Source: Chiloscyllium plagiosum (lineage: Eukaryota). From it: a stretch of DNA of 64,000 bases. Below the pieces are notes generated by a model. That model searched no databases, was not told the origin of the DNA, and was given only the letters and a program-made list of their open reading frames with translations. The position numbers and the translations under genes were made by a program. Positions 1 through 64,000 of this stretch are shown piece by piece; within the stretch, counting starts at the first letter, position 1; each line of letters starts with the position of its first letter. The stretch covers positions 76,641,316 through 76,705,315 of the forward strand of contig NC_057718.1 of NCBI RefSeq assembly GCF_004010195.1. The letters run 5' to 3'.

Positions 1-140
1 ACACTTTCCTCATTCCTGAAGAAGGGCTCATGCCCGAAACGTTGATTCTCCTGCTCCTTGGATGCTGCCTGACCTGCTGCGCTTTTCCAGCAACACATTT
101 TCAGCTCTGATCTCCAGCATCTGCAGTCCTCACTTTCTCC
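1..140 (+). mobile_element. Penelope-like terminal repeat (family A) with minimal hammerhead motif at 16-43, cut by the window edge
   Basis: CTGAAGA-A-GGGC-TCAT-GCCC-GAAA-CGTT followed by the family tail ...catctgcagtcctcactttctcc, shared with copies at 4230, 14162 and 49544. Confidence 0.8.
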
Positions 141-1780
141 TTTTGAAAGTTTTTGCCTAATACCATCAAAATTAGCCTTTCTCAAATTTAGAACTTTGGT
201 CTATCCTTTTTCATTGCTATTTTAAAACTAATAGAATTATGGTCACTGGCCCAAAGTGCTCCCCCACTGACACCTCAGTCATTTGTCCTGCCTTATTTCG
301 CAAGCATGGGTCAGGTTTTAAACCTTCTCTAGTAGGTACATCCATGTACTGAATCAGAAATTTTTCTTGTACATGCTTAACAAATTCCTCTTCATCTAAA
401 CCCTTAACACTATGGCATTCCCAGTTTATGTTTGGAAAGTTAAAATCTCCAACCATAACTACCCTATTATTCTTACAGATAACTGAGATCTCCTTACAAA
501 TTTGTTTCTCAATTTCCCCGAGTCTTACAGGGTCTATAATACAGACCCAATAATTTCTCAGTTCAACCCCAAATAACTTCCTAGATGTATTTCCGGGAAT
601 ATCCTCCCTAAGTACAGCTGTAATGCTAGCCCTTATCAAAAACGCCACTCCCCCTCCTCCCTTGCCTCCCTTTCTGTCATTCCTGTAGCATTTGTATTCT
701 GGAACACTAAGCTGCCAGTTCTGTCCATCCCTGAGCCTCGTTTCTGTAATTGTTATGATGTTCTATGTTCCTAACCATTCCCTGAGTTCATCTGCCTTCC
801 CTGTTAGGCCTCTTGCATTGAAATAAATGCAGTTTAATTTATCAGTCCTACCTTGTTCTCTGCTTTGTCCCTGCCTGCCCTGATTTTTGACTCCCTTCTA
901 TTCTCAACTGTACCAGTCTCAGATTGATCTCTTCCCTCACTATCTCCCTGTGTCCCACCCCCACCCTCCCAAACCCCATCTCAGTTTAAGTTTAAATCCT
1001 CCTGAGCAGCTCTAGCCAATCTCCTCGCCAGTATATTAGTCCCTCTTCCAATTCAGGTGCAATCCGTCCTCCTTGTGCAGGTCTTATTTTGTTCCAAATG
1101 CTACATCCATTTAGGTAGTGGGTCTCATTACCATTTTGTCCTCCTTTGACTTTATTTGCTGCTGTTTTTCAATGTCTGTACACTCTACCCCTTCTTGTCC
1201 CACTCTGGGGGTCAAATTGATGCCCTGCAATGCTGTCCCATCCTTTTGCTTTGTAAGTCTATGTTTTTGCTCCCCTCATTTCTCCTGCCCTCTAATTTAG
1301 TTTAAAGCCCTAGTTATTCAATTCATTAGGACATGGTCCTAAACATTTCAAGTAAAGCCTGTTCTTCTGGGACATTTCCCTTCTACCCAGTATTGTTGCC
1401 AGTGCCCATGCACTGAAACATATTCCACCACGCCAAATATTGAGTCATGTATTTAACTCCTCAGCTTTATTCACCTTGTGCTAGTTTGCCTGTAGCTTGG
1501 GGAGCAATCCCAAGATAATTACCTTGAAGATTCATCTTTTAAATTTAAGTGATATTTGTTCAAAATCTTTTGGCAGAACCTTCTTTAGTTCTGCAATCCA
1601 TTCATACCAGCATGGATGAAAATAACTGGATCCCTCCCCCCCTCACTCCAAGTTCCTCTCCAACCCTGAGAAAATCTCCTCGACCCTGGTACTGAGCAGG
1701 CAACAAAGGCTTTGTGACTAATGCTGATAGGCACAGAGAACTGCATTTATTCCCTCAAATTGTACTGTCCCTTACCAGTC
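141..1780 (-). mobile_element. CR1 LINE fragments (APE endonuclease region and ORF1 esterase-like remnants)
   Basis: ORF 217-648 contains VVMVGDFNFPNINWE. A CCL..RV-like ORF1 remnant lies near 1680-1705 on the - strand. Confidence 0.8.
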
Positions 1781-1989
1781 TTTTGTCTTATCTCTGCTCA
1801 CTTGATTGCCTCTCTGTATCACGGTACGGGTGGTGCGTTTACTCATCCTCAGTCCTTATTCTCATCCATATAGCTTACGACAATCTTGTAACTGTTAAAG
1901 AGTTGCTGGGGTTGGGACACCTCAAATGCTACCCCATAATTCCCTCACCTGCAGTCCTGACCTCAAAGTGGATTTGGACTCTTGGCCTC

Positions 1990-2425
1990 AGCATAGACCT
2001 AGCGTAGCGTCCTCTTGGTCTGGTGTGGCAGTCTCCTGGCCGTGCGGGCCTGTCTTTCAGCAGCTTGACATGGTGGTCTTTCAGCCACCCATGGTGGTCT
2101 TTCAGCCCAGCGTGACCTCAGCTTAGACTTCCAGTCTTGTCGTGATTCAAGGTCCTGCACAGATTGGAGGCAAGGTGCTGGTGTGGACTGGGTTGGAAGG
2201 ACTGGTTTTCCAAACATTTTATTTCTCTATTTTTCGAATTCATTCCAATGATCTGACATGCTGGCCTTTTAATATCTTCATTTTCTAATTTTCTTTTCTT
2301 AAGAACTTGTACTGAAGAATTTGTACCTAGATATCTTGTACCTAAAATAGTGTCAAAAGTGGCAACTTTTAAATTTTTCACTATACTCATTTGAGTACAT
2401 GTGACAATAAAGCTAATTCAATTTA
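1990..2425 (+). mobile_element. Retroelement 3' end (Rex1/Babar-type tail)
   Basis: Ends in ...tgagtacatgtgacaataaagctaattcaatt, similar to the reverse-strand tail at 13295. Confidence 0.4.
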
Positions 2426-3312
2426 GTTACACCCTCCTGCACCTGAATGAACTGGGAGATGTAGGATCATAAATGTAATAATGAGTCTGCACATTCTTTG
2501 ATCTGACTAGAGTTTCCACTTTTGTGTTTGTGATTCATTGGGCAGAAAACTATAAGCTGATGAGCCCCAGAAATGACAAACCCCAGCTGCCATTCCAATG
2601 GTGTTTGTTTCGCAAAACACTTAAGCAATGTCACTCACCAGCAATGCAGTAATCCCAGTGCCAAATTAAAACAGCTTGCTAAGTTCTTTCATACATGTGA
2701 CTGCTGTCAACAAAAATTCTGGCCTGGTGATTGTGGTATGTGTGAGCATGTGAAAGTAAAAATAGTGTGTCTCATGGCCTTCATTAGGTAAGTGCATATG
2801 CACTGCAATCAATACATTTCAGAATGTTTACATGCTTGGTGGACAATATTTGTATTTTATAACATCTTGCATTGTCATATGGCAGTCATTGTGGCAGGAA
2901 TCTTTTATATGGATCATGGAGGCTGAGGCATTCCCACAACTGCAGCTGCTCAAAATACGTAGTCCATGTAATCAGCAGTGCTCATACCTTTGCCTCCCTT
3001 TTCACACTGTTCATTTTGTGGATTTGCAATGGGTCTCATACAAGCTTTTTACACCTTTTTTTAAAAAAAGTCATTCATGGGATGTGGGTGTCGCTGGCTG
3101 CGAAATGCCTACTCACCCTTGAGAGACTGCAGTCCCTGTGCTATAGATGGACCCAAAATGCCCTTGGGGAGCGAGTCCTGGTTGGACAGAGGAAGCGCTT
3201 CAGTGATACCCTCAACGCCCCATTGGCAAAGTTCAGCATTTCCACAGACACTTGGGAATCACTGGTCCAAGAGTATCCAAAGTAGAGGAGGAGCATCCAG
3301 GAGGATCTCGAG

Positions 3313-5376
3313 GAGAGGGGCATGATGGATGTTGAGTTTAGGGATAGACATTTGAATACTCTTGGTCAAGTCAGCATGAGGAGGGAGGAATTGTTGGGTA
3401 TTCTAAAAGGCATTAAGGTGGACAGGTCCCCACGTCAGTTACTGAGGGAAGCAAGAGAGAAAATAGCTGGGGTCTTAACAGATATCTTTGCAGCATCCTT
3501 GAACACAGATTAGGTCCCGGAGTACTGGAAAATTGCTAATGTTGTCCCCTTGTTTAAGAAGGGTAGCAGGGATAATCCATGTAATTATAGACCGGTGAGC
3601 CTGATGTTAGTGGTAGGGAAGCTGCTGGAGAAGATTCTGAGGGATAAGATCTATTCCCATTTGGAAGAAAATGGACTTATCAGTGATGGGCAATATGGTT
3701 TTGTGCAGGGAAGGTCATGTCTTATGAACTTAATAGAATTCTTTGAGGAAGTGACAAAGTTGATTAATGAGGAAAGGGCTGTAGATGTCATATACAGGGA
3801 CTTCACTAAAGCGCTTGATAAGGTTCCCTGGTAGGCTGATGGAGAAGGTGAAGTCGCATGGGATCCAGGGTGTACTAACTAGATGGAAAGAGAATTGGCT
3901 GGGCAACAGAAGACAGAGATTAGTAGTGGAAGGGAGTTTCTCAAAATGGAGAACTGTGACCAATGGTGTTCTGCAGGGATCTGTGCTGGGACCACTCTTG
4001 TTTGTGGTGTACATAAATGATCTTGAGGAAGGTGTAGGTAGTCTGATTAGCAAGTTTGCAGATGACACTAAGATTGATAGTGAAGTGGACTGTCAAAGAA
4101 TGCAGCAGACTATAGATAGATTGGCGAGTTGATCAGAGAAATGGCAGATAGAGTTCAATCCGGGCAAATGCACGGTGATGCATTTTGGAAGATCCAATTC
4201 AAGAGCGAACTATACAGTAAATGGAAAAGCTTAAAAATGTGTTGCTGGAAAAGCGCAGCAGGTCAGGCAGCATCAAAGGAGAAGGAGAATCGACGTTTCA
4301 GGGATAAGCCCTTCTTCAGGAATGAGGAGGGTGCGCCAAGCAGGCCTGCTTGGCACACCCTCCTCATTCCTGAAGAAGGGCTTATGCCGAAACGACGATT
4401 CTCCTTCTCCTTTGATGCTGCCTGACCTGCTGCGTTTTTCCAGCAACACATTTTTAAGCTCTGATCCCCAGCATCTGCAGTCCTCACTTTCTCCTAGGCC
4501 TGCTTGGCACACCCTCCTCATTCCTGAAGAAGGGCTTATGCCCGAAACGTCGATTCTCCTTCTCCTTTGATGCTGCCTGACCTGCTGCGCTTTTCCAGCA
4601 ACACATTTTTAAGCTCTGATCCCCAGCATCTGCAGTCCTCACTTTCTCCTAGTAAATGGAAAAGTTCTAGGGAAAATTGAGGTACAGAGAAAGCTGTGTG
4701 TTCAGGTCCATTGTTCCCTGAAGGTGGCAATGCAGGTTAATAGAGTGGTCAAGAAGGCATATGACATGCTTTCCTTCATGGATGGGGTATGGAGTACAAG
4801 AGTTAGCAGGTTATGTTACAGTTGTATGACTTTGGTTCAGCACACTTGGATTAATGCAGTTTTGGTCGCCACATTACCAAAAAGATGCGGAGGCTTTGAA
4901 GAGGGTGCAGAAGAGATTCGCCAGGATGTTGTCTAGTATAGATGGTGCTAGCTATGGAGAGAGGTTGAGTAGATTAGGATCATTTTTATTAGAAAGATGA
5001 AGGTTGTGGGGGGGGGAGCCTAATTGAGGTCTACAAAGTCATGAGATGTATAGACAGGGTGGATAGCAAGAAGCTTTTTCCCAGAGTGGGGGACTCAATT
5101 ACTTAGGGTCACAAATTCAAACTGAGAGGGGAAACGTTTAGTGGAGATATGCATAGAAAGTTCTTTATGCAGAGGGGTGGTGAGTGCTTTGAATGGATTG
5201 CCAGCAGAGATGGTAGAGCCAGGCACAATAGCATCAATTACGATGTATCTAGGCAGGGAGCAAAGAGATACAGATCTTTAAAACAGAGGTGACATGTTTA
5301 GATAGAGGATCTGGATCAGCGCAGGCTTGGAGGGCCATAGAGCCTGTTCCTGTGCTGTAATTTTCTTTGTTCTTTG
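3313..5376 (+). mobile_element. 5'-truncated CR1 LINE (RT domain to 3' tail), frameshifted
   Basis: FKKGSRDNPCNYRPVSL, QYGFVQGRSCLMNLIEFFEEVT, GVLQGSVLGPLLF, SKFADDTK. 3' tail ttctttgttctttg. Confidence 0.9.
4230..4650. mobile_element. Penelope-like terminal-repeat cassette (family A): one inverted plus two tandem copies, three hammerhead motifs
   Basis: 14-bp TSD AGTAAATGGAAAAG at 4216-4229 and 4651-4664. Palindrome centre AGGCCT at 4342-4347. Motifs at 4292-4319 (-), 4370-4396 (+) and 4524-4551 (+, intact). Confidence 0.85.
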
Positions 5377-6204
5377 CCTTGAGACTTGCCATCACAGAAA
5401 AATAGAAACAGCAGAAGGAGCATGCTTCCACACCAATGCCCCACCTACCCTTCCCCTGATCACTACCTGACCAAGTGTGACAGAGCCTGTGGTAGCTGCA
5501 TTAGTCTGTACAGCTGCCTATGGACCCATCCTGAGAGTGGAAGAGAGTCATCCTTTATTGCATGGGACCACCAATGATGATGAAGGAGGGAATTTCAGGA
5601 TATTGATATTAAAGGAATGATAATACATTTCCAAGTTAGGATGGTGAGTGGCTTGGAGGGGAACTTGCAGAGGGTGGTGTTTCCATGTACAAATGGAAGT
5701 GGTTATGGGTTTGTGAATTTCTGCGGTATGTCTCGTAACCCTTACACTTCTACTACTGAGCATCAGTGATGGAGGAAGTGAATGTTTGTGGATGTGGTGC
5801 CAATCAAATAGGCTGTTTTGTCCTGGATGGTTTCCTGAGTATTATTGAAGCTGTACTGATCAAGACAACTAGGGAGTATTCAATCATATTCTAGACTTTA
5901 GCCTTGTGGATGGACAGGCTTTGGTGAGTTACTTTCTGCAGGATTCCAAACCTCTGACCTGGTCTTGTAGCCACTGCATTTATGTCATTCATCTAGTTTC
6001 ATTTTTGGTCAATAGAACGTCCAGGATGTTAATAGTGGGGACTGAGTGATGGTAATGCCATTGAAATGTAAAGATAGAATCCAGCTGAGATTTATTGCAA
6101 CTCAGTAACATATATAAATATTACACGAACAGGCACATCAGTGTCTGGGCTCACATTAATTTATTGGATTACAAAGAGCAACATGCCTCCATCAATGTGT
6201 CATG

Positions 6205-6330
6205 TTTCCTGATTAAGGAGCAGCACTGCAAAAAGGTAGTACTTCCAAATAAATCAGTTGGACTATAACCTGGTGTTGTGTGATTTTTAACTTTGTCTAT
6301 CCCAATTCAGCACTGGCACCTCCACATCAT
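6205..6330 (+). mobile_element. Degenerate Penelope-like terminal repeat (family C)
   Basis: Shares ccaaataaa...ttggactataacctggtgttgtgtgatttttaactttgt...cacctcca with 40967-41099. Confidence 0.65.
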
Positions 6331-6967
6331 GCTTCAGATGATTCAAGTTAAAATGACATAAAAGACTCTTATACCCACAGATTGTGTGCTATGACTGTAT
6401 GATATCATGAGCTTATCTTTTTGTGATATACTGATTGTGAGACATAACACAACAGCTGCCAGATCAGCTGAGTATTTCCAGCACTTCCCTTTTATTTGCT
6501 TGATTGCGAGCAGTTGCAATATTTTACTTTTATTCTGAATGAATTCTGACAGGACTTAATTAGTCTGAACATTGTGATCTGGGTCTAGGGTTTCTACTGA
6601 TTTGTACTGGTCTTACCGGCACTTTCACATGAAATCAGCCAAAACAGCATAAAATACTGCTAAATTTTAACTGCATGTAATGTCTTTAACACTGGTTCAG
6701 GTACCATTGTATTGAAGGGGACTTCGTCATCAGCTCAAATTAATGATCTGGTAAATTTCTCTTCAATGTGCCTGTTCAAGGAGGCTTTTCAAATTAAACT
6801 AAATATGTGAACATAAATCCACTAATTGGTAAGTTTTTATAATGTTTATTTAAAATATTTACTTTACTAAGAAACTGTTTGCTGTAGACTAATGTAACTA
6901 ATAAAATATTCTGTACAGTTTTTTTTGAAAAGTAGTTTTTATTTAAGACCAGTTTATTTACAATTGT

Positions 6968-7275
6968 GGTTGGCACAGTAGCTCAGTGGTTAGCACTGCT
7001 GCATCACAGGGACTCTGGTTTGATTCCAGTCTCAGATGACCATCTATTTCGAGTTTGCAAGTTCTTCTTGTGTCTGCATGGGTTTCCTCCAGATGCTCCG
7101 GCTTCCTCCCACAGTCCAAAGATGTGCAGTTTGATGGATTGGTTGTGCTAGGATTAGGCCTGGGAAATGAAGGGTTACAGGAAGGGGTAGGTCTGGATGG
7201 GATGCTCTTCTGATGGTCAGAGTGGACTTAATGGGACGAATAGCCTGCTTCTCCAAGGTAGGGATTCCATGATTC
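6968..7275 (+). mobile_element. tRNA-derived SINE (HE1/V-SINE-like)
   Basis: ggcacagtagctcagtggttagcactgctgc head, gggtttcctcc...cccacagtccaaagatgtgc core, CR1-like tail. Confidence 0.85.
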
Positions 7276-7849
7276 AATGGTGTATACTAGATACTTCATT
7301 TAAAAGATGCTTCTATTTTTAATATATCTATTTTACCCTATGTTAATAAAACTGTATCTTGCTACCACTTACCACTTTTTAATTGCCAAGATAAATAATG
7401 ATATTCTATTACGCTGCTTGATTGCACTGGATCATTGGTACTTTCTTGTGTGATTTTGCAAATATCAGTTTAGGCAGAAATTTGCCCTTTAACTTTAGCA
7501 AATTGTTATCATTTCAAACAAAGTGCACCCTAATGCTGTTTGTACCCAACTGGAAACTCCACATCATTAATTTGTACCCTTGCAGATCTAAATACAAGGA
7601 TGGGAAAGGACTGCTGTTCAGCAAGAGAAATGGGTGAACGCATTAACCACTTTCAGAAATCACAGTGAAATGTGAAATTAATGTTTTAGGGCAAGTTGAG
7701 ATGTATGACTGATCAGCAATCTACCTTTGTAGCACAAAACGCTACCACATAATATGCGCAAAACAACATAACAGGAACGTTCAACATTGTGCACATATTC
7801 CAACTGTTATGGAGTACATTTAGAGCCAATCATGGAATTACAGAATTCA

Positions 7850-10480
7850 GTATCACAGAATTACTACAGTGCAGAAGAAGGTCATTCGGCCCATAATGTC
7901 TCCATTGGTTCTCAGAATGAGCATCACAACATAGTTCTATTGCCTTGCCCCTTCCCTGTAGCCCTGCACATTATTTCTATTTAAATGATCATCCAATTGC
8001 TTCTGTAATGCCTCAAATGAACGTGCCTCCACCACGTTTCCAGTCAGTGTCTTCCAAATCTGAACCACTTACTATGTGAAAGAGTTTTTTTTCTGATATC
8101 TCATCTACTTATTTCGCAAATCACTGTATTTCTCTGCCCTATTTTTGGCTCTTTTTTTTGAGCAGGAACAATTTCTCCCTGTTTACCAGACCTTGCAGTG
8201 CATCTTTTCTTGGTGAACTACACATGTACTGCAATACAAAATTCTCCTGAACGCAGTCTAAGAATGCTTGCCCCTCTCTGCTCTTAACATCATCACTTTC
8301 CCCGTAAATAATCAGCAACTGAAGTCCCCCATTATTACTAGTCTATAATGCCTGCACCTCTGTAATTTTCCTGCACATTTGTTCCTCTCTATCCTTCCTA
8401 TATGTTGATGGCCTATAGACTAGATCAAGCAACTTAAATCCATTCTTTTTGTTCCTTCGCATCAGACAAATCAAATTTGTCCTTGAACACTCGAGGTATC
8501 TTCTTTTTCCAGTACAGCAATAGTCTCCTTTACTAAGACCACCATCCCTCCTCTTTTGCTTTCTTTCCTATTTTTCTTGAACACCTGGTAGTCGAGAATA
8601 CTTAGCACTCAGTCCTTCCCGTCCTTCAGCCAACTCTCTGATGTCACCACATCATAACACCATGTGGCACTCTGCACCTGTAACTCAGCAGTCGTCTTTA
8701 CTGTGTGTCATGCATTCAGTACTAGTTGTATAACAGTAATTTAGAATGTCTCCATCTCCAATTTCTCCATCACCCCAACTCCACCTATTAATGTACTATT
8801 CTTACTTCTAGTGCTGGTTGTCCTAATATTCTATGCACACTGGCATTGTTCTCTAATATTCTCTCCTGGATAGCACATCCTGGCAGATTTAGTTTCAAGC
8901 CTCCTCAACAACATAAACAACACAACTTACAAGAAAATCAGTTCCAGTTCTATTTGGCTTGTATAGGTTCCATTTCCCCGGCGCCATTTCCAGTGACCAT
9001 AAGACATAGGAGCAGAAATTAAGCCATTCGGCCCATCGAATCTGCTGTGCCAATCATTGCTGATACATTTTTTTCAACGCCATTCTCCCACTTTCTCCCC
9101 GTAACAGAGTCATAGAGTCATAGCATAACCTTTGATCCCCTTGACAATCAATAACCTATCTATCTCTGTTTTAAATTTACTCAATGACCTGGCCTCCACA
9201 GTCTTCTGAGGCAATGAATTCCACAGATTCACCACACTTTGGCTGAATAACTTTCTCCCTATCTTCATTCTAAAGGCTCTTCCCTTTATTCTAAGGCTGT
9301 GCTCTCAGGTCCTAGTCTCTTCTGCCAATGGAAACATCTTCCCTACATCCACTCTGTGCAGGCCATTCAGTATTCTGTAAGTTTCAATTAGAACTCCCCT
9401 CATCCTTCTAAACTTCATCAAATATAATCCCAGAGTCCTCAAAGTTCCTCATATGTTAAGCCTTTCATTCCTGGAATCATTCTTGTGAATCTCCTCCAGA
9501 CCTACTCCAGGGTCAGTACATCCTTCCTAAGGTACGGGGCCCACAATTGCTCATAATATTCGAAATGTGGTCTGACCAGAGCTTTTAAAAGCCTCAGAAG
9601 TACATAGAACATTACAGTGTAGTACAGACCCTTCAGCCCTCAATGTGAAACCAATCTGAAGCCTATCTAACCTACACTATTCCATTCTCATCCATATGCC
9701 TATTCAATGACCATTTAAATGCCCTTAAAGTTGGCGAGTCTACTACTGTTACTCTGAGTAAAGAAATTACCTCTGACATCTGTCCTATATATATCACCAC
9801 TCAGTTTAAAGCTATATCCCCTTGTGCTAGCCATCAACATCAAAGGTAAAAGGCTCTTACTGGCCAACCTATATAAACCTCTGATTATCTTGTACGTCTC
9901 AGTTAAGTCAGCTCTCAACCTTCTTCTCTCTAATGAAAACAGCCTCAAGTCCCTCAGCCTTTCCTTGTAAGACCTTCCCTCTATACCAGGCAACGTCCTA
10001 CTAAATCTCCTCTGAATCCTTTACAAAGCTTCCACATTCTTCTTATAATGTGGTGACCAGAACTGTATGCAGTACTCCAAATGTGACCACACTAGACTTT
10101 TGTACAGCTGTAGCATGATCTCATGGTTCTGAAAATCAATTCCTCTACCAATAAAAGCTAACACATTATATGCCTTCTTAGCAATGTTATCAACCTGGGT
10201 GGCAACTTTTAGGGATCTCTGTACCTGGACACCAGATCTCTCTGCTCATCTACACTACCAGGAATCTTATCATTAGCCTAGTATTCCTGTTACTCCTTCC
10301 AAAAGTACATCCTTGCTTTTCTATTCTCGTCCTCTCGTGATGGATCATGACATTGTGTTTGCCTTCCTAACTACCAATTCAACCTGCAAGTTTACCTTAA
10401 CAGAAGCCTGGACTGGGAATCCCAAGGCCCTTTGCACTTGAGATATCTAAGGACTTTGTCCGAGGAATTTGAAGTCCGCC
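7850..10480 (-). mobile_element. Cluster of nested CR1 fragments
   Basis: Several CR1 3' ends (e.g. SYKERLRDLRLFSLERRRLRADL). An inner copy at about 9606-10302 is flanked by AAGTACAT at 9598-9605 and 10303-10310. Confidence 0.8.
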
Positions 10481-10504
10481 TGCACTATCTTTCTAGACAT
10501 GCAC

Positions 10505-11105
10505 TGAGTATTGGAATTGGGAGGTTATGTTGCAGCTTGATAGGATATTGGTTAGACCACTTTTAGAATACTACATACAATTCTGGTCTACCTGCTACAG
10601 GAAGGATGTTGTGAAACTTGAAATAGTTCAGAAAAGATTTATGAGGATGTTGCCAAAATTCGAGGATTTGAGCTAGAGGGAGAGGCTGAATAGGCTGGGG
10701 CTATTTTACCTGGAGTGTTGGAGGCTAAGGGGTGACCTTGTAGAGGTTTATAAATCACGAGGGGCATGGAGAGGGTGAACAGCCAAGGTCTTTTCCCTGG
10801 GTTTGGGGGAATCCAAAACCAAAGGCATAGATTTAAGGTGTGAGGGAAAGATTTAAAAGGGGCCTCAGAAGCACCTTTTTCATATAGAGGGTGATGCGTG
10901 TATGGAATGAGCTGACAGAGGAAGTGGAGGAGGTTGGTACAATTACAACATTTAAAAGGCACCTGGATGGGTAGATGAATAGGAAGGGTTTAGAGGAATA
11001 CGTGACAAATGCTGGGAAATGGGACTACAATAAATGTAGGACATCTGATCAGCGTGGACAAGTTGGATGGAAGAATCTGTTTGATTGCTGTACAACTCTA
11101 TGATT
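10505..11105 (+). mobile_element. CR1 LINE 3' fragment
   Basis: LVRPLLEY..QFWS...ERLNRLGLF.LE..RLRGDL..VYK, plus CR1 3' UTR. Confidence 0.85.
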
Positions 11106-11442
11106 CTTATTTGTCTGTTTTACCATTTTATTGCTATACTCATTTGCAAGTGCTGCTAGGAGAAACCTGGATTATGGTTGAAGTCCTATTTGCTAATTTT
11201 CTCCCTGGCTCTCTCAATTCTGACTGCAGGACCACACACCCCTGCCTAACTTTTTATTGATACCCCAACATTGAACATTGGTTTTGGCCGATCACTCTCC
11301 CCAGAAACATGTGACATCCTTGACCCCGGCACCACAGAGGCAAGATGCCATCCTGGAGTAATGTCTGTAGCAACATGAATACCTGTCAGTTTCCTGAACT
11401 GGCATTGGTACTAACAGAGCTGTATGAGTGGGAATAGAGGGT

Positions 11443-11762
11443 TAGAATAGAATAGAATCCCTACAGTGAGGAAACAGGCCATTTTAGCCGAACAAGTCCA
11501 CACCAAAATTCTAAAGAGTATCCCACCCAGACCCATTCCCCTAACCTGCACATCCCTGAACACTATGGGCAATTTAGCATGACCAATTCAGCTAACCTAT
11601 ACATCTTTGGATTGTGGGAGTAAACTGGAGCACCCTTGAGGAAACCCATACAGACATGGGGAGAATGTGCAAACTCCACGCAGACAGTTGTTCGAGGCTG
11701 GGATTGAACCCGGGTCCCTGGTGCTGTGAGGCAGCAATGCTAACCACTGAGCCATCATGCTG
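11443..11762 (-). mobile_element. tRNA-derived SINE (HE1/V-SINE-like)
   Basis: Reverse complement of the SINE head (tgctaaccactgagccatc) and (tagaa)n tail. Confidence 0.85.
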
Positions 11763-12079
11763 CTCCTATTGTGGGGTTGGTGCTGCTGAAGTTATTACAG
11801 CAGGTGACAGGAAGAGTGCATAGAAATATACTTTTTAAGCACAAATTAAATGGAATTACAATTTAAACAGCATCATGGCAAGAACCAAACTGGAACAAAG
11901 GCCTAAGGCACATGACTGTCCTGGGGAATACAGGCTGGTTGGTTACTCTGCCACAGATAACAAAGAGAATCTTTTCTTGCTGTTATCCATTCAATGAGAG
12001 ACCTTGGAAAAAGCAGTACCTTTAAACACATGTCACATGACCATACTCCAACAACTAGCCAGTCACCAACCACGGTCAG

Positions 12080-12300
12080 ATCAAATCATTCCTAGGTCCA
12101 TTGTGAAATGTGATCAGATTAAAATGGTCAGATGGGCCCTCATCCCAGTTGTGGAGCATAATCAATGTTATTGAGTCAAAAGGCTTGGTCTTTTTTATCC
12201 ACCTGTTGGGCATGTTATGACACATTTCTGCAGTCAACATATCCTGTGGTGGGATGTGAAACCAGACATTCTGGCGCAGAGGTTTGGGAGACCATAACAA
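12080..12300 (-). mobile_element. Old tRNA-headed SINE
   Basis: A degenerate A/B-box-like head on the - strand near 12245-12298. Confidence 0.4.
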
Positions 12301-13292
12301 GTCCCTTTCAGAGCTTGGTCTTCACCCACCAAAATAATTAGATTATGCCTGAATGTATTTGAATGGTTCAAGAAGTGGCAGTTCACAGTGAACTTATTGT
12401 TTTTTGAGGGTGTGGGATTGTGTTCAAATAATGACTGAAATCAGTGAGTGGCAAAAAATAGCCTCTTTATTAAGCATCCGCTGTAGCGCAGTTTATGACG
12501 GCGATGGAATCCGAAGTACAGTTCTTACAGTAGCCTCTTTACACACAGTTCTTACATACATTAATGTTTTAGCAGCATGATGTTGCCTAATTGTATCAAT
12601 TATACACAAAAGTTTGCATGACATCTGCCCTGGGGAAGCTGGAGTGATTTAAACATTTGCTAAACGCTGCCGTTACTCCTGATGGGATTAGAGTGCCTGT
12701 CCGGTCGTTTGCATAATTAAGAGGTGTCCTTTTATCTTTTAAGTTAGTGATGTTAGTAAAAATACTAGATCTATATGATCTAAATAAGTTAGGAATTATA
12801 TGTGTATTAAATAAAAGTATAGAGGATATTAAACTGATCTACTGCAGCTGGGTCATGATGTTTTATTCCCTATTACCAGTCTTGATATTCATTCGTGCAG
12901 TTTCACAGAAGCGCTGTTTTGATCATATGTTTCTTAAAGGGTGTAGCGATCCTATTTAATATGTATTTAACAGGTACGTACTGGTTGAGGAAACTGTTTG
13001 AGTTTCTGAAATCAATTCAGGTCCTGAGAGATGATTGCTAAGGGCTGATTAATATTATAATCTTTCTATAGTTTTGGATGAGTCATGGAGACCTGATAAT
13101 GGGTTGGCATTGTCCTGAACAGGTTACAATATTAACACTTTGTAGCCTTTGATAGAGAAGCTGGTCTAAACACTACTTTTGCAACATGGAGCCAATAAGG
13201 ATTGAAGGTGTAAAGAAGCAGTAATGGGTTTGAAGGGATGTTTTAATTTAGTCTATCTTGTAATAGTAAAATGTACTGCAAAAACACAGTTT

Positions 13293-13562
13293 TATGAATT
13301 GAATTTATTGTCACATAAATCAAGGCACAGTGAAAAGCTTTGTCTTACGAGCAAAACAGGCAGATCACAGAGTTAGCATAGATAAGTAAATAAAAGGTAA
13401 ACAGCAGCAAAAACAAAAACACAGGTACAGGAGCATGTTAAGAGTTTGAGAGTCCATTCAGTATTCTAACAATAGTAAGGTAGAAACTGCTTCGAAACTG
13501 GCTGGTGCGTGCTCAGGCTTCTGTACCTTTTCCCCGATGGCAGAGGTTGTAGAAAAACATGG
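13293..13562 (-). mobile_element. Rex1/Babar-like LINE 3' end
   Basis: - strand reads FLQPLPSGKRYRSLS, followed by a tail ending gtgacaataaattcaattc. Confidence 0.65.
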
Positions 13563-14161
13563 TATAGTAAACATAGTGCGCTGCTGAGTAAGTTAGTAAA
13601 AGAGTTATGAATGAACAAATGGAAACTTAGTATTAGTAAACATAGCATGCTGATGAGTGAGTTTGTAAAGAGAACTATAATACAATATCTCACAAGGGCG
13701 ACGTCCAGAAGCCTGACTCCACTCTGACAGCTTTGTAAAGTGCCAGGTAAGGTTACGCCAAGTTCCGAAGAAGAGCCATCGGACTGGAAAAGTTAACCGT
13801 GTTTGTCTCTTCTAAGATGCTCCTTGACCCATTGACTTTCTCCAGTAGTTTGTGTTTTTATTAATGTAAATGTTCAGCTTTAAAGTCATTTTTAAAATTA
13901 TTTTGTGGTTTCAGATGCTCATTAAAAATTATTTTGTCTTATTATAAAACTGGCTTTATAATACACTAGATAGCTGGGCTGGATCATCAGAGAGGATCAT
14001 CAGTCAATGATAACAGTGGATGTACCTAGCATTTTCTGAAATAAACACCTGTTTTGATTTCATAGTAGATTCAGGCATGTCATAACAGAAAATTTTGATT
14101 TGCTGAACAGGGAGCTGGCAGTGTTAATTCAATTGTTTAATCTTGGCTAAGCTATATAGAG

Positions 14162-14335
14162 CTTGAAAATGTGTTGCTGGAAAAGTGCATCAGGTCAGGC
14201 ACCATCAAAGGAGCAGAAGAATCGACGTTTCGGGCATGAGCCCTTCTTCAGGAATTCTTCAGGAAACTTGCTGCGCTTTTCCAGCAACACATTTTTAAGC
14301 TCTGATCTCCAGCATATGCAATCCTCACTTTCTCC
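14162..14335. mobile_element. Penelope-like terminal-repeat cassette (family A), inverted arms, intact hammerhead motif on - strand (14224-14251)
   Basis: TSD TAAGCTATATAGAG at 14148-14161 and 14336-14349. Confidence 0.85.
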
Positions 14336-15244
14336 TAAGCTATATAGAGGTACTTCTAGGTCACATAGGCAATAGGTATTTGTCACTACTTTCTCAAACT
14401 GTAATATTGATCTTGATAGACCGGTGAGTATGAAATTCACTTTGGCTTGTACACTCAGACTTTCAACTAGAAAATACCTTAACCTCTATTGCTGATGTTA
14501 CATTGCTTCCCAAGATATTGATTAAAAATTAAAATCTTTCAGTCAGTCATAAAGTCTGCATTGCCATCTCATTTTCCCAGCAAAATCTTATATCTTATTC
14601 TGCCTTTAATATAGTAAAATATTTTTAAGATACTTGACAGGCTTAATCAAATGAATATGTAAAGATTGGTGTCCCAAAGCTTGGTGAAAGAGGTGCATTC
14701 AAGGTCCAGCGCTAAAACAACTCATTTCTGTGTAATTAGTGTTTCTGGTTTAGCGCTTGCTTCCTCTTCATCCTTCCTCATCTAACAGCATCACCAAAAC
14801 TTTCTATTCCTTTCTCTGATGTAGATCTTCAATTTTCACAGGTTTATCTTTGGGTATTGTTGTGATGTGATTACTTAACATATTCAGATAGATTATGGTA
14901 CATGTCTGGGGCAGATAGGACCTGAACACAGTCCTTCCAGTACAGTTAGGGACACTGCTGCTGTGCCATAAAAACCCTCCCTTGTTGTGATGTAAAATTA
15001 TAAGTTGTAGTTCAAACATAGCAATTAGCCAATTGTCATGAAAGTCTAAATTAACTACCACAGCTTCTGATTGCCACATATCTAACTGCTAATTGCTCTT
15101 CAATATTCCATTGCAATAGCCATTCAAGACGGTCCTTAAAGGGTTGTTTTTTAAATAATCAACTACGATGATTCCTGAGGCATGATAAATTTCAGTTTCT
15201 GATAGTTTTTAATTCCATTCTCATGCAACTTCTCTTATTCCTAG

Positions 15245-18035
15245 GTTGAAGAAATTGCTTGAACAGGAAAAATTCTACCAGGCACGGAAGGAAAAGGAGA
15301 ACAACAAGCGATTGAGCAAAGTGCGAGAGGAGCTGGGCAAGTTGAAATCATTTGCACTGATGCTAGTGGACGAACGACAGATTCACATTGAACAGCTCGG
15401 CCAGCAAGCACAGAAGTTGCAGGAGCTGGGCCAGAAACTCCAAGAGGAGGAAGAGAAATCCCGAAGTCTTGATGAAAGAGCTAGGGAGGAAAGTCAGAGA
15501 GTAATCCGGCTTGAGGCAGAACTTGGACACAAGTCTGCCAAGTCTTTGCAGGAGCATGATGAGATGATGGCCAAACTAGCCACCCAAGAATCTCAAAACC
15601 ACCGGTTACGACAAAAGCTGTCCAGTTTAAACTGCCGACTTGAAGAGCTGGAGGAAGCCAACAAAAGCCTACAGAAGGCCAAGGAGGAACTTCAGGAATT
15701 GCAGGTTAAAATTAGCCATGGAGAGTGTGGAAACTCCAGTCTGATGGCTGAGGTGGAAAACCTGCGAAAGCGGGTACTAGAGATGGAGGGAAAAGATGAA
15801 GAGATAACTAAGGCTGAAGATCAGGGCAGGGAACTAAAAAGGAAATTGGAAAAGGAGGAGCTCCATAGTAAGGAGCTGAAAATGGAAGTGGAAAAACTAC
15901 AGAAGAGAATGGTTGATCTAGAAAAATTGGAAGGTGCCTTTAACAAAAGCAAATTTGAATGTTCACAGCTACATGTTAGCTTAGATAAAGAAAGGAATCT
16001 GGCAAAAGACTTGGTCAACGAGTTGGAATTGGTGAAAGCCAGAGTGAAAGAACTTGAAACATCAGAGGCCAGACTGGAAAAAAGTGAATTCCTCTTGAAA
16101 GATGACTTGACAAAGCTGAAGTCTTTTACTGTGATGTTAGTAGATGAGAGAAGAGGTGTGGCAGAAAAGTTGCATCAGGAAGAACAGAAAGTGAGTGATC
16201 TTAATAGCAAGTTGATGCAGGAACAAAATAAAACAACAGAGATAACAGAGAAGCTGATTGAAGAGAGCAAGAAGCTTCTCAAATTGAAATCGGAGATGGA
16301 AGAGAAAGTGTCTGCCCTGCTCAACGAAAGAAATGAATTGAAGGTAAAGCTCAAAGATGAAGAACAAAAATCGAATGAGCTGAGCTTTAGAGTTGGCCTG
16401 TTGAAGAAGAGGCTTGACCGTGTAGAAGAAACTGAAAGTGATACCCTCCGAAATAAGGCCAAGAAAGAACTGGACAGACTTCCAGAAGACACTGGACTTG
16501 ACAATAATAAAATAAAAGAGCTAACGTTGGAAATCGAGCGGTTGAAATCTCGATTAAAGCAGCTGGAGGTGGTGGAAGGTGATCTGATGAAGACTGAGGA
16601 TGAATACGATCAGCTAGAGCAGAAATTCAAGACTGAGCAGGACAAAGCAAACCTCCTGACCCATCAGCTGGAAGAATTAAAAAAGCAGATGACCAGGGGC
16701 AAGGAGAAAGGAGAAGCCTTGACCCTGGAGGCTGAGGCTCGTAATCGGCTTCGACTCGAGGAGGCAGAGGTTCAAGCACTCAAGGAGAAGATTCATGAGC
16801 TGATGAACAAGGAGGACCAACTCTCCCAACTGCAGGCCGATTACTCCATCCTCCGGAAGAAATTCCAACAAGAGGAAAGTAAAAACAAAGACATGGGCCA
16901 GGAGGTGGTCAGCTTGGCAAAGGAGCTGGAGCTATCCAAACGATACAGCCGGGCCCTGAGGCCCTGCCTCAATGGCAGAAGGATGGTCGATGTCCCAGTC
17001 ACATCCACAGCCGTCCAGACCGAAAGCCCACCCAATGGGCTTGGGGAAGAAGACAATGCTGCAGTTTTTATCCGAAAGTCTGTCCAAGAAGAGAACCACC
17101 TGATGAGCAACCTCAGGCAGAAGAAGCCCATGGAGCGGCCCTCGGTGCTGGAGCGCTATCCACCAGCTGCCAATGAGTTAAACCTAAGGAGATCATGGAT
17201 CCCCTGGATGAAGAAGAAGGAGAACAGCACTGAGAGAGCCACTCAGGCCAGTGCAAACCCCAGGGAGGTGATCGTGGCCCAGAGGCAAGGCCAGCCACTG
17301 CACATTCGAGTGACCCCTGACCACGGCAACAGCACTGCCACTCTGGAGATCACCAGCCCGTCAGCTGAAGACTTCTTCTCCAGCACCACAGTCATCCCCA
17401 CCCTGGGTCAGCAGAAGCCGCGCATCACCATCCTGCCCGCTCCCACTGTTGCCTCATCCAAAGGCAAAGCCTCAGACAGCTCCTTCTCACCAGAGCGTGC
17501 AGCATCTCCTGTTACAATCACCACTTTCTCCAGGGCTACCTCCCCCCCAGAAAGAGGCAAGGCTGCCTTTCTGGACACAACTACTTGTCCAGACACATCT
17601 GCCTCCCCCATTCAGATCATGACAGTTTCTACTTCGGCAGCCCCCGAGTCTTCAGTCCCTCCGAATCAAGCCCAGGAACCAGCCATGGGACGGGCAGTTT
17701 TCAAAGTGTCCCCAGAGAAACAGACGGTGCCAACACCAACTCGAAGATACAGCCCAAACACCAACATCATAACGACTGAGGACAACAAGATTCACATCCA
17801 CCTGGGCAGTCAGTTTAAAAGGCCCGGCAGCAGCTACACCGAAGACACCAGCCCTCTGATAACTGTTCGGCCTCTGTCTGTTGCTGGTGGGTGTGAGAAC
17901 AAGGAGGTGACAATGGGAACAGTTCTCCGTTCCCCTCGTAACTGCACTGCTCCTAAAAACTCAACCAACAAAATGACCAGCAGCATCACTATAACTCCAG
18001 CCAGTACCACATCCACAAGGACTACAACGTCAGTG
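15245..18035 (+). CDS. FILIP1: Filamin-A-interacting protein 1 (FILIP1-type), large internal coiled-coil/C-terminal exon (2,791 nt)
   Basis: Polypyrimidine tract and TAG acceptor end at 15244. The stop-free frame reads (R)LKKLLEQEK...KLKSFALMLVDER...GECGNSSLMAEVENLRKRVLEMEGKDEEI...SWIPWM...QGQPLHIRVTPDH...NIITTEDNKIHIHLGSQFKR, matching recalled FILIP1 motifs. GTGAGT donor at 18036 (phase 0). Upstream exons were not found in the window. Confidence 0.95.
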
Positions 18036-18829
18036 GTGAGTTAAAGCTTCATTGACTTCTTAATCTTTATTCGGAATGTGGTGATATCTATGTGCATCAT
18101 GTTTTACCTTCTAGTATCCTGTCATGTGCAGTGACTTTTTATTTGATCTGGTTAGCCATTGTTTTGTTTGCTTTCACAGTAAATCCTATTGCAGTCACAA
18201 ATTAACTGAAGAACGGACAGAGACAATTCATGTTTCAAAGCTTGAAAATGTCACTTGGTGTAATGCTTAAAAAATGCAATTTCTAATTAGTGGTGTGTTT
18301 TTCACCCCCCGAAAGATATGAATGAGCTGGTGCACTCAATTAACTTGGTAGAACCCTAGTTAATAATATTGCTCCAAACAAGTATTCACAGAAGCCACAG
18401 TAATGAAGATGGGAAGAAATAGTACTTAGTGTACTTGCAGCTTTGTTCTCAGATATGCAGCAATACTGTACCTGTGCAAGGCTGTGGATTCAGGAAGACC
18501 AACAAAATGGAAATGAATGAGAAATACTTCAAGGAGATGGTCTCCATCAGACAAAGAAGAAACCCTTGAAATATGTGTATGTGATGAATGAGCATTGAGG
18601 TACATGTTTAAAATAATAGGGCACTCTAGCCTCCCCCTATTCTGCAGTTAATATCTACTTTCGATATGTGCTTTGTATTTTCGCTACAACCATTGCCACT
18701 CCCTTTGCCTTTTCTTTCACCACACCTTTAATCTCTAAATTTTCCTCTCCTCTTAACTTTGCCCTGACCCTCACTTCTCTTCCACTTGCCATTCCCACCT
18801 ATGTAAAAATAATGAAGCCCATCGCATTT

Positions 18830-18940
18830 TGATCTCTCTTCAGTTTCAAAGAAGAGTAATTCTTGATTTGAAAAATTAACTTTTTCTCTGCAGATGTTGC
18901 TGGATCTGCTGAGTTTCTCCAGCATTTTCTGTTTTCATCT
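18830..18940 (+). mobile_element. Old degenerate Penelope-like terminal repeat
   Basis: cagatgttgctggatctgctgagtttctccagcattttctg. Related relics lie at about 6455, 13765, 42060 (inverted pair), 51470 and 58425. Confidence 0.55.
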
Positions 18941-19414
18941 CATAATTTAACCAGCTTAAAAGTCAGCTAGTAATGCACAAGTTGCATCTTCTAAAATTAT
19001 TTTTTAAATTACATAACCGTAACAAACAATTTTGATATGACTACACAGTGTTACTAGTAAAATATTGTCTGATTGAAAACCTACTCAGATGTGGTTTCAG
19101 TATAATCTTCTTTTAAAAGGGCTAATGAACTTGGATTGCACTAACTTTAGTTTAAGATGATTATATCCTCAGGAAAATCATCCTAATTTCTGTAACTCAA
19201 GTATCAGAATTCTGTTTTAGGTGTTGCATGCTCTAATTTGTCAATTTATGTTTTGAATTGTTATGCATTGTTAGTCCCTTCACCATACAAGAATAGACAT
19301 TCCAATGAGTCACGCATAATTGTCAAGCATTAATTAAGTGCATAAAGCTTGTCAGGAAAAATGTGTTGGAGAATTGATTTGCCATTTATTATGAATCAAC
19401 TTGAGGCAGTAAAC

Positions 19415-19715
19415 TGTCCATACAGTGTGGAAGCAGGCCACTTGGCCCATCAAGTCCATGTTGTCCCCCTGAAAAGCATTCCATCCTGACACATAACCCT
19501 GCATTTCCCGTGGCTAATCCACCTAGCCTGCACATCATGGGCAACTTACCTTGACTGATGCACCTAAACTGCACATCATTGGACTGTGGGAGGAAGCCTG
19601 AAGAAACCCCACATAGCCAAGAAGAGAATGTGCAAGCTCCACACAGACAGTCACCCGAGGTTGGAATCATACCCGGTGCTGTGAGTTGGCAGTGCTGACC
19701 ACTCAGCCATGCTGC
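19415..19715 (-). mobile_element. tRNA-derived SINE (HE1/V-SINE-like)
   Basis: Reverse-complement match to the copy at 34479. Confidence 0.8.
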
Positions 19716-19879
19716 TCTCCAATGTGGGTCGAATGTTGGTAGAAGCTTCATTTTAATAGGTTGGTATCCAATGATATTTAGACGTCATGGCATTTTTCTC
19801 CCTGCACATCACAAACTTGTGATCAAGTTTCAAGGTATCAAGGTTTGCTATTTGATATATGGAATAAGATTTAAGGTAT

Positions 19880-20106
19880 CTGCTTTGACTCAGTGGTAAC
19901 AATCTCATCGTTGAGACACAAGTTTGAAATTTGAGCACACAATCCAGACTGACGCTTAGCTAAGGTACTGATGGAGTGCTGCACTATCAGAAAAAACATC
20001 TTTAGATGACTCATTAAAACAGGCCAGGTTTTGTTTCTCAAAGAAAAACAAGCATGTTATCCCTTTTCTGGCACCACCAAAATAGGATTGTTCTGTCATT
20101 ATCTCA
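19880..20106 (+). mobile_element. DeuSINE-like (SacSINE1/AmnSINE-related) element
   Basis: gactcagtggt head followed by gtactgatggagtgctgcact...tttagatgac...taaaac core. Similar to 26180-26555. Confidence 0.55.
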
Positions 20107-20109
20107 AAA

Positions 20110-22790
20110 GAACATAAAAACGTGAGGACATTAGAAATAGGAGCAGGGGTAGGTCATCTGGCCCTTCAAGCCTGCTCCCTCATTCAGTAAGATCATGCCT
20201 GATATTGTTGTGGCCTCAGCTCCACTTACACACCCACTCACCATAACTCTTAATTCTGTTACTGTTCAAATAATTATCTATCTTAGCTTTAAAAACTTTC
20301 AATGAGGAAGCCTCAACTACTTCACTGGGTAGGGAATTCCACAGATTCAAAACCCCCTGGGTGCAGAAGTTTCTTCTAAATTCAGTCCTAAATCTGCATC
20401 TCCTAATTTTGAGGTTACGCCCTCTTGTCTTAGTCTCACCCGCCAGTGAAAACATCCTCTATACTTCTATCTTATCTATTCCCTTCATAATTTTGTATGT
20501 TTCTGTAAGAACTCCCTTATTCTTCTAAATTCTAATGAATATAATCCAAGTCTAGTCAGTCTCTCCTCATAAGCCAACCCCCTCAACTCTCGAATCAACT
20601 GCATCCTCCTCTGCACCCTCTCTAGTGCCAGTACATCTTTTCTGAAGTCAGGAGACCAAACTTGCACTCGATACAGCTACAACATAACCTCCTTGCTTTT
20701 AAACTCAATCCCTTTAGCAATGAAAGACAAAATTCCATTTGCTTTCTTAATTACCTGTTGCAGCTGTAGAATAGCCTTCTGTGACTAATGCATAAGGACA
20801 CTCAGGTCCCTCTGCATAGCAGTATACTGCCATTTTTTAACCTTTTCAAAATATCCCTTTTTACTGTTATTCCTACCAAAATGGATGACTTCACATTTAT
20901 TAACATTATACTCCATCTGCCAGACCTTTGCCCACTCAAACAATCTGTGTCCCTTTGCAAAGTTTCACTGTCCTCTGTATCACACATTTTGCTGTACCAC
21001 TCATCTTAGTATCATCCGCAAACTTTTGACACTCTATATGTGGTCTCCAACTCCAAATCATCTATGTAGATTGTGAATAATTGCAGTCCAACACTGATCC
21101 CTGAAGTACACCACTAGTCACTGATTGCCAACTAGAAAAGGACTCATTTATCCCCACTATTTGCTTCCTGTAGGTCAACCAATCCTCTATCCATGCTAAT
21201 ACATTCCCGTAACACCATGCATCTTTATCTTGTGCAGCAGCCTTTTGCTCAGCACCTTGTCAAATGCCTTTTGGAAATCTAGATACCACATCTACTGGGT
21301 CCCCATTGTCCAATGTGCTCGTAACGTCTTCATAGAATTCCAGTAGATTAGTTAAGCACGACTTGCTTTTCATCAACTCATGCTGCGTTTGCCCAATGTG
21401 ACAATTTCTACCTAGATGTCTTGCTATTTCTTCCCTGATAATAGATTCAAGCATTTTCCTCACTACAGAAGTTAAGCTAACCAGTCTATAATTCCCCATC
21501 TTCTGTCTACCTCCCTTTTTAAACAGTGGTGTCACATTTGCTGTTTTCCAGTCTGTTGGAACTGCCCCAGAGTCCAGCAAATTTTGGAAAATTATTGCAA
21601 GTGTATTTGCTGTTTTTCCCGACATCTCTTTTACTACCCTGGGATGCATTCCATCAGGGCCAGGAGACTCGTCTACCTTTAGCTCCATTAGCTTGTCCAA
21701 TACTACCTCTTTCATGATAATGATTGTTTCCAGGTCCTCACCTACCTTTGTCTGCTTGTCAATTACTGGCATTCTTTTGTGTTCTGTACTGTGAAGACAG
21801 ACACAAAATACCTGTTCAATGCTTGGCCATTTCCTCATATCCTATTACTAAATCCCTCTTCTCATCCTTTAAAGGACCAAAGTTTACCTTAGCCTCATTT
21901 TTTCGTTTTATATATTTATGGAAACTTTTGTTATCTGTCTTTATATTCTGAGCTAGTTTACTCTCATAATCTTACTTTTCTTTATAGCTTTTTGTGGCTT
22001 TCTGTTGACCTTTAAAGTTTTCCCAATTTTCTAGTTTCCTGCTGGTCTTTGCCAGTTCGTATGACTTATCTTTTAATTTGATAGCCTCCCTTCTTGTCTT
22101 AGACATATTACCCCTTTTCCTACTGTCCTTCCTCTTCCTTTCCGCTCCAGGGCAGTACATCCTTCCTGCGAATTGGGGTCCAAAACCGCACACAATACTT
22201 CAAATGAAGTCTGACCAGAGCATTATAAAACCTCAGAAGTACATCCCTGCTTTTATATTCAAGTCCTCTCAAAATAAATCCCATCATTGCATCTGCCTTC
22301 CTAACTACTGACTCAATCTATACATTTAGTTTGAGAGAATCCTCCTCAGAGCTACCCTGACTGACCTGGTTTGACCAATCGCCACGTAGATTAACATCAC
22401 CTATAATTACTGTATAATTTTTACAAGTATTAGTTATTTCTTAGCTTATTGCCCGTCCCAATGTGATATTATCATTTGGTGACATATTATTATTTGTGAC
22501 ATTTTCTTCTTAGAATTTCTAATTTCCACCCAAAATGGATTCAACCTTATTCTCCATAGAACCTATATCATCTCTCATCACCGCCCTGATGTCATCCTAA
22601 AAAATCAAAGCTACACCACATTCCTCACCTTCCTGTTTGTCCTTCCAAATAGTCTAATAGCCCTAGATATTTTACTCCCAGTCGTGACCATCCTGCAACC
22701 ATGTTTCTGTGATGGTTACTAAATCATACTTATTCACAATGACTTGTGTCATTAACTCATGTACCTTGTTTCGAATGCTACAAGCATTCA
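20110..22790 (-). mobile_element. CR1 LINE (RT to 3' end, rearranged and degenerate)
   Basis: SPGPDGMHPRVVKEM...DWKTANVTPLFKKGGRQKMGNYRLVSLTSVV...KSCLTNLLEFYEDVT. Confidence 0.9.
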
Positions 22791-23289
22791 GGTAAAGTGC
22801 CTTTATGCTGCTTATCACAAGAGAGACCTAACATCCAAAAATATAAGATTGGTTGTAATGAAACTTGGAACATCCTAAAAGTTCTGAAATGTAAATCTAA
22901 GAAGCACTGCCTTAGGATTATTGGGAGAAAGTATGAAGCTTATGCACTTTTTATTATTGCCATTCCTAACAATTATCAAGAGCCCTTATGGAAATTGCAA
23001 TGAAGTCAACAGTCAGAAAAGCCTGTTGGGAAAATAAGGTTAGTAGTAGGCCATTTAGACCCTCATTCAATGAGCTCATGGCTGATTTGCAATCTGATTC
23101 CAGTTTTATTCCTGATCGCATAATACCTTTTATGTAGGAAAATTTTATACATATTATAAATAATTAACAACTGATCTGCCATAATTTACTGTTTCAGGAA
23201 GAGAGGTCTAAATTTCTGCCACCTTGCTGTACGGAGAAGAATTTCCTGATTTCATTCAGGAAGTTCTGGCCCTACTTAAACAATTTCCT

Positions 23290-23390
23290 GAGGTAAAAAC
23301 AATGACTGCAGATGCTGCAAACCAGATTCTGGATTAGTGGTGCTGGAAGAGCACAGCAGTTCAGGCAGAATCCAAGGAGCTTCGAAATCT
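23290..23390 (-). mobile_element. Truncated Penelope-like terminal repeat (family B)
   Basis: gaggtaaaaacaatgactgcagatgctg...ccagattctggattagtggtgctggaagagcacagcagttcaggcag, as in 38139-38553. Confidence 0.75.
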
Positions 23391-26179
23391 TCCTACCTGT
23401 TCTGTCTGCATTTCACTCATTTGTGGGTTCTTCCCATTTGCACTGGGCATTATTTAGAACAAGATTTGTTAGATAATGCCTATCCTAAATTCTCCAGCTA
23501 GCAAAAATCTTTGTTATTATATCTCCCCTATCTGTGTCCCTTAATTTTTGAAAACATCAATCAAATCACACTTTAGGTTTCTAAATTTCATGGTATGCAG
23601 CCTAAGTTTTTTCAAGTAGTTTGTAGCTTAACCTTTGGCGTTCCAGTATCATTTTAGGAAATTTAAGCCGCATTCCCTCAAAGGACAATGTTTCTTTCCT
23701 GAATTGTGATGCTTAGAACTGCTCACAGTATCCAAATATAGTCTAGCCAAGACATTAGCAGAAGTGTGACTTTGAATCTATGTTTCTCACCCTGTCACCA
23801 GGTGCAACAAACCATCTGGGATTTTCGATCCAATAAAAAGAATGTTATCAGTTCTCTTAACAATGATTGGATTTCCCTGCAGTAACCACACTGGACTTCC
23901 TCTCCTTCTTGTCCTCCTCCTTGTCCATGCTTTGAATATTTTATGCTTCAAGGTGCCATGATCACTATTCTGGCTGTCCTTCCAACAATCATTAATATTA
24001 GACTTACAGATAGCATGCATGTTACATTTGTTGAATAGAATCAGTTCCTGTAGTTCCTTATTCTCTCTCACCTAGGTTCCCCTCTCTCTGTGTGGACTAT
24101 TGGCCAGACAGACCTCATTCTAATGCATTATCTTTCTGTGATGTCTGACCAAAGTCTGGACAAAACTGCTGAGAAGCTGTTCCTGTTTCCTTATGTCAGA
24201 GTGTCTGTGATCCACAGTAAAGCTCAATATCTCTGAGCTGGAGAGGTCAAATATGGAGCTATCTACTGCAGATGTGTTCCATCTGGACAGTCTTCATGTC
24301 CACAAACTCCACAACTTGCAGTCAAAACATTCTACCTGCTCTGTCATATCTCACAACTCATGTCTCATAACTTAGACTATCTAGTTTTAATTTATTTCAA
24401 TTATTTTCATTCTCAATTCAGAACTTGCACTAAGCATTGAACAGAATTTTTGAGTACTTTGTGTTTCAAGCTCTGACTGCAATTTAAAAAAAACCTCCTT
24501 CCCACACTCCCATCATATACTGACAAAGGATGTTATATATTTTAGTTTTGCAGAGCATTGGTGAGTAAACAATAGGTAGAGAAGGAGCACAAAGAGAGAG
24601 AGAAGCACAATTGGAAACACAAAGGGTGGATTTAGTGTGTGAATTCCTAAACTGAAGATATTACATCCAACTTAATTCCTAGCTAACACAATTTTATAGC
24701 ATAATATTGTCCACATGTTGGTATCCTGCAATTTCTTTAAGTGTTCTCACAGATGACTTTTGGAATAAGGACAGCAATTATTCTTATTGCAATCAACATA
24801 TCTTCTTGGGTGGAGGGGAATGAGATGTGCCATCAACATGAATTAAAAATACAGAGAAGCGCTTGAGTTACTTTCAAGTTCAATGAATACAAATAAAGAA
24901 ATGTATGGTATTGTAAACATTTTTGAAAATGCTGCAAAGTTTAATTGTACAATTTTATTTGTTACGTGTTATATTTCTTATTTCATCAAGAAACAGTTGC
25001 TTCATTATGGAGTTTCTTTTTTGCTTTTGAGAAAGTTGAAGAGTTCATGTGTTGCCTTATTTTAATATTTAGTAAAGAGAAACAAAAGTTTTGCTGTTTG
25101 AAATATTTTCCTTGGGGATAACTGTTGCAGTAAATTTTGATTTATAAATGTGTAACAGTGAGATGAAGAATACAAACAGCAAGTACTGGTATGCTCTCAA
25201 AATGACCAGTCTAGTCGCCAATAACCAAAGAAAAAAATAGATGTTCAGTTTAGCCAGAAGGGAGTCATCCTGAAGTACGTGCTCAGAGACTTCTCCACAG
25301 GCTGCATACACACTGCTACATAATGCTTCATTGTTGGATTTTGAGCTAACAGACTAATCACTGGGGAATCTCTATGACCTCTTTCCTCATGCTATTCAAG
25401 GTTTCTAACAAAAAATGTTAGAGGCATCTTAGATACAGACAGCACAGCTCGTTATGTAATCTTAAAGTCTATTTTTAGGTCTTTAAGTTATCCATTTTAT
25501 TTCTCCATACAAGTTCTCAATTATCTGTAGAAGACCAAACAGCAAAGTATTTTCTGAAAAATATTTACAGCAATTTGATTGACTCCGATTCGTGTTTTAA
25601 TAGATTTTATTGATTTCATATATCTTCTATTGTTCGTCATTGGATTTTCTCCTCACAGCTGTTCTTGCATTTTACACATTCTTTACTTTGTGATTATGCT
25701 TGTTGTTTTCATAAAATAAATGCAATGATTTTGCTTAACCTACATGGTTAAATGTAGACTGGCAAAAGCAAAGAAGGTTTTCTAACAGTTCTGTAGACAA
25801 CATTTAACCATCAATTATTTCTGCAGGATAAATGGATAAACATTGTGTTCTGTCCTGTGCCTATTTCGAATGACATTAGATTAGCAAAATACCAGCAAAT
25901 ATTAGAAATTGACTGCACTTATAGTGATAATTTTGCTTAATTCTTTTTTAAAAATCGATCAAGTTCATCTTTAAAATATAAGCACTAATATAGGCATTTT
26001 TGATGCTGGATGGAATGAGGAGATTATCTGAAGAGAAGAATCATAGAATTTACTAAAGACCCATTGTGGAGAAATCTGATATAAAATATAAATGTGGCAA
26101 CAAATATAGGTTTGTTCTATTCCTGTCAACAATCATCATCCCCCCCACCCACCAGTCTTCATTTATTATAGCTGCCCGA

Positions 26180-26555
26180 TTTGACTCACTGGTAGTAAAC
26201 TCACCACTGTGTCAGATGGTCAATGCTATTCTAAGTCCTTTAGCATATATCCGCACATTTTATAATGTAAAACTGAGGGAATGATGCACTGCAGGAGGTG
26301 CTGTACTTTGGATAAGACTTTAATCTTGAGACCGCATTTGCACCTTCTAATGGAATTAAAACATTATTTGAAAAGGAAACTGTTCTCCCAGTTTCCTGAA
26401 CAACATTTATCCAACGCCCAAAACTGATGACCTTGTCATTTATTTAAAACCTTACTGTATATTAACATGTTGCTGTAATTTCCTGCAATGCCACAGCCAC
26501 TACACTTCAGAACTACTTACTTTGGTTGAAAAATGCTTTGAGATGCCTTAAACTT
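26180..26555 (+). mobile_element. DeuSINE-like element
   Basis: actgagggaatgatgcactgcaggaggtgctgtactttggataagac...ttctcccagtttcctgaacaacatttatcc...ctacacttca core and tail. Confidence 0.6.
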
Positions 26556-26679
26556 TTGAAAATGGGATTGGTGGGGGTATCATTGAATTCAAGCATTTTT
26601 TCATTATGTACTCTGATGGATAACAATAGAGAAAGAGAATGAGATGGGTTTAATATATAAATTTTATAAAACACGTGCA

Positions 26680-27810
26680 TCACAATTGCTTTAAGTCCAA
26701 AGATAAAAGGGAGAGAGGAACTTGTTGAACTTAGAGCCCTAGTGAGCCAACTGATTGAACTGTGGGCTGACAAGTCTCTGGGTTCTAATGACTTCAGTCT
26801 AGAATCCTAAAAGATGTGGGTAGTAAAGTCATATAAATATCACTGATATTTTTCCAAAATATGCCTAATGCTGGAAAGCTTCTAACAGACTTAAAAATAA
26901 TTAATAAATATGTTCCCAAGATAACATAACAAAAATGCACTTGAATGTACATAGGTTGAGTGAATGAGCAAGAAGATTGGTGGATGGAGTGTAGTGAAAT
27001 GTGAAGTCGTTCAATTTTGTGGAAATAATATTAAATTGGACTATTACTTAAATGGACAATGAATGTAGGTTTCCAAGATATAGAGAGATTTTGTTCTATT
27101 ATATGAGTTACAAAAATGTTAATATGCAGGCACAGCAAGTAATTAAGAAGGCTAATGAAATGCTATCCTTTGGTATAACAGGAGGAATTGAAATGAAGGT
27201 AAGGATTTAGTGCTACGGTTACATAGGATGTTGGTGAGACCACATGATGAATACTGTGTGTTGTTTTGGTCTCCTTACTTAAGGAAAGATGTAAATGCAT
27301 TGGAGATGGTTCATACAAAGTATACTGTATTGAAAGCTTGAGATGAGTGGTTTGTCTTATGAGCAAAGGAAGGACAGACTGGATTTGATTCCACTGGAAT
27401 TAAATTGATTGATTGAATCAGAAGACTATTTGATTGATTTGATACAAAAGCCTGAATGGCTTTGACAAGATGAACAAGGAAAGGTTGTTTTTTCTTGTGA
27501 GTGAATCAAGAATTGGAGGGACACTGCTTAGAAATTAGGAAATTTCCTTTCAGGACTGAAGTGAGAATAACGTTATTCTCACAGATGATTGTGCAGCTTT
27601 AGAACTCTCTAGCTTCTGGAGGTAGGGCTCATTGAATACTTTTAAGGCTGAAATAGACAGATACTTATCAGGTAAGGGCATAGAGTTATAGAGATGTACA
27701 GCATCAAAAGTTATTAGCCAGAAATGTGAAATTCAAATGATCAAATCAGATATGATTGTACAGAAGAGCAGGCCCTGTTGGAGGGGCTGAATGGCATACT
27801 TCTGCTTCTA
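26680..27810 (+). mobile_element. Old CR1 LINE fragment
   Basis: Decayed RT and 3' region (ttttggtctccttacttaaggaaagatgt...). Confidence 0.75.
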
Positions 27811-27981
27811 TTTTGCATATTCAAAAAAGGACTGAACTCAGTGAAAAATGAGGGATACTGACCTTGATACTAAGTAGCATTTCACTGTGTAACATCAAGA
27901 AGCCAGAGATAAATGAGTCATTGGGAATTAGGGAGAAAACTGCCTGCTGTTTGAAGTAATAACTAGCAGTAAAGAAGGTGG

Positions 27982-28665
27982 AATGCAGGTTCATAGCTCC
28001 TTGAAAGTGCAGTGGCGGGTAGATAGGATATGAAGAAGATGTTTGATATGCTTTCCTTTATTGGTCAGAACATCAAGTATAGGAGTTGGGAAGTCATATT
28101 GTGGTTGTACAAGACATTGGTTAGGCCACTTTGGAATATTGTATGCAGTTCTAGTCTCCTTCCTATAGGAACGATGTTGTGAAACTTGAAAGGGCTCAGA
28201 AAAGATGTACAGGGATGTTGGCAGGGTTGGAAGATTTGAGCTATAGGGAAAGGCTGAATAGGCTGGGGCTAGTTTCCCTGGAGCATCTGAAGCTGAGGGT
28301 TGACCTTATAGAAATTTATAAAATCATGAGGGGAATGGATAGGGTAAATAGACAAGGTTGCTTTCCTAGTTGGGGTGTCCAGAACTAGAGGGCACAAGTT
28401 TAGAGTGAGACGGAAAGATTTAAAAGGGATGTAAAGGAGCAACTTTTTTCATGCGTGTATGGAATGAGCTGCCAGAGGAAGTGGCGGAGGCTGGTACAAT
28501 TACAACATTTAAAAGGCATCTGGATGGGTATATGATTCGATGTGTTTAGAGGAATATGGGCCAAGTGCTGCCAAATAGGACTAGATTAGTTTAGGATATC
28601 TGGCTAGCATGGATGAGTTGGACCAAAGGGTCTGTTTCCGTGCTGTCCATCTCTGACTCTATCAT
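27982..28665 (+). mobile_element. CR1 LINE 3' fragment
   Basis: KLERAQKRCTGMLAGLEDLSYRERLNRLGLVSLEHLKLRVDLIEIYKIMRG. Confidence 0.85.
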
Positions 28666-29555
28666 GTTGAAATGGCATAGAAATTTTGAAATTTAAATTG
28701 TTAAGAGACTATTGGTTTTTAGCCATGTTCTAGAAAGAATTGCATTTATTGATGGAGCTAAGGCACAGCAATTTTCCAGAACTGTATCTTCCTGACTCAC
28801 AAACCAGTGCGGCATTTCCTTCTCCAGTCGCAAAGATTGCATTCACCGGTGTTACAGATAGTGGTTCCGTCGAGTCCTCGAGAAAAGTGTAATGTGTCAG
28901 TATCAAGTGTCAACCATTTAACTAGAAGGCAGAGTATGTAATGTGAATTTTTGATCAAGTTTCAATCTTATTATTCCATTCAATCAGTTAAAATTTTCTG
29001 CATTAGTAGATTGTGATAACACAACTACTTTATTTAGCAATAAAAATGGCAATATCAGCTAAGGTTAGATAGTGCCTTGTAGCTTTTAATCTACAATTAA
29101 TATTTAATTACTAGACAGTTGAAACACAACTTTGCACATGCAGTTTATTTTTAATCATTGTTCCTCTATAACTGATATAAATCAGATTCTCTAAACTTCA
29201 CTGTTGTATCATATGGTTTGTTTAGCTATTAATTTGCTCAATCATGGTCTGATCTCCACAGAGAATGCCTTAATCCTCATACGATCAATATTGTCTCTCA
29301 CTCTGGCTATTCTCTTGTTAGGGCCACATCTCCATTCCCAAAGTCCAGTAGAAACTCTATGAATGAACATAGCAAATAACTGTCAGCTATTAACTGCTAG
29401 ATTGGCTAGACAATAAAAGACACTATTGAGTCTTGATCTCATTTTTTAAAAGGATCATCCTGGAATGCAAGAATAGTCTAAAAATAACTACTGAGCACAT
29501 GACTAAGGAGCTGTTGCAGTGACATCAGATCATATTTAACTGGAGCCTAAGCCTT

Positions 29556-29848
29556 GGAATCACAGAACCCTTACAGCGAGGAAACAGGCCACTATGACCA
29601 ACAAGTCCACACCGACCCATTCTCTTATCCTATTGTGCTACATTTCCCCTGACTAACACACCTAACCTACACATCCCTGAACACTATTTAGCATGATCAA
29701 GTCATCTAACCTGTATATCTTTGGACTGTGGGAGGAAACCCACACAAACACAGGGAGAAACTCCACACAGTCGCCCAAGGCTGGAATCGAACCTGGGTCC
29801 TTGACTCTGTGAGGCAGTAGTGCTAACCACTGAGCCACCATGCCACCC
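29556..29848 (-). mobile_element. tRNA-derived SINE (HE1/V-SINE-like)
   Basis: Reverse-complement SINE head tgctaaccactgagccaccatgcc. Confidence 0.85.
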
Positions 29849-30293
29849 CTTCTAGGGTTCCAGGAGTTATCTTCTCTCACAAACCACTGTAAATAATTGT
29901 TTAATGAAGCTTATTTATATTTACTAGTTACTAGCTTTACTAGTTACTAGCTTCTTGTAGCATTGCCAATTCACACAAATTATGTGAGATCTGTGCCTTG
30001 CTAATTTTATCAAGGTATATTAAATGAAGGTGAAGATTAGGAACTGAATAGTAAAACTGATATTTTGTCCCATATTTAATAGGTTGTATCTGATCCTGTT
30101 TTGAACACTGGAGGATGCTCATTTTCATGCAATAACATGAGACATTATTTCTGAGGATACTTAATCACAAAAAATGGACTCACCTTTACAGAAAATGTTC
30201 AGTTCTATAAGGCAATATAATCAATCAAAATTTTCTTTCATAAACTAATACTGGGAGAATGTGCAAACAGTCTTTTTCTCTGTCTTTTTCTAG

Positions 30294-30500
30294 GCAGCAC
30301 AGGAGGGGTCAGCACAACGACCCACACCCACACGCATCCCCATGTCAAAAGGTATGAAAGCAGGAAAACCAGTAGTGCCAGCTGTTGGAACAGGAGGTGT
30401 GGCAAAATATGAATCTCGTACTGAAAGCCAGTCAATGAGAATTGAACTGAAGAAGTCTCCTGTCAGCAGTCCGATCTCTCAGGCTGGGGGGAAGAGCTGA
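30294..30500 (+). CDS. FILIP1: FILIP1 terminal coding exon (AAQEGSAQRPTPTRIPMSKGMKAGKPVV...SQSMRIELKKSPVSSPISQAGGKS*)
   Basis: tctttttctctgtctttttctag acceptor ends at 30293. Phase 0 matches the upstream donor. 68 codons plus TGA at 30498-30500. Matches the recalled FILIP1 C-terminus (QRPTPTRIPMSKGMKAGKPVV...QSMKIELKKS). Not in the ORF track because it lacks a suitable start. Confidence 0.93.
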   Translation, partial: AAQEGSAQRPTPTRIPMSKGMKAGKPVVPAVGTGGVAKYESRTESQSMRIELKKSPVSSPISQAGGKS

Positions 30501-31650
30501 GGATAGACATCATGGGGTAGGTGGACGTGTTACTGTTACCATAGAGATCACCCAATCTGCTGCAAACTTCCATATCCCATACTCACACAATGAATGAACT
30601 CTTCCTATGTCTTATAATATATTAACAGTATTCATTTTTTTAAACTGGTCATTAAAATTACCAACATCTTAGCACTGATAACTGTTGTATCACAAAAGTA
30701 AGATTCATCTGAGTATATGTACACTTGTGAAGACAAGTTAACTATTTAACAAAGTTAAATTGTTAGTTTAACATATTGTGTAGGCATTGGCATAAAAAGC
30801 AACATTCTCCTATGTGTACAGACAGGGAAAGGTTCCAGTCACTTAGTTTTGATTTCAAATGAAGCTTGTATAATAACATATCTATTAGTTTAGATAAAAT
30901 AGTTTCATGTCTCTTCTTTAAAAATAATATGAAAAAGTAGTTTAAGAATTTGCAAGCTGAATAACTGTCTGCCATGCTTGACATGAACATTGGCCATCTT
31001 TAAATTAGCTGATGTATGGCTATTGTTCTTGTCAGTGGAGGATTTTATCATTTCCTGCAACACATAAAAGGCTGCTGGCACAAAGGGAGAGCTGACCACA
31101 CTCACCAAATGGGAGTATCCTATTTGATATAGATCTGAGGTTGAGTTAGAGTTCCGCTCTTGAATCAGGTTTGAACACTGCTCTTTCCTGGTTCACAGGT
31201 GGGGAGGCAACGGCCAAGTCAAAGACTTGTCCTGGTTAGATAAACTGCGCATAGCAAATTAATTCAAACAAGTAGGGTCAGTAAGGTAAGAGGCCAGTTC
31301 AAATTAGTGAAATGATATATTTAAAATTGATTTCAGAAAACATTATTCCCACAAACATTTTCAGATGAGTTAGTGTTGTCAGAGATAGTAGATGAACATA
31401 AATTTAGGTTCAGCTTTGCGCGCTTTCTAACCTGTAAATTTCTAGTTAATGTGAAATATTCACGAATCTACATGACATCCTGCAGTCATAACATGGGTAG
31501 ACATTAATAAAGAAGAATTCACAAAATATTGCTAATTTCTAATAGTTTTACTGCTTTATTACACATATGGTATGTTCTTTCAGTTTGATGTTACAATTTT
31601 AAGATTTTCTCTGATGACAAATAATAAAATATTGCTCTTGTAAACTGTTA
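30501..31650 (+). other. FILIP1: Probable FILIP1 3' UTR with candidate polyadenylation signals
   Basis: AT-rich, largely repeat-free sequence after the stop. AATAAA at 31506-31511 and 31623-31628, ATTAAA at about 30651. The true end is uncertain. Confidence 0.5.
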
Positions 31651-32589
31651 ACTATCTTCCATATAAAGTTATTGTCAACAGTAATTAATGATATTGCTTG
31701 CGATTGAGCGTGTTAAGCACGTGTACTATGTGTACACCCTATCCTATTACTTTTGGCGTATTGAATGTTATAGTGGTGTCGGTGGCTCTTTTATTCAAAC
31801 AGGGCTGTTATGTCACATCTTGGAACTTCCTTCATGAAGGCAGCTATATAAGCTGAGATATTCTGATGGCCAGATAGTTGTAGGAGCAGTGGACACTAAC
31901 GTTGTGCATCAGGACAATGCAGAATTCCCGAGTCTATTGGAATTGCCTAGGAAGTGGAAACTTGTAATAGGCAATTTCCCTGCATCCAGAAGCTATTGAA
32001 AAAGCCCCATAAATTTGGAGAATTCAGAGGGTTCTAGTGGCTGTAAGCATAATAGTTATGTAAGAAAAGTTAGAGGATTAAATCACCACTGACATCCCAT
32101 CCAACTACAACCCCCATTCCCTGACATCACTCTGTCTCCAGCCTCTCTGACTGGACAGCCATCTTCCTCAGTCTAACTTAATTTCCTCCCTTATCTCTGG
32201 ACCTGACCCAACACTGACCATCACCTTCCCAAATTCCATGTAACATCCCTAATCCAATGCCACCCCTCACGAAACCCCTTCCCCAACATCCATCCTCTAC
32301 TTAACCTGACATGTCCAGACCCTCCCAAGTGCTCATCAACTTACCTGGATCCAGTCCAACTCACCCACTTAGCACCCTACTACCTAACCCAACGAAACCA
32401 TTACCACCCCCTACTCACATTACATACTAACTCTTTCAAGGTAGCTATCAAAGTGTCTGCTATCAAAGTGTGTACTGGACATTTAAACCACATAATACAC
32501 AGAATCAGTATTTTAAAAGGGGTCACGGTTTGTGCAAAGATTTTCTTGGCTGCTGGAATCAGAGATTCCTGAACAGATTTATAACAGCA

Positions 32590-33148
32590 GTACCGCAGAA
32601 GATAGAACAGGCCCTTCAGCCCACCATGTCTGTGCTGACCATGATGCCATTCTAAACTAATCCCACTTATATCACATCTACCTGCTTATGGTCCAAATCC
32701 CTCCATTCCCTCTCTATTCATGTGTCTATCTAAATATTTTTAAAACATTGCTATCGTCTTTGCTTCTACCACCATCCCTGGCAGCATGTTCCAGATGCCT
32801 ACCACCCTCAATGCAAAAACATTTCCTTGCACATCTCCTTTAAATATTTCCACTATATGACCCTCATATTTGACATTTCCACCCTGAGAAAAAGATTCCG
32901 ACTATTCACCCTATCTATGCTTCTCATAATTTTATATACTATCAGGTCGCACCTCAGCTTCCGATACTCTAGTGAAAATAGTCCAAATTTGTCCAACCAC
33001 TCCTTGTAGCTAAAACACTCCAATCAAGGCAACCTCCAGGTAAACCTCTTTTGTACCCTCTCCAAAGCCTTCACATCCCTTCCATAATGAGGTGACCAGA
33101 ACTGTACACAATACTCCATTATGTGGCCTAACTAAAGTTTTATATAGG
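32590..33148 (-). mobile_element. CR1 LINE 3' fragment
   Basis: Reverse-complement CR1 3' region (aggcccttcagccc...ccagaactgtacacaatactcc). Confidence 0.8.
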
Positions 33149-33529
33149 GACCTCCGAGCCAGTCATCATTAAGTGGGTAGTTTTTAATCTGATCAGAATA
33201 TTTGGAACTATGTTTTTAGGAATGTATTTAGCAAAACTGGAGTGGCTGTATGCAGGTTATGGTCACAATCTCACATTATGAAGGACCCAAACATGGCAGT
33301 TTGCTGGTTTATTTAGCATAGATTAACAGAAACAGTGACATCAGGTTTCCCAGTTTCAATCGGTCTCTACAGGAAACTTTATGTGTACTTACATGTCTGG
33401 TAAGAACACATTTGTGCTCACCTCTAGGTTTTCTCCTTATCATTTCTGTCTGACTTCCTAGTGAGGTATATTTACTTTATCTGCAAATCTTGGCAGGTTA
33501 TTCCTCAAGCATGCAGCAGTTTTTAGGTC

Positions 33530-34478
33530 TTTAATTAGTAAGGTATTTTTTTGAAAAGGCAGAACTTGAAAAGAAAAACAGGCACAGCATTGGAAAGAAA
33601 GCCCCTCCAACAAAATCACTGGGACCAATATAGGTCACTGAACACAGAGGTGAGGGGTGAAGGGACTTGTGTGAGTGTTGGATGACCTCAACCTGACAGA
33701 AGGTAAAATGTGGGAAAATTGCAAAATTGTGGACCGAAATTGTCAAATCATAGAGGTAGAGTAAGGCTTTCAACTGCAGGTGAGCTGAGGCAGGGGCAGA
33801 ATTGGACATTATTAAGGAAGTGGGCAGCATTAGCAATGGTGTGAATATGTGATTGGAACCTTACCTTGGGGTCAGAATGACACCAACAGTTGCGAGCACT
33901 TTGGTTCGGCCTCAGAAGGTTCTTATGAAGACAGATGGAGTCAGTATGTGAGTTAGCTCACTGAGCGGGAAGATTTGTTTTCAGGGGTTTCATCACCATA
34001 CTAGTAACATCATCAGTGAGAGTCAGTGGCTAGGGATCAGAATTTTGCCAAATGTTGATGAACAACAGCTGGCAAAGAGATGGGTAACATCGATGTACAT
34101 GTGCAAATTGACTTCTGAAATTTTGCATGATTTTGCTAAGGGGCAGCACGAAGATGAGACTTAGGGGTCAAGGAAAGATCTTTGAAGGTTTCAAGAGGTA
34201 ATTCTGAGGGAGCAGGAAGAGAAGTCATTGCAGGTGATTCTCTGACTATGACCGGTTGTGTAAAAATAGGATCAAGTGAGAGCAGATGTCATCCGGTGGG
34301 TTGACAATCAAAGACTTTAGAGGATGATGGCGTGGCTAACCAGTCAAAAGCTGGTAGGTCAAGAAGGAGATTTCATTTGTGACTTTGAGAGCAATTCAAT
34401 ATTGTGACAAGGTTAGAAAGCTGATTGGAGGAATTCAAACTTGGGATCCTGGGAAAAATAGGCGCAGCTTTGGGAGAT
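33530..34478 (-). mobile_element. L2-like LINE fragment
   Basis: Decayed L2-type RT C-terminal region, interrupted by a short insert at 33946-34019 and a SINE at 34479. Confidence 0.55.
33946..34019 (-). mobile_element. Short Penelope (Poseidon-like) terminal-repeat fragment with degenerate hammerhead motif
   Basis: - strand reads CTGATGA-T-GTTAC-TAGTATG-GTGAT-GAAAC. Flanked by GAGTCAGT at 33938-33945 and 34020-34027. Similar to the ends of 47615-48933. Confidence 0.6.
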
Positions 34479-34793
34479 GGCAACACGGTGGCACAGTGGT
34501 TAGCACTGCTGCCTCGCAGCGCCAGAGACCCGGGTTCAATTCCCGACTCAGGCGACTGACTGTGTGGAGTTTGCACGTTCTCCCCGTGTCTGCGTGGGTT
34601 TCCTCCGGGTGCTCCGGTTTCCTCCCACAGTCCAAAAGATGTGCAGGTCAGGTGAATTGGCCATGCTAAATTGCCCGTAGTGTTAGGTATAGGGGTAAAT
34701 GTAGGGGTATGGGTGGGTTGCGCTTCGGCGGGTCGGTGTGGACTTGTTGGGCCGAAGGGCCTGTTTCCATACTGTAATGTAATCTAATCTAAT
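34479..34793 (+). mobile_element. Young full-length tRNA-derived SINE (HE1/V-SINE-like)
   Basis: A box TGGCACAGTGG 34489-34499, B box GGTTCAATTCC 34533-34543, CpGs retained, (aatct)n tail. Confidence 0.9.
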
Positions 34794-37487
34794 ACATCCA
34801 AGGGAGATTAGAGATGGAATTGTGTAAGAACAGAGGAATTGAGAGATATATTTGAGGAGAAATGTAGTGATGGTGATATGAAGGAGGAGACTCAGTATCT
34901 GATGAGAGAGAACTGCTTACCATATCAGCAACAATTCTTCCTTTGTTGACTTGAAAACTAAGTTGACTACCATGTCACCCACTTACCCCTATCAGCTGCC
35001 CGTGTCAAAAGGACCTTGAAATACCTCCTTAAAACCTATATCTTCAGTCGTCTACTTAACTGATCTTCCTATCCTTACTAGTTCTTAATGCTGAATCACA
35101 TCTGTTTCATGGTACTGTACATTAAAGGTTCTGTCTGCATGTAAGATGTTTATATCTTAATAAATAGTACACAATAGATTGATTTTGTACTGAAGTAAGC
35201 AGTAAGGAATATGCCATCAAGTTTAAAGATAATAATGACTCTGAAGAACTACTTCAGAATATATTTAAGTGGGAGTCAAATGTGAGGTGCACTGTTCCGC
35301 AACAAAGGATTTGTCTCAGGCTCCCACCTGATCAAACCCCTATGCTGATGACTTTTACAAGGCTTTTTAATGCTTCCATCGAGCTTTTGGGGAGGAAGTC
35401 TACCAGGGGAATAGAACTTGATATTCTTCAATTAAAATGACTTGAAAGGCCAAAGCTAATGATTAATGAAGATGGTCTTTGAATCTGTTTCTATTCAATA
35501 ACATACTACTCCAAGCAAGGTTGACTTATGTCCCTTAAGAGACTATTACAGTTGAACTGGAAGACATTTATTGTTCATGCTGTATTATTTGATTTACTGG
35601 TTCTTGTGCTTTCTACTGCTTAACATAGGGAATGAGGTCCCTTGTGAAGCCTTGCAAACATGCTGGTAGTTAAGGAACAAAAGTGAATTGAGATAGGATG
35701 TTAGGGCTGGTTTAATATGAGGTAAGTAAGAGAGTAAATTTACTAATTTCCAGTATAGATTCTGGTAGCTCTTTCTTTGAGTTAATTTCTTCAATATTTC
35801 TGCTTCAGATATCAGCGCCTACAGCACCTTACAGAGGACATGTTGCATTTTGAGAGCTATTTGATTTCAGGAGATGTTTGTTAGGTGATCAATTTGTTTC
35901 CATTTGTGCACACCAAAGTAATTAAATATTCTTCCCAATCAGAATAAATAATTACTGCAGGTGGGGATTTTTTTTCACAAGTTATCTTTTTTCTCAATAT
36001 TTCAAGTCTATGTTTAAAAAGCAAATCATTTCAGAAGTTTCCTAATCGGAATTTCTTAACTAAAACAATTTTTCCCTCTTACGCATTCCACAAAACATCT
36101 TTGCTACAATGGTCTCTGACTCTCCCTTTCTACATTAATAATCTAATTAGAAATCTATGACTTTTCATTCAGCTTGTTTAATCTTAGTTGATTTGATTTC
36201 CTTGTGCACATTGGCCTTGGCAGAAATGACAATATCTGCTAACATGCAAGGATACTAAGTGATACTTGGACAGAAGGTGGGATGAACAAAAGACTAGATA
36301 AAGTTTACATTGATGTATTTGATATGGTGTGATCTTCTACACCTTTAAAGAAGGCAATTGGTATTAATCTGGGTAAAGTGTTGCAGGAGCAGAATTGAGA
36401 TGATCCACTTTTGTACTAATGGTGCGGGATGAAAAATCTCAACAACTGCCGCTAAGTTAAACAGGTACTGTACAACAGTATGCATATTTATCACTTTATC
36501 TCTCAATTCATCCCAAACTTTGATGTTATATCCTATTGCCTTTTATAGTGAATCTACATTGGCTACCAAACCCTCTCAGTATCTTTAAATCCTTTTGTGG
36601 CCCAATCTTCTGGTCTACAGATAGTCGGGGACAGGATATACCTCAAAAGATAACCGCAGGGCCATCTTGGAAATCTTGACATACTGACTCAACAGGAACG
36701 TCCCGGAAGTTTTAAACTATTGATGGGAAATTCCTCAGCTCCTTTGAACCCAGCACAAATGTGAATCAGAGGCATGGAAGAGAGCCGATTTACTTACCTC
36801 GTTAGTTGCTCAGGAGATGTTAGTCAGATTAAAACCATGTTTAACTCTTTGTTAAATAATTAACACAATAACCCTCTGAATGGCCCCAACACTCTGACTC
36901 CAACATTTGTGATCCAAAACCCCTGCCCCTCCAACAACCTCGCCCAACTCCCCTCCTGACCCTTTGATTCCACACCCCCACCACAATGTTCCATCTCATT
37001 CCCTGATCCTCTATCACCTCGACATTACAAAACATAGCCCCAACTCTTGACTTCTCCCTGACATAATCTTTCCAATCTGCCACCTACCCAGCAATCTGCC
37101 ACCCATCCTGCGATATATGCAATCCACCACACAAAAAGTCTAATTAAATATTCCAAGCTGCCCAATATGCTAGTGAATGAGGTTTTATCAGAAAATGCTG
37201 TAAAAAGGAGATGGTGCCCATCATCCCCTGCAATGCCTGGCTGGAAATCTAAGAAGTCCTCTGAATGATTGCGCTGCATTTCTGAACAGGTCAGATTCAG
37301 AACTCCCAGGCACAAAAGTGGAATTTTGTTGTCTGGTTTAAAGAATGTTGGAATGGACTGTAATCCAACAGATATGGCTAGTGCTTAGAAGATTTAGCTC
37401 TCAGATCTCTTCTGGTTCTACAAATGTCCCAGAACATTTTGTTCTTCTGGTCTCTTGCAATTGCACCCCATCTTCCCACCACTTTTG

Positions 37488-37840
37488 TTAGAACATAAGA
37501 AAAAGGAGCAGCAGTAGGACATTTGGCCTGTCGAGCTTGCTCTGCCATTCAATAAGATCTTGGCTGGTCTTTTTGTGGACTCAGCTCCACTTACCCACCT
37601 GCTCACCCTACCCCTTAATTTCTTCAAAGATATGTCCATCTTTGTCTTAAAAACATTCAACGAGGTAGCCTCAACTGCTTCACTGGGCAGGGAATTACAC
37701 AGATTTATAATCCTTTCGGTGAATAAGTGCTTCCTCAACTCTGTCCTAAGTCTGCTTCCCCTTATTTTGAGGCTATGTCCCCTTGTTCTAGTTTCACCTG
37801 CCAGTGGAAACAACCTCCCTGCTTCTACCCCATCTATTGC
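37488..37840 (-). mobile_element. CR1 LINE 3' end
   Basis: LFPLAGETRTRGHSLKIRGSRLRTELRKHLFTERIINL.NSLP. Confidence 0.85.
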
Positions 37841-38138
37841 CATGCCAACAGCCATCCTGAACACATATTTTAGCAGTTCCTCTCTCCCACCTTACCTCCC
37901 ATTTACCCAAGCGTCACCTTACTTTGGTATCTGTCTCTTGTAAAGCATATATTTTTCTACATTAGAAGAGCTATATAAACAAGAATAAAGCACTCAATTT
38001 GACCAAAGATAGGTGGGCTACTACTGCTCCCTCTGCCTCAATCCCAGTCATTTGTCACTCGTGCCTTTTGTCCCTCTCCTCTCCCCATCATCATCTAGCC
38101 AGCCATCCAGCTCCTGGTAAGGCTATAAAATGCTTGAT

Positions 38139-38553
38139 TCTGGATTAGTGGTGCTGGAAGAGCACAGCAGTTCAGGCAGCATCTGAGGAGCAGTAAAATC
38201 GACGTTTCAGGCAAAAGCCCTTCATCAGGAATAAAGACAGAGAGCCTGAAGCGTGGAGAGATAAGCTAGATCAGGAATAAAGGCAGAGAGTGTAATAGTG
38301 AAACCCAGCAGGGTTGACACTAAAATGAGGTAATGGAGCCTCGCCCCCTCCCCACCAAAAATTGCTGAATTTCTCCAAGCACTTTCTGGCTTTTGCCCGA
38401 AACGTTGATTTTACTGCTCCTCAGATGCTGCCTGAAGGGCTTTTGTCCAAAACATCGATTTTACTGCTCCTCAGATGCTGCCTGAACTGCTGTGCTCTTC
38501 CAGCACCACTAATCCAGAATCTGGTTTCCAGCATCTGCAGTCATTGTTTTTAC
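38139..38553. mobile_element. Penelope-like terminal-repeat cassette (family B), inverted arms with tandem partial copies
   Basis: Imperfect TSD ctat(a/g)aaatgcttgat at 38123-38138 and 38554-38569. - strand motif CTGATGA-A-GGGC-TTTT-GCCT-GAAACGTC at 38201-38228. Confidence 0.8.
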
Positions 38554-39115
38554 CTATGAAATGCTTGATCCAGGTTTGAGAACTAGCGGAAGGTAGCAGC
38601 TTGAGAAACCCAGTTTCATGAAAGGAACATTTAGGTAATTCCCAACAAAGCCAGGTTATTATTTGGTGCTGATTATTGGCTCAAGCACAAGCTGAAGTTT
38701 AATCAAATACGGTTTGCTTGGATCCTGGGTATAGAAGGCAAAATTACTCTTTGACTGAGGCTGCACAAGATGTTTTTGTTGATGAGGTAATGGAATTGAA
38801 ACAGTCTGGAATTATTTTGAAGTCAGATTCTGTTTTTTATGTTTCTTTAGCAGTTTGTTACAAAGCTGCACAGTATTTCAGCTTTCAGGTCAGCAAAATG
38901 TTGCACAAAAAGTAGTAAATTTATGCAGATACTCAAACTAGATTTTTCTTAATATCACAAGACACCTTCATTGTAGCCGACCGATTTACATGCTACTTTG
39001 CTCAAAGAATAGTAATAATGGGGCTAATTGGTGCTGCTTTGATCCTTAGTCCACGCTGTGTTGGCTGATGCCATTTAGGTGGATGGAAACATCAATTGAA
39101 GTTCCCATTCCTAAT

Positions 39116-39136
39116 TGTGTGTGTGTGTGTGTGTGT
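39116..39136. repeat. (TG)n microsatellite
   Basis: Direct reading. Confidence 0.9.
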
Positions 39137-39184
39137 ATATACACTTTCTGTGTGTCTGTGTGCATGTGCACGTATGGGCACGCA

Positions 39185-41635
39185 CCATTCGGCCCTTTGA
39201 ACCTGTTCCATCATTCAGTAAATTTATGACTGCTTTAATTACCCTATCTTCTTGTCTACTGTAGACCTTCATCCCTTATACATCAGGAATCTTCCTACCT
39301 CAGCCTTAAAAATATCCGAAGACTCAACTTTCACACATTTTGAGAAAGGGAATTTCTCAGATTCACCACTCTTTGGCAAAAAATGTCTCCACGTCTCTGT
39401 TTTAAATGAGGGAACTACTTTTTTAAAAAATAGCTACTGCTATTTCTAGAGTCTTCCACAAGAAGAAATATCCTTTCCACAGCATCAAAGTTTCTATCAA
39501 GTCACCTGTCACTCCACTGATCTCCAATGGATGCAAGCCTAGCCTATCAAACCTTTCCTCATAAAACAACCATGCATTCTAGGTAACAGTCTAGTATACT
39601 TTCTCTGACTTGCTTCCAATGCATATTCATCCTTCCTTAAATAAGGAGACTAATAGTGTACACAGTACTCCAGATGTGGTCTTATCAATGCCTTTTACAA
39701 CTAAAGCATAACCTTCCTACTTTTATAATCAATTCCCCTCATAATAAATGATAACCTTACTTTGGCTTTCCTAATTATTTGCTGTACTTGCATACTAAAC
39801 TTTTATGGTTCATGCAGGAGGACATCCAGATCCCTCTGCATCTCAGTACTCTTCAGTCTTTCATCATTTAGATAAAATGCATCTTTTTTATTCTTCCTGT
39901 CAAAATGGACAATTTTACATTTTACTGCCTTATAATCCATTTGTCAGATCTTTCTTCACTCTTTGAATCAATCTCTATCCCCTTGTGTACTCTTCACATC
40001 TTGCTTTCCTGTCTATCTTTGAGTCATCAACAAACTTAGCAACCAGACCTCTAGACCCTTCAGCTAAGACATTTATATATAGTGAATCATAGAATCATAT
40101 AATTTACAGTACAGAGGAGGCCAATTTAATCCATTGTGCCTGTACCAGCTTCTGAAATAACTATCCAGTTAATCCCGTTCTCTAAACCTATCTCCACAGT
40201 CTTTTAACTTCATCACTTTCAAATATACATCGAGCTCTCTTTCAAACCTTCTCATGGAATCCACCTCCACCACTCTTTCAGGCAGCACATTCCAAATCCT
40301 AATAATTCTCTGAGTAAAAACATTTCTCCTCATTTCATTCCTAGCTGTCTTGCTGACAAACTCGAAATTGTGATCCCTAGTTACTGACCTATCAACAAGT
40401 GGAAACAGAATATACTTTTCTACCCTATCAAAATTGTTCATAATTTTGAACACCTCAATAAGGTCACCTCTTAACCTTCTCTGCTCCAAAGATAATGAAC
40501 CAAATCTCTCAAATCTTTTGTTGAATCTAAAATTCCTCATTATTGGTATCATTCTAGTAAATCTCCTTTGCACTCTCTCCTAGGCAGTTAATGTCCTTTC
40601 TTAAATAAGTTGTCAAGAACTGAACACAAAACTCCAAATGTGGTCTGACCAATGATTTATAGGGATGTAGCATCACTTCCTTATTTTAAATTCTATGCAT
40701 CTATTTATAAATAGAAGAATCCTTTAAGCCTTCTTAACAACTGTTTCAACTTGCCTGTCCACCTTCAGAAAATTATACCCATAAACCCTGAGGTTCCTTT
40801 GCTTCTGTGTTCTTGTCAAAGTTGGACCCTTGAGTCTGCATTGTCTCTCAGTATTTCTTCCACCAAACTGCATTACCCTACATTTTTATGCATAGAGATT
40901 CATCTGCCAGGTGTCTTCCCATTTGGCCAACCTGTCAATATCTCTCTGAAGTCATTCAAAGTCATCAGGCGTCCACAATCACCCAATGAAGGAGCAGCGC
41001 TCCGAAAGCTAGAACTTCCAAATAAACCTGTTGGACTATAACCTGGTGTTGTGTGATTTTTAACTTTGTACACCCCAGTCCAACACCAGCACCTCCAAAT
41101 CAAAGTCATCTTTGCAATTCACTATTCTCCCTAGCTTAATATCATCTCAAAATTTCATACCTATTAGACAGCTTCAAGGAATCCTGGGTTTCCTAGACCT
41201 GCTGTCTCCTCTCCTTTGGCAAATGGTCACCCATTCACCTGCAATCTCAGTATTCCTCCTCTGCTGCTTCTCAGAAGGTGGAGCAAAACCATTGTGCCAA
41301 CCTGAAAATAATTTATTTACACCTACTCTTTATACTTATCATAAGTCACCTAATTACTTCATGCCAATATGCTATCCTCTATACCATGAGTTTTTTATTT
41401 TCTCAATAATCTTTGATGTTACAGCTTACCAAATGCCTTCTGAAATCTAAGTATAATACATTCACCAGCTCCACTTTATCCACAACATATTTCTTTCTTT
41501 AAAGATTCCCCAAAAATATAAATCTTGCCTGATTATCTTGGAGTTTTCTGCATGTTCTGTTATAATGTCTTCAGTAATGGCTTCCAACAGATGTTTAGCT
41601 AGCCTGTAGTTTCCTCCTTTCTGTCTCCCTTTGTG
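39185..41635 (-). mobile_element. Two or more CR1 fragments
   Basis: SLEQRRLRGDLIEVFKIMNNFDRV...NVFTQRIIRIWNVLPE and QKGGNYRL remnants. Confidence 0.8.
40967..41099 (+). mobile_element. Penelope-like terminal repeat (family C) inserted in CR1
   Basis: 11-bp TSD TCAAAGTCATC at 40956-40966 and 41100-41110. Motif (CCA)ATGA-A-GGAGC-AGC-GCTCC-GAAA-GCTA. Confidence 0.75.
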
Positions 41636-41790
41636 AAGGTGATATTTCTCCTGCAATCTTCCTCCTCAGACAACTGCTGCTGTTCTCCCAGCTCTTCAAT
41701 ATCCAGAACATCACAGTTGTGCAGGGCACAGCATGCAAGGATAACGTGCACACTCCGTTTGGAGTACGTTGCAACTTTATCCACTCACCT
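41636..41790 (-). mobile_element. PIF/Harbinger transposase C-terminal remnant
   Basis: YSKRSVHVILACCALHN followed by an acidic tail, resembling the Harbinger Y.P..V..II.ACC.LHN motif. Confidence 0.6.
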
Positions 41791-43684
41791 CACTACTCCC
41801 CCACTCCCCAGCTCCACCCAAGAAAAGCAGCATTACATAAAAGATCATGCTTTCAATTCTAAAAGTTAAGAAAGGAGAGAAAATCACCTCTGTCCTATAT
41901 GATACCAATAACACCTTTGATTTTTTTTTTGGATTGTTACCCAGGGATGACTCTGCTAAGGTCATGTATGCTTACTTCTCCTCACAGAGACAACATTGAT
42001 CAATTTGTAATGGTGAATAACATGGTCAAGGTTGCTTATGGCCAGGGCTTGTATTTCACATGGAAAAACCAAGCAGGTCTGGAAACATCTGTGGAGAGAA
42101 AGCAGAGTCAACATTTCACCTGAAACATTAACACTACTTTCTCTCCAAAAATGATGCCAGACCTCCAGTGTTTTTGCAGCAATTTCTGTATATGTTTCAG
42201 ATTTCCAACATCTGCCCTTCTTGATTTTATTTGTATTTTACATAGTTGGTCACTACATTCAGTTCATATGCAGAAATCAGTGTTTACACATATCTTAAAC
42301 ATTATACTGTTTAAGTAGCTGATTTAATGCAGTTGACCCTTGAAGGTCTTCACATTACTTACAAGTATCCTCAGACATTAAAAAAACTTTCCACCTACTT
42401 TGGGTGCAAGGGCAGCCATTTCATTTCCAATGCAATGCAGATGAAGATGGAGGCAATGCAGGATGTTCTTCAAAGTTTGGGTTGCTACCTTGACCCGTTA
42501 ATCTAAGTGACGCTCCCAAACCTTCATGTTCCTTTCTTCTTTAAACTGCCTGATAACATTATCGGTTCTGTGGTTCCCTACATTCCCACCCAACGCTTTC
42601 ATTTAAGTCTTCACCATATTACCCACTGTGCTACAGCCTTAATTATGCCAACCAGCTTAGTTCTGCCAACCATCATGCTGTAGCATTGCCCTGTCAAAGC
42701 TAAGGTGGTAGTGATCGTCAATGACCCCTGCTCTCCTGCAGTAACCAGTGGCCTCCACTGCAGTATCATCTCCAATCCCTATATTATGAGTTTGCTCCCC
42801 CCCATCATAATCGTTGTCCCTTCTACACTGCAGCCTGCTGCTTTCAATCCCATAATTTGCTTCTTAAATTCTGATAACTGCTGTTGATTTGAGTGAATAC
42901 ACCCCCAAGGACTGACCACAGCCCAGGTCCCGTGATCAACTTGAAACCAGGGCCCTGAAGTCTGACCAGACCCTTGATTGATCTCTATTCAGCTTCACAG
43001 CTGACTTACTGCTAATACCCAGACTGGTGGCCCAAACCTTGGACTGTAATGATATGGATCACTTGACCCTGAATGCCCCAAGCTCCTGGACTAACCTGGC
43101 CAACATCCTTGATTGGCTGAGCCTGTCTGAAGACTCCTTCCCAAAGACTTTGAGACATGGCCATTTGGTTGTCACACATTAAATGAGTTTGGCATGTAAA
43201 CTGATGGCACATGCTGTTGGTAAGACATTGACATAGTCCAGTATTGTACAAAACATGTCCATCCCTTTGACTAATCATTGTTGACACTATGACAAGCTGC
43301 CTGGCTTTGTATCTGCACCCAAAAAGCAGAGCATACAGGGATGTTCCATGAAATTGCAAGTTATGAATAAGACAGCAATATGCAAAAAGAAAAGGCAAGG
43401 CAGAAACGCTGAGAGAATCCAAGAAAGCACAAAATGAGTCAGTGATAAAAGAGCAAGTTAAAAGCTCTCAGAAGCATGCTGTTATGATACACAAGCTGGG
43501 TGCCTGTACCTGCACAATACTGTCTTTGTAGCAGCGTTGCAATGAAAGGTGTCAGTGCAGTCCAAAGTGCAGCATTAAAATGGAAAGTCAGAGATGTACT
43601 ATGAGGATGTAGTGAGGTGGTGTTTGTCCAATGCCAATTTTGGATGAAGGATGCTGGTAGTTGCTACCCATGGAACATAACCCA

Positions 43685-44970
43685 TGACAGAGTCAGAGTC
43701 ACAGAGATGTACAACCTGGAAACAGACTCTTTGGTCCAACTCGTCCATGCTGACCAGATATCCTAAATTAATCTACTCCCATTTGCCAGCACTTGGTCCA
43801 TATCCTTCTAAACCCTTCCTATTCATATACCCATCCAGATGCCTTATAAATGTTGTAATTGCACCAGCCTCCACCATTTCCTCTGGCAGCTCACTCCATA
43901 CATGCACTACACTTTGCATGTAAAAGTTGCCCCTTAGGTCCCTTTTAAATCTTTTCTCTTTCACCCTAAACCTTTGCCCTCCAGTTTTGGACCCCCCCCC
44001 CCCACACACACCTAGAGAAAAGACCTTACCTATTTACCCTATCCATGCCCGTCATGATTTTATAAACCTCTGTAAGGTCATTCTCCAGACTCCTATGCTC
44101 CAGGGAAAATAGCCCCAGCCCATTCAGCTTCTTCCTGTAGCTCAAACTCTCCAACCTTGGAAACATGCTTGTAAATCTTTTCTGAAACCTTACAAGTGTC
44201 ACAACACCCTTCCTAAAGGAGGAAGATCAGAATTGCACACAATATTCAAAAAGTGGCCTGGCCTAACCAATATTCTGTACAGCCGCAACATGACCTCCCA
44301 ATTCCAATAAGCAATGCTCTGACCTGGGTGGCATGTTGGCTTAGTGGTTAGCACTGCTGCCTCATATCGCCAGGGACTCAGATCCAATTCCAGCCTTGAG
44401 CGACTGTCTGTGTAGAGTTTGCACATTTTCCCCGTGTCTGCGTGGGTTTCCTCTGGGTGCTCCGGTTTCCTTCCACAATCTAAAGATGTGCAGGTTAAGT
44501 GAATTAGCTATGCAAAATTGCCTATAATGTTCAGGGATGTGTGGGTTAGGTGCATTAGTTAGGAGTAAGTGTAGGGGAATGGGTCTGGGTGGGTTCCTCT
44601 TCAGAGGGTCGGTGTGGACTTGTTGGGCCAAATGGGCAAAAGTGAGGACTGCAGATGCTGGAAACCAGAGTTTAGATCAGCGTGGTGCTGGAAAACCACA
44701 GCAGTTCAGGCAGCATCCTGCTCCTCGGATGCTGCCTGACCTGCTGCCAAATGGCCTATTTACAATCTGTAGGGATTCTATGATTCTATGATAAAGGCAA
44801 GCATACTAAACACCTCTTCACTATCCTAACTACCTGTGACTCCACTTTTAACGAACTATGAACCTGCACTCCAAGGTCTCTTTGTTAAGCAACAGTCCCC
44901 AGGACCTTACCATTAAGTGTGTTAAGTCCTGCCCTGATTTGCCTTTCCAAAATGCAGCACTTCACATTTG
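43685..44970 (-). mobile_element. CR1 3' fragment interrupted by a SINE
   Basis: RFKRDLRGNFYMQSVVHVWSELPEE. The element resumes at about 44790 after the SINE. Confidence 0.85.
44326..44790 (+). mobile_element. HE1/V-SINE-like element, itself interrupted by a Penelope-like terminal repeat at 44636-44745
   Basis: SINE head, core and (attct)n tail. The insert is flanked by GCCAAATGG at 44627-44635 and 44746-44754. Confidence 0.8.
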
Positions 44971-46109
44971 TAGGGGAATACTGACCAAGTTAGAGACCTG
45001 GATGAACAATTACCTGCCGTGACTCTCGGGTCAGAGATTTTCACAGTCTGGTTTCTCACCAATGTCTGATGAAATAAAAATTGCATAGAAATGAGGCAAG
45101 ATTGGGTAATAATAAGACGTTAATGCATGCAAATAACCCTCTCACCACTTACCAGCAAGATTCCCACAGAAAATCAAACTCTTTATTTTTCAGTATGAGA
45201 ATCTAATTTCTCTGATCTCATTTAATTTCCCAACTGATTTGCCATTACCATTGTCATTCAGGGCTGGGAAGATTCCACCCCAGAAAACAGCTGTTAGTCT
45301 ATTTTGCAATTGGACCTGGTACTATTCATTTGGCCAGTTTATGTGACAAATGTGCCATCTAGTGGATTTTGAAAACAAAGCACGCTCAGTGATAACAGAT
45401 TGGGTAAGTGACTTGTTGCCATGTGAAGGACATTGAAAATGCAATTCCATATTGAGTTAACAAGGTGAATAAAAATGCCCCATGCTACACATCTCTACAC
45501 AGGAAACACAATTGTTTTCTAGCCAATCTAATGGTTCCATTGCAACAAAAAAAGTTACTGCACCAACTTTGACTGTTCTATGACCTGTGGACTAGGGTCT
45601 GACCAACTGTTAACTATTTATCCAATGGGACCTGTGGTTTGTTGTTGAACCTGATTCTAGCCCCATTAGTTTAAATTGCGCCACTGTTGCACGATTTTCA
45701 TGTAATGCGAGATCACATGAGAACAGAACTATCACTTTATATCAAAACTGACTGTATAAATGCTTTTCTTCAAATTAGTGTTATTTCCATTCTCATTTTC
45801 AACAATTTATATAAAGTTGCTCAGAAAAAAGATCTGTGTTGGCTAACCTTTTCATTCTGCACTCAAAAAGGGAGCAACAATTTATAGTGCATGAGAAAAT
45901 GGTACTGTTTGGTTAGCAAGTCGAATCTGGTCAGTGTATTATTCATGGAGAATGCACCCAGGAACAATTGCCGCCAACCACCAACCACATTTTGTTTAAG
46001 GTGCAATGCCTAGACAATTTTTTTTCTTGCTTTTAGAGGATAGATCACTGTGTTTGAAATATGTAGCTTTTGGCATGCATACATGAGTTACATTTCAACC
46101 TCAATTCAA

Positions 46110-47512
46110 TCTTGATTTCACGGATCAAGAGCTACAGTGGATATAATTTACTCAGCAAGTCAAGTTCAAGAAAAGTGTACAGAACAGCTACAACCTTTTA
46201 ATTTGATCTTATTTGACCTCACAAAAGCCTTTGACTCTGTCAACAGGATTGGATTATGGAATGTGCTCCTTAAAATTTGGCTGCCTGTTCTTCATTGTCC
46301 TTCATTATCTCTCAACTATTGCATGATGGCATGTAAGCCATGAATCTCCGTAATCGATCCACTTCAGGCCCAAACGTATGCAAATTAAGATCAAGCCATG
46401 GTGTGTCATCTCCAGTCTTCTCCATCTTCCTTGTCACAATACCCCATCCATTTCCTTGAAGCTTCCTTCTGGTGGGGAGATAATCGATAGGAAAAGCAGG
46501 AAACTGGTGGACCTCCGTCACATCCAATTCAGAATCATGACTATCCTAAACTCTGATATTGTGCTACAATCTGTAAACTATACTTGTGCATATGTACACT
46601 CAGAGGTCAACTCCAGATTTTCAATGATACATTCACAGAGGCACATGAGACAATGGGCTTAAAATTAAATATCCATAAGACCAAGGTCATCTACCAAACT
46701 GCTTCAGCAGCAAAGCATTGCCCTCAACAATCAAGATCCAAGGTGGGCCACCAGACAATGTGGATCAATTCCCACATCTTGGAATGTCCACCTATTGAGT
46801 GCAGATTCTATTGTGCCAACATTGTCTTTGATCTTCTGAAGATCAGAGTGTTTAATGATAAAGACCTCAAATCAGATCTGAAATCAGTGTTTAGAGGGTA
46901 ACAGTGTTAACAGTGGTTTTGGATGCACCAGAGACATGGATAATAATAGAAGACACCTCGAATCTCCTGAGAAATATCACTAACAACATCGCTGCAAAAT
47001 GCTGGAAATGCACTGTTAGAGTAGATGTATCAATATCAGTGTCCACGCTCAGGCCAACATTCCTAGAATTGAGGCACAGGTCACTATAAATCAATTTATT
47101 TGGGTGGGTCATGCTGTCCACTTGCCTAACACAACCTCCAAATAATGTTTTCTACTTCAGATTTCGTCATGACAATTGGTTACTAGGGGTAATTTCTTCA
47201 TGGATGTCCTCAAAGCTTCCTGGAAAAAAAAATAATATTCTCACTGACACATGGGATTATTTAACCCATTATTTAACTTGCAGAAGAAGCATCTGTGAAA
47301 GAGCCCACAATTTCAAGTATCTCCACCAGGCACAGGGAGGCCAAGCGCAAACAGTGGAAGGAGCATGTGAAAACGTGAGCATCCCACCCACCCACTTCAA
47401 CAGACACTACATGCCCCATCTGTGGCAGGCTTTCTGAATCCATAAATGATCTTAGGACCCACAACCCTCCACTGGAACAATATCTTTCTTGATCCCAAGG
47501 GACTGCCAAAGA
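46110..47512 (+). mobile_element. RTE-clade LINE, degenerate RT to 3' end
   Basis: DIIYSASQVQEKCTEQ...FDLTKAFDSVNRIGLWNVLLK, MGLKLNIHKTKVIYQ, C-terminal CPICGR motif. Confidence 0.8.
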
Positions 47513-47614
47513 AATTGTTCATGAAAAATACCACTCATGTTGCCACTGAATGGTAGGAGTGCAAAATAGCTAACTTCATCTGATGATTAAATGTTTTGAA
47601 ATACCTTAGGCTTT

Positions 47615-48933
47615 TGGATGTAGGTTTGCTTGCTGAGCTGGAAGGTTGATTCCAGACGTTTCGTTACCCTACTAGGTAACATCTTCAGTAGGCCTCAGGC
47701 AAAGCAATGCTGAAAATTCCTTCTTTCTATCTATATGTTTGGGTCGGTGATGTCATTTCCTATGGTGATGTTATTTCCCTTCGTGAAGTCACTTCCTCTT
47801 CCTTTTCTCAGGGGGTGGGTAATGGGGTCTAACTCGATGTATTTGTTGATAGAGTTCCGGTTGGAATGCCATGCTTCTAGTAATTCTTGTGTGTGTCTTT
47901 GTTTGACTTGTCCTAGGATGGATGTGTTGACCTTCCTCATTCGTATGTGAGGATACTAGTGGGAGAGGGTCATGTCTTTTTGTGGCTAGTTGGTGTTCAT
48001 ATACAGTGGTGGCTAGTCTTCTGCCTGTTTGTCCAGTGTAGTGTTTGTTACAGTCCTTGCATGATATTTTGTAAATGACGTTGGTTTTGCTCATTGTCTG
48101 TATAGGGTCTTTCAAGTTCATTAGCTGCTGTTTTAGTGTGTTGGTGGTTTGTAGGCTACCATGATGCCAAGGGGTCTGAGTAGCCTGGCAGTCATTTCCA
48201 AGATGATTTTGATGTAGGGGAGAACAGCCAATGGGGAACTTCAAACCAGCGTCTACAGGAAAACAACACATACAGACCAAATATTGAAGTACAGAAGCAA
48301 TCATCCCAACACCCACAAACGAAGCTGGACATTATTTCAATGAGCCAACACACACTGCAGCACAGAGGAACTATGCAGAGCAGAGGAAAATCACCTACAC
48401 CGTGTATTAAAAAAATGGCTACCCAATGAACACAGTCCGCCGATTTCTCAGCAACAAACCCAAACAAGCAGACAAAACATATCTAGAAACCCTAGCCACT
48501 CTCCCCTACAACTAGCCACAAAAAGACAAGACACTCTCCCACTAGTATCCTCACATACGGATGAGGAAGGACACCACTTCGACTGGGACAAACATCCAGC
48601 CTAGACAAGTCAAACAAAGACATGCATGAGAATTCCGAGAAGCATGGCATTCCAACCGGAACACTATCAACAAACACATCGAGTTAAACCCCATTTACCA
48701 CCCTCCTGAGAAAAGGAACAGTAAGTGACTTTACCACAGGAAATTACATCACCACAGGAAATGACATCACTAACCCAAACCTATAAATAGAAAGCAGGAT
48801 TTTTCACCTGAGTCCCACTGAAGATGTTATCTAGTAGGGTAACGAAATGTCTGGAAATGAACCTTCCAGCTCAGCAAGCAAACCTACATCCAAAACCTCA
48901 ACCTGAGCTACAAATCTTCTCAAAGCTTATTAG
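47615..48933. mobile_element. Truncated Penelope-like retroelement (Poseidon-like): GIY-YIG endonuclease on - arm, RT C-terminal region on + arm, inverted terminal repeats with hammerhead motifs
   Basis: - strand KDPI..SKTNVIYKISCKDCNKHYTGQTGRRLATTVYEH. + strand F.TSVYRKTTHTDQILKYRSNHPNTHKRS. TSD TACCTTAGGCTTT at 47602-47614 and 48934-48946. Confidence 0.88.
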
Positions 48934-49261
48934 TACCTTAGGCTTTCAGGGTGATATTAGGTAGTTTGGGCATTTTCAGATGTGAAAGTGGCAGTCTTAT
49001 GTTTGTTGATGAGTTTACATGAAACAAGTAAGCAATGTTCTATTCTAGATAGCCAATATTCCACAGAATATATTTGATGTAGCCTAATTCAATGTCTAGC
49101 TTAAATGGTGAGCAAATGGCTGCGGCCTCTTTATGAGGGTGCTAAATGGCTAGTCTTGCAGTACTTGAAGGACACTGGGAGACAATCTTTCCACATCAAA
49201 CTTGTCAAGTCCTCTAAGAATATTGAGCACTCCATTCTAAAGAAGGGTCACTGGATTTAGA

Positions 49262-51467
49262 GTTATAGAGTCACAGTCCAACCAGTCCATGCCGACCGTA
49301 ATTCCAAACTAAATTAGATCCCTCATTTCTTTTTAAATCTTTCTTCACTCACCTTAAAAATATGCGCCTTAGTCTTGAAATCCCCCATCATGGGGAAAAG
49401 AGACCTGCCATTCACCTTATCTATACAGTTCATGATTTCAAAAACCTCTATAACATCACCCCTCAACCTACTACTCTCCAGTGAAAAATGTCCCAGTCGA
49501 TCCAGCCTCTCCTTATAACTCAAACCTTTCATTCTCAGCAACAAGCAGCATCAAAGGAGAAGGAGAATCGACGTTTCAGGCATAAGCCCTTCTTCAGGAA
49601 TGAGGAGGGTGTGCCAAGCAGGCTAAGATAAAAAGTAGGGAGGAGGGACTTGGGGGAGGGGCGTTGGGAATGCAATAGGTGGAAGGAGGTTAAGGTGAGG
49701 GTGATAGTCCCTCCTCCCTACCTTTTATCTTAGCCTGCTTGGCACACCATCCTCATTCCTGAAGAAGGGCTTATGCCCGAAACGTTGATTCTCCTTCTCC
49801 TTTGATGCTGCCTGACCTGCTGCGCTTTACCAGCGACACATTTTTAAGCTCTGATCCCCAGCATCTGCAGTCCTCACTTTCTCCTATTCTCAGCAACATC
49901 CTAGTAAATCTCTTCTGAACTCTCTCCAGCTTAATAATATCTTTCCTATAGCAGGGTAACCTGAACTCCAGAAGAGGCCACAGGACAACCTCAATATGAC
50001 TTCCCAACTCTTATACTCAAAAGTCTGAGCAATGAAGGCAAGCATACTAAACGCTTCTAAATCACATGTGATATAAACTTTAAAAAATTTGTGTACCTGA
50101 ACCGCTAGGTTTCTCTGTTCTACAACACTACCCAAAACCCTACTTCTAATTGTACAAGTACTACGCTTGTTTGTTTTACCAAAATGCAATATCTTGCGTT
50201 GATCCAAATTAAATTCAATCCGCCAGTCCTCAGCCTTTTGAGCTAATCGATCAAGATCTCTTTGTAATCTTAGATAACCTTCTTCACTGTCCACCATACC
50301 ACCAGTTTTGGTGTCATTTGCAAACTTACTAACAATGCTTCTATATTGTCATCTAAATCATTTATATAAATGACAAACAAATGTGCACCCTGTGTAACAC
50401 TGCTAGTAACAAGCTTCCTGTTCAAAAGACAACTCTCCACCACCACTGTTTCCTGCCATCGAGCCAATTTTGTATCCAATTGGCAAGCTCATCCTGAATC
50501 CTTTGTAAACTAATTAGTCCACCATTTGGAACCTTGTCAAAGTAAACAATGTCTACAGCTCTGCTCAAGAAATTCAATCAAGTTTGTGAGATATGACTTC
50601 CCTTGCACAAAACCATGCTAACAATGCCTAATCATTCCTTGCCTCTCCAAAATGTATAAAATTCTGTCTTTCAGGATCATCTCCAAAAATCCTGAGGTTA
50701 AAGGGTGACCTTATCGAGTGTTTTACAATCATTATGGATATAGATAAGGTGAATGGCAGGTGTCTTTTCCCTATGGTGGGCAATTTCAAGACTGAAGAGA
50801 AAGATTTAAAAAGGACGAGGGGCAACTTTTTTACACAGAGGTTGGTTCGTGTACGGAATGAACTTCCAGAGGAAGTGGTGAGTGTAGGTACAGTTACAAT
50901 GTTTAAAAGACATTTGGATAAGTACACGAATAAGAAACGTTTGGCAGGATATGGGCCTAGTACAGGTAGTTGGGACTAGTTTATTTTGAGATTACGGTCG
51001 GCATGGACTGGTTGGACCGAACGACTGTTTCCATGCTATGTGACACTACAACTTACCCACCACCAAAGTCAGACTCACAGGTCTATAGTTTCCAGGTTTG
51101 TCCTTATATCCCTTTTTAAACAAAGCACAACATTAGCCATTCTCCAATTATCCGACACCTCACCCGTAGTTATAGATGATACAAATATTTCTGAAAGGGG
51201 TCCCACAATTTCCTCCCTGTCTTCCCCAATGTCCTGGGATACACTAGACCTGGAGATTTATCCACCTTTATATTTCTTAAGACCTCTTGCATATCCTCTT
51301 CTGTAATGTGAATTGTTTTCAAAACATCAATGTGTATTTTTCTGCATTCACTAGCCCCCATTTCTTTCTCCACACTAAAAACTGACGTGTAATATTCATT
51401 TAATATCTCTCCCATCTCATGAGGTTCAACACCAAGATAACCACTTTGATCTTTAAGGGGTCTACTC
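49262..51467 (-). mobile_element. CR1 LINE with nested insertions (family A cassette, and a + strand CR1 3' end at about 50690-51050)
   Basis: LSYKERLDRLG.FSLE.SRLRGD, YLRLQRDLDRL, LFVIYINDLDDN, EPHEMGEILNEYY. Confidence 0.85.
49544..49885. mobile_element. Penelope-like terminal-repeat cassette (family A), inverted arms, two hammerhead motifs
   Basis: 13-bp TSD ATTCTCAGCAACA at 49531-49543 and 49886-49898. Motifs at 49570-49597 (-) and 49759-49786 (+). Confidence 0.85.
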
Positions 51468-51589
51468 ACTCTCTGTTTTCTCTCCACAGATGCTGCCAGA
51501 CCTGCTGAGCTTATTCAGCATTTTCTGTTATACTTGTTTCAAATCTCAGCATCTGCAGTTCTTTGTTTTACTTAAGTGTGAGAACAGAA

Positions 51590-52649
51590 CACTTGGAAAG
51601 CATTAACAGGACAATACAAAGCCAACATGTGTTTATCAAAGACAAATCATGCTTCATAAATCTAGTGAAGCTTTTTTTTAGAATGTAACTAATAGAATGG
51701 AATGGTGTATTTGTATTTTCAGAAGAGGTTACTGGGAAAAATTAAAGCACACTGGATTAGGCATAATATATTGGCACAGACTGAGAATTCGTTTACAGAC
51801 AGGGAACAGAGAGTGGAAATAAATGAGCCTTTTTCCAGTGATTAGTGGTACCATAAGATCAATGTTTTGGCCTCAGCCATTCATGATATCTATAAATATC
51901 CGAATGAAGGAATCAAATTCAACGTTTTGAAATTTGCTTATGGTATAAAACTAGGTGGGATTGTGAGGAACATATAAGGAGGTGGTAAGGTGATTTAGAT
52001 AAATTGAGTAAGTGGGCAAACACCGTGGCAAATGCAGTACAATATGGCGAAATGTGAAGTTATACACTTTGGTGTGAAAAACAAAAAGGAAGTGTTTTAT
52101 TTAAATGGTGATATGTTTGTATGAAGGGTTCTGGATGTTGTTGTACACCAATCAATGAAGGTAAATAGGCAAGTGCAGCAAGCAATTAGGAAGGTAATAT
52201 TGGCCTTCTTTGCAAGTGATTTTGAGTTCAGAAGTAGATTTGTCTTTATTCAGTTATACAGGTAACCGTACCTGAAGCATTCCAAGCAGTTTTGGTCTCC
52301 CTAGCCAACAAAGAATATACTTGTCACAGAAGGAATGCAGCAGAGGTTCACTAGGCTGCTACCAAGGACGGCAGGACTGGCCTGTGAAGAGAGATTGGTT
52401 CTACTGTCCCTATATTCACTAGAGTTTAGAAGAACAAAGGGCAACTCTTTTTACACAGAGTTGGTTCGTGTATAGAATGAACTTCCAGAGGAAGTGGTGA
52501 GTGTGGGTACAGTTACAATATTACTTACATAAATGATTTGGATGCGAGCATAAGAGGTACAGTTAGTAAGTTTGCAGATGACACCAAAATTGGAGGTATT
52601 GTTGATAGCGAAGAGGGTTACAACAGGATCTGGACCAAATGGGCCAATG
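51590..52649 (+). mobile_element. CR1 fragments up to the contig end
   Basis: Decayed RT, then YINDLDASIRGTVSKFADDTKIGG at the gap edge. Confidence 0.8.
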
Positions 52650-53149
52650 NNNNNNNNNNNNNNNNNNNNNNNNNNNNNNNNNNNNNNNNNNNNNNNNNNN
52701 NNNNNNNNNNNNNNNNNNNNNNNNNNNNNNNNNNNNNNNNNNNNNNNNNNNNNNNNNNNNNNNNNNNNNNNNNNNNNNNNNNNNNNNNNNNNNNNNNNNN
52801 NNNNNNNNNNNNNNNNNNNNNNNNNNNNNNNNNNNNNNNNNNNNNNNNNNNNNNNNNNNNNNNNNNNNNNNNNNNNNNNNNNNNNNNNNNNNNNNNNNNN
52901 NNNNNNNNNNNNNNNNNNNNNNNNNNNNNNNNNNNNNNNNNNNNNNNNNNNNNNNNNNNNNNNNNNNNNNNNNNNNNNNNNNNNNNNNNNNNNNNNNNNN
53001 NNNNNNNNNNNNNNNNNNNNNNNNNNNNNNNNNNNNNNNNNNNNNNNNNNNNNNNNNNNNNNNNNNNNNNNNNNNNNNNNNNNNNNNNNNNNNNNNNNNN
53101 NNNNNNNNNNNNNNNNNNNNNNNNNNNNNNNNNNNNNNNNNNNNNNNNN
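52650..53149. other. Assembly gap (exactly 500 N)
   Basis: Run of N. The round size suggests a placeholder scaffold join rather than a measured gap. Confidence 0.99.
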
Positions 53150-53302
53150 TGTGAATGTTACCACGGACCGTTTCCGTCTGAATGGGACAGACGGTGTGAT
53201 CCAGGAGAACTACCTGCAGGGGAAGTTTGGGAATATGATGACCTTGTGTGCCATGCTGCCACTGCTGGTCTTCAGCTGCATCAACTCCATCCTCCTTCCA
53301 CG
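53150..53302 (+). CDS. SLC29A1: Equilibrative nucleoside transporter 1-like exon (extracellular loop + TM2), 5' end lost in the gap
   Basis: VNVTTDRFRLNGTDGVIQENYLQGKFGNMMTLCAMLPLLVFSCINSILLPR resembles ENT1 FNNVMTLCAMLPLL..LNSFLHQR. Donor CG|GTACGC, phase 2. Confidence 0.88.
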
Positions 53303-53314
53303 GTACGCTGCGCT

Positions 53315-54985
53315 GCTCACAGGCTACTCACCGGGTCACAGACCAGATCACCGGGTCACAGGCTACTCACCGGGTCACAGGCTACTCACCGGGTCACAGG
53401 CCAGATCACCGGGTCACAGGCCAGATCACCAGGTCACAGGCTACTCACCTGGTCACAGGCCAGATCACCAGCTCACAGGCTACTCACCGGGTCACAGGCC
53501 AGATCACCAGGTCACAGGCCAGATCACCAGGTCACAGGCTACTCACCAGGTCACAGGCCAGATCACCAGCTCACAGGCTACTCACCGGGTTACAGGCTAC
53601 TCACCAGGTCACAGGCTACTCACCGGGTCACAGGCCAGATCACCAGCTCACAGGCTACTCACCGGGTCACAGGCTACTCACCGGGTCACAGGCTACTCAC
53701 CGGGTTACAGGCCAGATCACCAGGTCACAGGCTACTCACCGGGTCACAGGCTACTCACCAGGTCACAGGCTACTCACCGGGTCACAGGCCAGATCACCAG
53801 CTCACAGGCTACTCACCAGGTCACAGGCTACTCACCAGGTCACTGGCTACTCACCAGGTCACAGGCTACTCACCAGGTCACAGGCTAGTCACCCGGTTAC
53901 AGGCTACTCACCAGGTCACACGCTAGCTCACCTGGTTACAGGCTAGCTCACCTGGTCACAGGCTACTCACCAGGTCACAGGCTACTCACCTGGTAACAGG
54001 CCAGCTCACCTGGTCACAGGCTGCTCACCAGGTCACAGGCCAGCTCACCTGGTCACAGGCCAGATCACCAGGTTACAGGCCAGCTCACCAGGTCACAGGC
54101 CAGATCACCTGGTCACAGGCTAGCTCACCAGGTCACAGGCTAGCTCACCTGGTCACAGGCCAGATCACCAGGTTACAGGCCTGCTCACCTGGTCACAGGC
54201 TAGCCCACCAGGTTACAGGCCAGCTCACCTGGTCACAGGCCAGATCACCTGGTCACAGGCTAGCTCACCTGGTCACAGGCCAGCTCACCAGGTCACAGGC
54301 CAGCTCACCTGGTTACAGGCTAGCTCACCTGGTCACAGGCTAGCTCACCAGGTTACAGGCTAGCTCACCTGGTCACAGGCCAGCTCACCTGGTCACAGGC
54401 CAGCTCACCAGGTCACAGGCCAGCTCACCTGGTCACAGGCTAGCTCACCAGGTCACAGGCCAGATCACCAGGTTACAGGCCTGCTCACCTGGTCACAGGC
54501 TAGATCACCAGGTTACAGGCCAGCTCACCAGGTCACAGGCCAGCTCACCTGGTCACAGGCTAGCTCACCAGGTCACAAGCCAGCTCACCAGGTCACAGGC
54601 CAGCTCACCAGGTCACAGGCCAGCTCACCTGGTTACAGGCTAGCTCACCAGGTCACAGGCTATCTCACCAGGTCACAGGCTATCTCACCAGGTTACAGGC
54701 TATCTCACCAGGTTACAGGCCAGTTCACCAGGTCACAGGCTAGCTCACCAGGTTACAGGCTATCTCACCAGGTCACAGGCCAGTTCACCAGGTCACAGGC
54801 TAGCTCACCAGGTCACAGGCTATCTCACCAGGTCACAGGCTATCTCACCAGGTTACAGGCTATCTCACCAGGTTACAGGCCAGTTCACCAGGTCACAGGC
54901 TAGCTCACCAGGTTACAGGCCTGCTCACCTGGTCACAGGCTATCTCACCTGGTTACAGGCCAGCTCACCAGGTAACAGGCTAGCT
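53315..54985. repeat. 19/20-bp minisatellite (GGTCACAGGC-YAGCTCACC-W), about 85 units
   Basis: Direct reading. Starts 12 nt after the exon donor. Confidence 0.95.
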
Positions 54986-55044
54986 ATGTATACAAACTGA
55001 CCCCACCATCAGAGGTATACCTGGGGGACCAGGTTGACAGAATG

Positions 55045-55965
55045 AGACATAAAATAGAAACTAGGAGGAGGAGTAGGTCATTCGGCCCTTCTAGCCTGAT
55101 CTGCTATTCAGTCGGATCATAGCTGACCATCCAACTCAGGACCTGGTTGTCATTTTGTCACCTTTAATCCCCTCAGCCCGAAGAACCAAACGTCTCTTTC
55201 TTCAAAACATTTGTCCTGAACCACTTTCTGTGGTAGAGATCTCCACACGCTCCCCCATGTCTGGCTGCAGCCAGTTCCCCTTGTCTCAGTCCAAAATGGC
55301 CGCCTCTGTAACCTCACACAGTCATCCCCATCCTTTTGAACTCCCCAGTCATTGGAAAGATCTTTCCTGTGTTCACCCTGTCAAGTCCTGTTCAAAGTTT
55401 GTAGTTTTCGATGAGATCACTTCCTGGTTTTTCTAAACTCCAGTGAAAATAATCCTAACTGATCCAGTCTGTCCTCATCCACCAGCCCTGCCATCCCAGG
55501 AATCAGTCTGGTAACCCTTCGCTGCCCTCCCTCCATCACCAGAACATCTTCCCTCAGATAAGGAGACCAAACCTGTCCACAATACTCCAGGTGTGATCTC
55601 CCCAAGATCCGGTATAATTGCAGCAAGACCTCCCTGCTCCTGGACTCAAATCCTCTCACTATGTTGGCCAACATCCCATTTCCCTTCCTCACCGCCTGCT
55701 GTACCTGCACGCTTACTTTCAGAGACTGGGGTACAAGGACACCCAGGTCCCATTGCCCCTGCCCCTTTCCCAACCTGTCCCCATTCAGATCATCATCTGC
55801 CTTCCTGACCCCCCCCAACCCCTCACATTTATCCACATTATACTGCATCTGCTCTGTATTTCCCCACTCCCTCAGCCTGTCCAAATCCCACTGAGACATC
55901 TCTGACTGCTCCTCACAGCTCACCCTCCCACCCAGCTTTGTGCTGTCTGCAAACCTGCAGAGATT
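55045..55965 (-). mobile_element. CR1 LINE (FADxTKL to 3' end)
   Basis: - strand QMQYNVDKC...DLGVLV...LQLYRILGRSHLEYCGQVWSPYLRED. Confidence 0.85.
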
Positions 55966-55969
55966 ACAT

Positions 55970-57926
55970 TATCCCACTGATCCCCGCGGTATCCCACTGA
56001 TCCCCGCGGTATCCCACTGATCCCCGCGGTATCCCACTGATCCCTGCCGTGCCCCACCGAGCCCCGCTGTATCCCACTGATCCCCGCGGTATCCCACTGA
56101 TCCCTGCAGTATCCCACTGATCCCCGCGGTAACCCACCGATCCCCGCGGTAACCCACTGATCCACGCGGTAACCCACTGATCCCTGCGGTGCCCCACTGA
56201 TCCCCGCGGTAACCCACCGATCCCTGCGGTGCCCCACCGATCCCCGCGGTACCCCACTGATCCACGCGGTAACCCACTGATCCCTGCGGTGCCCCACTGA
56301 TCCCTGCGATACCCCACTGATCCCCGCGGTAACTCACTGATCTCCGCGGTACCCCACTGATCCCCGCGGTACCCCACCGAGCCCCGCGGTATCCCACTGA
56401 TCCCCGCGGTACCCCACCGAGCCCCGCGGTAACCCACTGATCCCCGTGGAAACCCACTGATCCCTGCGGTAACCCACTGATCCCGGCGGTAACCCGCTGA
56501 TCCCCGCGGTAACCCACTGATCCCCGCGGTATCCCACTGATCCCCGCGGTAACCCACTGATCCCCGCGGTATCCCACTGATCCCCGCGGAAACCCACTGA
56601 TCCCTGCGGTAACCCACTGATCCCCGCGGTATCCCACTGATCCCTGCCGTGCCCCACTGATCCCCGCGGTATCCCACTGATCCCTGCCGTGCCCCACTGA
56701 TCCCTGCGGTAACCCACTGACCCATGCGGTATCCCACTGATCCCCGCGGTAACCCACTGATCCCCGCGGTAACCCACTGATACCCGCGGTATCCCACTGA
56801 TCCCCGCGGTATCCCACTGACCCCCGCGCTATCCCACTGATCCCCGCGGTATCCCACTGATATCCGCGTTATCCCACTGATCCCTGCGGTAACCCACTGA
56901 TCCCTGCGGTGTCCCACCGATCCCCGCGGTATCCCACTGATCCCCACGGTAACCCACTGATCCCCGCGGTAACCCACTGATCCCTGCGGTAACCCACTGA
57001 TCCCCGCGGTAACCCACTGATCCACGCGGTATCCCACTGATCCCCACGGTAACCCACTGATCCCCGCGGTAACCCACTGATCCCCGCGATATCCCACTGA
57101 TCCCTGCGGTAACCCACTGATCCCTGCGGTAACCCACTGATCCCTGCGGTAACCCACTGATCCCCGCGGTATCCATCTGATCCCCGCGGTAACCTACTGA
57201 TCCCCGCAGTATCCCACTGATCCCCGCGGTACCCCACTGATCCCCGCGGTATCCCACTGATCCCCGCGGTAACCCACTGATCCCCGCGATAACCTACTGA
57301 TCCCCACGGTAACCCACTGATCCCCGCGGTACCCCACTGATCCCCGCGGTACCCCACTGATCCCTGCGGTATCCCACTGATCCACGCGGTATCCCACTGA
57401 TCCCTGCGGTAACCCACTGATCCCCGCAGTAACCCACCGATCCCTGCGGTAACCCACTGATCCCCGCGGTAACCCACTGATCCCTGTGGTAACCCACTGA
57501 TTCCCGCGGTAACCCACTGATCCCCGCGGTAACCCACTGATCCCCGCAGTAACCCACTGATCCCTGCGGTATCCCACTGATCCCCACGGTATCCCACTGA
57601 TCCCTGCGGTAACCCATTGATCCCCGCAGTAACCCACCGATCCCTGCGGTAACCCACTGATCCCCGCAGTAACCCACCGATCCCCACGGTACCCCACTGA
57701 TCCCCGTGGTAACCCATTGATCCCCGCGGTATCCCACTGATCCCCGCGGTATCCCACTGATGCCCGCGGTAACCCACTGATCCCCGCGGTATCCCACTGA
57801 TCCCCGCGGTAACCCACTGATCCCTGCGGTAACCCACCTATCCCCGCGGTAACCCACTGATCCCCGCGGTATCCCACTGATCCCCGCGGTAACCCACTGA
57901 TCCCTGCGGTAACCCACTGATCCCTG
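55970..57926. repeat. 20-bp CpG-rich minisatellite (WWCCCACTGATCCCYGCGGT), about 98 units
   Basis: Direct reading. Strict 20-bp register. Confidence 0.97.
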
Positions 57927-59138
57927 CCCCAAATGCTACATTACAACTTCTAGAAATCACTCATTATCTTGGCCTCGATTGCTTCCTGTGGGAGTGAATG
58001 CCATCACCCTCCTGCTCTCTGGGTGAAGACATTTCTCCTCAGCTCGGTGTGAAATGGTTTACTCCTCATTCTCGTCCTGCCATCCCTGGTTTTGGACAAT
58101 GTCTGATTGGAAAGCTCCCACATTTGCCTTCCCTGGTAATTTTCTCTCCACACCCTGACAGAAATGTTTACCGTCCGGTTGTACATCCTCTACCAGGCCT
58201 CTCCGGTACTGTATTCCCGCTCTTCCCCACTTCCTTTTTCCTGCTTTGCTGAAATCTGAGCAGTTTCCAACCCTCAGGCCTGGTTTCCATTTTTGGCCAA
58301 TTTGTCTGGCCCTGGCTATTTCCGAACTTCCCTTGTTAGCCATGGCCCCCCTTTTTTGCTCTGTTATGTTTGTGACAGACAGGAAGGAGAAATTATAACA
58401 CAAACCCTATCTTGCTGGAGAAACGATTCCGAAGAAGGCTCACTGGACTCGGCACGTTAACATTGCTTTCCCTCCATTTGTGATGCCAGACCTGCTGAGT
58501 TTCTCCAGCTCGTTCTGTTTTGTTTCCGATTTCCAAAGCTTGCTGCCCGTTGTATTATTTTCGGAGTGAGCTATCATTGCAGGTCCCGTTAGCCATTGTC
58601 TTCTCAGTGTGACCCCTCTCAGTAATACCAACCCGATCTCTGACAGCCAGCTCACGCCTCGTGCCATTATCACTCTGTTTAGATTCAGGACCCTGTCTTG
58701 ATAAAGAATTCTATCGTAAGTGCTTACTTTTCCCGAAAAGGTTTCCAAGTAGAGTTCCAATTATTCCTTTCACGTTGCACACGACCCAGTCTTGAATAGT
58801 TTCCTAGTTGGATTCTCGATGTATTGATCCAGAAAACCATCTCAAACACACTCTATAAATTTACCCTGTCAGGTATTATTACGGATTTGATTTGTCCAAT
58901 CCACATGCAGTGAGGGATGTCCATAATTACAGCACTGCCTGTAATTTCCTGTTTGATCGCTTCCCTAACGTTTAGCACAACTGAATATAGATGGAGAATC
59001 TCGTGTTCCAGCTCAGGGCAAGGTGCGAGGATTGGATACCTTGGAATAGTATTGGGAAGGGTGGGCTCCCCAACAGGACCAGATTGGGATCTTGGGAACA
59101 GGTTGTAAAGTAACAGTCTCCTCTCTCCCCAAAATCAG

Positions 59139-59278
59139 GATCCCAGAGGTGGTCCGGATCTGTGGATGCCTTGCTGCTATCTTCATCCTCTTTCTCTTCA
59201 CCTCAATCCTGGTGAAAGTCTCCCTGGAACCCATCGTCTTCTTCACTGTCACCATGCTAACGATTGTCCTTATCAACA
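59139..59278 (+). CDS. SLC29A1: ENT1-like exon (TM3-TM4), 140 nt
   Basis: CAG acceptor at 59136-59138. (R)IPEVVRICGCLAAIFILFLFTSILVKVSLEPIVFFTVTMLTIVLIN(S). Donor A|GTAAGT. Phases 2 and 1 are compatible with the flanking exons. Confidence 0.92.
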
Positions 59279-59311
59279 GTAAGTCTACAACGTGCTAAGA
59301 GTGTAACAGGA

Positions 59312-60215
59312 TACTGTGTGTGTGTGTGTACACGTACTTGAGAGTGAGTAAACGAGTGTGAGTGTGTAAGTGAAAATGTCTTTAAGATACTGGATCAGTA
59401 AGTGTGATTTGGAAGCTAAGTATTGTGTTTTGTGAGTGTGAGCAGTGTGTGTGTGAGTATGTGAATGTGCAGTACAGAGCATGTGTCCACAAGACTGGGT
59501 GAGTGTGAGCAGGTGTGGGAGCCAGTGTATAAGTGTGAATGTGCAGAGTGTGTGTGTATGAGAGTGGGTGAGTGTGAGAGTGTGAGCAAGTGTATAAGTG
59601 TGAATGTGCCGAGTGTGTGTCTATGAGAATGGGTGAGTATGTGAGTGTGAGCAGGTGTGGGAGCTGATGTATAAGTGTGAATGTGCAGAGTGTGTGTGTA
59701 TGAGAGTGGGTGAGTGTGTGAGTGTGAGCAAGTGTATAAGTGTGAATGTGCCGAGTGTGTGTCTATGAGAATGGGTGAGTATGTGAGTGTGAGCAGGTGT
59801 GGGAGCTGATGTATAAGTGTGAATGTGCAGAGTGTGTGTGTATGAGAGTGGGTGAGTGTGTGAGTGTGAGCAAGTGTATAAGTGTGAATGTGCCGAGTGT
59901 GTGTCTATGAGAATGGGTGAGTATGTGAGTGTGAGCAGGTGTGGGAGCTGATGTATAAGTGTGAATGTGCAGAGTGTGTGTGTATGAGAGTGGGAGCTGT
60001 ATGTGGGAGCCAGTGTATAAGTGTGAATGTGCAGAGTGTGTGTCTATGAGAGTGGGTGAGTGTGTGAGTGTGAGCTGTATGTGGGAGCCAGTGTATAAGT
60101 GTGAATGTGCAGAGTGTGTGTGTATGAGAGTGGGTGTGAGTGTGAGTGTGTATGTGAGGGTGCATCAGTGTGAGTGTCTGAGTGTGAGCACCAGTGTGAT
60201 TGAGTGTGAAGACGT
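59312..60215. repeat. TG-rich compound tandem repeat with a 142-bp higher-order unit
   Basis: The GAGCAAGTGTATAAG marker recurs at 59584, 59726 and 59868. Confidence 0.9.
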
Positions 60216-60874
60216 GTGTACATTGGGAGTATATCAGACTGTGGTAGTGTCATACACCAGGGAAACAGGCCCTTCCGTCCGACCCATCCACGGTCAGATT
60301 TCTTAAACAGAGCCAGTCCCATTCGCCTGCATCTGGCCCCGTAAACCTTTCCTGTCCACCTGGCCGTCCAAATGCCTTGTAAATGGTGTGATTGTAGCTG
60401 CATCCACCATTGTCAAGCGTCTGTCAGTTCAAAGATATCCCAGAAAATTTGTAATCCAACCTGCAATGTCTATCTATGGACATTCCTCTCCCTAAAACAA
60501 CCTGTCTCCTTGGCAACATGAACTGCGTGGGTCTTGTATCCAGGCAGAATTGCCAAGTAACTTCTAGACACCCAACTCCATTCCAACTTAGAATGAATTA
60601 GACAGTTTGAAATATCACAGCTTTGAATTTCTTAACAACGCGATGACATAAACCGACCCACAGGACGTACAAGTCCAAGCAGAAACCACCAAACCAATTC
60701 AACACGACAAGCAGCATGTCTCCCCAAAGTTGCATCCTGCAGATTGAAGAGGCCTCACTGGTGAGGATTTAAAGGAGAATTTGCCTCGCTTGGGGAAGGG
60801 GTCCCTATTATAACCCTTCCCTTAAAATCCGTGTGATTGGAAATGGGAAGAGAAACAGGGTGAATGGTATGAGT

Positions 60875-61512
60875 CTTCCTCAGCACAGGAAGTGCTGGAA
60901 AGTCAGGTTTTCTATGTGTTTGATAAAGGTGGAGGTGGAGCAAGTGGAGCAGGTTACGAGGGTGCCCGTAGAGGAAGATAATGGCAGGAATAATGGTGCC
61001 AAAGGAGAGATAGGGATGTAAAATGGGTGTCAATAATAGGAGTGAAAAGCAGAAGATGTCTTGCAAATTCAGCGAGACAAGGCATGGCCAAGAGAGGGTG
61101 GGATGGTGAAAGTAAAATAAAGGAACACAGCTCATACTCTGAAGCTGTGGAGTCAACATTGAGACCAGAGGACTGTAACGTGCCCTGGGTGTGTGAGGTG
61201 TTGTTCCTTGAGCTTGTGAAGTGTTTTGGGATGTTGCAGCAGGAAAATGTCAGTGTGGGAGCAAAGGGGGGGGGGGGGTGTTATAGAAATGGCAAGTCAC
61301 TGGGAGACCAGGGTCAGTCTGACAGACAGAGCGCTGGTGTTTCACACCCAGTCTGTGTCTGGTCTTGGCAGTGTGCAGGAGATGGCAGTGGGAGCAGTGA
61401 ATACAGGAGGCTGGATTGAAGGAGGTAGAGTGCTTGACCTGGAAGGTGTATGTGAGGCTTTGCCAAGTGAGGGGGAAGAGGTGTTACACCTTTCGCTATT
61501 GTGTGGAAAGGT
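60875..61512 (-). mobile_element. Degenerate Penelope-like (Neptune-like) GIY-YIG C-terminus and 3' region
   Basis: - strand remnants resembling KLxEQHL...GTLQ.SGLN.D and a Cys-rich YIGETxRRL-type region, followed by a pyrimidine-rich 3' tract. Confidence 0.5.
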
Positions 61513-61744
61513 CAATCAAGTTCGAAAGGGTAGACACAGCAAATCCATAGATTGCATTAGGGCTATCCTGGGATCTCGTACTGGGCAAAGAGGCAGGTTT
61601 GAGAATTGGCCCACAAGTAAAATATCCCTTAGGAACTAGTGATCATAACATGATAATATTTAATATTCAGTTTGAAATTGAGAAAATGGTTTGGAAGCAT
61701 CTGTTTTTAACATAAAGCAATAGTAATATAATGAAAATAGAGGT

Positions 61745-62105
61745 TTTGTTTATATTCATTTGTGGGATGTGGATGTCGCAGGCTGGGCCAGCATTTATTA
61801 CCCCGTCCCTAGTTGCCCCCCTGAGAGGGTGGGGGGGAGCTGCCTTCCTGACCCGCTGCAGTCCGTGTGCTGGGGGTAGACCCACAATGTCCCTGAGGGA
61901 GGGAATTCCAGGATTCGGGACCCAGTGACAGTGAGGGAACGGGGAGATATTTCCCAGTCAGGATGGGGAGGGACTCGGAGGGGGACTTGCAGGGGGTGGG
62001 GTCCCCGTGTATCTGCTGCCCCTTGTCCTTCTCGATGGAAGTGGCTGTGGGTTTGGAAGGGGCTGCCTGAGGATCTTTGGGGAATTTCCCTGGTGCACCT
62101 TGGGA
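61745..62105 (-). mobile_element. LINE 3' end (same family as 3060-6070)
   Basis: Shared sequence with the split copy at 3060/5585. Confidence 0.65.
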
Positions 62106-62619
62106 TTGTTCTCCTTGGAGCAGAGAAAGTCAAGAGGAAATTTATTTGAGATGTTGAAAATATAACGTGTTTGTTGAGAGCAAAAGAGTTCCAACGTGAG
62201 GGTCAGTAATGAGAGGACACAGAGTCAGGTTGAACCAGGAGGGGGCTGAGGGGAAACCCCTGTCAGGTCGAGTGTTTTTGGGATAGAAAACCTGCTGTCT
62301 GAAGGCATGGCAGAAATCCATCCAGACAGATATCACAGAGTGACTCTGAAACCTGCAGAGCACCGCTGAGGAAGTAGGAGAAAGGTACTTAGTGGAAAAC
62401 TCTTTCAGAGAACGTGCACAGCAAGATGGGCTGAATAACCTCCTCGCTGCCTCATTATCCAGTGATTCTGAGACGAGGAGAGTGAGCCAAGATGGAACTG
62501 TCTTTACAGAGAGCAGAGAAAACCACCGTGGGACCCCCAACTTGGCTCAGTTACACACACTGGGCCTTACAAGGTGTTGCAATTGTCTGCCGCTAAAGGG
62601 AATACCAAAAAGAGGCAGC

Positions 62620-62812
62620 CGGTGAAAGGAAGGCTCAGTGGTTAGCACCAGGGACCCAGGTTCGATTCCAGCCTCGGGCGACTGTCTGTGCACATTCTCC
62701 CCGTGTCTGCGTGGGTTTCCCCCCACAGTCCAAAGATGTGCAGGTCGGGGTGGATTGGCCGTGGGAAATGCAGGGTTACAGGGTTCAGGTGGGGACTCCC
62801 ACACTGCAGGGA
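62620..62812 (+). mobile_element. Partial HE1/V-SINE-like element
   Basis: ggctcagtggttagcac...ggttcgattcc...cccacagtccaaagatgtgcagg. Confidence 0.8.
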
Positions 62813-62874
62813 TTTAATGCTCCTGATTTCCTCCACACTGTGTGTCTGTCTCTCTCTCTCTCTCTCTCTTGCAG

Positions 62875-63009
62875 GTTTCGGAGCTGTCCTGCAGGGCAGT
62901 ATCTTCGGCCTGGCTGGGTTACTGCCTGCGTTATACACTGCGCCCATCATGAGTGGTCAGGGAATGGCAGGGACCTTCGCAGCACTTGCCATGATCTGCG
63001 CCATCGCAA
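62875..63009 (+). CDS. SLC29A1: ENT1-like exon (TM5-TM6), 135 nt
   Basis: (CT)n tract and GCAG acceptor. (S)FGAVLQGSIFGLAGLLPALYTAPIMSGQGMAGTFAALAMICAIA(S) is the ENT1 signature. Donor A|GTAAGG. Confidence 0.93.
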
Positions 63010-63140
63010 GTAAGGGATTGCCTCGACATCATCGTCACCGAGCACAGAGCCTCAGGAGGGACACACACCACTCAACAACACGGTCACACACAGCCCAATC
63101 CCCTCCCAAAGGCCTAGGCAGCCATGCAAGCAGAAACCGG

Positions 63141-64000
63141 CCTGGGAGGGTTTGATAAGGGACAGTGTAGAGAGAGCTCTACTCTGTATCTGACCCTGTC
63201 CTGGGAGGGTTTGATGGGGACAGGGTAGAGAGAGCTTTACTCTGTATCTGATCCTGTCCTGGGAGGGTTTGATAAGGGACAGTGTAGAGAGAGCTCTACT
63301 CTGTATCTGACCCTGCCCTGGGAGTGTTTGATGGGGACAGGGTAGAGAGAGCTTTACTCTGTATCTGATCCTGTCCCTGGGAATGTTTGGTGGGGACAGT
63401 GTAGAGAGAGCTTTACTCTGTATCTGACCCTGTCCTGGGAGAGTTTAATGGAAACTGTGTAGAGGGAGCTTTACTCTGTATCTGATCCTGTCCTGGGAGT
63501 GTTTGATGGGGACAGTGTAGAGAGAGCTTTACTCTGTATCTGACCCTGTCCTGGGAGAGTTTGATGGAAACTGTGTAGAGAGAGCTTTACTCTGTATCTG
63601 ACCCTGTCCTGGGAGTGTTTGGTGGGGACAGTGTAGGGAGAGCTCTACTCTGAATCTGACCCTGTCCTGGGAGTGTTTGGTGGGGACAGTGTAGAGAGAG
63701 CTTTACTCTGTATCTGACCCTGTCCTGGGAGAGTTTGATGGAAACTGTGTAGAGAGAGCTTTACTCTGTATCTGACCCTGTCCTGGGAGTGTTTGGTGGG
63801 GACAGTGTAGGGAGAGCTCTACTCTGAATCTGACCCTGTCCTGGGAGTGTTTGGTGGGGACAGTGTAGAGAGAGCTTTACTCTGTATCTGACCCTGTCCT
63901 GGGAGTGTTTGGTGGGGACAGTGTAGAGAGAGCTTTACTCTGTATCTGACCCTGCCCTGGGAGTGTTTGGTGGGGACAGTGTAGAGAGAGCTTTACTCTG
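63141..64000. repeat. 58-bp minisatellite (CTGGGAGTGTTTGGTGGGGACAGTGTAGAGAGAGCTTTACTCTGTATCTGACCCTGTC), runs off the window
   Basis: Units start at 63841 and 63899. About 15 copies are visible. Confidence 0.95.

Follow-up and report, generated by a model that had tools for sequence, protein, structure and literature searches.

The short repeats with hammerhead ribozyme motifs (HHRs) found in the window, by which we mean the whole 64-kb stretch of DNA analysed here, are very probably 5'-truncated 3' terminal regions of Penelope-like elements (PLEs). They belong to three lineages and carry the minimal type-I hammerhead of this class, a motif likely to self-cleave the element RNA after GUC or CUA.

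Hammerhead motifs in the window

Twelve minimal type-I HHRs were counted in the window, ten with an intact core and two decayed. When a strict descriptor was applied (core, stem II with 4 bp or more, GAAA, self-complementary dinucleotide, then U and H), nine matches were obtained, versus a mean of 0.01 in 300 dinucleotide shuffles, with one match in 3 of the 300. A looser pattern, CTGANGA-N4-30-GAAAC, gave 11 matches versus a mean of 1.46 (maximum 5) in 100 shuffles. Its match at 17625 (-), which sits inside a CTTNBP2-like exon, was set aside as due to chance. Since the nine descriptor matches are copies of three stem-II types only, the independent evidence amounts to three lineages, not nine.

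The motif was present at all nine sites where an earlier note on this DNA had described it. Some details had to be corrected: the final letters of the copies at 16 and 49759 are CGTT, not the CGTC given for them, and the family 4 copy at 40983 has the motif with a decayed core (CCAATGA). Among 30 sampled genomic copies of family 4, the core CTGATGA was found in 21 and CUGANGA was kept in 23. Further motifs were recognized at 4295 (-), 4370 (+, with a stem II short by one base), 33987 (-, decayed) and 6208 (+, decayed).

A search with curated hammerhead models was negative. The Rfam hammerhead families (types I, II and III, HH9 and HH10) gave no match at the gathering score and were absent from the 13 matches obtained at E values up to 10. 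Rfam hammerhead models include a helix III. The entire class to which these ribozyme motifs belong thus escapes Rfam-based annotation. Sub-threshold matches to Rfam miRNA models at 4304-4385 and 49578-49777 were rejected as artefacts of palindromic insertions, produced by their inverted arms.

Three types of stem II were observed, GGGC/GCCC, GGAGC/GCUCC and GUUACC/GGUAAC. The core is invariant across them and the stems share no sequence. The unpaired nucleotide after A9 is A in families 1, 2 and 4 and U in family 3, and the first stem pair, G10.1-C11.1, is G-C in all three types. Helix III is absent and the palindromic 15.2-16.2 is present; as had been claimed, ACGU or AGCU stands between GAA and the predicted cut in every intact copy. 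The predicted cut triplet is GUC in families 1-3 and CUA in family 4. Helix I comprises 2-3 contiguous bp only (AUUC/GAUU with a U-U mismatch, CUA/UGG, CAC/GUG). In family 3, an ATG across A9-U-G10.1 opens a frame that runs through the tail. RNAfold and RNAcofold, applied to single and paired motifs, recovered stem II and neither the hammerhead nor the dimer. As MAFFT placed the stems of the three families out of register, the pairs were taken from the script descriptor. As to the covariation described in the earlier note, compensatory changes were seen between the three lineages only; within families the changes were those of neutral decay.

Insertions carrying the motifs

The features identified in the window were the following (TSD, target duplication).

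1..140 (+): family 1 terminal copy of a PLE, incomplete at the window start; HHR 16-43, ending in GTT; extended tail ending at 140.
4230..4650 (+): family 1 insertion; inverted arm 4230-4343 with a minus-strand HHR 4292-4319; forward unit 4344-4495 with HHR 4370-4396 (stem II minus one base); second forward unit 4496-4650 with HHR 4524-4551; TSD AGTAAATGGAAAAG at 4216-4229 and 4651-4664.
6208..6329 (+): decayed family 4 copy, beginning at the 5' limit of the HHR; disrupted stem, core CTGATTA.
14159..14334 (-): family 1 insertion; HHR 14251->14224 and short tail in the forward arm, long tail alone in the inverted arm; TSD TATATAGCTTAG at 14335-14346 and 14147-14158.
23304..23380 (-): family 2-type fragment, 5'-truncated; tail alone, with long extension.
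33987..34016 (-): decayed family 3-type HHR, CTGATGA-T-GTTAC...; neither stem nor GUC retained.
38137..38553 (-): family 2 insertion; HHR 38228->38201 in the forward arm; upstream, two inverted partial arms, long tail; TSD CAAGCATTT(C/T)ATAG at 38554-38567 and 38123-38136.
40967..41100 (+): family 4 short copy with long tail; HHR 40983-41011, core CCAATGA (decayed); TSD CAAAGTCATC at 40957-40966 and 41101-41110.
44639..44747 (no strand): inverted pair of family 1/2 tail pieces, without HHR; flanks CCAAATGG.
47611..48933 (-): family 3 PLE insertion; in the forward arm, remnant of a GIY-YIG endonuclease (ORF 47789-48331), then HHR 47688->47655 and short tail; inverted arm ~48340-48933 with a plus-strand HHR 48818-48851 and longer tail; TSD CCTAAGGTA at 48934-48942 and 47602-47610.
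49544..49885 (+): family 1 insertion; inverted arm 49544-~49689 with HHR 49597->49570; forward arm 49690-49885 with HHR 49759-49786 (ending in GTT); TSD ATTCTCAGCAACA at 49531-49543 and 49886-49898.
51482..51520 (+): family 2-type tail fragment, 39 nt.

Target duplications of 9-14 bp surround six insertions in the window, and every well-preserved insertion shows the hallmarks of PLEs: these duplications, 5' arms in inverted orientation and an optional tail of ~35 nt. In the sampled genomic copies, an inverted 5' arm (scored by eye) accompanied 15 of 31 family 1 and 9 of 30 family 4 copies. The 3' end of family 1 was located at ~+90 in 19 of the 31 copies and at ~+127 in the remaining 12; the same two-way dimorphism of 3' ends was seen in the 30 copies of family 4. 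Exact genomic matches numbered 34,225 for a family 1 35-mer, 3,918 for a family 4 22-mer and 72 for a family 3 34-mer. The single dispersed copies of the window are most likely inert relics.

These features bear on the suggestion that the repeats are retrozyme-like, i.e. non-autonomous, short and non-coding tandem units whose transcripts would cleave themselves by means of dimeric hammerheads, become circular and be copied back by enzymes of PLEs. One head-to-tail tandem, of 1.9 units of 152-155 bp (4344-4650), does occur in the window, many copies consist of HHR and tail alone, and a 2026 preprint (10.64898/2026.07.22.740005) derives animal retrozymes from PLE pLTRs. However, that tandem is the only one in the window and no tandem HHR array was present among 61 sampled genomic copies, the 31 of family 1 and 30 of family 4 being single, in inverted pairs or extended. 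Each insertion in the window has its own TSD, and longer copies continue directly into an RT/EN ORF. Furthermore, the 5' end of the units coincides with the 5' limit of the motif, and their 3' ends with two sites lying 90-130 nt beyond the cut; such ends, off the predicted cleavage site, argue against circle-derived copies. Retrozyme-like propagation is accordingly very improbable, and the label lacks support: the copies are dispersed, flanked by TSDs, 5'-truncated or reduced to stubs of HHR and tail, often with an inverted 5' arm.

Within the preferred reading as truncated PLEs, a more tentative proposal can be made for the hundred-base stubs of HHR and tail. Possibly, they are not random 5' truncations and would instead be complete reverse transcripts of the RNA leader, started at the copy of the internal initiation site which the leader itself contains, and running off at an RNA 5' end situated at the hammerhead edge. 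When short copies were screened automatically for target duplications, in view of an extra and perhaps cap-derived G 5' of the copy, few clean cases were obtained. If true, this proposal would mark the transcription start and explain the abundance of the stubs.

Link with Penelope-like elements

The link of the repeats to RT/GIY-YIG ORFs, on which the earlier note had beforehand made its reading depend, was found for all three stem types. For family 3, the window contains a GIY-YIG-type ORF located 100 nt upstream of the HHR; this ORF had 152 scored genomic matches among 99,218 first-look candidates. In family 1, ORFs with RT motifs and IIYCIRC...LYIGETGR are located ~250 nt upstream of the HHR (L067, L072, L074, L091-L093). 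These degraded ORFs gave colinear Pfam matches to GIY-YIG (E 3e-4) and RVT_1 (E 2.6e-3), both under the gathering cut-offs. Conversely, when 30 loci were chosen by RT homology alone, 13 had the family 1 HHR 1,475-1,975 nt downstream on the same strand. Two longer relatives, P0005 and P0007, contain RVT_1 and a C-terminal GIY-YIG, which in P0007 scores 24.1 bits, over the cut-off. Among named proteins, the closest relative of the ORF comes from Chiloscyllium. For family 4, the GGAGC-type HHR was found 395-1,283 nt downstream in 10 of 30 loci chosen by endonuclease homology, the query locus included.

Judged on sequence, families 1/2, 3 and 4 are thus the 3' terminal regions of three PLE lineages. 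The fold named in the earlier note, the minimal type-I hammerhead of PLEs, was borne out by the core, G10.1-C11.1, the palindrome and the ORF context. Its assertion of at least three unrelated families was not: family 2 (38204-) shows 82-86% identity to family 1 copies over 85-93 nt, and the endonucleases are homologous between families 1 and 4 and between families 1 and 3. This homology indicates that the motif was inherited within one retroelement class and is not common to unrelated elements.

The ORF context also bears on the idea that family 1 is a SINE or a LINE 3' tail in which a hammerhead-like string occurs by coincidence. Such an origin would suit its extreme abundance (the 34,225 exact 35-mers), a length of mostly 100-135 bp and its vicinity, in the window, to LINE endonuclease and RT remnants. 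It is nevertheless extremely improbable, as the sequence upstream of longer copies is a GIY-YIG/RT ORF and not a LINE, and as the same core occurs in two further PLE lineages. The element inserted into the LINE remnants and split them, as observed for the LINE reverse-transcriptase remnant interrupted by the family 1 insertion 4230..4650.

A search for motifs on both flanks of long copies was also carried out. Three long copies of family 1 had inverted arms and a truncated 5' end, and N runs of 1,642-2,441 bases were present in four copies with long apparent open frames; the terminal repeat was seen on the 3' side only. No copy with an HHR in both flanking repeats was found among these seven long copies, some of them N-masked, or among the loci chosen by RT homology. 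The only upstream motif on the same strand, at L147, was rejected as a second terminal-repeat HHR, being an independent stub. In a single case (L155), the HHR of an upstream copy runs into the next ORF.

Does the motif cut its RNA in vivo?

Among the best 30 U6 loci, two (L164 and L181) have the U6 3' end fused, without intervening bases, to the G just after the predicted cut, and in L181 this U6-PLE junction is present in both inverted arms. Both PLE-joined loci (2/2) therefore start exactly at the predicted 5'-OH product. This genomic record, although indirect, makes it likely that the motif cuts its RNA in living cells.

The following scheme may account for these observations. Two motifs would pair via the ACGU or AGCU palindrome, building the missing helix III. 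Cutting would need this dimer, and probably also the protein of the element, in line with published work on other PLEs; in vivo it would leave a 5'-OH end on the element RNA. U6 snRNA, with its terminal 2',3'-cyclic phosphate, would be ligated to that 5'-OH, and the chimera would then be reverse transcribed. Taken with the U6 junctions, the leader-copy proposal for the stubs, if true, would provide a genomic fossil record of vertebrate PLE hammerhead cutting in the germ line.

The motif could instead be kept for a non-catalytic role, as a structure of the PLE leader for protein binding or the start of translation, with no cutting in this host. Helix I is very short, folding thermodynamics give the fold no support, and published PLE minimal HHRs cleave poorly in vitro (PMC4209133). 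For the Poseidon element of Anolis carolinensis, the published report (PMC11167929) describes cleavage only with the element's protein, catalytic mutants that left in vitro insertion unaffected, and Anolis RNA-seq with zero reads starting or stopping at the cut; the ATG across A9-U-G10.1 in family 3 has its counterpart in that element. In our analysis, polyA single-cell RNA reads (1,932 in one run and 0 in a second, 97% of them continuing into unlike sequence) formed no pile-up of ends at any position and crossed the predicted cut on both strands, in a type of library that is ill suited to detecting cleavage ends. Against a non-catalytic role, the catalytic core nucleotides are all kept in three lineages with unlike stems, and the U6 chimeras begin at the predicted product in both PLE-joined loci. 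We consider this alternative unlikely and favour cutting in vivo.

Comparison with known systems

The motifs belong to an already described class, the PLE minimal hammerheads, in print since 2014, when minimal HHRs were reported in the pseudo-LTRs of metazoan PLEs (Cervera and De la Pena 2014, PMC4209133). Common to both are the CUGANGA and GAAA boxes, the unpaired nucleotide A9/10.1 and G10.1-C11.1, the absence of helix III with a palindromic 15.2-16.2, several stem-II families within one genome, opposite-strand pairs 100-700 bp apart, and a majority of single copies, ascribed there to truncated PLEs. Helix I has 2-3 bp here, whereas it has 4-5 bp in Schistosoma; it has 2 bp in the PLEs of D. 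virilis, and the short helix I is therefore compatible with membership of the class. Stem II of family 1 has just 4 bp, and the copy number is far above the 4,000-9,000 of coelacanth and Xenopus (PMC4209133). The host, a shark-type genome, is absent from the genomes named in the main text of that paper, and a literature search on shark or elasmobranch PLE hammerheads gave general reviews and genome papers only, none on the present host. This genome offers, as material, tens of thousands of young copies of several lineages. Their 5' and 3' ends, inverted arms and U6 junctions can be counted and allow tests of the way in which PLEs initiate reverse transcription and of whether their weak ribozymes are active in vivo.

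The Anolis Poseidon element, PAc, also has two 3' ends ~35 nt apart, according to Frangieh et al. 2024 (PMC11167929), who describe an optional PLE 'tail' of 30-40 bp and two RT start sites. The two 3' ends of families 1 and 4 match this arrangement. PAc also builds its insertions from the two DNA strands, in agreement with the inverted arms observed here, and its HHR overlaps a start codon, as in our family 3.

With animal non-LTR retrozymes (Cervera and De la Pena 2020, PMC7229834; Li et al. 2026 preprint), our repeats share PLE-derived type-I hammerheads and short non-coding units. Retrozymes are tandem arrays with units running from cut to cut, whereas the present copies are dispersed, TSD-flanked stubs with ends off the cut. 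Finally, U6/LINE-1 chimeric pseudogenes have been attributed to RtcB ligation (Moldovan et al. 2019, PMC6789731). In these, too, the 3' end of U6 is attached to a retroelement RNA at the 5' end of the latter, and the chimera is retrotransposed. In our case U6 is joined to a PLE tail, and the two junctions coincide with a single predicted cut rather than with variable truncation points.

Occurrence of the hammerhead motif

The earlier note had named nine sites carrying a minimal type-I hammerhead motif, and the motif was confirmed at 9/9 of them, with three details corrected. At 16 and 49759 it was present with the ending CGTT in place of the CGTC claimed, and at 40983 it was present but its core had decayed to CCAATGA; in a genomic sample of this last type (family 4) the core read CTGATGA in 21 of 30 copies and CTGACGA in 2 more. 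Motifs additional to these were found at:

4295, minus strand
4370, plus strand
6208, plus strand
33987, minus strand

A loose pattern, CTGANGA-N4-30-GAAAC, has 11 matches in the window versus 1.46 expected. A strict descriptor (core, optional bulge, stem II with 4 bp or more, then GAAA, a self-complementary dinucleotide, and U followed by H) gave 9 matches, whereas 300 dinucleotide shuffles averaged 0.01; as copies of only three stem-II types, these represent three independent cases. Since the shuffles predict about 8e-8 matches per base and strand, chance occurrence of the motif in the ~1-kb 3' regions of three separate element lineages of this 3.56-Gb genome is negligible. The search with hammerhead models proposed in the earlier note failed with curated models, as the Rfam scan of the window returned zero hammerhead matches, both at gathering score and with the limit relaxed to E 10. 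Rfam hammerhead models expect helix III.

Stem II reads GGGC/GCCC in family 1, GUUACC/GGUAAC in family 3 and GGAGC/GCUCC in family 4. Three pairs change on both sides across the three lineages, with the following states:

Pair 10.2-11.2: G-C, G-C, U-A
Pair 10.3-11.3: G-C, A-U, U-A
Pair 10.4-11.4: C-G, G-C, A-U

Inside each family, most variants are G-C to G-U transitions, which decay of the copies would be expected to produce; one family 4-type copy (locus L200) shows a two-sided change, GAAGC/GCUUC. Helix I is short (2-3 bp), and thermodynamic folding supported nothing beyond stem II. In family 3, a perfect 5-bp hairpin (UGGAA-UCAACC-UUCCA; 47641-47656, minus strand) stands directly past the predicted cut and would compete with helix I.

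Association with Penelope-like elements

In family 1, the open reading frame (ORF) end was recognized in the upstream extensions of loci L025 and L027 (...EEERLIF.LGTLQP.G.N..F). Loci retrieved with the family 1 3' UTR contain, about 250 nt before the motif, ORFs with IIYCIRCTRCGLLYIGETGRLLVERFREH and, further upstream still, the reverse transcriptase (RT) motifs ...FLQTKGVAMGTRMGPSYA...YIDDCIG. Pfam detected colinear GIY-YIG (E 3e-4) and RVT_1 (E 2.6e-3 and 0.2) domains, all scoring below cut-offs since frameshifts interrupt these copies; longer database relatives (40-47% identity) combine RVT_1 with a C-terminal GIY-YIG, and one partial relative bears the name of a Chiloscyllium protein. Reciprocally, when loci were picked solely by RT homology, the family 1 motif followed on the same strand, 1,475-1,975 nt further down, in 13/30. 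Some copies of Penelope-like elements (L154-L157, L126, L138 and others) have reported frames 800-1,000 codons long, but these lengths are inflated by N runs, 1.4-2.4 kb in size, over the coding region.

The family 3 ORF (47789-48331, minus strand) reads ...VIYKISCKDCNKHYTGQTGRRLATTVYEH..., a GIY-YIG-type block, and ends 100 nt upstream of the motif at 47688-47655; 152 genomic relatives were scored from 99,218 first-look candidates. In this hammerhead, A9, bulged U and G10.1 together form an ATG (47680-47682 and 48824-48826), whose frame is open through the tail, with 46 codons in the inverted arm. Family 1 has an ATG in loop II; in the copies inspected its frame closes within 10-26 codons. 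For family 4, 30 loci were selected by homology to the endonuclease upstream in locus L112, and a GGAGC-type motif was present 395-1,283 nt downstream in 10/30 (query locus included).

RT and/or GIY-YIG endonuclease ORFs thus precede the motif in families 1, 3 and 4, which bears out the proposed Penelope link. The families had also been called unrelated, and this did not hold. Family 2 (38204, minus strand) shares 82-86% identity with family 1 copies over 85-93 nt and is therefore a diverged relative. Family 3 gave zero nucleotide matches with families 1, 2 and 4; the family 1 endonuclease is homologous to those of family 4 (29% over 107 aa, E 3e-8) and family 3 (37% over 51 aa, E 2e-7), while the comparison of families 3 and 4, made on degraded pieces, was not significant. 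The families are therefore three deeply separated lineages within a single retroelement class. The description as retrozyme-like was not borne out either: the sole tandem in the window (4344-4650) is partial, with 1.9 units. The 12 pieces derived from Penelope-like elements (PLEs) cover roughly 5% of the window.

Anatomy of the insertions

Clear target-site duplications of 9-14 bp surround six window insertions, and in 5/6 an inverted, 5'-truncated arm lies on the 5' side. At 14159-14334 and 47611-48933 the tail is longer in the inverted than in the forward arm. No inverted arm accompanies the family 4 stub (40967-41100). The palindromic insertions 4304-4385 and 49578-49777 score in Rfam as sub-threshold miRNA precursors (mir-3158, 48.5 bits; MIR1858, 82.3 bits), and such hairpins could pass for miRNA genes or feed small-RNA pathways.

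In 31 sampled family 1 copies, the common sequence usually starts no more than 3 nt from the motif and stops 90-130 nt past it. By eye, an inverted arm lay at most 60 nt upstream in 15/31 family 1 and 9/30 family 4 copies, unrelated flank began 0-9 nt from the core in 7/31 and 6/30, and the copy extended further upstream in 9/31 and 14/30; one of the 30 family 4 copies was truncated within the core. Family 1 3' ends are dimorphic, with 19/31 near +90 (...CATTTTCAGCT) and 12/31 near +127 (...CACTTTCTCC), and those of family 4 fall near ...GATTTTTAAC or roughly 37 nt further on. The dimorphism is the optional tail of 30-40 bp that work on an Anolis PLE linked to a pair of neighbouring RT start sites (PMC11167929).

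Sequences surrounding the insertions

15213-18044, plus strand: open frame of 943 codons, coiled-coil-rich, Pfam CortBP2 E 3.7e-10
53317-54985 and 55973-57924: 20-bp minisatellites, 85 and 98 copies, 87-88% matches
52650-53149: 500-N gap

The open frame is probably a large exon of a CTTNBP2-like gene, whose introns or flanks the PLE pieces would then occupy. A pattern match inside it (17625, minus strand) is stemless and was rejected as chance. The minisatellites generate long spurious ORFs in all frames and flank LINE RT remnants and the gap.

Possible traces of cleavage

Among the genome's best 30 U6 matches, two loci (L164 and L181) are chimeras in which the U6 3' U-tract is followed directly by GATTTT..., the first bases of a family 1/2-type tail past its predicted GUC cut, and the match continues to the end of that tail. 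In L181 both inverted arms show the identical junction, and the chimeric RNA was therefore the template. Hammerhead cleavage leaves a 5'-OH. U6 is reported to end in a 2',3'-cyclic phosphate, and RtcB to join such ends (PMC6789731). The junctions at these two loci are thus indirect evidence of cleavage in vivo. About 11 of the best 30 matches (L162, L169, L170, L174, L179, L182-L187) show a tRNA-like SINE head (GG..GGCACAGTGGCTCAGTGGTTAGCACTGCTGCC...) 0-16 bases after the U6 3' end; U6-SINE chimeric retrocopies seem common in this genome.

PolyA single-cell RNA reads over 4330-4700 covered the element on both strands; 97% continued into unlike sequence, with no end pile-up and no drop across the predicted cut. 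Embedded single copies are therefore passive passengers of host transcripts and stay mostly uncut, in line with what is predicted for a motif that depends on a dimer.

Comparison with known elements

PLE minimal hammerheads as a kind have been described since 2014, and their published activity is given as weak or protein-assisted (PMC4209133; PMC11167929). Of mild interest here are the 5' ends clustered at the motif edge and the U6 junctions. Published copies are mostly single and presumably truncated, and others form pairs on opposite strands, separated by 100-700 bp (PMC4209133); both arrangements are also present in this genome. The Anolis ORF starts at stem II, and the family 3 ATG similarly overlaps A9-U-G10.1 of the hammerhead. 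Finally, the Anolis protein is described as cleaving and extending both DNA strands (PMC11167929), which fits the inverted arms of the window insertions.
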